DNA of 59,040 nt, counting the filler. It is 4 parts of 4 records of this genome, joined end to end, with 100 filler letters (N's around TTAATTAATTAA, not from the genome) between each part and the next. Parts side by side here need not be neighbours in the genome. Positions count along the whole stretch, not along the records: positions 28,546 to 35,417 come from SRR20825019_1672; 3 more parts are not named here. One strand, written 5' to 3'. Each line of letters starts with the position of its first letter. Position 1 is the first letter of the stretch. A program made the position numbers and the translations under genes. The notes beneath the pieces were generated by a model. That model saw only the letters and a list, made by a program, of their open reading frames with translations, was not told the DNA's origin and did not search any database. This document shows, piece after piece, positions 1 through 59,040 of this stretch.

Positions 1-1
1 C

Positions 2-730
2 GACGTCCGGAGCATCCGCCTGCCGCGCCATGGCGCCTCCCTGCCCGTCGGGCTCGGGGTTTCCTGCTCCGCAGACCGTCAGTGCTTTGCCAAAATCACC
101 AAGGACGGCGTTTTCGTCGAGCGGCTGGAAACCGATCCAGCCAAGTACATGCCAGAGATCGATCCGAGCGAATTCGAGGGCGATGTCGTCAAGATCGACC
201 TCGGCCAGCCGATGGACGAGATCCGCAAGACGCTGAGCCAGTATCCGATCAAGACCCCGGTCTCCCTCTCCGGCACCATCATCGTTGCCCGCGACATCGC
301 GCATGCGAAGCTGAAGGAGCGGATCGACAGCGGCGAAGGCCTGCCGGATTACGTCAAGAACCACCCGATCTATTACGCTGGCCCGGCAAAGACGCCGGAA
401 GGTTATGCCTCCGGCTCCTTCGGCCCGACCACGGCCGGGCGGATGGATTCCTATGTCGATCCCTTCATGGCGGCCGGCGGCAGCTTCGTCATGCTGGCAA
501 AGGGCAACCGCTCTCCGCAGGTCCGTGAAGCCTGCAAAAAGTATGGCGGCTTTTATCTCGGTTCGGTCGGCGGGGCGGCGGCCAAGCTGGCGCTGAACAG
601 CATCAAGAAGGTCGAGGTTCAGGAATATCCGGAACTCGGCATGGAAGCGGTCTGGCGGATCGAGGTCGAGGATTTCCCGGCCTTTATCGTTACGGACGAC
701 AAGGGCAATGACTTCTTCTCAAACATCTGA
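2..730 (+). CDS. fumA: Class I (Fe-S) fumarate hydratase, 5'-truncated
   Basis: Frame is open from the window start: [22 protein letters not shown], then [32 protein letters not shown]...DDKGNDFF, all class I fumarase motifs. Confidence 0.93.
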
Positions 731-743
731 CGACCAGGCGCGC

Positions 744-1385
744 ATGGCAGCGCCCGATTTTCTCGTAAATGGGCCGGCGGATGCGCCGGCCTCTTTCGTT
801 CTGGCCCACGGCGCGGGTGCGCCGATGGACACGCCCTTCATGAACCAAGTCGCCGAAGGCATTGCCTCGGCAGGCTTCCGGGCCTTGCGTTTTGAATTCC
901 CCTATATGGCTGACAGGCGCACTGGCGGCAGCAAGCGGCCACCGGACCGGCAGCCCGTTCTGCTCGACACCTGGCGAAGCGTCATCGAGGCGGCGGCGGG
1001 AAATGGAGCTCTTGTGATCGGCGGTAAATCCATGGGCGGCCGCATGGCCAGCCTTGTCGCCGACGAGAGCGGTGTCGATGGGCTGATCTGCCTCGGCTAC
1101 CCGTTCCACCCTCCGGGCAAACCAGACAAACTCCGCACGGAACATCTGGAAAACATCACCTGCCCGACCCTGATCCTGCAGGGAGAGCGCGATCCTTTCG
1201 GCACCAGGCCGGAAGTCGAAAATTACCCTTTATCGGCAGCGATAACCATCGAATGGCTTCCGGATGGCAATCATGACCTGTCGCCCCGGAAAGCCTCCGG
1301 CCACACGGCTGCGTCAAACATGGCGGCAACGATTAATGCCGCGATAAAGTTTCTGGAATTGGTTGCCCACACCCCAAAGAGCTAG
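744..1385 (+). CDS. Alpha/beta hydrolase (KANL3/Tex30-like)
   Basis: LAHGAGAPMD, GGKSMGGR nucleophile elbow, LGYPFHPPGKP, QGERDPFG, DGNHDL. The ATG at 744 follows the fumarase stop. Confidence 0.88.
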   Translation: MAAPDFLVNGPADAPASFVLAHGAGAPMDTPFMNQVAEGIASAGFRALRFEFPYMADRRTGGSKRPPDRQPVLLDTWRSVIEAAAGNGALVIGGKSMGGRMASLVADESGVDGLICLGYPFHPPGKPDKLRTEHLENITCPTLILQGERDPFGTRPEVENYPLSAAITIEWLPDGNHDLSPRKASGHTAASNMAATINAAIKFLELVAHTPKS

Positions 1386-1396
1386 TGGCGAGCCAA

Positions 1397-1651
1397 TTAG
1401 TGGTGAGAGGGAGACCTGTCGTCGATTGCCGCGTTGATCAGCTCAGCCGGTGAAGGGATCTGTTTTTCCACAACGGGAAGCTGCAACTCGTCAGCGCTTG
1501 TGCGGTAGACGATATAGGCACTTGCCATCCAACCGCCAGCCACCACCGGACCGACCAGAACAACAGTCAAGGAGACAAGCGCGACCACGCGCATAACCGA
1601 CCGGAAAAACGCTTCCGCGACGCTGTCTTCTGTCTGTTCCCAAACGGCCAA
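1397..1651 (-). CDS. Small hypothetical membrane protein (start uncertain)
   Basis: 84-aa ORF with one hydrophobic stretch (VVALVSLTVVLVGPVVAGGWM); no recognised family. Confidence 0.35.
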   Translation of the reverse strand: MAVWEQTEDSVAEAFFRSVMRVVALVSLTVVLVGPVVAGGWMASAYIVYRTSADELQLPVVEKQIPSPAELINAAIDDRSPSHH

Positions 1652-2348
1652 TGATCAAACCCCACTTTGTGATGCGCCCTGCAAAGCAGTTGCAAGACCT
1701 CCTCACAATCAACAAGTGAACTCAACAATAGCAGAGAGAAACAGAATCCTCAATGCTATGTCGCAACACATTGCTGCAAGTACCACAAATTACACAATTT
1801 TCTACAACCGCCAACACCATAATCAAATTGTGCAAAACAATGCAATCCAGCGCATTGACAGTTATATTTTAAAGTTCTTGCAGAATTTTATTAACAAAAG
1901 ATAAGCGATAACCCCAAAAGCCAATCCATGTCTTAAGCGAAGGCACCCCCATCTCAACCGCCTAAAATCAACTTTTTGGCAACACTCAATGCGCATAAAT
2001 TGCGTCATGTTGACGTGGTTTCGATGTCTCTAAAGACATCAAGTACCGGCAGGCCCGCATCCAAAGCCTTCACGAAGGCAGCAAATTTCCACGAATAAGA
2101 TGGCGACTTCCGCGTTAATACCAGGCCAATTCGCGCCCGGTCAGCCCGGTTATGGGGAAGTCGAGTAACGGCATATCCGGCAAACCAGAAAAATCTCCCG
2201 GATATTATCCGCTAATTTCTGCCATATCCGGCTCATCTAAAAACCGATCACACCTTACAAATGCCCGAAGAAATGCTATATTTTAAGGTGGAACGACTAA
2301 TGTGCCGGATCAGATTGCTTGCGGCACCATCAACGAGAGCGTGTAGCC

Positions 2349-3170
2349 ATGGCTATCAACAACTCGATCAACACGAATGTCGGCGCCTTTTCGGCGCTGC
2401 GGAACCTGAATTCCGCGCAGAACGATCAGAGCCGCACCCAAAACCGGATTTCCACCGGTCAGAAAGTATCAGGCGCGCTGGATCAGGCATCCCTGTTTGC
2501 CATTGCCCAAAGCATCCGGGGCGAGCTCAGCGCCAATACGGCTCTGCAGCAGGGGCTGAACCAGACGTCAGGCGCGGTGAAAGTCGCGACTGCCGGCGCG
2601 ACGGCGATATCAAACCTGACCTCCGATATTCAGGGCAAGCTGGTCGAACTTTCCAATCCCGCCAACACGGCGGAGCAGCGGGGCATTCTGCAGAATGATC
2701 TGGATGCGCTTCTGGGGCAGGCTCAGGGCTTTGTCGACAACAGCACTTTCAACGGAACGAATTTGCTGGAGTCCGGCGCCGAGGATCTGAACACACTTCA
2801 GAACGGTGAAGGCGAAGTGCTGACGGTTTCGGGCCAGGGCTCCGTCGCGGACAGTCTCGCAGCGCTGGCTGCTGCCGATTTCAGCGATCCCGCTTCGGTT
2901 CTGGAAAATGAATTCACGGCCTTCCAGTCAGCCCTGAACAATTCCCTTGGCGAACTCGGGGCAAGTGGCCGCCGCATCACGGCGCAAAACGATCAGCTAC
3001 AGGGTATTGCGGATGCAACTGAGGAAGGCCTCGGAAACATCGTCGATGCCAATCTCGGACGGGAAGCCGCCCGGCTTGCGGCAGATCAGGCCCGCGGGCA
3101 ATTGAGCGCACTCTCGCTCGGCATTGCCAACCGCAGCCCGCAGGCTCTCCTCGGCCTGTTCCGCTCCTAA
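2349..3170 (+). CDS. Flagellin, short alphaproteobacterial type
   Basis: N-terminus SINTNVGAFSALRNL...RISTGQKV, STFNGTNLL, C-terminus GNIVDANLGREAARL...SLGIANRSPQALLGLFR. Confidence 0.92.
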   Translation: MAINNSINTNVGAFSALRNLNSAQNDQSRTQNRISTGQKVSGALDQASLFAIAQSIRGELSANTALQQGLNQTSGAVKVATAGATAISNLTSDIQGKLVELSNPANTAEQRGILQNDLDALLGQAQGFVDNSTFNGTNLLESGAEDLNTLQNGEGEVLTVSGQGSVADSLAALAAADFSDPASVLENEFTAFQSALNNSLGELGASGRRITAQNDQLQGIADATEEGLGNIVDANLGREAARLAADQARGQLSALSLGIANRSPQALLGLFRS

Positions 3171-3207
3171 CGGCTTCACGCCGCGTCCCAAACAGTAAAT
3201 TATAGAG

Positions 3208-3232
3208 AGCCCCGCCCTTCAGCGGGGCTTTT
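3208..3232. terminator. Rho-independent terminator between convergent flagellin and USP genes
   Basis: AGCCCCGC-ccttca-GCGGGGCT stem followed by a T-run. Confidence 0.8.
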
Positions 3233-3234
3233 GT

Positions 3235-3660
3235 TTAGCGGACGACCAGAACAGAACAGTTGGCGTGCCGCACCACCCGGGCCGCATTCGGCCCCAGCAG
3301 GTAATCCTTCAGCTCCGGACGGTGCGAGGCGATGATAATGAGGTCCGCATCGATCTCCTTCGCGGTCAGCAGCACCATCTCATAGACCGTGCCCTGACGA
3401 ACGATATGCTGCACCTGCATGCCTGATGGGACGCGCGCGGCCACCAATTCGTGCAGGCGCTTGTTCGCCTCCTTCATGACCTTTTCCACATGGTCCTTCG
3501 GGAAATACTGCCCAACGAGGCTCATTCCAAAGTCCGGCACCACAGTCATGACGGAAAGGGCCGCCCCGTGTGTCTCGGCATTGGAGATCGCCAGTGGCAG
3601 CGCCTTGCTCCAGGAGTCCTTGTCGTCCAGATCCACTGTCAAAAGGATGTGGTTGTACAT
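3235..3660 (-). CDS. Universal stress protein (TeaD-like, TRAP-associated)
   Basis: MYNHILLTVD...ADLIIIASHRP...LLGPNAARVVRHANCSVLVVR; directly downstream of the TRAP permease. Confidence 0.93.
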   Translation of the reverse strand: MYNHILLTVDLDDKDSWSKALPLAISNAETHGAALSVMTVVPDFGMSLVGQYFPKDHVEKVMKEANKRLHELVAARVPSGMQVQHIVRQGTVYEMVLLTAKEIDADLIIIASHRPELKDYLLGPNAARVVRHANCSVLVVR

Positions 3661-3672
3661 CTGTCTTTCCTC

Positions 3673-6273
3673 CTAAACAGCTTCAACGCGGCCGCGACGC
3701 GACCGCTGCAGGACGATGACCAGAACCATCAGACCAAGAGCAGGAATGAAGAACAGCTCCTTGGGCAGACGGTCCGCAGGCGTCATGACCTCCGTCACCT
3801 GCCAGTCAAAATCGATCCCGGCTTTTTCCGCGGGACTGCTGAAGCCGAGATTATCGACCATTGCCTTACCGTCTTCGAACCGCATTTCCAGTCCGGCGAC
3901 ATTTGCCAACCTGTCCGCCCCCGGACCGGCCTCGCCGAGCGGCAGCAGAACAGCCTTCGAGACAATGTCACCGTCGATGGTCTCCCCCTGAACCATCAAC
4001 CGTATATCGGAACCGGCCGGGATGGATTCGGCAACCTCATAGATCTTTGTCGGATCGTGCTGAACGAAGGGCGGGTCGATCTGGTCAAGCCAGAAGCCGG
4101 GCCGGAACAGGGTAAAGGCGACCAGCAGCAGAGCCGCGGATTCCCAGAGCCTGTTTTTCACCACCAGGAACATCTGCGTCGCCGAGGCGAACATCAGCAT
4201 CGCCAGAATTGCCGTGACCACGGTGATTATGAAATGCATCACCCCGTCTATTCCGATCATCAGAAGCTGTGTGTTGAAGATGAAGAGGAATGGCAGGATC
4301 GCCGTCCGGATATCGTAGGCGAAGCCCTGCAGGCCGGTCTTGATCGGATCGCCGCCCGATAGAGCGGCGGCGGCATAGGCCGCCAGCCCCACAGGTGGTG
4401 TATCATCCGCCAATATCCCGAAATAGAACACGAACAGATGCACCGCGATCAGCGGCAGGATCACCCCGGACTGGGCCGAGAGCGTAACGATCACCGGCGC
4501 CATCAATGAAGATACGACGATGTAGTTTGCTGTCGTCGGCAGGCCAAGCCCCAGTACCAGACAGATGAAAGCTGTGAAAATCAGCATCAGCATCAGATTG
4601 CCGGCGGAAACGAACTCGACGAACTCGGTCATCTTCTGGCCGAGCCCCGTCAGAGTCACAGCGCCGACAACAATACCGGCAACGGCAACCGCGACCCCGA
4701 TCGGAACCATGTTCCGTGCGCCGGAGACCAGGCCTTCATAGAGCTCACTCCGCCCCATGCCGAGCGCAGCGAAATCGATGCCCTCACCCCGGAAAAACGC
4801 CTTGCCTGCCCGATGGGTGAGCGCGACGAAAAGCATGACAACCGAGGTCCAGAAAGCCGCGAGCCCCGGAGAAAAACGCTCCACGATCAAACACCAGACC
4901 AGCACACCGATCGGCAGCAGGAAATACAGGCCGGACATCAGGGTTGGCCGCATTTCGGGGCACTCGGTCATCTCCTCCAGATCCTCCGGACGCCCGTCCT
5001 CGTAGGTGGCCCCCAGTTTCAACAGAAATGCATAAGCAACCAGCAATACGATCGATGCAATGTAGATTGTCCCGTCACCAAACACGTCCTTGGTCCAGGC
5101 AAACCCGAAATAGGTGACAGCCATCAGGACGAGGAAGCCGACCAGCACGGTTGCCGTACTGAAAATCTTGGCGAGGACCGTCCGCCCCCGCCCAGCCGAA
5201 GAGCGCGGGAGACCAACCATACCGGCTTTCACGGCTTCAAGATGGACGATGTAAACCAGCGCAATGTAGGAAATGATTGCCGGCAGAAAGGCGTGCTTCA
5301 TGATTTCCACGAGGTCGATGCCGACCCGCTCAATCATGATGAAGGCGGCTGCGCCCATGACAGGCGGCGTGAGCTGCCCGTTGGTCGAGGAAGCGACCTC
5401 CACGGCGCCAGCCTTCTCGGCCGGGAAACCGGTGCGCTTCATCAGCGGAATGGTAAAGGCGCCCGTGGTCACAACGTTGGCAAGGGAGGAGCCGGAAATC
5501 AGGCCGGTCATGGCCGAGGAGACAACCGAAGCCTTGGCAGGGCCGCCCCGCATATGGCCGACCAGCGCAATGGAAAGCTTGGTCAGGTAGATGCCGGCGC
5601 CAGACTTGTCCATCAGGGCACCGAACAGCACGAACAGGAAAATGAAGGAGGTCGATACACCAACCCCGATACCGAACACGCCTTCCTGGGTGATCCAGAG
5701 ATGCGACATCGCCTTTTGGAAGGACGCCCCCTTCCACGCAATGATGTCCGGCCCGTACTGACCGAAGAAGATGTAGACGAGGAAGACCATCGCGACGGCC
5801 ATCAGCGGCACGCCAAGAGAGCGCCGGGTGGCCTCCAGCAGCAGTACAAGACCTATACCTGCCGTCACAATGTCCGCTGTCGTCGGGATCCCCATGCGGC
5901 CGGCGAGATCGTCGGCTTCAACGACCAGATAAAGGATGCAGACCGAAGAGACGATCGCGAACAGCCAGTCCGTAACCGGTACGCTGCGGCGCGGTGAATT
6001 CTTAAATGCAGGGTAGGACAGGAAGGCCAGAACCACGGCGAAACAAAGGTGAATTGGCCGGGTCTGCGTGTTGTTCATCAAAGGGATAAAGTCAGCCAGC
6101 AAGTAGGGCAGCGGCGACGCGATCCAGAGCTGAAACAGGGACCAGGCCAACGCACCGAGTGCGATCCCCAGCCCGACCATTCCCGGCACGGTACGTGCGC
6201 CCGTGTCAACGGCTGCAACCAGATCTTCAGCCGCCTGGCGCGCGGATTTCGACTCTGCCGTATCGTTGCTCAT
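3673..6273 (-). CDS. TRAP transporter fused 4TM/12TM permease (TAXI type)
   Basis: GGPAKASVVSS, SGSSLANVVTTG, GQLTPPVMGAAAF, GLPTTANY, ADDTPPVGLA. The start is probably MSNDTAES (6273, preceded by GAGGAGG) rather than 6372. Confidence 0.93.
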   Translation of the reverse strand: MSNDTAESKSARQAAEDLVAAVDTGARTVPGMVGLGIALGALAWSLFQLWIASPLPYLLADFIPLMNNTQTRPIHLCFAVVLAFLSYPAFKNSPRRSVPVTDWLFAIVSSVCILYLVVEADDLAGRMGIPTTADIVTAGIGLVLLLEATRRSLGVPLMAVAMVFLVYIFFGQYGPDIIAWKGASFQKAMSHLWITQEGVFGIGVGVSTSFIFLFVLFGALMDKSGAGIYLTKLSIALVGHMRGGPAKASVVSSAMTGLISGSSLANVVTTGAFTIPLMKRTGFPAEKAGAVEVASSTNGQLTPPVMGAAAFIMIERVGIDLVEIMKHAFLPAIISYIALVYIVHLEAVKAGMVGLPRSSAGRGRTVLAKIFSTATVLVGFLVLMAVTYFGFAWTKDVFGDGTIYIASIVLLVAYAFLLKLGATYEDGRPEDLEEMTECPEMRPTLMSGLYFLLPIGVLVWCLIVERFSPGLAAFWTSVVMLFVALTHRAGKAFFRGEGIDFAALGMGRSELYEGLVSGARNMVPIGVAVAVAGIVVGAVTLTGLGQKMTEFVEFVSAGNLMLMLIFTAFICLVLGLGLPTTANYIVVSSLMAPVIVTLSAQSGVILPLIAVHLFVFYFGILADDTPPVGLAAYAAAALSGGDPIKTGLQGFAYDIRTAILPFLFIFNTQLLMIGIDGVMHFIITVVTAILAMLMFASATQMFLVVKNRLWESAALLLVAFTLFRPGFWLDQIDPPFVQHDPTKIYEVAESIPAGSDIRLMVQGETIDGDIVSKAVLLPLGEAGPGADRLANVAGLEMRFEDGKAMVDNLGFSSPAEKAGIDFDWQVTEVMTPADRLPKELFFIPALGLMVLVIVLQRSRRGRVEAV

Positions 6274-6413
6274 ATAGCCCCCTCCTCGCGCATCCTCGGG
6301 TGGGATGCGTCCGCCCTCAGACACATAGCCGCGCGCATAACGCGCCGTTCCCGGTTCATCTGGCAGACCCATTGAACAGGGCCGCCGGTAATTTTTCAGT
6401 CACTCACAAGCAG

Positions 6414-6439
6414 GAAGGGAGAGGTCGCCCTCTCCCTTC
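6414..6439 (-). terminator. Intra-operon stem-loop after the TAXI receptor gene
   Basis: GAAGGGAGAGG-tcgc-CCTCTCCCTTC, a perfect 11-bp stem about 11 nt past the stop. Confidence 0.65.
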
Positions 6440-6450
6440 TTCCGGCTGAA

Positions 6451-7434
6451 TTACATCCAGCCTTTTTCTTTGTAGTACTTCGCGGCACCGCCATGGATCG
6501 GAGCGGACAGGCCGTCCTTCACCATTTCGGATTCCTTCAGATGACCGAAGGCCGGGTGCAGCTTCTTGAAGTCGCCGAAGTTTTCGAAAACCGCTTTCAC
6601 GACTTCATAGACCACGTCGTCGGAAACGGCGGTCGAGCTGACGAAGGTCGCGCCGACACCGAAGGTGTTCACGTCTTCCGGATTGCTGGAATACATGCCG
6701 CCCGGAATGGTCGCCTTACGATAGTAGGGATTGTCGGCAACCAGCTTGTCGATGGCCGGACCGGTCGCATTGACCAGAACCGCGCCACAGGAGGCCACGG
6801 ATTCCTTGGTCAGGGCCGACGGATGGCCGACGAGCCAGAAATAGGCGTCGATCTTGTTGTCGCACAGCGCCTGCCCGGTTTCGGCAGACTTCAGCTCAGC
6901 AGCAAGCTTGAGATCGCTGCGATCCCAACCGAGAGCTTCTTCCATCACTTCCCAGGTGCCACGGGTACCGGAACCGGCATTACCGATATTCACCCGCTTG
7001 CCCTTGAGATCCGTGACATTCTTGATACCGCCATCCGCACGGGCAAGAATCGTGACCGGCTCGGCATGGACGGAAAAGACAGCACGAAGATCCTTGAACT
7101 CACCGGCATCTTCGAACTTCGAGGTGCCGTTATAGGCATGGTACTGCCAGTCGGACTGAGCAACGCCCATGTCCAGCTCGCCGGCCCGGATGGTGTTGAT
7201 GTTGTAGATCGAGCCACCGGTCGATTCGACGGAGCAACGGATACCGTGCTCCTTGCGGCCCTTGTTCACAAGGCGGCAAATGGCGCCACCCGTCGGGTAG
7301 TAAACACCCGTCACACCGCCGGTACCGATGGTGATGAATTGCTGTTCCGCAGCGCTGGCGCCCTGCGTTGCTCCGACGAGCGATGCGCCAGCCACCAGGG
7401 CCGCTGCAAAGCCAAACGTGAAAGCCCGTTTCAT
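6451..7434 (-). CDS. TAXI family TRAP solute-binding protein
   Basis: Signal peptide, [50 protein letters not shown]. Confidence 0.94.
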
Positions 7435-7767
7435 GAAGCCTCCTCCAAGAGAATTCGTGGTTTAAATTTACCTGCGTTCTACAGCTTCGTTTTGTCAGAC
7501 AAATAAAGCCTGAACAGGATCCGGATGCGCTCCCATGCGTATCTCGTATCAAAGCCATTGGGTCACAGACCTACCCCATGAACTATGCCCTGCAAGAGAG
7601 ACAAAGGTCAATCAAGTCTAAGACACTGAAAAACAACAATTTACTCAAGGAATTTTGTATACAATAGGCAATTTAGGCGAAGGCATATTGAATGCTGCAG
7701 TGCGGTCATCCCACATGGCCTGAACGCTATTCCGATTCCCCCTAAACGCTATTGCCCGCAGGGTTTC

Positions 7768-9096
7768 CTAACGGGCTTCCAGGGCGCTTTCCACCGCCGC
7801 CCCCAGCTTCTCGACAATCTCCGCCACGTGGCTGTCGTCGATGATAAAGGGCGGGGCCAGCAGGATATGATCGCCGACACGGCCGTCGATGGTGCCGCCC
7901 ATCGGGTAACACATCAGCCCGCTCGCCATGGCATTGGCCTTTATCTTCGCGTGGAGCTTCAGGCTCGGGTCGAAGGATTGCTTGCTCGCCCTGTCCTCAA
8001 CCAGCTCGATGCCTATGAAGAGACCACGGCCGCGAATATCGCCGACATGGGGATGATTACCGAAGCGCTCCTCAAGGGCTGATTTCAGTTTCTCCCCCAT
8101 GATCCGGACTTTTTCCAGCAGACCGTCTTCCTCGATAACCTGCTGTACCGCGAGCGCCCCGGCGCAGGCCGCCGGATGGCCCATATAGGTGTGGCCGTGC
8201 TGGAAAAACCCGCTGCCGTCGCGAATCGCCTCGAAGACTTTCTTCGAGACCAAAGTCGCTCCGATCGGCTGATATCCGGCACCAAGCCCCTTGGCGATGG
8301 TCAGCAGATCCGGCGCGACACCGTCTTCCTCGCAGGCAAAGAGATAGCCCGTGCGCCCCATGCCGCACATGACTTCGTCAAAGATCAGCAAAACACCATG
8401 GCGATCGCAAATCTCGCGTATCCGCTTCAGATAACCGGGGACAGGAGGCACCGCACCAAGGGTAGCACCGACAACCGGCTCGCAAACGAAAGCAGCGACC
8501 GTTTCCGCCCCATGCTCCCTGATGGCCGCATCCAGCTCGTCCGCGACCCTCTCGCCGAAAGTTTCCTCGTTCTCGTCATCCTGCCGGCCACGATAGGCGA
8601 AGCACGGAGAGACGTGGGTCGCGTCGATCAGCAATGGGCGGAACTGCTCACGCCGCCATTCGTTGCCACCAACCGCCAGCGCGCCGAGCGTGTTGCCGTG
8701 ATAGCTCTGCTTGCGGGCGATAATCTTGTGCCGCTCCGGCTGGCCAATCTCCACGAAGTACTGGCGGGCCATTTTCAGCGCCGCCTCGATAGCTTCGGAG
8801 CCGCCAGAGACAAAGTAGACCCGATCGAGATCGCCCGGCGCGCGTGCGATCAGGTGATCCGCCAGACGCTCCATCGGCTCGTTCGAGAAGAAACCGCTAT
8901 GGGCGAAGGGGATTTCGTCCAGCTGCGCCTTGATCGCATCGATCACGCGCTTGTCGCTATGTCCAAGACAGGACACGGCGGCACCGCCACTGGCATCGAG
9001 GTAGCTCTTGCCGTCCGTATCCTTGATGTAAACACCCTCGCCGCTCGCCGCGACGGGATAGGAGGCGACAGCACTGCGATGAAAGACGTGGTTCAT
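7768..9096 (-). CDS. Class III PLP-dependent aminotransferase
   Basis: YLDASGGAAVSCLGH, SGGSEAIE, SYHGNT, IFDEVMCGMGRTG, DLLTIAKGLGAGY, HGHTY. Confidence 0.93.
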   Translation of the reverse strand: MNHVFHRSAVASYPVAASGEGVYIKDTDGKSYLDASGGAAVSCLGHSDKRVIDAIKAQLDEIPFAHSGFFSNEPMERLADHLIARAPGDLDRVYFVSGGSEAIEAALKMARQYFVEIGQPERHKIIARKQSYHGNTLGALAVGGNEWRREQFRPLLIDATHVSPCFAYRGRQDDENEETFGERVADELDAAIREHGAETVAAFVCEPVVGATLGAVPPVPGYLKRIREICDRHGVLLIFDEVMCGMGRTGYLFACEEDGVAPDLLTIAKGLGAGYQPIGATLVSKKVFEAIRDGSGFFQHGHTYMGHPAACAGALAVQQVIEEDGLLEKVRIMGEKLKSALEERFGNHPHVGDIRGRGLFIGIELVEDRASKQSFDPSLKLHAKIKANAMASGLMCYPMGGTIDGRVGDHILLAPPFIIDDSHVAEIVEKLGAAVESALEAR

Positions 9097-9177
9097 GCCG
9101 GAGACTTTCGATTGGAGCTTCAGATCGGATTATTCCAACACTGCTCCTGCGGTCCGTATCCGGTCAAGCCGTCCGAA

Positions 9178-9825
9178 TCAGAGTTCGGCAACACTCTTCA
9201 GCGTCCAGCCGACGATCTTTTTCATCACGTTGCCAAGCGCCAGATCGAAGGACTTCACGATGTTGTCCATCTTGTTGTCCGGCGCCTCCCGCATCGTTTC
9301 GAAAGAGTGCGAGGCGACGATGATCCGCTGCGGGATTTTCACCAGCTTGCAATTAATCCTGACACGGATTTTCGGGACGGTTGCGCCATAGAGATATTCC
9401 GCCTGGAACTCACGCAGTTCCGTCTGTAATTCATAATCGCTCCGCAGGCCGACGCCGCTGCGGCCAACCCCAACAATTTTCTCAGAGTTCTCAAAAGACT
9501 CGACCAGCAGCCGGTACACCATGGACGGCGCCGTATCGATCCATTTGGCCCGGGCGAAATAATCCATCGTCAACTCGCCTCGCATGACAGCGATCTGGGA
9601 GGAATTGAGACCGGCCGGAGCAAGCGGCGGTTCGATCCCAAGCTGCAATGGCACATTCGGGATATCGCTGTCGAAAGTGCTTTTCGGCGACAACCGGTAG
9701 AGTTGCGAGGGCGGCGGCAGCGTTGGAAGCACACCACAGGCGGAGACAGCGGCGGCTGGCAATGCCGCCCCGGCGAGGGCAAGCAACCGGCGGCGGCTCA
9801 GGCAGGGGGCGTTTTGCTCACTCAT
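9178..9825 (-). CDS. ABC-type transport auxiliary lipoprotein (PqiC-like)
   Basis: Lipobox VSAC, ARAKWIDTAP, YELQTELREFQA; last gene of the mce operon. Confidence 0.85.
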   Translation of the reverse strand: MSEQNAPCLSRRRLLALAGAALPAAAVSACGVLPTLPPPSQLYRLSPKSTFDSDIPNVPLQLGIEPPLAPAGLNSSQIAVMRGELTMDYFARAKWIDTAPSMVYRLLVESFENSEKIVGVGRSGVGLRSDYELQTELREFQAEYLYGATVPKIRVRINCKLVKIPQRIIVASHSFETMREAPDNKMDNIVKSFDLALGNVMKKIVGWTLKSVAEL

Positions 9826-10811
9826 TAATCTGTCTCCACACCTTTGTGTCTGTTGCCGAAGAGAATACGCGCCGGATCCGCCTCGACCTGGCGCACCAGA
9901 CGGTCAAGGTCGTTCATCAGCTGCCGCCCTTCGACAAGGAATTCCGTCAGCTCGTAAAGCCCCGTGACCGCGAAATCGTTCACGGCCTCGCGATTGTCCG
10001 AAATCAATGCCGCTGCCTCTCCCGAAGCCTTGCCTATATTCTGCAACGTGTTGCGCAAATCCACCGAGACAGCCGAGAGCTCCGCATCCACCGCCGTCAC
10101 CGTGCCCCGCGTCGTCGCCATGGTCTGGGAAATCTCCTCGCTCATCACCGCGATATCACCGCCGACCTGGCTCACCGTCTGGTCCAGCACCAGCATGGTT
10201 GAATGGGCATTCGCGATGATCTCCTCGATCTCCGTGCTGCGGTTGGCAAGGATACCGGAAACGCTTTCAAGGTTTTTCAGCGTGTTCTCGATGGATGCGC
10301 GGTTTTTGTCATTCATCAGCTGATTGGCCCGGTTCACCAGAACAACAAGCTGCGAGGCGATTTCCGGCGCGGCCTGGGCCACTTCCTGCAGAATTGATGA
10401 TCGGGATTCCAGCACCGGCACATCGTCGCCCGGGCGGGCGGCCAGAAGCGGCGCGTCGTTCGAGCCGCCGGCAAGCTGGATATAGCCGACACCGGTCAAC
10501 CCCTGACTCTCCAGGATGGCATAAACGTCCTGCTTGATCGGAACCTTCCCGTCGAGTTCGACGCGGACCCGGATGATCTCGACATTGTCCGGATCGATAG
10601 AGATATCCGTCACCTGCCCAACCGGAATGCCCCGGTAGCGGACCGGACTGCCAACCGAGAGACCCGTCACCTGCTCCTCGAACTCGATCACGTAAGTCGA
10701 GACATCCCGGTTCAGCTCGACCTTGCCGAGCCAGATCACGAACCCCATTCCGGCCGCGAACATCGCGAAGACGAAGACTCCGACGACGACATAGCTTGCG
10801 CGTGTTTCCAT
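9825..10811 (-). CDS. mlaD: MlaD/MCE family protein with long helical C-terminus
   Basis: METRASYVVVGVFV, VTGLSVGSPVRYRGIPVGQV, QGLTGVGYIQL. Confidence 0.9.
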   Translation of the reverse strand: METRASYVVVGVFVFAMFAAGMGFVIWLGKVELNRDVSTYVIEFEEQVTGLSVGSPVRYRGIPVGQVTDISIDPDNVEIIRVRVELDGKVPIKQDVYAILESQGLTGVGYIQLAGGSNDAPLLAARPGDDVPVLESRSSILQEVAQAAPEIASQLVVLVNRANQLMNDKNRASIENTLKNLESVSGILANRSTEIEEIIANAHSTMLVLDQTVSQVGGDIAVMSEEISQTMATTRGTVTAVDAELSAVSVDLRNTLQNIGKASGEAAALISDNREAVNDFAVTGLYELTEFLVEGRQLMNDLDRLVRQVEADPARILFGNRHKGVETD

Positions 10812-10831
10812 GGCAGTTCCGTCTCCCTCCC

Positions 10832-11647
10832 CTAGCCCTTGAGGCCCGGGGTTTCGAAAGCGGCCCGCGCGCGGGGCCCGTGAAAATATTCCTGTATCCA
10901 GGGGTGCGGGTTGGCAACCAGTTCCTGCATGGTCCCCACCGTCACCTGCTTGTCGAGCAGCACCGCGATCCGGTCGCAGATTGCCACCAGGCTGTCGAGA
11001 TCATGAGTAACCATGACCACGGTCAAGTTGAGGCTGTCCTGCAAATCCCGGATCAGCATATCAAAATTCGAGGCGCCGATCGGGTCCAGCCCCGCCGTCG
11101 GCTCGTCCAGAAAAACCACCTGCGGATCAAGTGCCAGCGCCCGGGCCAGGCTGGCCCGCTTGCGCATGCCCCCCGATAGCTGGGACGGGAACTTGTCCGC
11201 CGCGTTCGGCGGCAGGCCGACCATGTTGATCTTCATCAGCGCCAGCTCGCGCATCAGCAGTTTCGGGATACCGCCGCGCTCCCGCATCGGCGCCATGATG
11301 TTCTGCGCCACGGTGAGAGAGCTGAACAGCGCGCCGTCCTGAAACATCATACCGAACCGGCCCTGCAGCTTGCGCGTTGGCATCTCGCCGTGCCCGGCCT
11401 CAATTTTCTCTCCCAGCAGCTCAATCTCGCCCGCCGCCGGGATCTGCAAGCCGATGATGGTCCGCAGCAGCACCGACTTGCCGGAACCCGATCCGCCGAC
11501 CACCCCCAGCACCTCGCCACGCCGGACATCGAGATCGAGATTGTCATGCACAACCTGCGTGCCGAACGCATTCCGAATGCCGCGCAACCGGATGGCGGGC
11601 TGGCTTTCCGCAGCGCTTGTAAAGCTTTCGTCCGTCATCGCCGCCAT
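10832..11647 (-). CDS. mlaF: MlaF-like ABC ATPase
   Basis: Walker A GGSGSGKS, FQDGALFSSL, LSGGMRKR, FLDEPTAGLDP, VTHD. Confidence 0.92.
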   Translation of the reverse strand: MAAMTDESFTSAAESQPAIRLRGIRNAFGTQVVHDNLDLDVRRGEVLGVVGGSGSGKSVLLRTIIGLQIPAAGEIELLGEKIEAGHGEMPTRKLQGRFGMMFQDGALFSSLTVAQNIMAPMRERGGIPKLLMRELALMKINMVGLPPNAADKFPSQLSGGMRKRASLARALALDPQVVFLDEPTAGLDPIGASNFDMLIRDLQDSLNLTVVMVTHDLDSLVAICDRIAVLLDKQVTVGTMQELVANPHPWIQEYFHGPRARAAFETPGLKG

Positions 11648-11650
11648 GGT

Positions 11651-12787
11651 TCAGATCCCGACTTCGGCAAAGAACACCGCGAACAACGCGTCCAGCACGA
11701 TCACGATGAAGATGGATTCCACCACGGCCTTGGTGGTGCGGAAGCCGACACTCTCGGCACTGCCGGAAACCTTGAGCCCCTGATGACAGCCGACAACGGC
11801 AATGACATAGGCAAAGACAGGCGCTTTCAGCATGCCGGTGCCGAAATCCCAGAAATCGACCGCGCCCTTGAGCTGGGTCAGGAACTGCTGGATCGACAGG
11901 TCCAGCGTCAGGACCGCGATCATGGCACCGCCCGCAAGTCCGGCAATATCGCCAATGAAGACCAGGATCGGCAGGGCTATGAAAAGCGCGATCAGGCGCG
12001 GGATCACCAGCACGTCGACCGGCGAGAGGCCCAGCGTCTCCAGCGCATCCACTTCCTGATTCACCTTCATGGTGCCGATCTGGGCCGTGAAGGCACTGCC
12101 GGACCGGCCGGCGACGATGATCGCCGTCAGCAGTACGCCAATCTCCCGCAGCACGGAGACGCCGACAAGGTTCACCGTCAGGATCGCAGCGCCAAACCGC
12201 TCAAGCTGGAGCGAACCCATATAGGCCAGCACCACGCCGACCAGAAAGCAAAGCAGCGCGACGATACCGACCGCATTGAGGCCGACATATTCGAGCTGGC
12301 TGACCAGCGCCACAAAACGAAGACGGGTCCGGCCTGTGAGCAGCGCAAGAAGCGAGACAATGGTCAGACCGAAGAACCCGAACAGATCACGCCCGACATG
12401 GGCCATGTCGAACATCGCCTTCCCGGCCCGCGCGGCGATCACGATCAATGGGTTCGGCCCGTTTGAATCGGTTGGCACATCCGGGTCGGGGATGAAGGCC
12501 TTCTCCAGCAGCGCCGCATATTCCGTCCGCAGGCCGTCCAGCCGGACCTCGATCCCGCGCCCGGAAAATGCCTCCGATGTCCGGCGCAAAATCCACGCCC
12601 CGGCACTGTCCAGCGCAGTGACCTCGCCAGCATCGATCACCACCTGGCGCGGAGATGCCTTCCCGGCCTGCCGGAACTCCCGGTCCAGCCGCCCGACGGC
12701 ATCCACCGTCAGAGGCCCTGTGATGCCGACCCTGAGTTCACCGCCGGCTTCCGTGATCGAAAGCGAGGTCTCGGCTGCAGCCGCCAC
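11651..12787 (-). CDS. mlaE: MlaE family permease with N-terminal STAS domain
   Basis: LDSAGAW (STAS), LREIGVLLTAIIVAGRSGSAFTAQIGTMKVNQEVDAL, SAESVGFRTTKAVV. GTG start at 12787 inferred from an upstream purine-rich RBS. Confidence 0.88.
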   Translation of the reverse strand: MAAAAETSLSITEAGGELRVGITGPLTVDAVGRLDREFRQAGKASPRQVVIDAGEVTALDSAGAWILRRTSEAFSGRGIEVRLDGLRTEYAALLEKAFIPDPDVPTDSNGPNPLIVIAARAGKAMFDMAHVGRDLFGFFGLTIVSLLALLTGRTRLRFVALVSQLEYVGLNAVGIVALLCFLVGVVLAYMGSLQLERFGAAILTVNLVGVSVLREIGVLLTAIIVAGRSGSAFTAQIGTMKVNQEVDALETLGLSPVDVLVIPRLIALFIALPILVFIGDIAGLAGGAMIAVLTLDLSIQQFLTQLKGAVDFWDFGTGMLKAPVFAYVIAVVGCHQGLKVSGSAESVGFRTTKAVVESIFIVIVLDALFAVFFAEVGI

Positions 12788-12954
12788 GTCTTGTTCCCCC
12801 CAGTCCAAGGACACCGGCACACGGCCGGTCGGCGCATGATGCTTCAGGCACGTCTTATGCGCCTGAAAACCCTTACAATGCATAAGATACTGGAATTCAT
12901 CGCAACACTCACCTATCAAGGCCGCTGCTTAACAGATGGTACGGGAATCCGAGC

Positions 12955-13470
12955 ATGGACCTGAAGAAACACATCCGCGAAGTGCCCGATTTCCCGAAGC
13001 CGGGCATCCTGTTCTACGATATCTCGACCCTGCTCGCCCATCCGGCGGCCTGGAAGGCGACCGTGGACCAGTTGAAAACCGTCGTCGACAGCTACAAGCC
13101 CGACGTGCTGGCCGGCATCGAATCCCGAGGCTTCCTTGTCGCCGCTCCGCTGGCGCTGGAACTCGGCCTCGGCTTCCACATGGTCCGCAAGAAAGGCAAG
13201 CTGCCCGGCAAGACCATTCCCTATACCTACGATCTGGAATATGGCAGCGACACGATCGAAGTGCAGGACGGCGCCATCGAGCCCGGCCAGCGCGTGGTCA
13301 TCCTCGACGACCTGCTCGCCACCGGCGGAACCCTGGCAGCCGCCATCGAGCTGGTCCGCAAGGTCGGCGGCGAAGTCTCCGGCGCCGCCAGCATCATGGA
13401 GCTGACCTTCCTGAAGGGCCGCGACCGCCTCGACATCCCCTTCACCTCACTGATCGCCTACGACGACTGA
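12955..13470 (+). CDS. apt: Adenine phosphoribosyltransferase
   Basis: [44 protein letters not shown]. Confidence 0.96.
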
Positions 13471-13487
13471 GGGTTTCACCAAACCGC

Positions 13488-13573
13488 CGTCATCCCGGCC
13501 ACCGAGCCGGGACCTGGATGATCATAAAGCTGCACACGCCTTCCCTGGGTCCCGCATCAAGTGTGGGATGACG
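13488..13573. repeat. Alphaproteobacterial palindromic (REP/RPE-like) element, two inverted units
   Basis: CGTCATCCCGGC-caccga-GCCGGGACC ... GGGTCCCGCA-tcaag-TGTGGGATGACG; a related unit lies at 16410-16437. Confidence 0.75.
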
Positions 13574-14504
13574 ATGCGTCAGGTTGAGGAGCACCCTCCC
13601 CGCTCACCGCACGCCCTTCTTCCATCAACCAGTCCCGGAACGCGGCGATCTTGGGTGTATCAGCACGATCCTTCGCGCTCAGCAGATAGAATGCGAAGGT
13701 CAGCGGCGTACTGAGGCCGGGACCGAAGGGACGCACAAGACGGCCGGCCGCGAGATGATCCGCCACCAGTAATTCCCCGACCAGAGCCACACCGTGGCCA
13801 TCGACCGCCGATTGAATGGCCATGCTTTCCATGCTGAAGCGCGGGCCCCGGACCGGGTCGATATCATGCAGGCCTGCCGCCAGCAGCCACATGCGCCACG
13901 TCGCCTCGGCTTCGGTCCAGTCGATATGAAGCAGGGTATGGTGACGCAGATCCTCTGGCTGGCGCAAAGGATGCGTGCCTTCCAGCAGTGCCGGGCTGCA
14001 GACCGGTGTGTTGAGCTGGCCGAACAGCCAGTCAACCCGAACGCCCTCGTAACCGCCGGGGCCATAGCGCACCGCCACATCGACATCATCCCGCGTCAGA
14101 TCGACCAGACGGTCGGTTCCGTCGATGCGGATTTCGATGTCCGGATGCTTGCTGCGGAACCGCTCGAGCCGTGGCAACAGCCACATGCCGCCGAACGACG
14201 GGCTGACGCTGATGGTCAGCACCCCGCTCTCGCAATGGCTGCGTATCTGATCCACCGCCTGTGCCAGCTTGTCGAACCCCTGCCCCAATGCCGGCAAGGC
14301 GGCCTGTCCAGCCTCGGTGAGCCGAAGCGCCCGGGTCAAACGCCGGAACAGGGGCACCTCAAGCAATTCCTCCAGCGCCTTGACCTGATGGCTGATCGCC
14401 GCCGGCGTCACATTCAGCTCGGCCGCCGCCTTTGTGAAACTGAGGTGCCGCCCGGCCGCCTCGAAGGCCCTGAGAGCATTAAGCGGCGGTTGCGGTCGCC
14501 CCAT
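13557..14504 (-). CDS. GcvA-type LysR transcriptional regulator
   Basis: PPLNALRAFEAAGRHLSFTKAAAELNVTPAAISHQVKALE, WLLPRLERF, DVAVRYG. Confidence 0.93.
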   Translation of the reverse strand: MGRPQPPLNALRAFEAAGRHLSFTKAAAELNVTPAAISHQVKALEELLEVPLFRRLTRALRLTEAGQAALPALGQGFDKLAQAVDQIRSHCESGVLTISVSPSFGGMWLLPRLERFRSKHPDIEIRIDGTDRLVDLTRDDVDVAVRYGPGGYEGVRVDWLFGQLNTPVCSPALLEGTHPLRQPEDLRHHTLLHIDWTEAEATWRMWLLAAGLHDIDPVRGPRFSMESMAIQSAVDGHGVALVGELLVADHLAAGRLVRPFGPGLSTPLTFAFYLLSAKDRADTPKIAAFRDWLMEEGRAVSGEGAPQPDASSSHT

Positions 14505-14689
14505 CACTTACACCTGAGTTTTTCTAAAACATAAACCGAAATCTTCTCGTTTGTCGGCAGTCATAATAATCAATATTTCATTGATATAACAATAAATATT
14601 GCACCGCATTTTACCAGAAAGGCGGAGATTAGGTTCAAATATTTCTCCGCCATAAACCCCGTAAACAGCCCCTTAAGCCGCTGGAGGAA

Positions 14690-14977
14690 GTGATGCGCCT
14701 ACGCCACTGCCACCCCAATCTCGCCAACACCATTCAGTGCTCACGGGCCGAACCGTTCGGGCATCCGATTTTCAAAAGCCTGTCACGGCTCATCCATGCC
14801 GTGGAGGACGCTGTGCGACAGAGGTTGGTAAAAATCTCCCGCGAGCGATTGCGGCACCGCCGAATCCGGACGCTTCAGGGCCTGAGCGACCGTCAACTTC
14901 TGGATATTGGCGTGGAACGCGCCGATATCACCGCGACCGTCGAGAAAGTCCTCGAACGGAAAGCGCGCCCGGAGTGA
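14690..14977 (+). CDS. DUF1127 (YjiS-like) small protein
   Basis: Arg-rich RLRHRRIRTLQGLSDRQLLDIGVERADI motif; divergent from the LysR gene. Confidence 0.8.
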   Translation: MMRLRHCHPNLANTIQCSRAEPFGHPIFKSLSRLIHAVEDAVRQRLVKISRERLRHRRIRTLQGLSDRQLLDIGVERADITATVEKVLERKARPE

Positions 14978-15013
14978 CGCTCCAGTGCTGATGCCTGCAA
15001 ACTCAAACCATCG

Positions 15014-16240
15014 TCACACGCTCTCGACCACCTCTGTCTCGATCATGATTTCCGAATGCAGGGTCCGGTGAACCGGGCACTTGTCGGCAATCTCCCGGAG
15101 CTTTTGCCGCTGCTCCGCATCGAGCGGTCCTTCGATCGTGATCTCACGGCTGATCCTGTCGATCTTTCCGGCCTGCGTCTCACAGGCGGCGCAGTCTTCG
15201 GCGTGGATTTTACTGTGCCGCAACCGGGTCTCGAGACGGTCGATTTGCCAGCCCTTGCGCTCGGCATAGAGCGACAGCGTCATGTTTGTGCAGGCACCGA
15301 GACCGGCCAGCAGGAAGTCATAAGGCCCCGGGCCGCTATTATCGCCACCGACACTTTTCGGCTCGTCCGCCCGCAGCCGGTGCCCCGCCGCGAGGACAGC
15401 TTGCGGGAATTTCCCCTCACCCAGATGCGCGACCACGACTTCTCCCTCATCCGCCGCGAGCTGCAGCGGCGCTTCTTCCGGAACAAGGCGCCCCGCCCAC
15501 GCGGCAATGACCGATGCAACGTAATTTGCGTCTGCGGGCCGGGTAAGCAGGTGATCCGCCTTGTCGAGAGAGACGAAACTCTTCGGGTGCTTGGCCGCGT
15601 CAAATATCCGGGCCGCATTCTCGATACCGACAGTCATGTCCAGGGGAGCATGGAAGATCAGCAGGTCCCGCTTCAGGTTCGCGATCCGCTCTTCCAGGTC
15701 ATGCGTCTTCAGATCGTCGATAAAGGACTTCCGAATCCGGAAATTCCGGCCAGCAAGCGACACCTCCGCCTCTCCATCCCGTTCGATCACCTCAAGATCC
15801 GCGCCAAAATTATGCACGACATGGCCCGGATCGGCGGGCGCCCCGATGGTCGCAACCCCCTTCACCTCCGGGATGTCAGCGGCAGCGGACAAAACCGCCG
15901 CCCCGCCGAGCGAATGCCCGATCAGCACCGCCGGCGCCATCCCTTCAGCGCGCATCCAGTCCGCCGCCGCAACGAGATCCTGAATGTTCGAGGCGAAAGT
16001 CGTGTTCGCGAATTCCCCCTCGCTGTGCCCAAGACCGGTAAAGTCGAACCGCAGCACGGCGAGGCCCTGCGCAGCCAAGCCGCCTGCGATCTGGCGCGCG
16101 GCGGCAATGTCCTTCGAGCAGGTGAAGCAATGGGCGAACAGCGCATATCCCCGCGGCTTGCCAACCGGCAGATCAAGGCGCGCTGCCAATGTACCGCCCT
16201 GCGCTCCCGGAAAACTGACTCTTCTGGTCTCGATCGACAT
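15014..16240 (-). CDS. Bifunctional alpha/beta hydrolase / OsmC family protein
   Basis: FAHCFTCSKD, GHSLGG, DKADHLL, then OsmC ADEP...GPGPYDFLLAGLGACT...IADKCPVHRTL. Confidence 0.93.
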   Translation of the reverse strand: MSIETRRVSFPGAQGGTLAARLDLPVGKPRGYALFAHCFTCSKDIAAARQIAGGLAAQGLAVLRFDFTGLGHSEGEFANTTFASNIQDLVAAADWMRAEGMAPAVLIGHSLGGAAVLSAAADIPEVKGVATIGAPADPGHVVHNFGADLEVIERDGEAEVSLAGRNFRIRKSFIDDLKTHDLEERIANLKRDLLIFHAPLDMTVGIENAARIFDAAKHPKSFVSLDKADHLLTRPADANYVASVIAAWAGRLVPEEAPLQLAADEGEVVVAHLGEGKFPQAVLAAGHRLRADEPKSVGGDNSGPGPYDFLLAGLGACTNMTLSLYAERKGWQIDRLETRLRHSKIHAEDCAACETQAGKIDRISREITIEGPLDAEQRQKLREIADKCPVHRTLHSEIMIETEVVESV

Positions 16241-16409
16241 AGGCTGCCCCTCCTTAAAATCGAAGTCCTGGATACATGCTTAACCGATCATGGCGACAAG
16301 ACCATAACCGCCCTGAGAGATATATGCAGAGCTTGGGGAATGGGGCGTCATATCCGCGTGAGCAGAGGCGTCATGAAACCTGCTCCCGTACTGTGGCACA
16401 CCATAACAC

Positions 16410-16437
16410 CGTCATTCCGGCCGGAGAGCCGGGACCC
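16410..16437. repeat. Second copy (half) of the palindromic element, at the contig end
   Basis: CGTCATTCCGGC-cggaga-GCCGGGACCC ends exactly at the N gap. Confidence 0.7.
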
Positions 16438-16537
16438 NNNNNNNNNNNNNNNNNNNNNNNNNNNNNNNNNNNNNNNNNNNNTTAATTAATTAANNNNNNN
16501 NNNNNNNNNNNNNNNNNNNNNNNNNNNNNNNNNNNNN
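16438..16537. other. Artificial contig spacer
   Basis: N-run / TTAATTAATTAA (stops in all six frames) / N-run, 100 nt. Confidence 0.98.
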
Positions 16538-17616
16538 TCGGGTTCCTTGCCGAATACCTCGCGAATACCCGCAGCAATGGCGCTCGGCACGGGCGCGTCT
16601 TCTTCCGTCATGAGCGGCAGAACCTCCATCAGATCGCGCATTGAGTAGTCGAATTTCGGACGCTCGCGTTTCAGGCGTTCCAGTATGGAGACCACTTCGC
16701 CTTTCACCTCCGAAATGTCTTCCTCGATGAGGAAACGGCGATCGATCACCATGCGGCAGGAGTGGGCCACATTGGGCGCGGGGAGCCCGGGGAAAAAATC
16801 CTCCGTCTGGCCGCCATGCACCGAGTTTATGTTCATGGTGGAGCGGCGCGCGCCCTCGGGCACGACCGGCATCCGTGTTTCCTTCGCGTCCAGCGCAGGG
16901 AACAGCTCTTCCTCGAAGGCATGGAGGAGCGCGCCCATGTGGCGAATGGCCGAATCGCCGAGGAACGGCATCGCACCATGGGCAATGGCGCCGCGCGTCT
17001 CGATTTCCGCCCACCACACACCGCGATGGCCAAGACAGATGCGGTCCTTGTTGAGCGGCTCGGGAATGATGACGTGATCCACGCGCGGCTTCGAAAAGAA
17101 GCCCTCCCGTGCCAGATAGGCAACCCCGCCAAAGCCGCCGGATTCCTCGTCCGCCGTGCCGGAAATCTCGATGGCACCGGGAAAATCCGGATAGATCTCC
17201 AGAAACGCTTCGGCTGCGATGATTGAGGCAGCGAGGCCGCCCTTCATGTCGCAGGCGCCACGCCCGAAAACCTTGCCGTCCTTCACGACGGCGGCATAGG
17301 GGTCGACCGTCCAGCCTTCACCGGCTTCCACCACATCGATATGGGAATTGAAATGCACTGTGGCGCCGGGGCTGCGACCCTCGCGCCGCGCGATGACGTT
17401 TGTGCGCGGATAGCGGTCTGAATCGCCCGGAGCGCCCACACCCCGGACGAATTGCGTGGCAAAGCCCCTGGCTTTCAGCCGACGCGCAATGTATTCGCAG
17501 CACGGCGTATACGCGTCTCCGGGCGGGTTCACCGTGGGAAATCGTATCAGATCGGAAGTGAGTGCGACGAGGTCGTCCGTCCTGCGCCGCACCGCCAGGG
17601 CAAGCTGTTCGTTCAT
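16538..17616 (-). CDS. ArgE/DapE family M20 metallo-deacylase, 3'-truncated
   Basis: FNSHIDVV, GRGACDMKGG, ADEESGG, IPEP, AHGAMP; runs into the spacer. Confidence 0.9.
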
Positions 17617-17806
17617 GAGGGCAATAGAGCGGCATGTGGCCAGCTTGGCAAGATCGCGCGCGCACGGAAATGTGAAGAGGTAGAACTTGTCGCGCACAAG
17701 GCAGTATAGTTCTATTTACCAAGGACATTTGGGGTTTTGTCATGAATTGACGTTAGATGCGTCAAGACAACGGGTAGAAACTTAACACATGTAGCGGGGG
17801 GCGCTC

Positions 17807-18238
17807 ATGAAACGGTTTTTCTTTGCATTGGCCTTGGCCGGCCTGATTCTTTCAGGCGGCGCAACAGAAGGCTTCGCGGCTCGGCTCGTGGCCAAGGTCA
17901 GCTTGTCGAAGCAGACAATGACGGTCATGCATGGCGGACGCGTGTTGCACCGCTGGCGGGTATCGACCGCGCGTCGCGGCTATGTGACGCCGCGGGGGCA
18001 GTGGCGCCCCACCCGCATGCACAAGATGTGGCACTCGCGCAAATACGACATGTCGCCCATGCCCTATTCGATCTTCTACTATGGTGGCTATGCGATCCAT
18101 GGCACCAATGCGGTGTCGAAGCTCGGGCGGCCTGCCTCACATGGATGTGTGCGCCTGCACACGGCCAACGCGAAGCGGCTTTATTCGCTGGTGCGGAAGG
18201 TCGGGCCGCGCAACACGCGGATCGTCGTCACGGATTGA
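17807..18238 (+). CDS. L,D-transpeptidase (YkuD family)
   Basis: Signal peptide, VSTAR, MPYSIF, AIHGT...LGRPASHGCVRL. Confidence 0.93.
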   Translation: MKRFFFALALAGLILSGGATEGFAARLVAKVSLSKQTMTVMHGGRVLHRWRVSTARRGYVTPRGQWRPTRMHKMWHSRKYDMSPMPYSIFYYGGYAIHGTNAVSKLGRPASHGCVRLHTANAKRLYSLVRKVGPRNTRIVVTD

Positions 18239-18253
18239 ACGTCCGGAGGCAGG

Positions 18254-19174
18254 CTACATTTCCCACCGCTTGTGGAACCACATCCACTGGCCGGGATCCT
18301 CGCGAACCCAGCGCTCCACAACGTCGTTGAGCAATTGAGCGCTGGTATCGATGTCGATCATGCCATCCGCCTGCCTTGGCAGGGCGATCTTGTCTTCCAC
18401 GATGAGACGATAGCGGCCGCCAGGCAGGCGCTTGCAGCGGGCCGGGTAGACATCGCAGCCATATTGACGCGCAAGTTTGGGCAATAGCGGGTTGGTCTTG
18501 CATTCGCGGCCGAAGAAGTGCGTCTTCACGCCCTTGCGGAATTTCTGGTCGACCAGAACGCCGATATTGCCGCCATCGTCCAGAACGCGGGCGAGTTGAA
18601 GGGCCGCCCCCGCCTGTGAGGGCACAAGCCCGCCCATGGCGCTGCTGCGGGTTTTCAGTATGTAGTCAGCTACATAAGGATTGTTGGGCGGTCGGAAGAG
18701 CGATGTGGTGGCGAGCTCGAAGCGGGCGGCAGCGATCGGCAGGAATTCGAAATTGCCCAGATGCCCGGTGAAGAAGATGTGCGGAACGCCCTTCTCGTCG
18801 CGCAGGCGCTTGAAGATCTCAACACCTTCCACCTCGACACGGCCAGGGGTTTCAGCCTCCGGATCGAAATCGAACAGCTTGTCGAGAAACACATACTCGG
18901 CTGCAAGACGCGCCATGTTGCCCCACATGTCGAGGGCGATGGTCTCGATCTCGGCTTCGCTCTTTTCGGGATAGGCCTGCCGCAGATTGTCGACTGCCAG
19001 TCGATGACGGCCTACTTTGGGCCCGAGTTTACGGGCGACCTTTTCAGCCAGACCAAGCGCCTTTTCTGGCGGCAGCTTGCGCAGAAGTGTCAGAATACCG
19101 ATCACCATGCGCGCGGTGAGCCAGTATTCCAGCGTCTTGAGCCGTTTGCCGGTTGAGTAGAGAAAGCGCTTCAT
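18254..19174 (-). CDS. lpxXL: Lipid A very-long-chain acyltransferase (LpxXL/HtrB family)
   Basis: GHLGNFE, FRPPNNP, LVDQK, FFGR, PGQWMWFHKRW; last gene of the acpXL cluster. Confidence 0.87.
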   Translation of the reverse strand: MKRFLYSTGKRLKTLEYWLTARMVIGILTLLRKLPPEKALGLAEKVARKLGPKVGRHRLAVDNLRQAYPEKSEAEIETIALDMWGNMARLAAEYVFLDKLFDFDPEAETPGRVEVEGVEIFKRLRDEKGVPHIFFTGHLGNFEFLPIAAARFELATTSLFRPPNNPYVADYILKTRSSAMGGLVPSQAGAALQLARVLDDGGNIGVLVDQKFRKGVKTHFFGRECKTNPLLPKLARQYGCDVYPARCKRLPGGRYRLIVEDKIALPRQADGMIDIDTSAQLLNDVVERWVREDPGQWMWFHKRWEM

Positions 19175-19184
19175 GGGGCGCAGG

Positions 19185-20213
19185 TCAGTCCACGCGCAGG
19201 ATGATCTTGCCGAACACGTCGCGGCCTTCCATGCGAGAAAGCGCCTTGTCTATATCGGCAAAGCTCACCTCGGTGTCGATGACCGGAGAGCAGAGCCCGC
19301 GCGCCATTTTCTGCATGGCATCTGCCATGTTTTCCATGCGGCAGCCGAAAGATCCGAAAATCTTGAGCTGCTGCTGGAAGAGCTGCATCAGGTTCATGTT
19401 GGTCGAGACACCGGAGGTGGAGCCGCAGGTGACAAGCCGTCCGCCGCGCTTCATGGAAAGGAGCGAGCCCGCCCAGGTGTCGGCGCCTACATGCTCGAAC
19501 ACCACATCGACACCGCGCTTCTTCGTGATCTTGCGCACGACGCCTTCAAACCGGTCCTCGCGGTAGTTGATCACATGATCGGCACCGAGCGCCTTTGCCT
19601 TTTCCATCTTGTCCTCGGAGCCCACCGTGGTGATGACGGTGCAGCCCATGCTCTTGGCAAGCTGGATGGCGGCGGTGCCAATGCCGGAACCGCCGGCCTG
19701 AACGAGAATGGTTTCGCCCGGCTCGAGCTTCGCATTGTCGAACAGCATGTGCTCGACGGTGCCGAAGGTGACGGGCGCGACGGCAGCACCGATTTCGTCC
19801 ACACCGGGCGGTGCCGGGACGAGGAGACGTGCGGGCAGATTGATTTTTTCCTGTGCAAAGCCATCAAGGTGAAAACCGTGCACGCCGGAGACATGTTCGC
19901 ACAGATTGTCGCGGCCTTCGCGGCAGGGGCGGCACAGGCCGCAGGTGCGTGCGCCATAGATGGAAACGAGCTGGCCTGGAAGCAGATTGCTGACGCCGGG
20001 ACCAACCGTCTCGACCACGCCGGACGCCTCGGCTCCAACCACAAGCGGCATTTTTCGCTTGGCAAACGCCATGCCACGCCAGCCCCAGACATCGATGTGG
20101 TTGAGGGCGACGGCACGGATCTTCAGGGTCACTTCGCCCTGTCCGGGAGCCGGGGGCGGCGCAAGATCGACTGTCTCAAGCTTGCGATCGGCGACGAGTT
20201 GAAGTGCGCGCAT
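19185..20213 (-). CDS. Zinc-dependent dehydrogenase/reductase of the VLCFA cluster (AdhA2XL-like)
   Basis: ALNHIDVW, CGLCRPCREGRDNLC, QAGGSGIG; cluster position. Confidence 0.88.
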   Translation of the reverse strand: MRALQLVADRKLETVDLAPPPAPGQGEVTLKIRAVALNHIDVWGWRGMAFAKRKMPLVVGAEASGVVETVGPGVSNLLPGQLVSIYGARTCGLCRPCREGRDNLCEHVSGVHGFHLDGFAQEKINLPARLLVPAPPGVDEIGAAVAPVTFGTVEHMLFDNAKLEPGETILVQAGGSGIGTAAIQLAKSMGCTVITTVGSEDKMEKAKALGADHVINYREDRFEGVVRKITKKRGVDVVFEHVGADTWAGSLLSMKRGGRLVTCGSTSGVSTNMNLMQLFQQQLKIFGSFGCRMENMADAMQKMARGLCSPVIDTEVSFADIDKALSRMEGRDVFGKIILRVD

Positions 20214-20252
20214 AATGAATTCCGATGGTTTCGGGCAATTGAACCCGGTCGA

Positions 20253-21521
20253 TTAGACCGGTTCGCGGGCCATGACAAGGCAGGTGTTCTGTCCGCCGAA
20301 GCCAAACGAGTTGGAAAGAACGGTCGAAACCTGCGCTTCGCGCTTCACGTTTGGCACCACGTCAAGCTCGATCGCCGGGTCCGGCGTGTCATAGTTGATG
20401 GTGGGCGGAATGATGCCTTCACGCATGGTCATCAGTGAGAAAACGGCTTCGATGGCACCGGCTGCAGAGAGCGTGTGGCCAATCATCGACTTGTTGGAGG
20501 ATATTGGGGTGGTCTTCATGCGCTCGCCAAAGACGGTGGAAAGCGACAGATGCTCCATCTTGTCGTTCTCGGGCGTCGAGGTGCCGTGCGCGTTGACATA
20601 TTCGATCTCGTCTTCGGCCATGCCGGCGTCCGCAAGGGCAGCGCGCACCGCACCGATGGCGGGCGAGCCGTCGGGCTTGGAACGGGTGCGATGGAAATCA
20701 TCCGCCTTCTCGCCGCAGCCGCGCATGATGCCGAGGATTTCGGCACCGCGCGCAAGGGCGCTTTCCAGAGATTCGAGCACCAGCGCGCCGGCACCTTCCG
20801 CCAGAACGAACCCGCTGCGATCCTTGGAGAAAGGACGCGATGCCTTTTCCGGCGCGTCGTTCTGGGTGGTGAGGGCGGACAGAAGCGAGAAACGGATGAG
20901 CGCTTCGGCTGTTGCCGATCCGTCCGCACCGATGGCGAGCGCCCGGTCGCATTCGCCACGACGGATCGCCTCCGCGCCCAACTGGATCGCGGTCGCACCC
21001 GACGCGCAGGCAGTCGACATGGTGATGGGCAGTCCGCGTGTTCCGTAGCGCTCGGCAAGCCTGTCGGCGATGGTGCCGAACTGGCTTTCCTCAAAAAGCT
21101 CCATGGCGCGGGCTTCCCTTGCTGCTTCGATGAGCGAGGGATTGCCGTTGTGACTACGGGCTTTGGCGTAAAGCGCTAGACGGTGATGCCAGTCTAGCTC
21201 AACCGGAGGCGCTGCCAGAAAGAGCGGTCCACCGAAATCGGAGGCGGGCAGACCGGACTGTTCGATGGCTTCCGCGGCCACGAGATCGGCGAGGTGGTGC
21301 GTGTGGACGCTCGCCCCTTTCGTGCTCGACGGCAGGAAATCGACCATGCCGGAAATCGTGGTGGCCAGATGATCGGTGGGAAAGCGCGTGATGGGGTGGA
21401 TGCCGGACCGCCCGTTTATCAGCGCATCCCAGTTCTCTGCGCGGCCCTGGCCGAGAGAGGTGACGACACCCATTCCGGTGACGGCGATAACGGGTCTTCC
21501 AAAGCTGTCGGTCGTTTTCAC
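20253..21521 (-). CDS. fabF: Beta-ketoacyl-ACP synthase (FabF1XL-like)
   Basis: STACASGA (catalytic Cys), VNAHGTST, KSMIGHTLSAAG, SNSFGFGGQN. Confidence 0.92.
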   Translation of the reverse strand: MKTTDSFGRPVIAVTGMGVVTSLGQGRAENWDALINGRSGIHPITRFPTDHLATTISGMVDFLPSSTKGASVHTHHLADLVAAEAIEQSGLPASDFGGPLFLAAPPVELDWHHRLALYAKARSHNGNPSLIEAAREARAMELFEESQFGTIADRLAERYGTRGLPITMSTACASGATAIQLGAEAIRRGECDRALAIGADGSATAEALIRFSLLSALTTQNDAPEKASRPFSKDRSGFVLAEGAGALVLESLESALARGAEILGIMRGCGEKADDFHRTRSKPDGSPAIGAVRAALADAGMAEDEIEYVNAHGTSTPENDKMEHLSLSTVFGERMKTTPISSNKSMIGHTLSAAGAIEAVFSLMTMREGIIPPTINYDTPDPAIELDVVPNVKREAQVSTVLSNSFGFGGQNTCLVMAREPV

Positions 21522-21559
21522 GGGATCGCTTTCTTCAAAATCCTCCGGGCCGGCGGGCG

Positions 21560-22747
21560 TCAGGCCCTTTTTATGAGGCCCATGCCTTCGTAGCAGTGGT
21601 AGCCAATGGACGTCGCCAGAACGGTATCGAGGCTACCGTCGAATGCAGCTTCGGTTGCACTGTCGAAGGCCGGGTAGGGGGTGCCATGATGCAGCGCAAG
21701 CGCTGCAAGCGCCACTGCAAAGGGAAACTGCGCTTCCTTCATGTGGCCGGTGAGCGTTGAGAAGCCGCGCAGCGCAACGTTGTCGTGACGGGAAAGCGCT
21801 TCGCGTTCGGCGGCCGTTGCCGCATCGGCGCCGGATGCGCCCGAAAGAGCCAGAACCGGGGTCTGGGGCAGAGGAAGCCGATCAAGCATCTCTGTGATAC
21901 CGGCGACCAGCGGTTCACTCCGGCGGCGCGTGCGGCGTGAGACAACCGGTCCCATCGAAGCGTAGGCGTTGCGGCCGCGCTTTTCCGCATGCTCGCGCGA
22001 TTCCAGAACCAGAAAAGAAGCGCCGGAACCAGTGACCACACCGCCGCCCTCTGCATCTGCGCGTTGCCAGACGGGCTTCCAGTCTTCGCGATGCAGAAAA
22101 CCGGCCAGTTCATAGGCAAGCAGCATGTCTGAATGCTCGGTCTGGAAGGATGCACCAACCAGAACATGCGAGGATTGTCCGGAGCGGATGCGCGCGGCAG
22201 CCGTCTCGATCGCCGAAACACCGGCACCTTCCTCGCCCATAAAGGTGCGGGAAGAACCGGTCACCTTGTGGACAATGGAAATGTTGCCCGCAAGAAGGTT
22301 GGAAAGCTGCGCAAGAAACAGCGTCGGCCGCAGCTCGGTGGTGAGCTTCTCGTTTAGCAGGATGTCATGGTCGTCACGCTCGAGCGATGCGGCGAGGATA
22401 GCCTCGTCCACGGTCTCGTCACGCTCGCCACCACCGGCAGCCACCACCATGTCCATGGTCGCGCAGAGCGCCTCGTCGTCCTTGAGCCCGGCATCGTCGA
22501 GCGCCAGCCCTGCAGCATAGGTGCCAAGGCGCTGCCACGTCTCCATCTGGCGCTGATCCCCGCGGCGGGGGATCTGCTGGCCCCAGTCGATCTCGGGCAG
22601 GGGATGAATGGTGTATGGCGCAAACCGGTCCCGATCGAGGACGGGAGAGGGCGTCTTCGCCGTGAGCGCCTGCCAGTGGGCGTCCGCGCCCTCGCCAAGC
22701 GAGGAAACAATGCCCATCCCGGTAATAACTACGTCGCGCGCGCTCAT
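21560..22747 (-). CDS. Degenerate beta-ketoacyl-ACP synthase partner (FabF2XL-like)
   Basis: VVITGMGIVSSLG, PTLFLAQLSNL; MGEEGAG replaces the catalytic Cys motif. Confidence 0.87.
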   Translation of the reverse strand: MSARDVVITGMGIVSSLGEGADAHWQALTAKTPSPVLDRDRFAPYTIHPLPEIDWGQQIPRRGDQRQMETWQRLGTYAAGLALDDAGLKDDEALCATMDMVVAAGGGERDETVDEAILAASLERDDHDILLNEKLTTELRPTLFLAQLSNLLAGNISIVHKVTGSSRTFMGEEGAGVSAIETAAARIRSGQSSHVLVGASFQTEHSDMLLAYELAGFLHREDWKPVWQRADAEGGGVVTGSGASFLVLESREHAEKRGRNAYASMGPVVSRRTRRRSEPLVAGITEMLDRLPLPQTPVLALSGASGADAATAAEREALSRHDNVALRGFSTLTGHMKEAQFPFAVALAALALHHGTPYPAFDSATEAAFDGSLDTVLATSIGYHCYEGMGLIKRA

Positions 22748-22781
22748 GCCGCTCCCTTCAACGGTCTACTGTCAGGAAAAC

Positions 22782-23060
22782 TCAGCCGGCCTTTGCAGCC
22801 ACCAGGTCGTCGATCTTGGCACAGAGGTTTTTCATGACGAAATACTCTTCCGTCGAAACCTTGCCGTCATTGACTTCCTGGGTCCACTTTTCGAGCGGAA
22901 CCTTAATCCCGAATTCCTTGTCGATGGCAAAGACGATGTCGAGGAAGTCGAGGCTGTCGATGCCCAGATCGTCGATGGTGTGGCTTTCGGGGGTGATTTT
23001 CTCGCGATCGATCTCGCTGGTCTCAGCGATGATGTCGGCAACCTTGTCGAATGTCGTCAC
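22782..23060 (-). CDS. acpXL: Specialised acyl carrier protein AcpXL
   Basis: [16 protein letters not shown]...[34 protein letters not shown]. Confidence 0.92.
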
Positions 23061-23167
23061 GTGCGGCCCTCAGTCTGGGGAGATTCTCTTACAATAGGAT
23101 GATCGTGGGGTCTCTAATCGGTTTTTGCCGGTAGGAAAAGGGGCTATAGGTACCGCTGATGGCACGA

Positions 23168-23719
23168 TCAGTTGAATTTGATGCGCGCGGCCACGGCGAG
23201 ACTGTCGCCTCCGCGTGACAAAATAATGGCTTCGCCTTCTCGTGCGGGCGCACCGATCAACGCCTGGATGACTTCAAGATGGGTGATCAGAAACAGGTTT
23301 CCCGATCCGGTGTAGCTGTTGATTCGCTCCAGAATGTCCGCCTTCTGATTTTCCATGGCGCTCTCGTCTGATGGCAGGTCAAGCGCGGGGAAGGCTTCCA
23401 TCAATGTCGGGCCGAATGCCTGGGTTGCGGTGTCGCGGGTACGGCAATAGCGGCTGGCCAGGACCTTTTCCACCGGCGCCGCGCGCGCCTCGATGAGCGC
23501 GCCGATGCGTCGGGCCTGCAGGCGTCCGCGCTCGGAAAGGTTGCGTTGGGTGCCACATTTCTCAAGGTCGAAATTGGCCGGATCTCCGTTTCCCGGCGCA
23601 ATCGCGTGCCGCATCAGAACAACCTGTCCGCCGTTGCGCAACAGCGCCCACCCGGCCTCGGTTGCCTGCGCTGGAAGGACGCTGAAAACAAAAATGATGG
23701 CAACAAGCAGGCGAAGCAT
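23168..23719 (-). CDS. Exported histidine phosphatase family protein
   Basis: Signal peptide, LMRHA, QRNLS, SRYCRT, ITH. Confidence 0.82.
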   Translation of the reverse strand: MLRLLVAIIFVFSVLPAQATEAGWALLRNGGQVVLMRHAIAPGNGDPANFDLEKCGTQRNLSERGRLQARRIGALIEARAAPVEKVLASRYCRTRDTATQAFGPTLMEAFPALDLPSDESAMENQKADILERINSYTGSGNLFLITHLEVIQALIGAPAREGEAIILSRGGDSLAVAARIKFN

Positions 23720-23849
23720 AGGGCAATCCTCAAACTATTCTTCCTAGCATATAGGCACAGGGACCGGACTTGAAAGCCGCCTTGCTGCCCTGAGTGGATT
23801 TGTCTGACTGATGGTTTCCCTTGGCAACCATTGCGGCTAAACAGTCTGC

Positions 23850-24791
23850 ATGTCTCCGCTTGTTGAAACCGTTTCCTTCGTTTTTGGGCTTGTTGCATTC
23901 GGCTATGTGGCCGGCTGGACCGGTCTGCTAAAGCCGCAGACGGGTGACGCCCTGAGCGAATTCGCCGTGACCATCGCTGTGCCACTTCTGCTTTTCCGTA
24001 CGATGGCGGGGGCGGCATTTGACGGCAGCCTGCCATGGGCCCTCTGGACCACCTATTTTACCGCCGTCGCCGTCGCCTGGGTGGCGGGGCATTTTACGAT
24101 TGTCCATCTGTTCGGGCGCGATGCCCGCGCCGGCGTGGTTGCCGGTCTCTCCACGAGTTTTTCCAACCTCGTCCTTCTTGGCATCCCCTTCATGCTCGGC
24201 GTGTTCGGCCAGGAGGGGTTTGAGATCCTGTCGCTGATCGTGTCGATCCATCTGCCGATCATGATGGGAATGTCGATTCTGCTGTTCGCGCTTGTCGGTC
24301 GCAAGGGCGGGAGTGCGCTTTCGGTTCTCCGCGAGTTTCTGACAAAGCTTTTTTCCAGTCCGCTGATCATCGGCATCGTTGCAGGCCTGCTCTGGCGTTT
24401 CTCGGGGTTTCAAATGCCGGCTCTCGGTACCCGGTTTGTCGATGCGCTTGCCAATGTCGCCGGCCCCGTTGCGCTTTTCGCCATGGGCCTCGGATTGCGC
24501 CGGTTTGGCATTTCGGGCGATGTGCGGCCCGCAATCGTGATTGCCGGGCTGAAACTTTTCCTGATGCCTGCCGTTGCCCTTGGTGTGGCGCTTGTGATTG
24601 GCCTGCCGGTCTTCAGCGCGCAGATCGCCGTCATTGCCGCAAGCCTGCCGTCAGGGGTGAATCCGTATCTGATTGCCTCGCGCTTCGGTACGGGGCAGGC
24701 GCTCGCTTCCAACGCGATGACCATCGCCACGGCTCTGGCGGTGCTATCGGCCGCGTTCTGGCTATCGGTGCTTCACTGGCTCTATCAATGA
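23850..24791 (+). CDS. AEC (auxin efflux carrier/malate permease) family transporter
   Basis: About 10 TM; AVPLLLF, FSNLVLLGIP, SPLIIG, PVALFAMG, KLFLMP, LPSGVN. Confidence 0.88.
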   Translation: MSPLVETVSFVFGLVAFGYVAGWTGLLKPQTGDALSEFAVTIAVPLLLFRTMAGAAFDGSLPWALWTTYFTAVAVAWVAGHFTIVHLFGRDARAGVVAGLSTSFSNLVLLGIPFMLGVFGQEGFEILSLIVSIHLPIMMGMSILLFALVGRKGGSALSVLREFLTKLFSSPLIIGIVAGLLWRFSGFQMPALGTRFVDALANVAGPVALFAMGLGLRRFGISGDVRPAIVIAGLKLFLMPAVALGVALVIGLPVFSAQIAVIAASLPSGVNPYLIASRFGTGQALASNAMTIATALAVLSAAFWLSVLHWLYQ

Positions 24792-24854
24792 GGCCAGCTA
24801 GCCTCTAGCCGGGATAGCGGAGGACGGTACGGTGCCGCGCAAACACAGGAGAAG

Positions 24855-26318
24855 ATGCAGATGCTTCAGAAGACCAGTCATTTCATGCGCCAGGCAAATT
24901 TCATTGACGGAGCCTGGGTGAAGGCGGATTCGGGTCAGACCATTGATGTCGTCAATCCCGCCAATGGCCAGACGATCGGCACCGTGCCACGGGCAGGCAC
25001 GGCCGAAACCCGGCGTGCCATCGAGGCCGCCGACGCCGCTTTCCATTCCTGGAAAAGAACCTCCGCTGACCATCGTGCCAAGCTTCTGCGCAAACTGCAT
25101 GATGCCATTATGGACAATCAGGACGCACTTGCCGAACTCCTGGTGATGGAGCAGGGCAAGTCCCTTGCCGAGGCCAAGGGCGAGGTGGGCATGTCGGCTG
25201 CCTACATTCTCTGGTACGCCGAAGAGGGACGCCGGGTCTATGGCGATGTGGTGCCTTCGCCCTGGGCGGACCGACGCATTCTGGTGACCAAGGAACCGGT
25301 CGGGGTCATCGGCGCGATCACGCCATGGAATTTTCCGTCCTCAATGCTGGCGCGCAAGCTCGGCCCGGCACTTGCATCCGGCTGTACTGCCGTTGCCAAA
25401 CCCGCTTCGCAGACACCGTATTCCGGGCTCGCCTGGGGTGTTTTGTGCGAAGAGGCGGGGTTTCCAAAAGGTGTCGTGAACATCGTCACCGGCGCGGCTT
25501 CTGAAATCGGCGATGAGCTTTGCGAGAACCCGCTTGTCCGCAAGATCACGTTCACCGGTTCCACCGAGGTGGGAAAGACGCTGATTGAAAAGACGGCGGG
25601 GACGGTGAAGAAGGTGTCCATGGAATTGGGCGGAAACGCACCTTTCATCGTTTTCGACGACGCGGATATCGACCGCGCTGTCGAAGGTGCGATTGCAGCC
25701 AAGTACCGCAACTCCGGCCAGACCTGCGTCTGTACCAACCGGTTTTTCGTGCAGGCGGGCATCTACGACACGTTTGTAGAGAAGCTCTCGGCCGCTGCCG
25801 AAAAGCTGAAAGTAGGGTCGGGCCTTGAGGAAGGAACCCAGCAGGGGCCACTGATCGATGAGAAGGCGATCGAGAAGGTCGAGGAGCTCATTGCGGACGC
25901 CACCAGCAAGGGAGCCAAGGTCACTGCCGGCGGCGCGCGCCATCCACTGGGAGGCTCATTCTTCCAGCCGACCGTGATCTCCAACGCAACGCCCGACATG
26001 CGCTTTATGCAGGAAGAGATTTTCGGTCCCGTCGCGCCGGTGTTCCGGTTCGAGACGGAAGAAGAGGCAATCAATCTTGCCAACGACACCGTGCTTGGTC
26101 TTGCCTGCTATTTCTACACCGGCGATCTGGGACGGGCCTTCCGCGTTATGGAAGGGCTGAAATACGGCCTGGTCGGGGTAAACGAGGGCATTATCACCAC
26201 GGTCGAAGCGCCGTTTGGCGGCCTCAAGGAATCGGGCCTCGGCAAGGAAGGCGGACATCAGGGCATCGAAGATTATCTCGATACAAAATATGTCTGCATC
26301 GGCGGACTGGGGCTCTAG
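24855..26318 (+). CDS. gabD: NAD(P)-dependent succinate-semialdehyde dehydrogenase
   Basis: ITPWNFP, FTGSTEVG, MELGGNAP, RNSGQTCVC, EEIFGP, PFGGLKESGLGKEG. Confidence 0.92.
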   Translation: MQMLQKTSHFMRQANFIDGAWVKADSGQTIDVVNPANGQTIGTVPRAGTAETRRAIEAADAAFHSWKRTSADHRAKLLRKLHDAIMDNQDALAELLVMEQGKSLAEAKGEVGMSAAYILWYAEEGRRVYGDVVPSPWADRRILVTKEPVGVIGAITPWNFPSSMLARKLGPALASGCTAVAKPASQTPYSGLAWGVLCEEAGFPKGVVNIVTGAASEIGDELCENPLVRKITFTGSTEVGKTLIEKTAGTVKKVSMELGGNAPFIVFDDADIDRAVEGAIAAKYRNSGQTCVCTNRFFVQAGIYDTFVEKLSAAAEKLKVGSGLEEGTQQGPLIDEKAIEKVEELIADATSKGAKVTAGGARHPLGGSFFQPTVISNATPDMRFMQEEIFGPVAPVFRFETEEEAINLANDTVLGLACYFYTGDLGRAFRVMEGLKYGLVGVNEGIITTVEAPFGGLKESGLGKEGGHQGIEDYLDTKYVCIGGLGL

Positions 26319-26678
26319 GGGCAGGGGGAACGGATTGCTCCGGAAGATGATACATTGATGCGAGGCGATGCGAGGCAGGCCGCTGGCACGGGTGTCTGTG
26401 CACAGCGGTCATGTCCGCCTGCGATGCGCCGCCATTTCTGCAACTTTGTGAACATGTTCTCGGTCCACTCACGCTGCTCGAAGGGGGCGTTTGAAGAACG
26501 GCCCGGTGGGTTTCGTTCCTTCGGAGGTCGTGTTCACGCATTGTTTTATGCGGACCATCGGACGCGTGTTTGAACTCACTGCCGTCGTTGCCTCTTTTGC
26601 TGATGCGAATGACCGGTTTGCGGGACCTAGTTGCCTTGCGTCTCGATGATTTGTGTGTCCGCTACCAGTTTAAAGACG

Positions 26679-27557
26679 TCAGGCATCTTCAGCGGAGCGC
26701 GTCTTTAGCCACGACATGACCTCACTCACGGGCCGGTTGTTCTTTGCGGTGCGAGGGATGAGGACGTAGAAGTCATTTCCGCTGGCCTCCCACATCTTAC
26801 CAACCTCGACCAAACGACCGGCTTCAAGGTCTTGCGCCACCAGAAATCGACTGACCAAGGCCACACCCTGACCGGCGATGGCTGCATCCACTGCGAGAGA
26901 GGTCTGACTCAAGCGAAGACCGCGAGGCGATTGGTCTTGCACGCCCAAGAACGCAAGATAACTTGGCCATAGGTCGTGAGTATCGTGGATCTTCGGCTGT
27001 TTGGACAGAGCTCCAGGATCGAGCGGATGACCGCCGAGGCCTGCAAGCTTTGGCGAAGCAACCGCTATCAGTGTCTGCTTGAAAAGCAACGTCACGTCCA
27101 ACGACGCGCCAAATGGCGGCGATCCCTGCCGTACCGCAAGGTCGATCCCATCGCTGTGAAAGCTTGAAACTTTGTCGGTGGCCATGATCCGTAGATCGAT
27201 ATCCGGGTGCGTTGCCGTGAAGTCTGGAAGATTTGGAATCAGCCATTTTGCGGCGAACGTTGGGGTTACGCTGACGACGACTTTGTTGGGCTCCGGCTTC
27301 AACTCGGCGGTTGCCGCGCGAAGATCCGCGAAGACCCCTGCAATCCGGCTGTGAAAGCTGCGTCCGACCGATGTGAACACCAAGCCCTTCGGCACACGTT
27401 CGAACAAGATGACATCCAGATGGGCCTCGAGTTGGCGAACCTGTTGCGCAACGGCCCCTTGTGTGACGCCCAGCTCATCGGCAGCGGCGCGGAAACTGAG
27501 GCGACGACCTGCTGCATCAAATGCGCGCAAGCTGTTGAGAGGAGGAAGGTCAGTCAT
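26679..27557 (-). CDS. GcvA-type LysR transcriptional regulator
   Basis: LPPLNSLRAFDAAGRRLSFRAAADELGVTQGAVAQQVRQLE. Confidence 0.92.
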   Translation of the reverse strand: MTDLPPLNSLRAFDAAGRRLSFRAAADELGVTQGAVAQQVRQLEAHLDVILFERVPKGLVFTSVGRSFHSRIAGVFADLRAATAELKPEPNKVVVSVTPTFAAKWLIPNLPDFTATHPDIDLRIMATDKVSSFHSDGIDLAVRQGSPPFGASLDVTLLFKQTLIAVASPKLAGLGGHPLDPGALSKQPKIHDTHDLWPSYLAFLGVQDQSPRGLRLSQTSLAVDAAIAGQGVALVSRFLVAQDLEAGRLVEVGKMWEASGNDFYVLIPRTAKNNRPVSEVMSWLKTRSAEDA

Positions 27558-27654
27558 TGCACAATAGTAATTCTACAGGTTCAAAACAGCAAACCTGAAT
27601 CGAAATCGCTCCAAATCCGTGTCATTTCTCCAGAAATCATAGAGGATTTCAATC

Positions 27655-28359
27655 ATGGCAGTAGAAAAAGTGGCGCTGATAACGGCTGGAGGCAGCGGTA
27701 TGGGTGCAGATGCAGCACGAAGGTTGGCCGCAGATGGGTTCAAGGTCGGCATCCTCTCATCGTCAGGCAAGGGCGAAGCGCTCGGTGCAAAGTTAGGCGG
27801 TTTTGGGGTGACCGGCTCCAATCTTGATGGCGAAGCCCTGACCGCGTTGATCGAGGGTGCTAAGGATCGCTGGGGCCGTGTTGATGTATTGGTGAACTCG
27901 GCGGGCCACGGGCCGAAGGGCCCGGTTCTGGAGATCAGTGATGAAGACTGGCATCACGGCATGGAAGTCTACTTGATGAATGTGATCCGACCGGCACGGC
28001 TCATCACACCACTGATGGAAGCGCAGGGTGGCGGAGCGATCATCAACATCTCAACCTTCGCGGCGTTTGAGCCCGACCCGCTCTTTCCAACATCGGGCGT
28101 CTTTCGGGCAGGGCTGGCAGCCTTCGCAAAGCTTTACTCAGATAAGTATGCGCCACAAAACATCCGTATGAACAACGTGCTTCCTGGCTTCATAGATAGT
28201 CTTCCCGAAACAGAAGATCGCAAGGCGCGCATTCCAATGGGCCGTTATGGCTATGCATCGGAAGTGTCTTCGCTGATTTCATGGCTCGCCTCTGAAGATG
28301 GAGGCTATATGACAGGCCAAAACCTGCGCATAGACTGGGGGCTGACTCGGGCCGTCTGA
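27655..28359 (+). CDS. SDR family oxidoreductase
   Basis: TAGGSGMG, LVNSAG, NIS, NNVLPG, TGQNLRID; the catalytic YxxxK appears as SGVFR. Confidence 0.9.
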   Translation: MAVEKVALITAGGSGMGADAARRLAADGFKVGILSSSGKGEALGAKLGGFGVTGSNLDGEALTALIEGAKDRWGRVDVLVNSAGHGPKGPVLEISDEDWHHGMEVYLMNVIRPARLITPLMEAQGGGAIINISTFAAFEPDPLFPTSGVFRAGLAAFAKLYSDKYAPQNIRMNNVLPGFIDSLPETEDRKARIPMGRYGYASEVSSLISWLASEDGGYMTGQNLRIDWGLTRAV

Positions 28360-28445
28360 AATCATCGCCTGTGAATCATAGCGCGATCGCCCTGTTTTTG
28401 CGGTCAACTGGGGCGCATCTGCCGTTCAGATCATGGGATACACCG

Positions 28446-28545
28446 NNNNNNNNNNNNNNNNNNNNNNNNNNNNNNNNNNNNNNNNNNNNTTAATTAATTA
28501 ANNNNNNNNNNNNNNNNNNNNNNNNNNNNNNNNNNNNNNNNNNNN
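28446..28545. other. Artificial contig spacer
   Basis: N-run / TTAATTAATTAA / N-run. Confidence 0.98.
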
Positions 28546-31500
28546 CACGGGGCCCAGTATGGCGTGCTGCATCCCTACTACCGCCACTCTGTCAACAAAC
28601 TCCGTAATGGGGTGTTCTGGGGCCTAGGAGGGGTGGCCATCACCGCATGTATCACCCTCTCCAAGTATGAGGACTTTGACCGCGGGGTACGCTGGTCAGA
28701 AAGCTATGCCCCTCTTATCTTGGTCTGTATCCTAGGTATCGCCTTTGGGGTGTTAGGGGCCCTGTTCCCCGAGCTGCGGGTTAATAGCTCCCTCAAGGAA
28801 GCCTTTGGGGAGTTAGATATTGGTAGTATTATACACGACTCCCAGAGAGCCTTCCCCAAGGGCCTCCCCACCAACGACCTAGTATTCAGCGCACACAAGT
28901 CCATCGAATCCCACCTAGCCCCCTTCGGCAACCACCACCCCACCGAGGACGAATCCAATCGCAATATCTGCATCTTACGCCCTTTCTTTAGTAGGGTGGT
29001 GTTCCCCTCTGATGTAGAGGTATCTGCTCGGTTCCTCAGTACCTTTAGGAAGGGCTATGGGGGTGTTCCCACCGAGGCTATGACCTCCTATGCCGCCCGC
29101 ATCTACACCAAGGGCATGGCCAGATTTCGCAACAATGCCAACATCATGTACCACTTCTCCCAGTTTCTTCTATTTTATGCCCACAAGCATAGGATGGCCC
29201 TTACTGAGGTAGAGACCGTGTTGCGACTAGATAGCTGTGGTATTCTACTGGGGTACAGGGTTACACGGCTCCATATCCGCCTGAAGGGGTTCCTCAACCT
29301 GGCCGACAGCACCGTCCTCAAGCTCCTCAACTCCTCCCTACGTCTTCATAAGGAGATCTTGAGTCACATGGCACTCTTCTGGGGAAAGCTCCTCTATCAA
29401 AACGTGGATACCGTCCAGCTAGCCCACATTGCCAATCTCATCACGAGCAGGAGGGAGCAGGCTGCGGATCAGTTCCACAGGGCCCTGCAAACCCCCAACA
29501 ACAACACCCTCCTAAAATATGCCCGCTTTCTGGAGCAGGTCATGCTCGATACCAAAACGAGCAGGTCCATCAAGGACCGTATTGCGGAGGAGGCTGAGGT
29601 ACGAAGGCAGCAAACTCTGAGAGGTAAGTCAAACGTCATCGAAGCCTCAACGTTCTCTAGTAACGCCTCAGGTACCGCAGATAACAGCTACTTCGAGGAC
29701 CTAGAGCGGCAGGTGGAGGACCAGAATAGTGAGTTTGCACGCCGCACCAGCTCCATCCGAAACCTCTCCGTCACCATGTCGATTATGTTTGTTGCCTTCG
29801 TGTTGGTGGCTTCTGGATCATTGGTGTACGAGCAGCTACGCACAGCTGCCCTTTCCAATGTATATGAGAGGCAACGTGTGGCAGGAGATGCCCGTACATA
29901 CTGCGGTCTTAGCGCCTTCTACGCAAACGAAGTCCTCTTCGAGCTCAACAGTGCCAGCACAGATGGTGTCAGACTAGAGTCGCTAAGGGTATCTCTAGCC
30001 GACGCCAGCAGTAAGTTTTATGACGTACATCGGCGCCTTTCGACGGGGGACCTCTCCTCCTCGAAGGGAGAGCTTGCTGCCCATTTTACTACTGCCAGGG
30101 TGGAGGTACTAGAGCCCGACTTTACCAACTCGTCCCTTTCCAGAGATCGTACCCGTTCGGTCCTAAGCCTTTGGAACGCGGGTAATCGACTCTCTAACGT
30201 CCAAGCACAGCTTGACGTCGCACTTTTACCGCCAACTGGTACTACCACAGGTACCACCGCCTTCCTTACAGCGGATAGGAAGACAAGCGCGGTATCTGCA
30301 TCGACATTCATTGTACTCAACTTTCTTGGGGACCTCGGAGCCGCTTTAAACCAAACTGCAGTGTTGGTGGAGTCCGCGTCCATCAACGACCACCTGTTAT
30401 ACTTTTGGATTGCCACCGCGTTATTCGTCGCTTCCCAGATTATTGTATTCTTTGTGTTTACGTTGATGGTTGTGCACTTCCAACGCATTGCCTCGTCGAA
30501 GCTGTCCGCCCTTAGTCTCTTCTCCCTAATCCCTCGGTCATACCTTGAGCAGCTCCACCAGGTAAGTATGGACCGTGTGGAGCAGTTCGAGGCCGAGGTC
30601 GACGAGGACAACGGCCACATTGCCTCTTTCAATGCTACAGGGGACCAACCCAAGCCCGATGGGCCCATCCCCAGTAGTACATCGGTAAGCCGACACACAG
30701 CCGCCTCCTTATCCCCCCAGCCAGGCAGGGCTGCACCCCCCACCCCCACCCGACTCAAGGATCTCACTAGCGACGGTAAGGCCCTTGAGGTTGCCCGCCC
30801 TGTTAGCGATATGGCCTCCTGGGAGGTTGTGGAGCAGATCGACGACAAGCATAGTGAGTCCTCTTGGGATGGGGACCAGTCATCGGAGGATGCGCCCCTT
30901 ATTAAAAATTGGGTATCGGACGGGTTCAAATATTTTTGGAAGGGTCTCATGCGGCAGTTATTCATACTTAGCATCGCCCTCATCACCGTCGCACTCGTCG
31001 CCGCAGTATTTGGGCTTGTGTACCACATGGGCATCGTTTCCTCCAATCTTGCTGAGGCCTATGCTGACCGATCCGACTATGAGAGGGCACACAGTTCTAT
31101 GTATACGTCCATCAACGACCTTACCCGCTGTGGTCAGGGGTACACCATTGACGGGGATGTCTCCTACCTGCGATGCTACTACCTCGAAAGAGAGAGTGAG
31201 TATAGGGTAGATAGGACATACTCAGCTATGCGCGATAAGGAGAAGAACCCAACCGCACTGCTACTCCTCTCCCAGATGCGAGATGTGGCTGCGTCGATGA
31301 TTACCCGCCAGACCACCGCCATATGGCTCACCTCGGAGGCATACAACCTCACTTCCACCTACAGCGCACTCTTACACTCACTGGGAGCTTCTCGAGGGGG
31401 CCCACTACTTAATGCCACCAGTGTCTCCGCGGTGGTGAGTGCTGCCTTTGCTAGCTTTGCGGTCAACCCTAGCCCTGCCCCATATGTCGACAGAGATGTA

Positions 31501-34500
31501 TCACTTGGCCTGTCATTTGACCAGAAACTAGCCGTCGCACAGTCCCTCCTTAACGACGAGCTTTACACCGCCCACTACGACCTCTTCTGCCGCCTCCAAC
31601 AGCAGGTGCTATCTATTTCATCTGTCGGCCAAGACGTGGATGCTCTCTACGACTCAGTCCAGCGGCTAGCTCTTGCCACTGTCATCCTTGGCTTGCTGGT
31701 TGTAGTCTTCGCCATGCTTATGTTCCGTGCCTACCACCACACCAGTAGGGGTGTATCAGGTGTTGTTGCTAAGGTGGGTGCTACCATAACAGGAATCCTA
31801 ATGTTGTTCGTCGTCATCCTCACCGCCATCTCGTGGTCCCACGTGCATACCGTCATGCACTCGTATGGTGTGGTCACCGACCTAGGAAAGGTCCGCAACA
31901 CTACCACCGCATCAATGGTGCTCCCTCTCATCCACAGCCGGGCATACGCCCAATTCGGAGCCAAGCTGTACTTCCACCGATTCACAAGCACTGTCACTGA
32001 TGACCTTCTCGACGACGGCCTCGATGTAGTGAGGGGGGCATTGCTCACAGGAGGGGAGGCTAGTGTTGAGCTTCTCAATGACATAGTGGCGGCCCGCCGT
32101 CGCAGTGATGCGGTGCGGGTACAGCTGGATGCATCCATCCTACTTGCCTCCTGGGGGTACTACGGATCTAACTCCACAGACGACTCGGGAGGGTCAGGGA
32201 ACTCACTGGGTGTTAGGGAGCTCTACGCGGCAGGTTCGTATGCCTACAGCCGAGAATATGAGAGTGACTACGAGACAGACATGCTACGCTTCGGCGTGGG
32301 CCCGACCCTCTACTCCAACTCCACCTTCGACCGCTACAACCTCACCAATGCCGAGCAGATCTACCTAGCTAAACACAATGTAGCCAGCGTCCGTATGCTG
32401 CTAAACGTCCAGAGTCTCCGGGCCCGTATCGACAGCGTGGTAGACGGTGCCATCTTCACCTTTGTGTCCCTGGCCGACAATAGCGCTGCTGCCCTGAGGA
32501 CAATGGCCACCGCGTCCATTATTGCCGGTATTATATTAATATTCATAGGCTCCTTGTGCGGTATGTTGGGCGTGTTCGAAACAATGCAGCGCAGCTTCTC
32601 CACCACATGGGTCTCATCGGGCGGCACTGCGAGGCAGTCTGATGTGACCACATCCGATGCCAACGGGGAGGGTCGTACGGCTCTATTTGCCAATGTAGTC
32701 TTCAAAACCAGGATCGCCCTTATCATCGTCTCCTTCATGTTTGCCTTGTTGTATTGTGTGGACATCGTGTCTATGGTGTCATCCTTGCAGCGGCCCCATC
32801 GCATCAACCTGGCCTCCTCCCAGGAGGTACGCCTTGTGCGGTCTATGGTCCTCACACAGAATGCCTTCCAGGGCATCGTCACCGACACCCCTACTGTCCA
32901 GAGTATATCCGAATCCAGTAACGTAATGACCACTGAGCGGTACGAGCTATACTTAGGCCCCATTGGGGGTGGTCGCTTCGATGTCGGCCCCAACCCCGAG
33001 TACCTATTCGGCAACATGGTATACGACCAACAACAGTATAAGAGCGATTGTGCATTCCGCACAGCAAATGTTAATATTGTTGGTAACAACCCCGCGGCCC
33101 TTCCTGTTCTCTCGTCCTTGGCACCGTATGGTACTACGCTACCCACCACAGTAAGCACCGCCTTTATGTCTCTTGGGGTGGAGGATGCCGTCACACAATG
33201 GCTAGCAGCCTTCAACACCATCGTAACCGCACTAAGCGAGAAGGGTTCACTGACAATACCGTCTCTCATAGCTGTCTGGCGCAACCCCCTCGTGGCTACA
33301 CTAAAACTTGTGGTCGACGGCCTCAGCGATTCCACTACCATGTTTGTGGATGCTGCTGACGATCGCAACAATGTCTACCGAGATATACGATCTGCCATCA
33401 CAGCCGTGGTCCTAGCTATTATTGTCATTGAGCTCGTTTTCGTCTTCCGCCCGATGATATCCCTTCTCATCAAGGAAGAGGAGGGCACCAAGCTTCTCCT
33501 GAGAATGATCCCCGAGCAGGTCCGCCTCGAAGTCCCTGCAATCGCCGAGTATCTAGAAACCGGTGCCGTAACCCAGAATGAGAAGCTCCAGAAGATCAAT
33601 GAGGTGGTAACCGAAATGTCAACCGTATCCCTGATTGTTTGCAATAGTAAGGGTGTTATCGAGGGGGCGTCCCAAGCGGCATTGGAGGAGTTTGGATACC
33701 TCTCCTCGGACCTCCTCGGTCATAATGTAAAGATGCTCATGCCTGACTCCGTCGCACAACGCCACGATGCTTACCTAGCGCGGTATCGACAAACTGGAAT
33801 AAAGAGGGTAATCGACCGATCAAGGCGTGTTACGGCCTGTCGCAAGGACGGCTCCTCCTTCGTAGCCGAGATCCTCATAAGGGAGTTTAACCGCCACGGT
33901 GCCGAAAGTACGTACCTAGGCTTTATTCGAAATGCCACCGCTGAAGTTGAATTCGAGAAGGTAACCCGCATCAACGAGGCTGTCTCCGAGATGTCCAACA
34001 CTCCTGTCGTCGTCATCGACCCCAAGGGCTATATCCGCCGCGTGAACAAGGCCGCCACAGATACCTTTGGATTCACATCCGCTGAGTTAATAGGTGAGAA
34101 TGTAACCACCCTGATGCCCCGTGATATTGCGAGAGAGCACGATGAGTACCTGGAAGAGTACCAACGTACAAAGCGTAAGACGGTAGTGGGGGCTAGCCGC
34201 ACCCTTAGGGCCCGCCGTAAGACGGGGGAGATCTTCCCCATGGAACTCACGGTGCGGGAGCTATCCGACGATAAGGGTACCTCCCAGTATTTTATCGGAT
34301 ATATCAAGGATATCACCCCCCAGCTACGATTTAGCCAGAGTGTGTTGTCCAACGAGGCCATCATCGAGATCAGTCCCACCCCCGTCGTAGGCATCCTGCC
34401 CTCGGGTGAGATCAACCTCTTCTCCCCCGCAGCCCAGGCAGCATGGGGGTACGACCACGACGAAGTAATGGGTCAGAACGTATCCATGCTTATGAACGAC

Positions 34501-35417
34501 GAAGACGCCGAGCACCACAACGATTACCTACTACGGTACCAGCGAACACGAGAGAAGAGGGTCATTGGCCACACGCAGATGTTCAAGGGTAAGCGTAAGA
34601 GTGGGGAGTTGTTCCTGTTGGAGGCCAATATTCAGGAGGTGCAGCGGGCCGACCATGTTATCTACATAGGGTTTATGAGGGACCTTACCGATGAGCGGTA
34701 CTCCCGCCATGGTGCCCGCACATACCGAGCAATGTTCCTATCTACCCCTGCTGCCGTGGTGGTCACCGACGAGCTAGGCTCCGTGACACATTTTAACCCT
34801 GCTGCAGAGAAGCTACTGGGGTACATGTACGATCAAGTGGTCGGTCACAATGTCAAGATGCTGATGCCTGACGATCTGGCCTTTGCACACGATGCCCACA
34901 TGGAGCGGTACAACCAAACCGGCATCAAGTCGGTACTGGGCCAGCGACGCCGTACCGTAGCCAGACATGCCAATGGGGACACCCTTACCGTCGAGCTGCA
35001 GGTACACGAGTTGACCATTCCCGATGCACTATCCGATGCGGGTAGTAGGAAGCAGTACTATGCATACTTCCGAGACGTAGCCGAGGAGGTATCCCTTGCC
35101 AAGGCCAACAGTGCCAACGACGCCATCCTTGCCCTCTGCACCATTCCCATGCTCAGCATCAACAAGTTTGGAAAAGTGCTGGCTATCAATGCGGCAGGAT
35201 CCGCTGCCTTTGGGTACGATGCCGATGAAGTGATTGGAGAAAATGTAAGCATATTGTGCCCTCCCTCCATCGCACCTCACCACGACGGGTACCTCCAACG
35301 GTACCGCGAGACTAGAGCTAAGCGTATTCTTGGCAGTACTCGTACTGTCCACTACAGACGTAAGGACGGTACCCTCGTCCCTGCCGAGATCAAGGTGCAG
35401 GAGGTCGACGTTACCAC
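28546..35417 (+). CDS. Giant TmcB-like multi-pass membrane protein with at least 5 tandem FixL-type PAS domains (partial at both ends, probably eukaryotic)
   Basis: One open frame across the contig. PYY..N.LR TM motif, TPR-like LLKYARFLEQVMLD, several paired TM helices with LFSLIP and LLRMIP linkers, then five G.NV..L[MC]...H..[YH]...Y..T....[VI][GD]..R repeats. Confidence 0.85.
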
Positions 35418-35517
35418 NNNNNNNNNNNNNNNNNNNNNNNNNNNNNNNNNNNNNNNNNNNNTTAATTAATTAANNNNNNNNNNNNNNNNNNNNNNNNNNN
35501 NNNNNNNNNNNNNNNNN
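35418..35517. other. Artificial contig spacer
   Basis: N-run / TTAATTAATTAA / N-run. Confidence 0.98.
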
Positions 35518-35934
35518 TCCTAAAAATGCATATTTAGAATTACTTGCTCACCCTGACATTATAATTCCATAAACTCCTAAAGATGAAATTGCTAATAAGT
35601 ATAATAAACCAACATTTAGGTCAGCTAAAACCATATTTTCACCAAATGGTATTACAGCTCATGTAATTAAACTTAACATAAAGGTAATAATAGGGGCTAA
35701 TAAGAATATTACAATATTTGCGCTACTTGGTAATACTGTTTCTTTTAATAATAATTTTAAACCATCAGCTAAAGGTTGTAATAAACCAAATATACCTACT
35801 ACATTAGGACCTTGACGTTGCTGTATTGCACCAATAACTTTACGCTCAGCTAAAGTCATATAAGCTACTGCAATTAATAATGGTAAAATAATACCTATAA
35901 TTTTTACAACGTTCTCTAAAATAAATAATATCAT
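35518..35934 (-). CDS. nad1: NADH dehydrogenase subunit 1, 3'-truncated (UGA=Trp)
   Basis: [32 protein letters not shown], continuing through TGA to SG(W)[10 protein letters not shown]. Confidence 0.96.
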
Positions 35935-36029
35935 TTTATTTTTTTTTCTTTTTTTTATTTCTATTATATATAAATATCTTATAGATCTCTCATTTATTCT
36001 TATACTAATTAATATTTAAATTAATTTAA

Positions 36030-38147
36030 TTAATAGGCAAAGTTAGATGTTGGGTTTTTAACACATTTTGCCATAATTTTTGAAGATTTACTAATAGAAT
36101 CTGTCATATAAAAATTATCAATATAAGTTGAAAGTGGTGTAGTAAAAATATTACCTTTTCTAAATTTATCAAGTAATGTATAAGTATTAAAAGAATTATT
36201 AGATAAATTACCTGTCTCAAATGGTAAAACAACTGCAAAGTGATCACGAACTTTAGCTAAAGAATTAAAATGGTTTAAAGGGTTAGTATTAATACATAAA
36301 GTAAATATAGTATTAATATCTTTTCAACTATTATTAATCATAGTTAAAGATTTACGTGCTTTTTTAAATTGGTAAATATTTAATTTAACTGTTTCAGATA
36401 AAGCTTTAATAATTTTTCAATCTTCACGAGCTTTTAGTGGAGGTAAAAAAGCAAATTTAGTTGATTGTAAACGTCCTTCTAAGTTTATATAAGTAGCATT
36501 TTTTTCAGTATATGCTGCTCCTGGTAAAATAACATCTGCTCTTTGAGCTAATTTATCACCATGGTGTCCTTGATATATAACAAAAGCGTCTTGTGGAATA
36601 TTGTGTTTTAAAGTATCATCAGCATTTAATAAATAATATACTTTATTTTTATCATTATTGCTGTTATCAATTAAACCTAAGTCAAATGCTGCTACACGGC
36701 TTGCTGCAGTATGTAATATATTTAATTTGATATTATATTTATTTGCTATGGTATTTAAATTATCAAATAAGATATCACCGTCTTTACGTTGTAAAAGGTG
36801 TGTTCCTACTATAATTACTGGATTGTTACTTTGACGTAATAATTTACAGAAACTATGTTTTCCTTCAATAATCTGTAATAAAGTATCAACGTTATTTCCT
36901 AAATGTTGTACAGTATAGGTTAAATCTAAAGGTGTTCCTATTGATGCTACTAATAGATTATTTCTTAAAAAATTTTTACGTAATCGTAAGTTTAGTAATG
37001 GTGCTTCTTTACGTGGGTTTACTCCAATTAATAAACATAAGTCTGCATTTTCTAAATCAGTTAAACTCATCTGATTTACGTAGTTTTCTCTAAAATCTAT
37101 GTTATTGATATTTACTCCATCGTAACGTGATTCAATAGAATTTGATCCTCAACTATTTATTAAAAGTTTTAATAATAGCATTGATTCAGCATCAGCTAAA
37201 GGGCCTACAATTGCTTTAATTTCATTTGATTTAACATTATTTTTATTGAAATAATCATTGATATGATTAAAAACAGTTGGTCAATCAACAGAAGTTAACT
37301 TATTTTCATTATTACGTATCATTGGTGAACTTAGTCTTTGTCTACGTAAACCATCATATGAAAAGCGTGCTTTATCTGAGATTCATTCTTCATTAATGCT
37401 TTCATTAAGACGAGGTAGAATTCTCATAATATCTGAACCTCGTGTGTCAATTCTGATATTACTACCTAAAGCATCTAATACATCTATCGATTCAATACTT
37501 TTTAATTCTCAAGAACGAGCAGTAAATGCATAGGGTTTAGAAGTAAGAGCTCCAACTGGACATAAATCAATTACATTTCCAGATAATTCTGAATCAAAAG
37601 TTTTTTCTACATAAGTTCCAATTTCAGTATCTCTACCACGACCAGTAGTACCTAAAATTTCTACTCCTGCGATTTCTGAAGCAAAACGAACACAACGTGT
37701 ACAGTGAATACATCTAGTCATAATAGTTTTAATCAAAGGACCACAGTTTTTATCTTCAACACCTCTTTTATATTCATAAAAACGACCACGGTCACTTCCA
37801 TAAATTAAAGCTTGATCTTGTAAATCACACTCTCCTCCTTGATCACAAATAGGACAGTCTAAAGGATGGTTAACTAATAAAAACTCTAATACACCTTCGC
37901 GGGCTTTTTTAACTAAACTAGTATTAGTATATACTTTCATTCCTTCCATAACAGGCATAGCACATGAAGCTATTGGTTTAGGAGATTTTTCAACCTCTAC
38001 TAAACACATTCTACAATTACCAGCAATTGATAATCGTTCATGATAACAGAATCTAGGAATAAATACATTGGCAGTTTCACAAGCTTGTAAAATGGTACAA
38101 CCTGCTTCAACTTCTACTGCTTTGTCATTTATAAAAATATTAACCAT
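36030..38147 (-). CDS. nad11: NADH dehydrogenase subunit 11 (NuoG), full length 705 aa (UGA=Trp)
   Basis: [54 protein letters not shown]-terminal [12 protein letters not shown]. Both ORF-track pieces share one frame. Confidence 0.95.
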
Positions 38148-38309
38148 TTTTATTTATATTATATATATATATGTTAAATTTTTAAATTATTCTAATAGAT
38201 ATCCATCTAAAATAGTACTATTTTATATCCAAAAAACAATTTATAAACTTTTAAATAAAAAAATTGGTATTAAAAATTTAAAGTGTATAACTTGTTAAAC
38301 GATAACATT

Positions 38310-38382
38310 TCAGAGTGATGTGACTTGAACACATGACCTCCTGTTCCCAAAACAGATGCGCTACCGACTGCGCCACACTCTG
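38310..38382 (-). tRNA. trnP: tRNA-Pro(UGG)
   Basis: CAGAGTG/CACTCTG acceptor stem, anticodon loop TT-TGG-GA, TTCAAGT T-loop. Confidence 0.93.
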
Positions 38383-38509
38383 GTTTACTATAATAACTTT
38401 TACAATACTTTAAATATATATTTTTTATATAAACATTATTAGTAATAAATAAAATATTGCAAAAGTTAAAATTACTTATTATTAAATATTGATTATGTAA
38501 GTGTTATAA

Positions 38510-39313
38510 TTACGCACCTCCTCATCAATAAACAGCTACAAATAAGAATAATCATACTACATCAACAAAATGTCAGTATCAAGCAGCAGCTTCGAAACCA
38601 AAATGGTGTTGCTTAGTAAAATGATAACGTACTTGTCTTCCTAAACAAACAGCTAAAAATAAACTACCTACAATTACGTGGAATCCGTGGAATCCTGTAG
38701 CTAAGAAGAAGGTTGAACCGTAAACACTATCAGAAATAGTAAAGGTTGCTTCTTGGTATTCTACACCTTGTAATGCAGTAAATAATACAGCTAAAATTAA
38801 AGTAGCTACTAGTGCTGAAATTACTTGATCACGTCTACCTGCAACAATTGCGTGGTGAGCTCAAGTACAAGTTGCACCTGAAGTTAATAAAATTAAAGTG
38901 TTTAAGAATGGTACTTCTCAAGGGTTAAAAGGTTGAATACCTTTTGGTGGTCAAATTGAACCAATATCAACAGTTGGAGCTAAAGCTGAGTGGAAAAAAG
39001 CTCAAAAAAAGCTAAAAAAGAACATTACTTCTGATATAATAAATAAAATCATACCATAACGTAAACCAAGTTGTACATCAACAGTATGGTGTCCTTCAAA
39101 GGTTCCTTCTCTAATTACATCTCTTCATCAGATAGCCATTGCACCTGTAGTAAAGATTAAACCAAAAGTTAACATAAATCCTCCGCCTGAATATCCCTGC
39201 ATATACATTACTCCTCCTCCAGTTAAAGTTAATGCACCAATTGATGTAATTAATGGTCAAGGACTAGGATCAACAATATGAAAAGGATGACGTTGTGAAA
39301 TTGCTTGAGTCAT
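38510..39313 (-). CDS. cox3: Cytochrome c oxidase subunit 3 (UGA=Trp)
   Basis: [11 protein letters not shown](W)[19 protein letters not shown](W)Y(W)HFVDVV(W); missing from the ORF track because of TGA codons. Confidence 0.96.
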
Positions 39314-39431
39314 AAGTTAATCTATTTTAATATATTTTTTAAATATAAATATTAAAAATTATTTATATAAAATTTTAACACGAAAATAAATATATATATA
39401 CATATCTGTAATATATACTTATTATTTTTAT

Positions 39432-39504
39432 TAGTGGAAGAGGGACTTGAACCCCCGATATATGGATTATGATTCCATCGTTTTACCAACTAAACTATCC
39501 CACC
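39432..39504 (-). tRNA. trnM: tRNA with CAU anticodon (probably elongator Met)
   Basis: GGTGGGA/TTCCACT acceptor, ATGGA-at-CAT-aa-TCCAT anticodon arm. It lacks the initiator GGG/CCC stem; lysidine-modified Ile is not excluded. Confidence 0.85.
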
Positions 39505-39800
39505 ATAAAAAAAAGTTTTTATATAAAAACAATATAAAGGCATGCATATTATAATATAAACCCAAAAATAAATTTTACATAATAATATATAAACTAATAT
39601 ATATTATTACGTAAATATTTTATTAATTGTTCACATACAAATAATGTATTTTAGAACATTTATTTAAAATAATAAAGTATTTTAACTTATAATATATATT
39701 ATATATCATAAGTTAAAAATTTTATCTAAAAATAATGTTATATAACCTTAACTTAATATCTTAATGAAATTATAGTTAATGTTTATTAATGAATAATTTA

Positions 39801-40028
39801 TTAACTTCCAAATAAGATTAAGAAAGCCATCATTAATGCGAATAGACCAATTGCTTCAGTTAATGCGAAACCTAAGATAGTATATCCAAATAATTGTTTT
39901 GCTAAAGAAGGGTTACGAGCTACTGATGAAATATATGCTGAGAATACTGAACCGATTCCTACACCTACTCCTGCTAATGCGATAGTAGCTAATCCTGCTC
40001 CAACTAATTGTGCGCTTTTAAGTAACAT
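39801..40028 (-). CDS. atp9: ATP synthase subunit c
   Basis: [17 protein letters not shown]...ARNP...[12 protein letters not shown]. Confidence 0.97.
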
Positions 40029-40206
40029 AGTTGTTATTATAATTTATTTTTGCTAATATTTTTATATTATATTATAATTTGTTGAAGAAACTTGTCTTCT
40101 TATATAGCCTATACTATAATACAATATACTTCTAAAATACCTTATCAAATATTAAATTATAGAAATTAAAAATGATAATTATTTATAATTAAACGGTTAT
40201 AATATA

Positions 40207-42420
40207 TTATAATTTTATATTATACTCTTTAAAATAATTTTTATAGAACCAAGTTATATTATTTGTAGATAAATTTAATTTATTAAGAATATATAAACCA
40301 CCAAATACCATAACTAATGAACCTAGTCATATAAAACTTACAGTAGGCTGTCAATATATTTTAACAAATCATCCACTTTTTATATTCCCATCACCAATTA
40401 CTACATATAGATCATTGAATAAGTTAGTCTGAATAGAAGCTTTAGTAGTAAAAATATTTTGTATAAGATAAAGGCGTTTTTCAGGAAATAATGAACACAG
40501 AGTATTATCTATATTTTCTTTATAAATCAAGAAATTAGCATATATTGAGTTATAATTAGGAGCTTCAACTAAATTAAAATGGCGTAAAACATAATGATAA
40601 TCATTTAGTATTATACTTTCACCATAGTTTATAATTTGATTTATTTCTTGATAGAAATTAGTAGATATAATAACTCCCAAAATTATAATACTAAAACCTA
40701 AATGCGAAATTATAAATTGAGAATTTCCTAATGAACTACTATTACTATATACGTATACTAAATTTAATATTAACATAAAACTAAATACTAAATTTAATTG
40801 TGTAATATAACTCATTTTATCTAGTAAACTAAAATATTCATTAATAACATTATCATTTGATAAATCTAAAAGTTTAAACATTATGGTAATCTTTAATATT
40901 ATAAAACTAATGATAATAGATAAATTAAACGTAATTATATTTTTATTTATGAATAAATTTTCAATATTATAATTATTCTTAGTTGATCATCTCAGTAAAG
41001 GTCCAAATATCATTAATATTATAAATGGAATAAATAATGGTATTAATAAGTCATTATAAAATGCATTTCCTAAAGATATATCTCTGTTTGATATCATTAG
41101 AAATAATACAGGTGTAATTGTGCCTAAAAAAATAAATACACTAAAAAAACTTAAAAAAGCACTATTAAGTACAATAAACCCTTCACGTGATATTAATGAA
41201 AAAAATTTATCACTTTTATAATTGTTGTATTTAAATATTATTAATAAAGAATAACTCATAATCGATAATACAATTATGATTAAAAGTAAAAATAGTCCAC
41301 GGCCTGAATCATTTGCAAAAGAATGAACTGAGTTTAATAAACCTGATCTAACAAAGAAAGTTCCAATTAAACTAGATATAAATGTAGTAATAGATAAAAA
41401 AAAGGTCCAATTTAATAGTACCTTTTTTCTTATTGAAGAAATTACAGTATGTAGTAAAGCTGTACTAAACAACCAAGGTATTAATGATGCATTTTCTACA
41501 GGATCCCAGAATCATCAACCACCTCACCCTAATTCATAATAAGCTCACCAACTACCTAAAAATATACCAAATGTTAAAAAAATTCAACTTATTAAATTGA
41601 ATAATCGTATCATTGATAATGAATTATCTAAGAATACATAGTTCATCTTAGTATCTAGATAATCAACTTTCTTATTCAAACCTCAACTAAACAGTATAGT
41701 AGTTAATGATATTGAAAAAGTTATTAAAAAACCTAAATAACCACAATATATTAATGGAGGGTGGATTAATAAAACAGGGTCCTGTAATATAGGGTTTAAA
41801 TCAGAACCATTAACTGAATAAAATAATAGTGATAAGAATGGGTTGGATGTGTATAATATAAATATAACAAAAAATAATATTATTAAGTGATTTATAATTA
41901 ATGTATTATTGTAAATCTTATATAATAATTGCTTTTTACTTATAATAGAAAATAAAAAATTGTAAAAACTAAGTATTCATAGTCATAATAACATTGACCC
42001 TTCATGGTTACCCCATAATGAACAAACTTTGTAAAAAAATGGCTGATTATTATGTGAATTGTCAAAAACATTTATATAAAAAAAGTTTGATAATAAAAAT
42101 TGATAACACATATATAGATAACACGATGTTATTATTATGAAAACAATAGAAGAAACTGTTTTATGAAATTTATTATACAATTGTCAATTTTCAGGATTTA
42201 TGTTATATTTTTCAATATGATTATGTATATCGCCTTTACTTGTTCTATTATTATTGATTTTTATGTTTATATTATAATAAATTATTTTTTTATAGATATA
42301 TTTTCATATATTAAAATACGATAATGTTTTAAAAATAAATATAGTAAATAAGTATATTACTAATAATATCAATACTGTATTTAATCCAAAACTACCTCAG
42401 TCGATATAATAATTAAACAT
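40207..42420 (-). CDS. ccmF: Cytochrome c maturation protein CcmF, single unsplit gene of about 737 aa (UGA=Trp)
   Basis: WGNHEGSMLL(W), LNPILQDP..IHPP, W-rich AYYELG(W)GG(WW)FWDPVENAS, VRSGLLNSVHSFA. Three ORF-track fragments share one frame. Confidence 0.93.
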
Positions 42421-42442
42421 ATTATTGTTTTTAATATTTATT

Positions 42443-43273
42443 TTAAGATTTATTATCTATTCGTGATATTGATTTTGATAAGATTTCAATTTTCTTTTTA
42501 AGGATTTCTATGCGTATTAAGTATAAATATATTAGTAATACGTAAGCTAAGCATGCTATAAACATTAGAATTAACGGTATTAACATAACAAAATTAATAG
42601 TACTACCAAATTCTGTTACACTTGCTGGTTGATGTAATGTATTTCATCAATCTACTGAAAATTTAATTATTGGTATATTTAATAAACCAAATATAGCTAA
42701 TATTGAAGGTATAGTAGGTGAAATAGCATCTTTTTTTGATAAAGTTGAAAGGATAATAAAACTAATATATATAAAAAATAAAACTAGTACAGATGTTAAT
42801 CGAGCATCTCAAACCCAATAAGTTCCCCACATAGGTATTCCTCATAAAGATCCAGTAACTAAAGTTATAATAGTAAACACACTACCAATGATAGCACTTA
42901 TATCTGATATATATAATGCTAGGGGATGTTTAGTTATCAAAAATATAAAACAATTAAAACTAAGTGAACAGTATAGTAATAATGAAACTCAAGCACTAGG
43001 TACATGAATAAACATAATACGGTAATATTCACCTTGTCTTAAGTCTGTAGGTGAATGTCATAGACTGAAATATAAACCAATTAAAAAAAGGCAAATAGTA
43101 ATGAATAGAATAAATGGTATTAAATACTTACTAATTTTTAATAGCATATTTGCTTTAAAAATATCATAATTATTTGCAGCAAAATTATCTAACTCAATAG
43201 TATTATTATCTATATTTTTATTTGATTTATCTTTTTCATTAATTTCTGTTTTTTCTGGTAAATTTTTATTCAT
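42443..43273 (-). CDS. ccmC: Heme chaperone-loading protein CcmC (UGA=Trp)
   Basis: QGEYYRIMFIHVP, (W)GIPMWGTYWV(W)DARLTS, SVD(WW)NTLHQP. Confidence 0.94.
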
Positions 43274-43395
43274 TTTTTTTTATTTGTTATAATAATTAAA
43301 TTATAAGTTTATTATATAGTTCAATAAATTTTATTAATAGACCTATTAAAATGATAATACACTATTTTATATCTAATTTATAATTAATTTTATTC

Positions 43396-44061
43396 TTATA
43401 TATTCTTAATTATAAATATAATTACAAAAGGCAATGTAGTACTTATCATTAAACATAAACCTATTAATATTATAAGTTGAGGCAATCATGTACTTATTAA
43501 CATAGTATTGATAATTTGAAGATAATTTAAAGAGATTATAGTAACCGGAATATAGGAAGGTATCAATAATAATCCTATTAAATTATTTCTATTATCAAAT
43601 AATAATGTTATCAAGTTAACTAAAGTACTTATACTATGTAATATAAAGCTTGTTATAGTTATTACTATAAATAGTGCATTTAAACTTATGTGATCAAAAT
43701 GTAAGGTTAGTCTAATTAAAGGTGTTATTAATAGAAAAGGAATTATAATAGATAATCAGTTAATTGTATTTTTTATCCATATTATAATTGGTAAATTTTG
43801 TGTACTAAGAAAATATTGATGTAATAGACCTAATTTATGATCATCTTTGTAAATTGTATTTTGAGATGTTATATGAATAAGTATAAGAGCTAATCAAAAA
43901 AGGTTAATTCCCATTTGTGATAATATCTTAATATCGGGTGTTATTACAAATGGAAAAAATAATGATAAAAATAGAATGAATATTAGCGATATAAAAAGTT
44001 GTTCAATATTTTTTTTATACAAATTAAATTCAATTAATATTAAATTGATATAATATTTCAT
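43396..44061 (-). CDS. ccmB: ABC permease CcmB, 221 aa (UGA=Trp)
   Basis: Hydrophobic ORF between ccmA and ccmC; LFFPF, KDDHKLGLLHQYFLS, KNTIN(W), LIPSYIPV; size and position fit CcmB. Confidence 0.8.
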
Positions 44062-44105
44062 TTATAATATATTTTTATAGTATATAGTTTTTTATCTATA
44101 TGATT

Positions 44106-44726
44106 TTATAATTGTATTGAAAGTGATTTGGGTATATTAATATTACTATGTGTAGCTATTATAACTATACCTCCGTTCATTCTATGTATATTTATTATTT
44201 TTTCTAACAATTTAATAGAGTTTTTATCTAAATTTGTCACAGGCTCATCTAAAATTCAAATTCTTTTTTTAACTAATAACAGTTTTGATAATGTTAACTT
44301 TCGTTGTTGTCCTTGTGATAAATTATTATAGATGTTTGTATTATTTATATTTAGATTAAATATATGTAATACATAATTAATCGAATAATATAGATTATTT
44401 TTAGTATATATATTTACTATATTATTTAGATTTTCTTTTATAGTAAAATTGGGCCTTAATTCTGGTTTTTCATCTACTAATGTTGTAATTAAATGAAAAT
44501 TTTTTAATAATAATACATTATTAAATATAGAACTATTACAAAATCAAATTGTTCCTAATGTTACTGGTATAAAATTAACTATTAGCTTTAAAAGTGTTGA
44601 TTTTCCACTTCCATTAGACCCAAATAAAATTAAACATCCACCCCTTTTAAGAGAGAAGTTTAAATTTTTTATAATTTTATAAGTGTTTCTTATAAAAGTA
44701 ATTCCAATAGCTTCAATTATAGTCAT
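44106..44726 (-). CDS. ccmA: ABC ATPase CcmA, 206 aa (UGA=Trp)
   Basis: GSNGSGKSTLL, LSQGQQRK, (W)ILDEP, GGIVIIATH. Confidence 0.9.
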
Positions 44727-44799
44727 AATTTATTAAAAAATAGTTAATATAATATATATATAATAAATAATAGAATACTTAATAAAAGATTCTATATAT

Positions 44800-45375
44800 T
44801 TATTTATCTTGACTAGCTTGTTTTGCAATTAATTGTAATTTAACAATTGGAGTAATAATAGTTGATACAATTTTTCTATTAATTGCTTCTTTAGTTTTTA
44901 ATTTAAGTAATTTATTTAATAAAGTATGTGTAATATATTGATTATCAATCTTAGCTAATAATAAAGTAAAAGGAGCTAATTTTGCTACTTTATTTATAGA
45001 TGCTATTGGATCAAGATTTTGATCATTTGAATAAATAATAACAACATTATTATTAAAAGCATTACGTAGAGCAAATATTTCATTTGGTATTAAAATATTT
45101 TTACTATTAGTTTCATTTGATTTAGTATCAAGTGATTTTGTATTATTTAATAATTTAATTAATAATTGAGTAATATAAATAGATTTTAATTTATTACTTT
45201 GTTGTTTTGGTACTAAAGAAATATTTAAATCATTATTACGAATAGAGTTATATAATTCAGTTTGTTTTTCCTGATTTAAATCATCAATTTGTGCTAATAC
45301 AAAAAAAGAACTATTATTTATATTATTAATAAGATGTTTTGTACCTAGTATACTTTTTCTTTTACGTAAATTCAT
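44800..45375 (-). CDS. rpl10: Probable ribosomal protein L10 (uL10), divergent
   Basis: Basic N-terminus, FFVLAQIDDLN...EL...IR, FNNNVVIIYS, LLLAKIDNQYI...KL; size fits. Similarity judged by eye only. Confidence 0.62.
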   Translation of the reverse strand: MNLRKRKSILGTKHLINNINNSSFFVLAQIDDLNQEKQTELYNSIRNNDLNISLVPKQQSNKLKSIYITQLLIKLLNNTKSLDTKSNETNSKNILIPNEIFALRNAFNNNVVIIYSNDQNLDPIASINKVAKLAPFTLLLAKIDNQYITHTLLNKLLKLKTKEAINRKIVSTIITPIVKLQLIAKQASQDK

Positions 45376-45629
45376 AATTTTAATATTTTTGTTGATTTTA
45401 TATAATTAATTTAATTTCTATAAAATATTCTAATTACAGGATAAATATAGCTATAATTATTATATATTAATGTAATTAAATATAATATTGTAATTATATT
45501 TATATTTGTAATAATATATTTATAAAAAACTTTATAATATAACTTAATATAAGTATATAAAATTCTATAGGATTAATACATTATAATAATATGTATTTAA
45601 TGTTTATATAATATAAAAAAGAATAAACA

Positions 45630-47096
45630 ATGTTTGAAAATCATTTATTATCGACAGTTATATTACTACCCTTATTAGGAGCAGTAATATTATTCTTTAT
45701 TCCCGAAAATAAGATATCATTAATCCGAACACTATCTTTATATTCATCATTAGCAACTTTTGTATTGTCTATTTTCTTATGAGTAGGTTTTGATAAATCA
45801 ACTGCAAAATTCCAATTTGTAGAACATTTTGATTGAATTCCTAGTTATAATCTAGATTTTTATATTGGTGTTGATGGTATTTCTATCTTCTTTATACTAT
45901 TAACTACTTTTTTAATTCCTGTGTGTATTTTAACTAGTTGACATAGTGTAAAACACCGTATGAAAGAATACATGATTAATTTTTTAATTTTAGAAACTCT
46001 ACTATTAATAGTATTTTCTGTATTAGATTTAATTTTATTTTATGTATTTTTTGAAAGTGTATTAATTCCAATGTATTTAATGATTGGAGTATGAGGTTCT
46101 AGAGAAAGAAAGATCCGTGCGGCTTATTTTTTATTTTTATACACCTTACTAGGTTCAGTATTAATGTTATTAGCTGTAATTTTAGTATACTTTCAAACTG
46201 GTACTACAGACATACAAATTTTATTAACTACTGATTTTAGCTTTGAACGTCAATTAATTTTATGATTAGCTTTCTTTGCATCATTTGCAGTTAAAATTCC
46301 AATGGTTCCTGCTCATATATGGTTACCTGAAGCTCATGTTGAAGCACCTACTGCAGGTTCAGTAATGCTAGCTGGTATTTTATTAAAATTAGGTGGTTAT
46401 GGATTTTTACGTTTTTCAATACCAATGTTTCCTGATGCAAGTTTATATTTTACTCCTTTAGTTTATACTATGAGTGTAATAGCAATTGTTTATGCATCTT
46501 TAACAACTTTAAGACAAGTTGATTTAAAAAAAATTATTGCTTATTCTTCAGTAGCTCACATGAACTTTGTAACATTAGGAATGTTTACTTTTAATATCCA
46601 AGGAATTGAAGGTAGTATTTTATTAATGTTAAGTCATGGTATTGTATCTAGCGCATTATTCTTATGTGTTGGAGTTTTATATGACCGTCATCATACTCGT
46701 GTATTAAAATATTACAGTGGAATTACTCAAGTAATGCCTATATATTCTATGATCTTTATGTTCTTTACAATGGCTAATATTAGTTTACCAGCTACTAGTA
46801 GTTTCGTAGGAGAATTTATGATTTTAGCAGGTTTATTTGATATAAATAATACTGTAACTGTATTAGCTGCTTTAGGTATGATTTTAGGAGCTGCTTATGC
46901 ATTATGATTATACAATAGAATTGCTTTTGGTAATTTAAAAGTAGAATACATTAGTGCATTTACTGATGTAAATAGACGTGAATTTTTCATTTTCGTTCCT
47001 TGTATAATATTAGTATTAGTAATGGGTATTTATCCAGAAATTTTCCTAGATGATATGCATGTATCAGTATCTAATTTAATACAACAAACAAAATAA
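45630..47096 (+). CDS. nad4: NADH dehydrogenase subunit 4 (UGA=Trp)
   Basis: [51 protein letters not shown]. Confidence 0.97.
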
Positions 47097-47416
47097 TTTT
47101 GGTTTTTAAAAAATAACTTAAGACCATTACAAGAAGTAGTAAATTTAGTTGCTATTTAAGGCATTAAAAATATTTCTTAAAAGTAAACTTATTTATTACT
47201 CTTGTTTTATATAAAATATGTAATTATATTATTAAAAAGTTAGGTTATTTATTATTATAACTTATATTATATATATCTCTATTCAATTAGATAAATACTT
47301 ATAATATATTTTTATAATATATTGTAGTTTGTAGATATATATAAACTATTATTATTTATATAAATATAATAATAAACCAAATAAAAACATTATCAAATAA
47401 ATAAAGGAAATTTTAC

Positions 47417-48223
47417 ATGTATTGAGCAAACTTATATGTAATGTTAATAGTATGATTTTTAGGTAATATCAATGATACTATTACTTTAGCTGATTCTGCA
47501 GAGCCTTGACAAGTAGGTTTTCAAGATCCAGCATCACCAATTATGCAAGGTATTGTTGAATTACACCATGATATCATGTTCTTTTTAATTGCAATTGTAG
47601 GTTTAGTAGGTTGAGTATTATTCCGTGCTGTAGTATTATTTAAACGTAATAGTAATCCATCACCATTCATTTTTAGTCATGGAACTACTATCGAGATCGT
47701 TTGAACTATTGCCCCTGCATTAATTTTAGTTGCAATCGCTATCCCATCATTTGCATTATTATACTCAATGGATGAAGTAATTAATCCAGTAATCACTATT
47801 AAGGCTATTGGACATCAATGATACTGATCATATGAGTATTCAGATTATAACACTGTAGATAATGAATCATTAGCATTTGATAGTTATATGATTCCAGAAG
47901 ATGAATTAGCTCCAGGACAATTACGTCTATTAGAAGTAGATAACCGTGTAGTTGTACCCGCAAGTACTCACGTTCGTGTAATTATTACTGCGGCTGATGT
48001 ATTACATTGTTGAGCTGTTCCATCTTTAGGTGTTAAATTAGATGCTGTACCAGGTCGTTTAAACCAAACTACTTTCTTTGCTAAACGTGAAGGAGTATAC
48101 TATGGACAATGTAGTGAATTATGTGGAGTAAACCACGCATTCATGCCAATTGTAGTAGAAGCAGTTTCTTTAGATGATTATATCTCTTGAATTTCTTCTA
48201 AAATTGAATTACAAGAAGAATAA
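47417..48223 (+). CDS. cox2: Cytochrome c oxidase subunit 2 (UGA=Trp)
   Basis: DSAEP(W)[13 protein letters not shown](W)Y(W)[13 protein letters not shown], CuA motif [15 protein letters not shown]. Confidence 0.97.
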
Positions 48224-48439
48224 TTTATTATTCTAGATAATTTAAATATTAAATTTAAAGTAATTCGGATTTAAAATTAAAACGAATTTTTAGCATTATT
48301 AAGTATATTTATAGAATAATTTAAATACTTTTATAAAATTTGCTTAATAATGTTATTATTTAATTTTACAATAAAAATTTACCAAAAAAATAAGTTAATT
48401 AAATAACTTAAAAATTATAACTTACAAAAAGCTTATATT

Positions 48440-48931
48440 ATGCTTGCTTTATTAAACCGTTATATAGAAGTATTATTCCTAACTGAATTAGTTAGAGGAT
48501 TATCTATGACTTTTCAATACCTAGTTAGAGACAATGTTACATTAAATTACCCATTTGAAAAAGGACCTATTAGTCCTAGATTTAGAGGAGAACACGCTCT
48601 AAGAAGATATGCAACTGGTGAAGAAAGATGTATTGCTTGTAAATTATGTGAAGCAATTTGTCCAGCTCAAGCAATAACTATTGAAGCAGAGCCACGTTTT
48701 GATGGAAGTCGTAGAACTACTAGATATGATATTGATATGACTAAATGTATTTATTGTGGGTTTTGTCAAGAAGCATGTCCAGTAGATGCAATCGTTGAAG
48801 GACCAAATTTCGAATTTTCAACAGAAACACATGAAGAACTACTTTATAATAAAGAAAAACTTCTACAAAATGGAGATCGTTGAGAAGCAGAAATATCAGA
48901 AAATCTTTTAGTAGAATTTTTATATCGATAA
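48440..48931 (+). CDS. nad8: NADH dehydrogenase subunit 8 (NuoI/TYKY)
   Basis: [30 protein letters not shown]; reads through TGA (DR-W-E) to TAA at 48931. Confidence 0.96.
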
Positions 48932-49107
48932 ATAACATAAATATAAAAAATTAAATCTATAATTTTATCGAATAGATTTAATAAAACATATAAATTAGAT
49001 AGATATATTATAGTATATATTTAATAATAGACAGTAAAAAGAAAAAGTGGATAAATAATATAATTATAATATTACCCCACAAAACTTTAAATAAAAAAAA
49101 GTAAGAT

Positions 49108-49860
49108 ATGAATACTTTAAAAACATCACACTCAAAAAAAAATATTGTTCATTTTAAAATTTATCGTTGAGACCCTGCTAAAAATGAACGACCATACCTT
49201 AGTACTTATCCTATTAATACTAATGAATGTGGTCCAATGATTTTAGACGCTCTTATTAAGATAAAAAATGAACAAGATCCAACCTTAACTTTTAGAAGAT
49301 CTTGTCGTGAAGGTATTTGTGGAAGTTGTGCAATGAACATTGAAGGAACTAATACTCTAGCATGTTTACAGAGAATTAATACTGAAGAGACTTCAATTAA
49401 AATTTACCCATTACCTCACATGTATATTGTTAAGGATTTAGTTCCTGATTTAACTAATTTTTATGCTCAATATAAATCTATTGAACCATGATTAAAACGT
49501 AAATCAACAGACGATATTTCTAAAGAAATTTATCAATCAAAACAAAATAGAACTAAATTGGACGGATTATATGAATGTATTTTATGTGCTTGTTGTTCAA
49601 CTAGTTGCCCAAGTTACTGATGAAATAGTGATAAATACTTAGGACCAGCAATTTTATTACAAGCCTACCGTTGAATTATAGATAGTAGAGACGAATATAC
49701 AAACGAAAGATTAAAATCTTTAGAAGATCCTTTTAAATTATATAGATGTCATACTATTATGAATTGTTCAAAAACTTGTCCTAAACATTTAAGTCCGGGT
49801 AAAGCTATTGCAAAAATTAAAAAACAAATAAATGATAATAACCTAAAATTTTTATTCTAG
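49108..49860 (+). CDS. sdh2: Succinate dehydrogenase iron-sulfur subunit
   Basis: FKIYR(W)[28 protein letters not shown](WW)[15 protein letters not shown]. Confidence 0.96.
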
Positions 49861-50032
49861 GATATTATATCAATAAATAAAATAATAATTGTATATATTT
49901 CATTTAATATATACAATTTATTTCTCAAACTTATTTAGTAGTATAGACATATTCTTAATATTATTATTTCAACATTATTAAGTATAATTTAACTATTAAG
50001 AAGCCAAATTATACTGAATTGTTTTAATATAT

Positions 50033-51580
50033 TTATAAAACTAAATTTAATGCTAAGTTATGTGAAAGTATTAACAGAGGTGAAGGTAACATAAAGAAAA
50101 ATATTATAAAGAATAAAGTTGTTCCTAATATAATAGATTCTAGTTTTCCAAAAGTTTTATATAATACTAAATTATTTGATTTTTCAAAATACATTATTTT
50201 AATTAATCTGATGTAATAAAAACATCCTAATGTACTTGTTAATACACCTATAATAGCAATAGTATATAGTTTAGCATCAATAGCTGCAAAGAATACATAT
50301 AATTTACTACAAAAACCTGCTAAAGGTGGTATTCCGGCCATTGAAAATAGTATTAAAGCTAATGTAATACCTAAAACTGGATTACTTTTCGAGATAGCAC
50401 TTAAATCACTAATAAATTTTAAACGAGATAATGTACGCTGTTCTCTTAAATTCATTATAATTGTAAACATAGCAATACTCATTACAATATAAATTAATAT
50501 ATAAACAAATACACTTTGAATACCTTCAATAGTTCCAGTTGTAAATCCAATTAATAAATAACCAATATGTCCAATTGAACTATATATTAAAAGACGTTTT
50601 AATTTAGTTTGATAAAATGCCCCAAAAGTTGCAAACACCATTGATCCTATAGAACATAGTAGTATAATAGGTTGTCATGGTTGGATTAAATCATAAAATG
50701 TATATAATAATAATCGTAAGAAGATTCCTAATAAAGCAATTTTTGGTACAATAGTAAAGTATGCAGTTACTGGAGTTGGTGATCCTTCATATACATCAGG
50801 TGCTCACATATGGAATGGTACTACAGTTAATTTAAATAAGAAAGCACTCATTATAAAAATTAATCCTAATACTAATGCCCCATTACTAGTAAATACAGTT
50901 AATACACTTGGCTCAAACCACATAGTTGATACAAATAAACGCGCTACTCCAATATTACTAAATAACTTATTAAATTCTTCAAAATTAGTTATACCAGTAA
51001 ATCCGTATAGAATAGAACAACCAAATAATAATAGTCCAGATGAAAAAGCACCTAAAATAAAGTATTTAAGTCCTGCTTCAGTTGAATATTCAGAATTTCT
51101 TTTAAATGTTGCAATAATGTATAAAGTTAAACTTACTAACTCGATAGCTAAGTACATTGATATTAAATCATAAGAACTTACTAATAATAACATACCAAAA
51201 CTAGCTAATTGAATTAATAACACGTATTCAAAAGCATTTAACTTTTCATATTTAATATAATTTAACGAAATTAATAAAGTAATTATAGTTGTACATATTA
51301 ATACTCCTTTGATACTAGTACTAAAACTATCAATAATTAATAAATTATTAAATAGAATTCAACCTTCAAAAGGACTATTTATTAATAGCATTAAAGTTAA
51401 TGTAAATGAATAAATTACTAATCAAGTCATTTCTTTAATGATTAACTCGTGTTTATTATAAATTGATGGACTAACTATAACACCATACATTAATAGGCAA
51501 CTAAATACAGTTATTAAATATAATTCAGGTATAAATACTTTAAAATCGTTCTGAAATAAATATAAACAATTTATTGCCAT
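50033..51580 (-). CDS. nad2: NADH dehydrogenase subunit 2 (UGA=Trp)
   Basis: [27 protein letters not shown](W)[31 protein letters not shown]. Confidence 0.96.
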
Positions 51581-51817
51581 AAGTTTTATTTTTTTAATTC
51601 TTTATTAAAGAAGAACTAGTTTTTTAATATAATCAAAAACTCCTCTTTTATTGCCCTATAAAACAATATTTTAAAATTAATTTTTAATAGTGAAAAATTT
51701 GTAATAATATTTGATATAAACATATTATTATTAACTAAAGATAAGGTAATAAAGTACTGATATAATCAACACTTTATTTGCTAAATAGCCTACTTAAAGA
51801 CTATTTTATAATATTAA

Positions 51818-52213
51818 TTAACTTATACTTTTGTAAGTATTTATCAAAGTTTTTACTCTACTTTTTAAATTGAGAGATTTATCTGTATGATTAATTAATC
51901 TAGCAATTTCATAAAATTCTTTTAATAATTCTTTTTTATTAGTTAGGTTCTTTGCTTTTACCTTTTTTAATAAAAGTACTGAATGTGGGGTTTTTAAATC
52001 AAACTTATAACTACGATCATTATATATTTTGAAATTAACTGGAATAATTGTATTATCTTTTAAATGTTTAGTTTGATCATTAAATTCCTTACAAAAATCC
52101 GCTATTTTTATACCATATTGACCTAGTATCTGATTAATAGGTGCACCTGGTTTAGCATTTGCTGCAGGAATTCTTAATTTTAAATTATGTGTAATAAATT
52201 TACTATCGCTCAT
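51818..52213 (-). CDS. rpl11: Ribosomal protein L11 (uL11)
   Basis: LKLRIPAANAKPGAPINQILGQYGIKIADFCKEFN...IYNDRSYKFDLKTP. The true start is MSDSK (52213). Confidence 0.9.
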   Translation of the reverse strand: MSDSKFITHNLKLRIPAANAKPGAPINQILGQYGIKIADFCKEFNDQTKHLKDNTIIPVNFKIYNDRSYKFDLKTPHSVLLLKKVKAKNLTNKKELLKEFYEIARLINHTDKSLNLKSRVKTLINTYKSIS

Positions 52214-52242
52214 TTTTATTAATCGTCTATACTTATGATATT

Positions 52243-52314
52243 CAGAGGAAAAGGGACTCGAACCCCTACAAATGGTTTTGAAGACCATTATTCTAACCAT
52301 TAAATTATTCCTCC
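52243..52314 (-). tRNA. trnW: tRNA-Trp(UCA)
   Basis: GGAGGAA/TTCCTCT acceptor, G discriminator, ATGGT-ct-TCA-aa-ACCAT anticodon arm, short variable loop (not tRNA-Sec). Confidence 0.92.
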
Positions 52315-52385
52315 TTTATATAATTAATAACTACGAAATTAGTTTCATAACATAAAAAGTTATAACAAATATTTAATAAATAGAG

Positions 52386-52550
52386 TTAGTTTTTACCAGA
52401 CTCTATTTTATCATTATCTTTATCAGATTTTGTATTATTTTTAAAATAATTTACTCCATCAGTTATATCTTTCATTAGTTTTTTAACATCACCAAATAAT
52501 AAAAATAAGATTAATAAAATAACTAATATTTGTCCAAATCCAATACTCAT
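52386..52550 (-). CDS. tatA: Twin-arginine translocase subunit TatA, 54 aa
   Basis: MSIGFGQILVILLILFLLFGDVKKLMKDITDGVNYFKNNTKSDKDNDKIESGKN: TM helix, FG hinge, amphipathic helix ending in G...FK, charged tail. Confidence 0.85.
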   Translation of the reverse strand: MSIGFGQILVILLILFLLFGDVKKLMKDITDGVNYFKNNTKSDKDNDKIESGKN

Positions 52551-52584
52551 ATATATATATATCTAATTTATAAAATTGTATAAT

Positions 52585-52656
52585 CGACCCTTACGGGACT
52601 TGAACCCGTGTTTACGCCGTGAAAGGGCGTTGTCCTAACCACTAGACGAAAGGGAC
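52585..52656 (-). tRNA. trnE: tRNA-Glu(UUC)
   Basis: ACGCC-ct-TTC-ac-GGCGT anticodon arm, ACGGG-TTCAAGT-CCCGT T-arm; U2:U71 mismatch in the acceptor stem. Confidence 0.93.
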
Positions 52657-52848
52657 AAAGTATAAAATATTCTTTCTTTATTATAGATTATAAAGTTTAA
52701 TTAATATTAATAAAAATTTAAATATATCTTTATATAATATTATTAATTTTTATTCATAAAAATAATTATCAAAAGTATTGATAAACCAATACTTTTTATT
52801 TATATTTTGTAAATAAAACTACTTTATAATATATAGTATATTTAAATT

Positions 52849-53223
52849 TTATTTTTTCTTTTTAGTACCATATTTTGATCGAGCATGTTTTCTATTATTC
52901 ACTCCATGAAGATCTAATACCCCTCTAATTAAGTGATATCTTACCCCAGGTAGATCTTTAACACGACCTCCACGCATTAAAACAACTGAATGTTCTTGTA
53001 AGTTATGCCCTTCTCCAGGTATATAAGCAATAATTCTTAAATTATTTGATAATTTTAGTTTTACTACTTTCCTTACAGCAGAATTAGGTTTTCTAGGTGA
53101 CATAGTATATACTCGTGTACAAATCCCTTTTCTTTGTGGTGAACTTTGTAGTGCTGGTACTTTATTTCTATACTTTTTTGGTACTCTAGCTTTTTTTTTA
53201 ATTAATTGATTTGAAGTTGGCAT
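52849..53223 (-). CDS. rps12: Ribosomal protein S12
   Basis: [43 protein letters not shown]. Confidence 0.97.
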
Positions 53224-53237
53224 TATATTATTTATTA

Positions 53238-53897
53238 TTATTTCTTTTTAGATTCTTTTCTACGAATAATTTCCTTAGATAACTTAATTCCTTTTCCTTT
53301 ATAAGGTTCAGGTTTTCTTAGTTTTCTGATATTTCATGCTAACTGACTAACTTTTTGTTTATCAGTACCAATGATTGATATGGTAGTAGGTTTATTACAT
53401 AATAAAATAATATCTTTTGGTATATCAACATATACTTTGTGGCTATAACCTATTTTTAGTACAAGTGTTTTATTTTTATTATTTTCCTCAATTGCTGCTT
53501 TATAACCAACCCCAACTAGATTTAAATTAGTTATATAAGCATCGCAAATACCTTTTACATTATTTTCAAGTAATGTTACTAATAAACCTTCTAATGAAAT
53601 TAATTCTTTTTCAGTTAAATTACTAAATAAATTTAAATTAAATTTAGTTTTATCTAATTTCCTTGAACTATTTTTGCTGAATTTTTTATTAGAATATAAA
53701 TGTGTATGTACAGGCTCTAATTCAAAAACCTTTGTTATTCCTTTCTTATTATTATAGATATAATCAGTTTTTAATGTACTTTTTCCTAAACGTCCATCCA
53801 TAATTACATGATTATTTTCCTTATCATAGCTTAAATTAACAGTTTTTGATAAATTAATACTACTTTTTTTTAATAAAGAATAATTTTCTTGTTTCAT
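53238..53897 (-). CDS. rpl6: Ribosomal protein L6 (UGA=Trp)
   Basis: [22 protein letters not shown], then through TGA to [11 protein letters not shown]. Confidence 0.93.
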
Positions 53898-53961
53898 TTT
53901 TTATCTTACTTCTCTTTAGATATTATTAATCTTATATTTTAATTATAAAGAAATTGTATTA

Positions 53962-54393
53962 TTATGAAATTTTTAATAATAACTCTCCTCCTTCTAATAA
54001 TTTATAGGCTGTTTTATGTGATAAAATGCCTTTATTTGTTGATAATATGTATAAACTAGTTTCTTTATTATTTGAGCCATTCGAGATATAGTTCATTTTA
54101 CGGCTTGTATTTTTAAAATCTTTTAAATCAGTATATATACGTTTACCCGATTTTGAAACTCTTTTTATTTCTTGTATTGCTGGCTTATTTTTATGATACT
54201 TAAGAAAAATTTTAGCTACTTTATTATTTTTAGCATCATTAAATAAAGTATATCCATTAATAAACCCTTCATTTTCTAAAATTTCAATAACTGTTAAAGT
54301 TTCGTGTGATACAATATGTTCAACTACTAGCTTTTCACTTGACAAACCGTTTCTGATTTTAGAAGCTAAATTACTTAAAACATCGTTACTCAT
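53962..54393 (-). CDS. rps8: Ribosomal protein S8
   Basis: DVLSNLASKIRNG, ILENEGFI, RVSKSGKRIY, ILSTNKGIL, GGELL. Confidence 0.93.
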   Translation of the reverse strand: MSNDVLSNLASKIRNGLSSEKLVVEHIVSHETLTVIEILENEGFINGYTLFNDAKNNKVAKIFLKYHKNKPAIQEIKRVSKSGKRIYTDLKDFKNTSRKMNYISNGSNNKETSLYILSTNKGILSHKTAYKLLEGGELLLKIS

Positions 54394-54510
54394 TTCAAAT
54401 TCTATATTTGTTATTTATCTATATTATATAAATATGAAATATTAATAATTATATTCCATTTTATTGTAAAAATCACTATAATATACTTTTATATATAATT
54501 TAGTTATTTA

Positions 54511-54816
54511 TTATCATACTGACTTAATTACGCCTGGAAATTTACCCATAGCAGCTAATTCACGTAACATAATACGTGATAATTTAAAGTCACGGTGAAC
54601 TCCATAAGGTCTTCCTGTAATAGCACAACGGTTCTTAATTCGAGTTAAAGAACTATTTCGTGGTAATTCAGATAATTCTAATCTTGCATTATAAGTTATA
54701 GATTTAGATAATTTTAAGTTATAACTTATTGCTTTTAAAGCTAACCTTTTTTCTCTATACTTTGCTACTAATAAACGACGCTTTTTATCTTTTTCTATCT
54801 GCTTATTGTATTTCAT
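54511..54816 (-). CDS. rps14: Ribosomal protein S14
   Basis: DKKRR, LPRNSS..RIKNRCAITGR, LSRIMLRE, PGVIKSV(W) then TAA. Confidence 0.95.
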
Positions 54817-55059
54817 GATATTAAATATATTGATTTTATAATCCCTTTTCTTTATTTAGGTCTAAACTTATAATGTTTTTATTGTGTAGTTAATCCACAG
54901 CCTTTGAAATAAAAATAAAATAAATATAATATAGTAAAATATGATTTAAATTATAAAAATTTAATTTTAAATGTATCTTATTAATAACCGTATTTATTAA
55001 TATTACAGCCCAATAAAGAGAAAAAATATAAATTAAATTAAAATAAGGTAAACCAAACC

Positions 55060-55521
55060 ATGAACCAAAACTTCAACCTGAAACACTATTTTCCTCAAAA
55101 CTTCTTTTACGAAGAAGTGAAACTCTACGAATCTATGATAACACAGTGCATGACTAATGACGAGTATATCAGTTGGAAAAAGTATAATAGATACAAGAAA
55201 CTATTCGTTTTGTACTTTATTTTTCTTTACTTGATAGCCGAATGTTGTACAAGGGATACACAAAATATTATTGGTCCAATGCTTATGACATCAATAGGTA
55301 TCTGAGGTTTTCATCAGTTAGATATTCTTGAGTTTAGTGTTAAATATGGGAAAGAATACTATTGTAGTCCTATAACAGTTCGTAAAACTCCAGTAATGAA
55401 AAGACTCTCGAATATTTTCAAAGCCATTCAATTACTAAGTCCTTTCGCGTTATTTTTAATAGCAATTTTTGCAACTCTGTTAGTATGATACTATATATAT
55501 AAAGCTATGATACCAGGGTAA
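55060..55521 (+). CDS. Orphan mitochondrial ORF, 153 aa under UGA=Trp, 2-3 hydrophobic segments
   Basis: Open ATG to TAA through two TGA codons; less AT-rich than the flanks; shares motifs with the ORF at 55911-56402. Confidence 0.65.
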
Positions 55522-55585
55522 CTTTTCAATAAATTGAAAAGGCGACTTAGTATATAACAAATAAAATCAAATACTTTATTAATTA

Positions 55586-55742
55586 ATTGATTTATAATGT
55601 TAATAATTACAAAAGTTAATTATTAACATTATAAATCAATACGTATAATAAACTTTCAATATAAGATACTGAAATATTTTGTATTGAAAGTTTATTAATT
55701 ATTATAATGATATAGGGTTTATTTATAAATCCTATATCATTA
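55586..55742. repeat. Three tandem long inverted repeats (hairpins)
   Basis: 55586-55640 perfect 24-bp stem; 55646-55697 and 55705-55742 stems with G:U pairs. Confidence 0.85.
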
Positions 55743-55910
55743 AAGTATATATATAAAAAGTATAAAAGATCAATTTGTAACAAAATTAATCTTTTTTAAC
55801 TTCACTACTAGATAAACTATCAGTTGTACCTTTTGGTAGTCATTCATTAGGAATCTTTTCACCCAGGTATTTCATGCGCTCGACCTCATCTTTAGTCAAT
55901 ACCCCACCTG

Positions 55911-56402
55911 CTAAATGGAGAGATATCTTTCTAAGGGTGACAATTTCTCCGGATACATGGGCTCGTATATCCCGTTATATGTTGTAATAACACCCCCACA
56001 AGCAAGGATGGAAGCGCCCACTGGCTTGAACAAGTGGCTAGTTTTTACAGCACTTGTAAAAAGAGTTTCTATACCTCGTGTTGGGTTAGTTCGTGTTATA
56101 AAGTAAGTATATCCTACTTCTACATTAAAACGTAGTAAAACACTTTGATTAATTGCAAATACAATTAGCAACAGCATAATTACATTAAATACAATATTAT
56201 TTATAACAGTCCCATAGAGTTGAAGGCCAGTTAACCTAGTAAAAATATAAAAAATATAACATGGCATCAGCGCTGAATTGATTTTCGATCTGCGATCGAA
56301 TCAGGTTTCATATTTACTATAACCCATATAATCTCGCAGCATGCTATAATATAATTGATTCTCAGAATTTAGAATCCTTTTAAACTTGTTAATTAAATTC
56401 AT
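55911..56402 (-). CDS. Orphan mitochondrial ORF, 163 aa under UGA=Trp (possibly frameshifted near its end)
   Basis: ATG at 56402 (MNLINKFKRIL...) reads through one TGA into the ORF-track protein and ends at TAG 55911. Confidence 0.6.
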
Positions 56403-56803
56403 AGTTGTTCTACTTTTGTTCTATATATTTATTAATACATATATTCTTGATATATATACATATTAATAATATCTATATATTTCTATATAGATATCATCAA
56501 TATAAATAAAAATGTGAATCAAATATAAGAAATCGTGTATATCAATAGCTTAATATATTACTATACTTATACTATTAATCCATTTTGTGGTAGTCTTCCA
56601 CATTTCCTAAAGAACTTGTTTTGAGGTTGAATTCCTGCTTATATGCTTTCAGCAGTTATTACATCCATACGTAGCTACCTAGCGATGCTGTTGGCACAAC
56701 AACTAGTACACCAGCGGTATGTTCTTCCCGGTCCTCTCGTACTCGGGTTAACTCCTCTCAATTCTCTTTCACTTACGGTAGATAGGAGCCAAACTGTCTC
56801 ACG

Positions 56804-57802
56804 CATTTTACTCTCGTCTTTTCAAACGGAATGGACTATATCTTCATCCAATATAAACATAAATATAGTTTATAATTGGAGCTAGCGTATTATAAAAATG
56901 TTAAATATTTATTAATATCAACAGATTTATCTTATAATTTAATACAAAACTATAAAGTCTCTACGGGGAAAATAATGTATGAAATAAGTTACTGCTATAC
57001 TAATAACTTATAATTAAAACTAGGTATAATATATGGTTTAATAATATTTGTAAAATTATATGTTGAGTTAGATGATATTCTAATTTTATAGTTATCTCTA
57101 TCTTTAATAATGTTAACTTCTAAACCAAATAAGCGACCTAAAGAATTAGCTAAAATTTTTTGTTCATTATAACAGAAACTTTGGGTGTTTAATAAATATA
57201 CTTTATCTCTTTTATCAAAACTACCGTCATCCATAAATCAATAAGAAAGAGATCTATCATTTAATAATTTATGTAACAACTTAGGTATTTTTTTTCGTCT
57301 TCTATTTGTTGCAATATCAATTATATAAAATTGATCATTATAGAATTTAAATGACGAATTTGTACAAGTACGAAAGTAATATTTATGTAACAAACTATCT
57401 TTATATCTAAAAGAACTTTTCTTTACACCAGTAGAACATCAATCTTCAAAGTGATTATATATATGTTCTACGTATAATTTTTGACTTTCTTTTTGATTAA
57501 AATAATATCTACATATAAAGTTTTTTCCTCTTGGCTCTAAATGAGCATCTCCTAATAAAGTTCCTACAAGTATATCTTTTTGAACTTGTGATAAACGTAG
57601 GTGACTTTTATATAAAGTTTTATCAGGATGGCTTCCTTTATATTTCAATACATCTTTAGTTAATTTCATTTTTATTGTAATACATTATAATCTTCCCTCG
57701 GTATTACCATGGACGCAGTTTGCCCGTCTTTAGGTTTCACCGATATCAGCTAGTACTAAAATGATATTACTATCATTTAACGCCGTTGTTTTAATTACAA
57801 TA
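56804..57802 (-). mobile_element. Group I intron at rnl position equivalent to E. coli 2593
   Basis: Exon ends in U and intron ends in G; core elements ATCGGTGAAA, AATACCGAG, GTAGAGACT, AAGATATAGTCC. Confidence 0.92.
56995..57669 (-). CDS. Intronic double-motif LAGLIDADG homing endonuclease (I-SceI-like), 224 aa
   Basis: ILVGTLLGDAHL and LSY(W)FMDDGS; the two ORF-track fragments join under UGA=Trp; lies between the Q and R core elements. Confidence 0.9.
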
Positions 57803-57895
57803 ACGTTCTAAACCCAGGTCACGTACCTCTTTAATGGACGAACAGTCCAACCCTTGGAACCTGCTTCAGCTCCAGGATGAGATGACCCGACATCG

Positions 57896-58909
57896 CAAAT
57901 ATTAAATTTATATTTTCTTATCTTCAATTTTATATTTAAACTGGTCTAACAAATAAGGAGCAACTAATAATTTAAAACTATCAATATTCTTTTTGGGTAA
58001 ATATAATCTATAATACTTACCATGTTTATGAATAGATACTTGAAAACCAAAATTTTTTCCTAAAATAGATGCTAATAGTTTTTGTTCAAAAAGTTGGAAA
58101 CCTTCTGTAGAAAAGTGTATACCAACAACTTTTCCATTTTTATCGAAAACTGTAGTACCATCGTCCATAAATCAGTAAGATAAAGCTCTTTGATTTAATC
58201 AACGGTGCAATAACTTAGGTACTTTTTTTTTGTTAGTTGATTTATCATAAAATTGGTTAAAATAAAAAGCTAACGATTTATGTTTATATGTAGTTATATA
58301 ATAACTAATATAAGTTTTATCTAAATATCTTTTATCATTATATATTCTCTTCTGAGGTAATTTATTACATCATTGATTAAATATACTAAATAAATGGTAT
58401 ATATAAGTTTTATTTTTATAAGATTGACAAAATTTTAATGAATATAACTTAGTTTTACTATTAGGAATATAAGCATCACCTAATAATGTACCTATTATTA
58501 TATCTTTTTGTTCTTGTGTTAATCTTAAATTATTTTTATGATATGTTAAATCTTTACCTTTTAAATTAAAATGTTTCATTAATTATTTTATATAAATTCC
58601 TATAAATTTTATAGGCTAATTATCGCTAATTAGATTAGACTATATCTTTATCCGTTATAATATATAATAAAATAGTATAATGGATATTTGGCGTTTAGTC
58701 GTTGAGGTTCCTACTTACATATTATATAATATAGTATGTGTTGGTTACCTGCGGATTGTCTGCACTTTAATTAATAATATCCTTGAATATATCAAATTAA
58801 AGATACTTTATACATTATATTTAATGTAAGGTCAGAGGTTCCCGCATATGGCCAAATTCTGTTATTTCTATTACTAGAAACCCACCCCAATGTCATTATG
58901 TTTACATAA
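57896..58909 (-). mobile_element. Group I intron at rnl position equivalent to E. coli 2500
   Basis: Exon ends in U and intron ends in G; core elements ATGCGGGAAC, AATCCGCAGG, TCAACGACTA, AAGATATAGTCT. Confidence 0.92.
57908..58579 (-). CDS. Intronic double-motif LAGLIDADG homing endonuclease (I-SceI-like), 223 aa
   Basis: IIIGTLLGDAYI and ALSY(W)FMDDGT; lies downstream of the S element, ending 12 nt before the intron 3' end. Confidence 0.9.
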
Positions 58910-59040
58910 AGGTGCCAAACGATCTCGTCGATAGGAGCTCTAGGAGATCATTAGCCTGTTATCCCTAAGGTACCTTTTATCCGTTGAGCGATGACCTTTC
59001 CACAAAGAATCACCGGATCACTATGGCCGACTTTCGTCTC

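Follow-up and report, generated by a model that had tools for sequence, protein, structure and literature searches.

A TmcB-type membrane protein of free-living Euglenozoa with a predicted C-terminal array of FixL-type heme-PAS domains

Introduction

What would a large eukaryotic membrane protein do with one FixL-type PAS domain after another at its C-terminal end? The question is raised by a single contig (SRR20825019_1672, positions 28546..35417) of the window, by which we mean the whole stretch of 59,040 nucleotides, filler included, that was analysed. A first-pass annotation of these letters had proposed a multi-heme gas-sensing array on a probably eukaryotic membrane receptor. Direct O2 sensing in free-living protists is, to our knowledge, a largely open question.

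Locus and gene integrity

The contig carries one intron-free ORF on the plus strand (28546..35417), which encodes 2290 aa and is open at either contig end. Comparison with relatives indicates that about 250 aa are missing at the N-terminus, where the first residue of the window protein is aligned with residue 254 of P0003, and some 1020 aa at the other end, the C-terminus, where the contig stops within the fifth PAS repeat, at the N-linker (35418). An assembly artefact was ruled out by one public contig that spans all 6872 bases without a gap, together with the differences between samples, which are synonymous in 37 of the 40 listed, with 3 more lying outside that listing; the gene is therefore taken to be real. 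In public contigs the same gene runs on for 3.3 kb, which leaves room for about eight more repeats. A bacterial origin of the contig was likewise ruled out, by the TPR_TmcB domain and by the eukaryotic relatives. The earlier assignment to a eukaryotic membrane protein, with its transmembrane (TM) helices, is upheld. The window protein is a fragment of a large TmcB-type membrane protein of free-living Euglenozoa.

The five repeats and their heme site

The five His-PAS repeats are located on the plus strand at 33592..33960, 33967..34335, 34351..34698, 34720..35103 and 35113..35417, the last being cut by the contig end, with His codons at 33763, 34138, 34516, 34888 and 35281, all of them CAC. Aligned with BjFixL Arg220 are, in turn, R, R, Q, R and R, so that the distal Arg is found in repeats 1, 2, 4 and 5 and a Gln takes its place in repeat 3. 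Repeats 2 to 5 are 33–38% identical to repeat 1. Pfam recognizes five PAS stretches in the protein (PF00989, E 2e-51), and in the PDB the best matches by sequence come from FixL and DosP (8js5, E 4e-19; 1d06, E 2e-18). The fold comparison with FixL/DosP covers repeat 1, the model of which is placed closest to FixL among 48161 chains (1dp6; Z 19.5, rmsd 1.4 Å, 112 aligned), with Foldseek finding FixL/DosP-type PAS domains at E 7e-9. The first-pass annotation had described five repeats of about 125 aa, with the His in all five, the distal Arg in four and a Gln in the third, and had proposed comparing them with PAS families and FixL and predicting their structure; the description is borne out, down to the positions and the quoted peptides, and both comparisons lead to FixL.

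Across the 546 repeats of 42 intact arrays, a count from which the His-poor paralogue clades are left out, the proximal His varies least of all (kept in 544), followed by a Gly (526) and a Tyr (519). The distal Arg is retained in 428 of these repeats and the hydrophobic distal positions are retained as well, while the position of Arg206, which has been linked to signal transduction in FixL, holds Arg in 201. The position of DosP Met95 is occupied by Thr, Ser or Lys, and a second axial ligand is thus not conserved. The heme-PAS roles of the proximal His and the distal Arg are described for His200 and Arg220 of FixL in a passage of PMC10765370, and O2 binding by DosP requires Arg97 according to a passage of PMC11543664. 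We predict with high confidence that the F-helix His lets each intact repeat bind one heme and that most repeats can hold O2 through the distal Arg; the invariance of the His and the fold of repeat 1 support the earlier identification of the repeats as FixL-type heme-PAS domains.

The accompanying suggestion that the sites are differently tuned is weakly supported. Relatives do not as a rule share the Gln of repeat 3, the same position holding Arg in 33 of 42 and Gln in one. The repeats are only weakly position-specific: a repeat's best match sits at its own array position in 22% of comparisons, where chance would give 7.7%. Position 11, with Arg in 16 of 42, is the sole position systematically without it. 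In favor of mixed sites, Arg is present in all 13 repeats in only 3 of the 42 proteins.

The array in full-length relatives

In full-length relatives, from diplonemids and prokinetoplastids, the C-terminus mostly has exactly 13 FixL-type PAS domains (55 of 97), and the euglenid Entosiphon has 11, in three isoforms. The stretch beyond the last membrane module measures 1620–1692 aa in 54 of the 97 proteins, His-poor paralogues included, and is lengthened by insertions in 20; the repeat period has a median of 125 and a 5–95% range of 124–131. The repeat count is the same in at least four paralogue clades of old origin, and the identity between repeats of one protein is 29–41%, which rules out a recent tandem duplication. 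Several paralogue clades (P0056, P0061, P0064-P0067, P0058 and P0136) keep the 13-unit length with His in 3–6 repeats. An attempt to match 13 repeats to the 13 protofilaments of a microtubule was set aside as numerology.

The chain ends 0–65 residues beyond repeat 13 in the 42 intact arrays. Neither 6 full-length members nor a scan of 18 members yielded a catalytic Pfam family; HisKA/HATPase after the heme-PAS domains is absent from the 6 and from the families listed for the 18, and Guanylate_cyc, the catalytic domain of class III cyclases, had no match in either set. The expectation that more PAS domains or an output domain might follow the contig end is supported for the PAS domains, 13 in most full-length relatives, and not supported for the output domain.

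In a metagenome scan of 80 loci at most 4 His-PAS repeats per frame were found, and none of the loci, mostly unrelated FixL-like PAS genes, matched the membrane part. Word-based searches started from the N-terminal region recovered 3 and 4 family members, and such searches therefore cannot set the range of the family. There is no named trypanosomatid or Bodo entry among the matches listed (120 of 201), which does not argue that these organisms lack the family. Annotated copies are available in D. papillatum (KAJ9448465.1 and KAJ9468879.1), and the GenBank label "Sensor protein FixL" on the former rests on the PAS match. Colponema is cultured on kinetoplastid prey, and its entries P0040 and P0053, which are placed among the euglenozoan repeats, may represent prey contamination and were not counted as a second lineage. 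In the papers searched, largely from outside the subscription journals, a tail of 13 heme-PAS domains without an enzyme is nowhere described, and the tables of diplonemid genome papers may list such proteins.

The membrane part

Upstream of the array, on the same strand, the window protein begins with the final two helices of an N-terminal multi-pass membrane domain (28585..28779; model helices 14-45 and 54-78, also seen in hydropathy), which has several more helices in full-length relatives. For this part the family TRP-like/FLC (PF06011) reached an Atlas score of 0.84 against a lead threshold of 0.9 and is missing from the 25 families that the 18-member scan lists. A cytoplasmic helical-repeat domain (29005..29625) follows, containing a TPR_TmcB match at 29320-29601 (PF25474; E 1.5e-9, above the cut-off) that is present in 18 of 18 aligned proteins. 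The three best Atlas clusters are TmcB/TmcC, the "tiny macrocysts" proteins of Dictyostelium, and TPR-type proteins lead the Foldseek list for the N-terminal model, none of them at E <= 0.001. No PAS domain is found between the TPR domain and the first bundle module, in the window or in relatives.

Between the TPR domain and the array lie four membrane-flanked four-helix bundles in the order A-B-B-A. Modules 1 (29743..30525) and 4 (32683..33495), both type A and of the form TM-four-helix bundle-TM, are homologous to each other (hhalign 96%, E 2e-9), as are modules 2 (30928..31755) and 3 (31753..32595), both type B, TM-CHASE3-like four-helix bundle-TM (hhalign 99%, E 1e-20); homology between the two types could not be demonstrated (hhalign 4–20%). 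The fold of module 1 matches sensor domains of chemoreceptors and kinases (8bsa, Z 12.0; 6s18, Z 11.7; NarQ 5iji, Z 11.1 with 199 aligned), module 2 matches 3va9 (Z 12.0, rmsd 2.4, 126 aligned) and module 4 matches 4k0d (Z 13.1, rmsd 2.6, 144 aligned), Z-scores of 11-13 being such as unrelated helical bundles also attain. Modules 2 and 3 pack together in the model, and the pair matches 4akk (Z 15.8, rmsd 4.1, 274 aligned). In profile searches of 1831 non-family and family sequences, modules 2 and 3 both find their best match outside the family in P0091, at its CHASE3 domain (E 2e-3 and E 2e-4, respectively); single sequences of the two modules gave no Pfam match to CHASE3 (PF05227), and no Pfam sensor family rose above its own cut-off for any bundle module in the window or in the 18-member scan. 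The profile of module 4 finds residues 3112-3356 of P0094 at E 1e-13, P0094 being a canonical TmcB-type protein that has this module at its C-terminus. A conserved small-x-x-Arg motif comes after the first TM helix of modules 1 and 4; nitrate sensors of the NarX/NarQ-PilJ and NIT types have a nitrate-binding P-box Arg motif, and PilJ was matched weakly in 2 of 18 members (best E 0.24).

Two junctions complete the layout. J1 (30475..30594), a conserved post-membrane helix-Pro-helix segment, leads into a low-complexity, probably disordered cytoplasmic linker (30613..30927; pLDDT < 50, unconserved), and the highly conserved J4 (33451..33570) connects the last TM helix with the PAS array. J1 weakly resembles the segment that precedes class III cyclases, and a likeness of J4 to cyclase transducers is likewise no more than suggestive. 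A search with the pre-cyclase transducer segment gave no significant single match; a profile of 9 such segments had its best match at J1 or J4 in 18 of 37 matching members, from 74 searched, the members being related to each other.

Comparison with known systems

The repeats share with FixL and DosP the PAS fold, the F-helix proximal His, the distal Arg and the hydrophobic distal residues. In FixL and DosP, however, each chain has one heme-PAS domain, with a histidine kinase or a phosphodiesterase behind it, whereas the euglenozoan protein has about 13 on a eukaryotic membrane scaffold, without a catalytic domain. A characterized tandem case is the O2 sensor Aer2 of Vibrio vulnificus (PMC10107281): its three PAS domains all bind heme, their affinities for O2 are alike, and their roles depend on position. 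It belongs to another heme-PAS class, with an E-eta His and a distal Trp, and differs further in its three domains and its MCP output. His-PAS arrays occur elsewhere joined to a nucleotide cyclase (P0148, in a cluster with a diatom entry, 7 His; P0171), a hybrid histidine kinase (P0168, in a cluster with a Mucochytrium entry, 7 His), an MCP domain (P0167, 6 His) and a SpoIIE phosphatase (P0191, 5 His), and in a PAS tree of low support the bacterial, diatom, Mucochytrium and LtrA repeats fall mostly apart from the euglenozoan ones. The bundle modules share the TM-bundle-TM layout of bacterial CHASE3, NarX/NarQ-PilJ, NIT and chemoreceptor sensors, with CHASE3 motifs aligning to modules 2 and 3, and differ from them in being four per chain, in A-B-B-A order and with insertions.

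With TmcB/TmcC-type proteins the window protein has in common the N-terminal multi-pass domain, TPR_TmcB and further TM modules, module 4 being shared with P0094. The FixL homologues FXL1-FXL9 of Chlamydomonas (Murthy et al. 2012, FEBS Lett) are reportedly large membrane proteins, each with a single heme-PAS domain, in which a FixL-like PAS is reported to bind heme and O2 through a His; if so, a eukaryotic relative that binds heme would already be on record as a direct precedent. In the canonical TmcB type, represented by P0094 and, by the description in a passage of PMC9561859, FAP49/154, the PAS is placed mid-chain after the TPR and the chain ends at the last TM module, whereas the euglenozoan protein has no PAS after the TPR and 13 added C-terminally. 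The same passage gives Chlamydomonas FAP49/FAP154 seven TM helices, a central PAS and at least four more TM helices, and calls them abundant in cilia (PMC9561859); their architecture suggests that they are TmcB-family proteins. In fap47 mutants, according to a passage of PMC6548120, FAP49/FAP154 are greatly reduced and phototaxis is apparently defective, and FAP49/72/154 are lost from the axonemes together with FAP47.

Possible functions of the array

We somewhat favor a multi-input TmcB-type membrane receptor for gas and ligand that signals through partner proteins. The whole protein would be about 3500 aa long, with a membrane domain, a TPR domain, the A-B-B-A modules and usually 13 FixL-type PAS domains, without an enzyme. 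With moderate confidence, the array would lie in the cytosol and report O2 (alternatively NO, CO or how much heme is loaded), each of the four bundles would face the outside or a lumen and, by analogy with bacterial CHASE3 and chemoreceptor domains, bind small solutes, and the two inputs would converge at the last TM helix and J4. More weakly, many hemes of broadly similar affinity might add up to a larger or steeper response than that of a single heme, and the site of action may well be the flagellar or plasma membrane. As no output domain was found, we infer the path of the signal: it might leave by way of the N-terminal membrane domain, or else through partners at the TPR and the J1/J4 helices, a nucleotide cyclase perhaps among them. 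The His invariance, the FixL-like fold, the arrays fused to signaling outputs elsewhere, the sensor-type bundles upstream and, if FAP49/FAP154 belong to the family, their abundance in cilia and tie to phototaxis lend this receptor reading a modest advantage. Counted on the other side are the His-poor 13-unit paralogues, the Arg206 position, the generic Z-scores of the bundles and the lack of a significant transducer match.

A single heme is enough for FixL and DosP, and the fixed count of 13 is therefore not explained by sensing alone. The array could instead be first of all a ruler, or a tether, whose set length of 13 x 125 aa spans from the membrane to a cytoskeletal or flagellar structure, heme being a regulatory extra that some paralogues have lost. 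The constant tail length, His-poor paralogues included, the tight period and a count that stays stable across old clades despite the low identity between repeats all suit such a ruler, as does the disappearance of FAP49/72/154 with FAP47 (PMC6548120); we nevertheless consider it unlikely, since it has no need of a His at nearly every site, Entosiphon makes do with 11 repeats, and a fifth of the tails are longer by insertions. Rather improbable, too, is a membrane-anchored heme/O2 buffer or NO sink, with 13 hemes per chain in several paralogues that would store or release heme and O2 beneath the membrane, and with bundles that regulate or localize it. The many copies, the near-absolute His, which alone suffices for heme binding while the Arg varies, the missing output domain and the weak positional specialization are what a store would lead one to expect, yet neither a fixed count nor a receptor-like membrane part of 1900 residues would be of any use to a store, FixL-type domains are known as sensors, and homologous arrays elsewhere are joined to cyclases and kinases.

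Two further alternatives appear very improbable. Thirteen hemes in series on a polytopic membrane protein would invite the idea that the array, coupled to the membrane domain, conducts electrons as a multi-heme wire or stores them as a redox capacitor; a FixL-type site, however, has one His and an open distal face, with Thr, Ser or Lys at the Met95 position, and with one heme per 125-residue domain the hemes would probably be too distant for fast transfer. That the repeats are heme-free PAS scaffolds with a structural His, as the His-poor paralogues and the roughly 40% of the FixL cluster that lacks the His yet folds (in a passage of PMC10468136) might suggest, is at odds with a His conserved beyond the structural glycines and the asparagine of the PAS fold and with the co-conservation of the distal Arg and the hydrophobic distal residues.

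Implications

On a wider and more doubtful reading, the common ancestor of diplonemids and kinetoplastids, perhaps of all Euglenozoa, may have built a receptor whose fixed-length rod of 13 heme-PAS domains was at once a gas-sensing array and a length-defined tether, and which conveyed O2 and external solutes to flagellar behavior through a cyclase-like transducer from which the catalytic domain had been lost; long His-PAS arrays would then have arisen separately several times in protists (diatom cyclases, the Mucochytrium kinase and LtrA-domain proteins). The repeats are small soluble domains when taken singly and are amenable to heme and gas tests, and parsing the membrane region of TmcB-type proteins into bacterial-style sensor modules that recur along the chain offers a structural hypothesis for a wide eukaryotic family. 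That 13 domains were kept across old gene duplications, against three in the characterized array that the searches found, newly prompts one to ask why their number and the length of the array stay constant. The euglenozoan family is a concrete candidate O2 sensor in diplonemids, D. papillatum included, and, if the wider reading is true, unicellular eukaryotes would have in multi-heme PAS antennas a general way of sensing O2 that has gone unstudied.

The PAS gene and its FixL-type repeats

The window joins unrelated contigs through N-linkers at 16438, 28446, and 35418, and the PAS gene fills the third contig (28546-35417, plus strand) as one frame of 2290 aa with neither a stop nor an intron. 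The gene is present as DNA in other samples, a single contig of the public sequencing run X1 covering the whole stretch gap-free, and 37 of the 40 between-sample differences listed are synonymous. The first-pass annotation had described five His codons with their surrounding peptides and a distal pattern R, R, Q, R, R in repeats 1-5, and both descriptions are accurate. Pfam assigns five PAS stretches as well as a TPR_TmcB domain, FixL and DosP are the best solved-structure matches to the repeats, and the AlphaFold model of repeat 1 lies within 1.4 Å of the O2-bound FixL heme domain 1dp6 over 112 residues, the top match among 48161 chains. The five repeats are thus real, and each is the same type of heme-PAS domain as in FixL and DosP, although the protein as a whole is not a FixL. 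Chlamydomonas FixL homologues are said (Murthy 2012) to bind heme and O2.

The first two contigs (1-28445) hold bacterial-type gene clusters of ~60% GC, with fumarase-like, flagellin-like, TRAP transporter, Mla-type ABC transporter, ketoacyl synthase, and dehydrogenase genes, all named from their sequences. The last contig (35518-59040) is a gene-rich, AT-rich protist mitochondrial genome, read with TGA as Trp, which carries nad1, nad11, cox3, ccmF/ccmC/ccmB/ccmA, nad4, cox2, nad8, sdhB, nad2, rpl11, rps12, rpl6, rps8, rps14, and two LAGLIDADG-type ORFs; Pfam confirmed ccmB, the ABC ATPase, the Fe-S protein, rpl11, and one LAGLIDADG ORF, the remaining names being read from the sequences. Pfam gave no match for ORF 44800-45375, at a possible rpl10 location, and no convincing family for ORFs 55060-55521 (plus strand, 153 aa) and 55911-56402 (minus strand, 163 aa). 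Such a gene content points to an early-branching lineage rather than to the organism that carries the PAS gene.

Number of repeats and conservation of the probable heme site

A search with the PAS region returned 201 matches, and among the best 120 of these the first 67 score well above the remainder. Named members come from the diplonemids Diplonema papillatum, D. japonicum, Rhynchopus, Lacrimia, Flectonema, Namystynia, and Artemidia, from the prokinetoplastid Papus, and from the euglenid Entosiphon; the prefixes Hpha, Sspe, and PhF_6 we take to be Hemistasia, Sulcionema, and Apiculatamorpha. Thirteen repeat matches were found in 47 of 68 proteins examined and, in a wider count of proteins with PAS repeats after the fourth membrane module, exactly 13 in 55 of 97, both counts including isoforms and near-identical cluster members. 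The stretch C-terminal of that module measures 1620-1692 aa in 54 of the 97 (shorter in 23, longer in 20). Many short arrays appear cut off, as with P0060 (7 repeats), which shares a cluster with P0124 (13 repeats); in Entosiphon, three isoforms carry 11, the last having an internal deletion.

The earlier expectation that more PAS domains or an output domain may follow the contig end is supported for the PAS domains, 13 being usual, and not supported for the output domain: the arrays stop 0-65 residues before the C-terminus and Pfam found no catalytic family in six full-length members and an 18-member scan. The relatives predict 3031-3463 further coding bases (median 3079), and in runs X3 and X4, which belong to two studies, contigs extend 3290 and 3328 bases beyond 35417. 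The two runs further contain, past that end, a 36-base piece resembling the repeat 5 His motif, plus a loose end whose sequence resembles one more PAS strand. Given the relatives and this extension length, the window's own gene probably also has 13 repeats.

Residues were counted in 42 arrays with 13 clean repeats (546 repeats), omitting P0046 (aberrant tail), P0050 (fragmented), P0052 (membrane part unmatched), and the degenerate P0056, P0064, and P0066. The His is kept in 544 repeats, exceeding every structural Gly, Asn, and Tyr, and the distal Arg in 428; the columns of FixL Ile215 and Ile216 are still hydrophobic, and those of Arg206 and His214 are poorly conserved (201/546 and 158/546), with residue roles taken from PMC10765370, PMC11543664, and PMC10468136. 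Because the His, the distal Arg, and the hydrophobic distal positions are kept, the repeats very likely bind heme.

The proposal of a graded array of differently tuned sites finds little support. Arrays generally mix Arg and non-Arg sites, but in no constant pattern. At position 3, Gln in the window, 33 of 42 relatives carry Arg and one carries Gln; proteins have 7-13 Arg sites, all 13 being Arg in 3 of 42. Position 11 is exceptional, with 16 of 42 carrying Arg (chi-square p 5e-9, a statistic that ignores kinship). When a repeat is compared with those of another protein, its best match occupies the equivalent position 22% of the time vs 7.7% by chance. In Vibrio Aer2, three tandem heme-PAS domains have similar O2 affinities (PMC10107281).

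The membrane part

Downstream of the TPR lie four TM-bundle-TM modules in the order A-B-B-A, with two homologous pairs: modules 1 and 4 (96%, E 2e-9), and modules 2 and 3 (99%, E 1e-20). Models built from 25-sequence alignments (mean pLDDT 81 and 72) predict four-helix bundles resembling bacterial chemoreceptor and kinase sensor domains, with matches to 8bsa, 6s18, 4k0d, and NarQ 5iji for type A, to 3va9 for module 2, and to NasR 4akk, PilJ 8wdf, and McpS 2yfa for modules 2 and 3 jointly. Such a fold match alone proves little, because designed bundles score equally high. Better evidence comes from the profiles of modules 2 and 3: outside the family, each scores best against a hybrid histidine kinase's CHASE3 domain (E 2e-3 and 2e-4), and the two CHASE3 motifs align in register. 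The segments that come next to the last helices of modules 1 and 4 resemble, only suggestively, the helix before class III cyclase domains that couples membrane and catalytic parts (PMC9433096). The N-terminal membrane domain gives a weak lead to the TRP-like PF06011 (score 0.84).

The scaffold is of the TmcB type, but rearranged: in the canonical-type P0094 the PAS follows the TPR and the protein ends at module 4, a layout like that described for ciliary FAP49/FAP154 of Chlamydomonas (PMC9561859).

Lineage and age

In a membrane-part tree (74 sequences, FastTree, midpoint root), diplonemid and prokinetoplastid sequences stand together in each of at least four old paralogue clades, all of which contain 13-repeat members. 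The window protein groups with the unnamed environmental P0003 and P0004 (support 0.93), in a clade also containing Entosiphon, PhF_6, and Hpha entries. It is very probably euglenozoan, and the absence of introns points, with somewhat better than even odds, to a kinetoplastid. Repeats inside one protein share 29-41% identity and differ from one another as much as those of different proteins do, which makes the array old.

No account of the 13-repeat family was found in the literature searched, which lay mostly outside subscription journals and supplements, nor any description in passages of PMC2914791, PMC7729029, PMC3634410, PMC4496561, PMC3820574, and PMC11244166.

Other His-PAS arrays

The searches also returned other architectures. 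Nucleotide cyclases follow 5-7 His-PAS repeats in the P0148 cluster (including Conticribra weissflogii KAL7466838.1), P0059, and P0171, which are candidates for O2-regulated cyclases with several hemes in diatoms and other organisms. The P0168 cluster, with a Mucochytrium quahogii entry, is a hybrid histidine kinase whose 7 repeats form a separate clade. P0167 has 6 repeats before an MCP signalling domain, P0191 has 5 before a SpoIIE phosphatase, and the soluble P0052 has 10 and no other family. The unnamed P0141 and P0202 place 8 or 5 repeats behind an LtrA-like membrane domain and have no catalytic domain; they represent a second array that lacks an output, built on another membrane scaffold. 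P0150 is a hybrid histidine kinase of 4799 aa with 32 PAS repeats lacking the His.

Possible roles of the array

The strongest argument for sensing is that other proteins join related His-PAS arrays, 4-8 units long, to cyclases, histidine kinases, an MCP domain, and a phosphatase. Several paralogue clades keep ~13 units at unchanged spacing with the His in only 3-6 of them, which speaks against a uniform heme picture, and a structural role is best supported by this survival of array length despite His loss. A tether of fixed length, regulated by heme, is unlikely, and a heme or O2 buffer slightly more so, the two being compatible with each other; an electron wire or heme-free scaffolds appear very improbable.

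We lean towards a receptor that would join external solute binding to the sensing of O2 or a related gas: the four-helix bundles would bind external solutes, the cytosolic multi-heme array would sense the gas, and, because the array protein has no enzyme, the signal would pass through partner proteins.

Follow-up and report, generated by a model that had tools for sequence, protein, structure and literature searches.

The window analysed here is the whole stretch of 59,040 nucleotides, in which positions 35518-59040 form a separate contig of 23,523 bases with 25% GC. With a probability of roughly nine in ten, we interpret this contig as an incomplete mitochondrial genome of a marine protist that carries ancestral-type, gene-rich mtDNA, uses genetic code 4 and belongs to a lineage that falls outside the crown jakobids sampled. 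Genomes of this kind are uncommon yet recognisable, and the one described here is real. Gene-rich mitochondrial DNA had already been proposed in the first-pass annotation, and both the Pfam and NCBIfam gene matches and the CcmF tree bear this out.

Contig boundaries

Three linkers of the form N44-TTAATTAATTAA-N44 are present in the window (16438-16537, 28446-28545 and 35418-35517). Positions 35518-59040 therefore represent one independent contig, which the artificial N/stop linker ties to three unrelated GC-rich contigs. At the last linker the GC content falls from 0.51-0.63 in the bins of positions 1-34000 to 0.18-0.28 in those starting at 36001. The adjoining of an AT-rich and a GC-rich part might suggest mitochondrial DNA inserted into the nuclear genome or a chimeric assembly, beside GC-rich nuclear DNA; however, the junction is the same spacer that is found at two further sites, code 4 leaves each of the 23 complete ORFs intact and the same sequence occurs in independent runs, so that hardly any weight can be given to such an origin.

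Gene content

All 20 protein genes assigned on the contig lie within the known mitochondrial gene set; the other features are four tRNAs, two ORFs without a family, the 3' part of rnl and two group I introns (Table 1).

Table 1. Features annotated on the contig, in positions of the window.
Feature	Position	Strand	Support
nad1, 5' part, 139 codons, truncated by contig end	35518-35934	-	Pfam NADHdh 4.9e-50, profile positions 2-128 of 298
nad11, 705 aa	36030-38147	-	seven Pfam families incl. Fer2_4, NADH-G_4Fe-4S_3, Molybdopterin 6.7e-93, NADH_dhqG_C
trnP(ugg)	38310-38382	-	ARAGORN; Rfam tRNA 65.8 bits
cox3	38510-39313	-	Pfam COX3 7.7e-119
trnM(cau)	39431-39505	-	ARAGORN; Rfam
atp9	39801-40028	-	Pfam ATP-synt_C 1.4e-14
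ccmF, 737 aa, N-terminal extension of ~95 aa	40207-42420	-	Pfam CcmF_C 3e-57, Cytochrom_C_asm 1.1e-45
ccmC	42443-43273	-	NCBIfam TIGR01191 219 bits (cut-off 186); Pfam
ccmB	43396-44061	-	Pfam CcmB 5e-23, 82 bits (cut-off 24.9)
ccmA	44106-44726	-	NCBIfam TIGR01189 133.7 bits (cut-off 131.6); Pfam ABC_tran
orf191, probable rpl10	44800-45375	-	NCBIfam L10 PRK00099 E=1.6e-9, 37.8 bits (cut-off 85)
nad4	45630-47096	+	Pfam Proton_antipo_M 1.4e-80
cox2	47417-48223	+	Pfam COX2 1.1e-63, COX2_TM 2.2e-29
nad8, 163 aa	48440-48931	+	Pfam Fer4 families, two 4Fe-4S motifs
sdh2	49108-49860	+	Pfam Fer2_3 2e-32, Fer4_17
nad2 (inferred)	50033-51580	-	Pfam Proton_antipo_M 6.3e-77
rpl11 (as listed)	51818-52300	-	Pfam Ribosomal_L11_N 1.6e-20 from residue 40; TIGR01632 2.6e-25
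trnW(uca)	52243-52314	-	ARAGORN; Rfam tRNA 67.2 bits
tatA, 54 aa	52386-52550	-	NCBIfam TatA models 1.6e-8 to 2.9e-8, under curated cut-offs
trnE(uuc)	52584-52657	-	ARAGORN; Rfam
rps12	52849-53223	-	Pfam Ribosom_S12_S23 1.3e-36
rpl6	53238-53897	-	Pfam Ribosomal_L6 2.7e-16
rps8	53962-54393	-	Pfam Ribosomal_S8 2e-23
rps14	54511-54816	-	Pfam Ribosomal_S14 2.7e-23
orf153, hydrophobic	55060-55521	+	GC3 0.32 (~0.11 elsewhere)
orf163	55911-56402	-	GC3 0.30
rnl, 3' part, truncated by contig end	56528-59040	-	Rfam LSU_rRNA_bacteria, three pieces (164, 85, 120 bits)
group I intron 1, 999 nt	56804-57802	-	Rfam Intron_gpI partial, 29 bits
LAGLIDADG ORF of intron 1	56995-57669		Pfam LAGLIDADG_2 3.2e-37
group I intron 2, 1014 nt	57896-58909	-	Rfam Intron_gpI 68.5 bits, full model, above gathering score
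LAGLIDADG ORF of intron 2	57908-58579		Pfam LAGLIDADG_2 2.5e-40

The family matches confirm the joint presence of sdh2, nad8, ccmA/B/C/F, rpl11 and rpl6, and nad11 is unsplit as claimed earlier, since the Molybdopterin domain lies in one ORF with the Fe-S domains of the N-terminus. From its length, and with nad4 located elsewhere, we infer that 50033-51580 is nad2. The genes ccmA-ccmB-ccmC-ccmF form one contiguous, co-oriented cluster; against NCBIfam TIGR01190, ccmB reached 1.9e-19, under the cut-off of that model. The proposed tatA and probable rpl10 fared less well: matches were found, but with scores below the curated cut-offs. For tatA, Pfam TatA_B_E gave 18.5 bits (cut-off 21), whereas orf191, which is probably rpl10, had no Pfam match and drew L10 leads of 0.86-0.87 in the protein atlas. 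The scores of rpl11, rpl6, rps8, rps12 and rps14 exceed the Pfam cut-offs. Because the listed rpl11 ORF overlaps trnW, translation of rpl11 probably begins at the ATG at position 52213.

Neither orf153 nor orf163 matched a Pfam or NCBIfam family, and a search of orf163 against 1.84 billion representatives returned one match, to a repetitive protein and over 24 residues only. One metagenome contig has an in-frame 3-base deletion within orf153.

As a partial molecule of 23.5 kb, the contig contains no cox1, cob or rns and lacks most ribosomal genes, and the gene richness of the whole mitogenome is therefore an extrapolation. Jakobid and Mantamonas mtDNAs are more 'bacteria-like' than this contig, which has a coding density of ~83% and no prominent Shine-Dalgarno-like motif upstream of the 22 starts examined.

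UGA as the main tryptophan codon

The contig is read with NCBI code 4, and UGA is its main Trp codon. Across 24 ORFs, TGA occurs in frame 81 times compared with 12 TGG codons, in-frame TAA or TAG codons are absent, and the stop codon of the complete ORFs is TAA in 20 and TAG in 3 of 23 cases. Where Nad11 and CcmF alignment columns were at least 80% conserved, TGA fell on a conserved Trp in 13 of 15 cases, the other two being Leu and Tyr, and no further codon reassignment was apparent in this check. In cox3, all 12 TGA codons stand opposite Trp in a solved COX3 chain. The tRNA at 52243-52314 has the anticodon tca and is called 'SeC' by ARAGORN, but Trp under code 4. Codon counts, alignments and this tRNA thus uphold the UGA=Trp assignment made from the sequence at first reading.

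The accompanying remark on jakobids, to which a standard code was ascribed, is in line with the methods section of the Ophirina paper, which gives a standard or bacterial code for them. The contig differs in this respect from all ccm-bearing lineages compared, in which the code is standard; Provora, Microheliella, Hemimastigophora and Solarion lie outside this comparison. Meteora, Mantamonas and Palpitomonas are excluded as the source by their standard code and their absence of introns.

Group I introns in rnl

Two group I introns interrupt rnl, and for each of them public runs contain rRNA contigs joined without it. The exons (56528-56803, 57803-57895 and 58910-59040) were defined by public-run contigs that skip 56804-57802 and 57896-58909. 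The joint 56803>57803 was found in X1 and the joint 57895>58910 in both X1 and X2; in two runs of one coded organism, the joins lack exactly 999 and 1014 bases.

Phylogenetic placement

All trees were quick trees of one gene each, with SH-aLRT as the only measure of support. The CcmF tree comprised 35 rows (the query, 14 of 120 protein matches and 20 of 80 metagenome loci) from a compositionally heterogeneous set. Here the query and the row P0121 (support 100) joined Reclinomonas (98) and, at 99, P0125, and together these were separate from 28 rows taken as bacterial, 15 of them low-GC. A bacterial placement, named in the first-pass annotation as counter-evidence, was thus not what the tree returned, and judged from its genes and this tree the contig is mitochondrial, not bacterial. 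Low GC, UGA=Trp, bacterial-type ccm and tat genes and the bacterial contigs also present in the window would fit a highly reduced alphaproteobacterial endosymbiont genome with code 4. Against this stand, besides the position of CcmF, the 70-80% identity of Nad4 with its mitochondrial counterparts in plants, jakobids and Mantamonas, an assigned gene content confined to the mitochondrial set, and the LAGLIDADG-bearing group I introns in the rRNA gene. The bacterial contigs, at 58-63% GC, are moreover separate and linked by the artificial linker only. An endosymbiont is accordingly very improbable.

Turning to the mitochondrial lineages, a jakobid was the top named match in all three protein searches (Nad11, CcmF and Nad4), Reclinomonas grouped with the query in the CcmF tree, and the ccmABCF cluster is kept as in jakobids (according to the available part of PMC5174734). 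The contig could therefore be a divergent jakobid or jakobid-sister mtDNA in which UGA has switched to Trp. Reclinomonas was, however, the only named mitochondrial lineage in the CcmF tree, and the high rank of jakobids points to slow evolution, since mosses are equally similar in Nad4 (70% versus 71%). The query lay outside the jakobid clade both in the Nad4 tree (61 rows, including 60 of 120 matches; clade of 25 rows, support 99) and in the Nad11 tree (49 rows, including 48 of 120 matches; clade of 21 rows, support 92), where it fell in a polytomy. With Nad4, the AU test rejected a position inside the Jakoba/Reclinomonas clade (p-AU 0.0025; group named post hoc from the tree), whereas a clade of the query plus all 25 jakobid-clade rows was not rejected (p-AU 0.42). 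The jakobid code, the lack of rpo genes, rpl12 and secY within the 23.5 kb, and the gene order (rpl10 then ccmA, rpl6 then rps12) also speak against a jakobid, and we regard this origin as unlikely. By these trees, the lineage is outside the sampled crown jakobids. Of the earlier claim of a non-jakobid, deep-branching eukaryote, the exclusion from crown Jakoba/Reclinomonas stood; its wide sense was not supported, given the unrejected jakobid-sister position and the Nad11 polytomy, and deep branching is unproven.

Closest relatives and occurrence in public data

The protein search space covered 5.8 billion clusters including nr, UniRef and EukProt. An exact look-up found none of six contig proteins (0/6), and no near-identical protein was present among these clusters; near-identity to a published mitogenome, the other counter-evidence named beforehand, was thus not seen at the protein level. 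Best identities were 57% by BLASTP or 60% over tree columns for Nad11 (top named match Seculamonas, 57%), 49% to an environmental fragment for CcmF and 80% to the environmental fragment P0241 for Nad4, followed in Nad4 by Reclinomonas (71-72%), Mantamonas plastica (72%) and mosses (70%). Close relatives of the contig were two short environmental fragments only. At the nucleotide level, one marine-metagenome run yielded, among the matches listed, seven short contigs with 0-2 differences and one with 7, and two public runs of one coded organism contained contigs with 0-3 differences. From these near-identical short contigs it follows that the organism has already been sequenced by someone. A poorly sampled lineage, as proposed earlier, is plausible in view of the few close relatives; the presence of the organism in public runs weakens the proposal.

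Rather than representing a new lineage, the organism may be a member of a gene-rich group described before, for example a provoran (nibblerid or nebulid), Microheliella, a hemimastigote or Solarion, its mitogenome simply missing from the searched collection, which is an undated snapshot. Provorans, Meteora and hemimastigotes are reported to have mitogenomes rich in genes, among them ccm and sdh genes as well as rpl10, and in provorans a group I intron that harbours a LAGLIDADG ORF is reported for rnl (PMC12432456). The near-identical contigs from the coded organism point in the same direction, but nothing above the identities given above was found in a collection that contains nr, UniRef and EukProt, and we consider such an assignment possible yet tentative.

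Predicted roles of the retained genes

Many genes kept on this contig have been transferred to the nucleus in most eukaryotes. The ccm genes are the bacterial System I genes for cytochrome c maturation. Going by what is known of these families, TatA would act with TatC, whose gene is absent from the 23.5-kb fragment, to insert substrates that are already folded, for example the Rieske protein. CcmAB and CcmC would pass haem to a nucleus-encoded CcmE, and its attachment to apocytochromes c and c1 would fall to CcmF together with a nuclear CcmH. In translating the mitochondrial genes, the mtDNA-encoded tRNA-Trp(UCA) would read both UGA and UGG.

Composition of the window

The window is interrupted by three identical copies of an artificial spacer (44 N, TTAATTAATTAA and a further 44 N), and it therefore consists of four contigs and not of one molecule. 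These contigs are unrelated and their common filing is the sole link between them. Since the third copy of the spacer lies at the step in GC content at 35.5 kb, this step is no biological junction.

Bacterial-type genes occur on the first two contigs (GC 0.57-0.63) and encode a DctM-DUF3394 TRAP transporter, a STAS-MlaE permease, a class-III aminotransferase, an M20 peptidase, two ketoacyl synthases and an aldehyde dehydrogenase, which implies that the source was mixed or non-axenic. The third contig consists of a single intron-less open frame from end to end (2,301 codons, both ends open); it encodes five PAS domains, several hydrophobic stretches and a TPR region of TmcB type.

Positions of the contigs, spacers and features of the mitochondrial contig; its genes are given in their order along the window
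Feature	Position	Strand	Remark
First contig	1-16437		bacterial-type genes
Spacer, copy 1	16438-16537		
Second contig	16538-28445		bacterial-type genes
Spacer, copy 2	28446-28545		
Third contig	28546-35417		6.9 kb, GC about 0.54
Spacer, copy 3	35418-35517		
Fourth contig	35518-59040		GC 0.18-0.28
nad1, nad11, trnP, cox3, trnM, atp9		minus	nad1: first 139 codons, cut by contig end
ccmF	40207-42420	minus	
ccmC, ccmB, ccmA, orf191		minus	orf191: probable rpl10
nad4, cox2, nad8, sdh2		plus	
nad2		minus	
rpl11, longest frame	51818-52300 (together with trnW, 51818-52314)	minus	probable start ATG at 52213
trnW, tatA, trnE, rps12, rpl6, rps8, rps14		minus	
orf153	55060-55521	plus	
orf163	55911-56402	minus	
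rnl, 3' part			about 500 exon bases, two introns
rnl intron 1	56804-57802		999 nt
LAGLIDADG ORF of intron 1	56995-57669		LAGLIDADG_2, 3.2e-37
rnl intron 2	57896-58909		1014 nt
LAGLIDADG ORF of intron 2	57908-58579		LAGLIDADG_2, 2.5e-40

Gene content and gene order

The fourth contig was read with translation table 4; 23.5 kb are seen, and both ends are cut, in nad1 and in rnl. Most of the genes passed the curated thresholds widely (e.g. COX3 7.7e-119, Molybdopterin 6.7e-93, CcmF_C 3e-57), and nad11 is unsplit, with one frame of 705 codons comprising the Fe-S and the molybdopterin parts. The genes ccmA, ccmB, ccmC, ccmF, tatA, rpl10, sdh2, nad8 and nad11, whose status as rarely retained genes is taken from the available part of the Mantamonas preprint, were all present, with tatA and rpl10 remaining below threshold. 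Thus, the genes that had led the first-pass annotation to describe a gene-rich mitogenome fragment of ancestral type were recovered.

The 54-codon putative tatA matched TatA models at about 1e-8, under their cut-offs, and tatC was absent from the 23.5-kb fragment. For orf191 the NCBIfam L10 model gave 1.6e-9 and 37.8 bits (cut-off 85) and the protein atlas also pointed to L10, with no match in Pfam. The longest frame of rpl11 extends 58 bases into trnW(uca); because residue 40 is the first of the conserved L11 domain, the gene probably starts at the later ATG.

Genes, rRNA exons and introns together cover 83.5% of the contig, and the spacers between genes are 14-389 bases long with a GC content of 0.00-0.22. 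Upstream of 22 starts no Shine-Dalgarno-like word was enriched, only A/T-rich words, and the sole repeats found in the contig were the two paralogous intron ORFs. Seven extra tRNAs, called by ARAGORN in metazoan-mitochondrial mode in this AT-rich sequence, were treated as false positives.

The two ORFs orf153 and orf163 differ from the other genes by their third-position GC content (0.30-0.32 vs about 0.11), and neither had a family match. A single match to orf163 was obtained among 1.84 billion representatives, an uninformative one covering 24 residues of a repetitive 618-aa protein. When the region 54800-56540 was searched against Rfam (E up to 10), all 8 matches stayed under the gathering scores, and no 5S, rnpB or tmRNA was found.

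In the bacterial spc operon the gene order is rps14-rps8-rpl6. On the coding strand of the contig the same order is seen, but rps12 comes next, and ccmA comes directly after rpl10; thus the bacterial ribosomal-protein superoperon is broken at both points. According to the available part of the Mantamonas preprint, this superoperon is retained around secY in jakobids and Mantamonas. Neither rpo genes nor rpl12, rpl18 or secY were found within the 23.5-kb fragment.

UGA is read as tryptophan

The 24 frames contain 81 TGA vs 12 TGG codons; of the 23 complete frames, 20 are terminated by TAA and 3 by TAG. A conserved-column test used alignments of Nad11 to 79 homologues and of CcmF to 120, and within them the columns conserved to at least 80%. 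At such columns, TGA stood opposite Trp in 13 of 15 cases (Leu and Tyr once each), and table 4 predicted the most frequent conserved residue of each codon that had sufficient columns for a judgement. The cox3 gene contains no TGG, and its TGA codons align with Trp of a solved COX3 chain in 12/12 cases. A tRNA with the anticodon UCA adjoins rpl11, and would be the one that decodes UGA. The codon counts, the conserved Trp columns, the cox3 alignment and this tRNA together show that UGA specifies Trp, as the first reading of the contig had held.

Two introns in rnl

Both rnl introns contain a LAGLIDADG ORF, and the Rfam group I core was found complete in the upstream intron 2 (68.5 bits) and partially in intron 1 (29 bits). 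From these matches, both are classified as group I introns with a predicted LAGLIDADG homing endonuclease. The two ORFs are paralogous, with a DNA identity of 74-78% over stretches of 74-84 bases, which suggests duplication or spread of an intron within rnl.

The intron borders follow from short contigs of X1 and X2, two public sequencing runs of one coded organism, in which 56803 adjoins 57803 and 57895 adjoins 58910, and which are compatible with either spliced RNA or intron-less DNA. Among the public runs matching the contig, no RNA datasets were listed. Loose ends in X1 resemble what we take to be library adapter and template-switch oligonucleotides, and no expression was inferred from them.

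System I ccm genes and the mitochondrial origin of the contig

The scores of ccmA and ccmC exceeded the TIGR01189 and TIGR01191 cut-offs, respectively, whereas CcmB and CcmF_C were recognized by Pfam matches, and CcmF contains the WGGWWFWD motif of the WWD domain. Judged by these matches, the contig is predicted to encode the System I Ccm components CcmA (the ABC ATPase), CcmB and CcmC (permease or haem-handling subunits) and CcmF (the haem lyase). Among the matches listed, the closest CcmF was that of P0121, an environmental protein of 792 aa (49% identity, with the long N-terminus in common), followed by Reclinomonas (43-44%). The conserved domain of CcmF is preceded by about 95 additional N-terminal residues; solely P0121 matched them (query coverage 96% vs 82-87% for the other 119 matches listed). 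A metagenome scan with CcmF yielded encoded relatives in 596 of 597 stretches, 80 of which were kept, with a top identity of 40%. Nine of the first 40 metagenome loci had a GC content of 26-31%; these were rejected as relatives, as they resemble low-GC marine bacteria.

The CcmF tree comprised 35 rows. Besides the query, these were 14 of the 120 protein matches and 20 of the 80 loci kept from the metagenome scan, picked to cover low-GC and high-GC bacteria and every named match. In this quick tree, calculated without bootstrap from rows of heterogeneous composition, the query paired with P0121 (SH-aLRT 100), was joined by Reclinomonas (98) and, including a further homologue, P0125, formed a group of seven rows (99), apart from the other 28 rows taken as bacterial, 15 of them low-GC. 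Placement inside bacteria, as the reduced genome of an endosymbiont, had been named in the first-pass annotation as an outcome that would overturn its reading. Such an origin is very improbable, since CcmF goes with Reclinomonas and away from the 28 bacterial rows, and the mitochondrial gene set accounts for 20/20 assigned protein genes (two further ORFs are present in the 23.5 kb seen). Likewise, Nad4 has an identity of 70-80% with its mitochondrial counterparts (the environmental P0241 80%, Mantamonas plastica 72%, Reclinomonas 71-72%, mosses 70%), and an rRNA gene with group I introns and LAGLIDADG ORFs also speaks against an endosymbiont. The contig is thus part of a mitochondrial and not of a bacterial genome.

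Occurrence and phylogenetic placement

An exact look-up of six proteins in a collection of 15 billion proteins found none of them. Near-identity to a published mitogenome, the second outcome that would have spoken against the first reading, was not seen among the protein matches either, the best protein identities being 57% for Nad11 (Seculamonas and one other protein) and the values of P0121 and P0241 for CcmF and Nad4. A scan of viral contigs with Nad11 returned four pattern matches and no relatives. Near-identical sequences were nevertheless present in public runs: short contigs of X1 and X2 showed 0-3 differences over nad4, cox2, nad8, sdh2, rps12-rpl6 and the intron ORFs, and among eight pieces listed from a marine-metagenome run, seven had 0-2 differences and one had 7. 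Together with P0241, these near-identities indicate a marine organism that others have already sampled and that has one or more remoter relatives in the environment.

In a Nad4 tree of 61 rows (the query and 60 of 120 matches), the query and P0241 (SH-aLRT 99) were placed outside the streptophytes and outside a jakobid clade of 25 rows (99), which contains Andalucia, Jakoba, Reclinomonas and many nameless sequences. The branches joining the pair to the tree had a support of 30, and M. plastica was not grouped with the query. Of ten clusters looked up for nameless tree rows, one bore a name, that of M. plastica. When the pair was constrained to fall within the Jakoba/Reclinomonas clade, a group chosen after seeing the tree, the log-likelihood changed by -36.8 units (p-AU 0.0025), whereas a constraint uniting the pair and all 25 jakobid rows in a single clade cost 0.9 units (p-AU 0.42). 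In the Nad11 tree (49 rows, the query and 48 of 120 matches) the query was in a polytomy, outside both a clade of nucleus-encoded homologues (SH-aLRT 99) and that of the jakobids (21 rows with a support of 92). From the two trees and the AU tests we conclude that the contig does not belong to a crown jakobid, and that a position as sister of the jakobids is allowed. Of the initial proposal of a non-jakobid, deep-branching eukaryote, the non-jakobid part therefore holds with respect to crown jakobids, but not against a jakobid sister, and the deep branching is a possibility. That jakobids rank as the top matches mostly reflects slow evolution of both.

Many contigs from public assemblies (13-79 kb; P0003-P0023 and P0250-P0331) fell inside the jakobid clade in the Nad4 and Nad11 trees, and 20 of the 25 rows of the Nad4 jakobid clade are without a name. 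Environmental jakobid-like mitogenomes seem to far outnumber the named ones.

Comparison with known mitogenomes

The contig shares with jakobids (Reclinomonas americana, Andalucia godoyi, Seculamonas, Ophirina) the ccmA-B-C-F cluster and mitochondrion-encoded rpl11, sdh2, nad8 and nad11, as well as tatA and rpl10, which are putative in the contig (gene lists in the available parts of PMC7194472 and PMC5174734). In the descriptions at hand, ccmA-C and ccmF are given for jakobids, and ccmB is named for Ophirina. Jakobids also provided the best named matches for Nad11, CcmF and Nad4. Unlike jakobids, the contig uses UGA for Trp, contains two rnl group I introns, lacks rpo, rpl12, rpl18 and secY within the fragment, and has no clear Shine-Dalgarno motif. 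In line with the standard code given for jakobids in the first-pass annotation, jakobids including Ophirina use the standard or bacterial code (code 11), and introns were not found in Ophirina ORFs, both according to the portion of PMC6212452 available. The coding share of about 83% contrasts with about 89-94% in jakobid mtDNA.

The remaining comparisons likewise draw on excerpts of the published descriptions. Mantamonas sphyraenae (CRuMs) resembles the contig in its GC content of ~26% and in rare genes such as ccmABCF, tatA and rpl10, but was annotated with the standard code and has no introns and 90.3% coding sequence (preprint). For Palpitomonas bilix (Cryptista), the ccmABCF operon and rpl10 are described, whereas neither a deviant code nor introns are reported in the excerpt (PMC5174734). 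This species was absent from the best 120 matches in each of the Nad11, CcmF and Nad4 searches. Several members of Meteora, Provora and Hemimastigophora ('prometheids') are marine. Mitogenomes of this group are described as gene-rich, with sdh genes and rpl10, and in Meteora with ccmABCF; Meteora differs from the contig in its standard code, lack of introns and large inverted repeats. For provorans, a group I intron with a LAGLIDADG ORF in rnl is described alongside ccm, sdh and rpl10 genes (part of PMC12432456), and they are for this reason the leading described candidate.

Ancyromonads share an AT-rich, moderately gene-rich mitogenome with nad8, nad11 and sdh2, but in the descriptions at hand they lack ccm and introns, and have trnW(cca) and code 11 or 1. 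Telonemids are likewise AT-rich and moderately gene-rich, one of them with an rnl LAGLIDADG intron, but are described in the same excerpt as without sdh and without 'heme biosynthesis' genes, here taken as ccm (PMC12432456). In the accessible descriptions, Diphylleia has only ccmC and ccmF, the standard code and group II introns, some Heterolobosea have ccmA, ccmC and ccmF with the universal code, and a basal euglenozoan SAG uses TGA for Trp, with no ccm listed. Among the lineages compared, from which Provora, Ancoracysta, Microheliella, Hemimastigophora and Solarion were left out, the excerpts describe none with both a ccmABCF cluster and UGA as Trp. According to the part of a review consulted, the canonical code is the one found in gene-rich mitochondria of deep branches (PMC10809612).

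Significance

Altogether, the contig is a true piece of a protist mitogenome that is gene-rich, evolves slowly and uses code 4, possibly that of a new lineage. We put at a little under one in five the probability that it represents a major eukaryote lineage without a described mitogenome, either a jakobid sister or a separate deep branch, with a gene content rivalling that of jakobids and Mantamonas, and the first ccm-operon-bearing mitogenome of ancestral type off the standard code. Its value hinges on the whole molecule and on placement of the organism; a described provoran or similar would make it a routine addition.

As far as the sources at hand go, gene-rich mitogenomes reveal how often System I ccm, tatA and rpl10 were lost independently. 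Since the ccm-cluster lineages compared all use the standard code, a slowly evolving gene-rich mtDNA with UGA as Trp would be a useful natural test of when the code change arose and of whether code disparity hinders transfer to the nucleus. If the contig does represent such a major lineage, one could directly test whether genes become locked into the organelle by code disparity.
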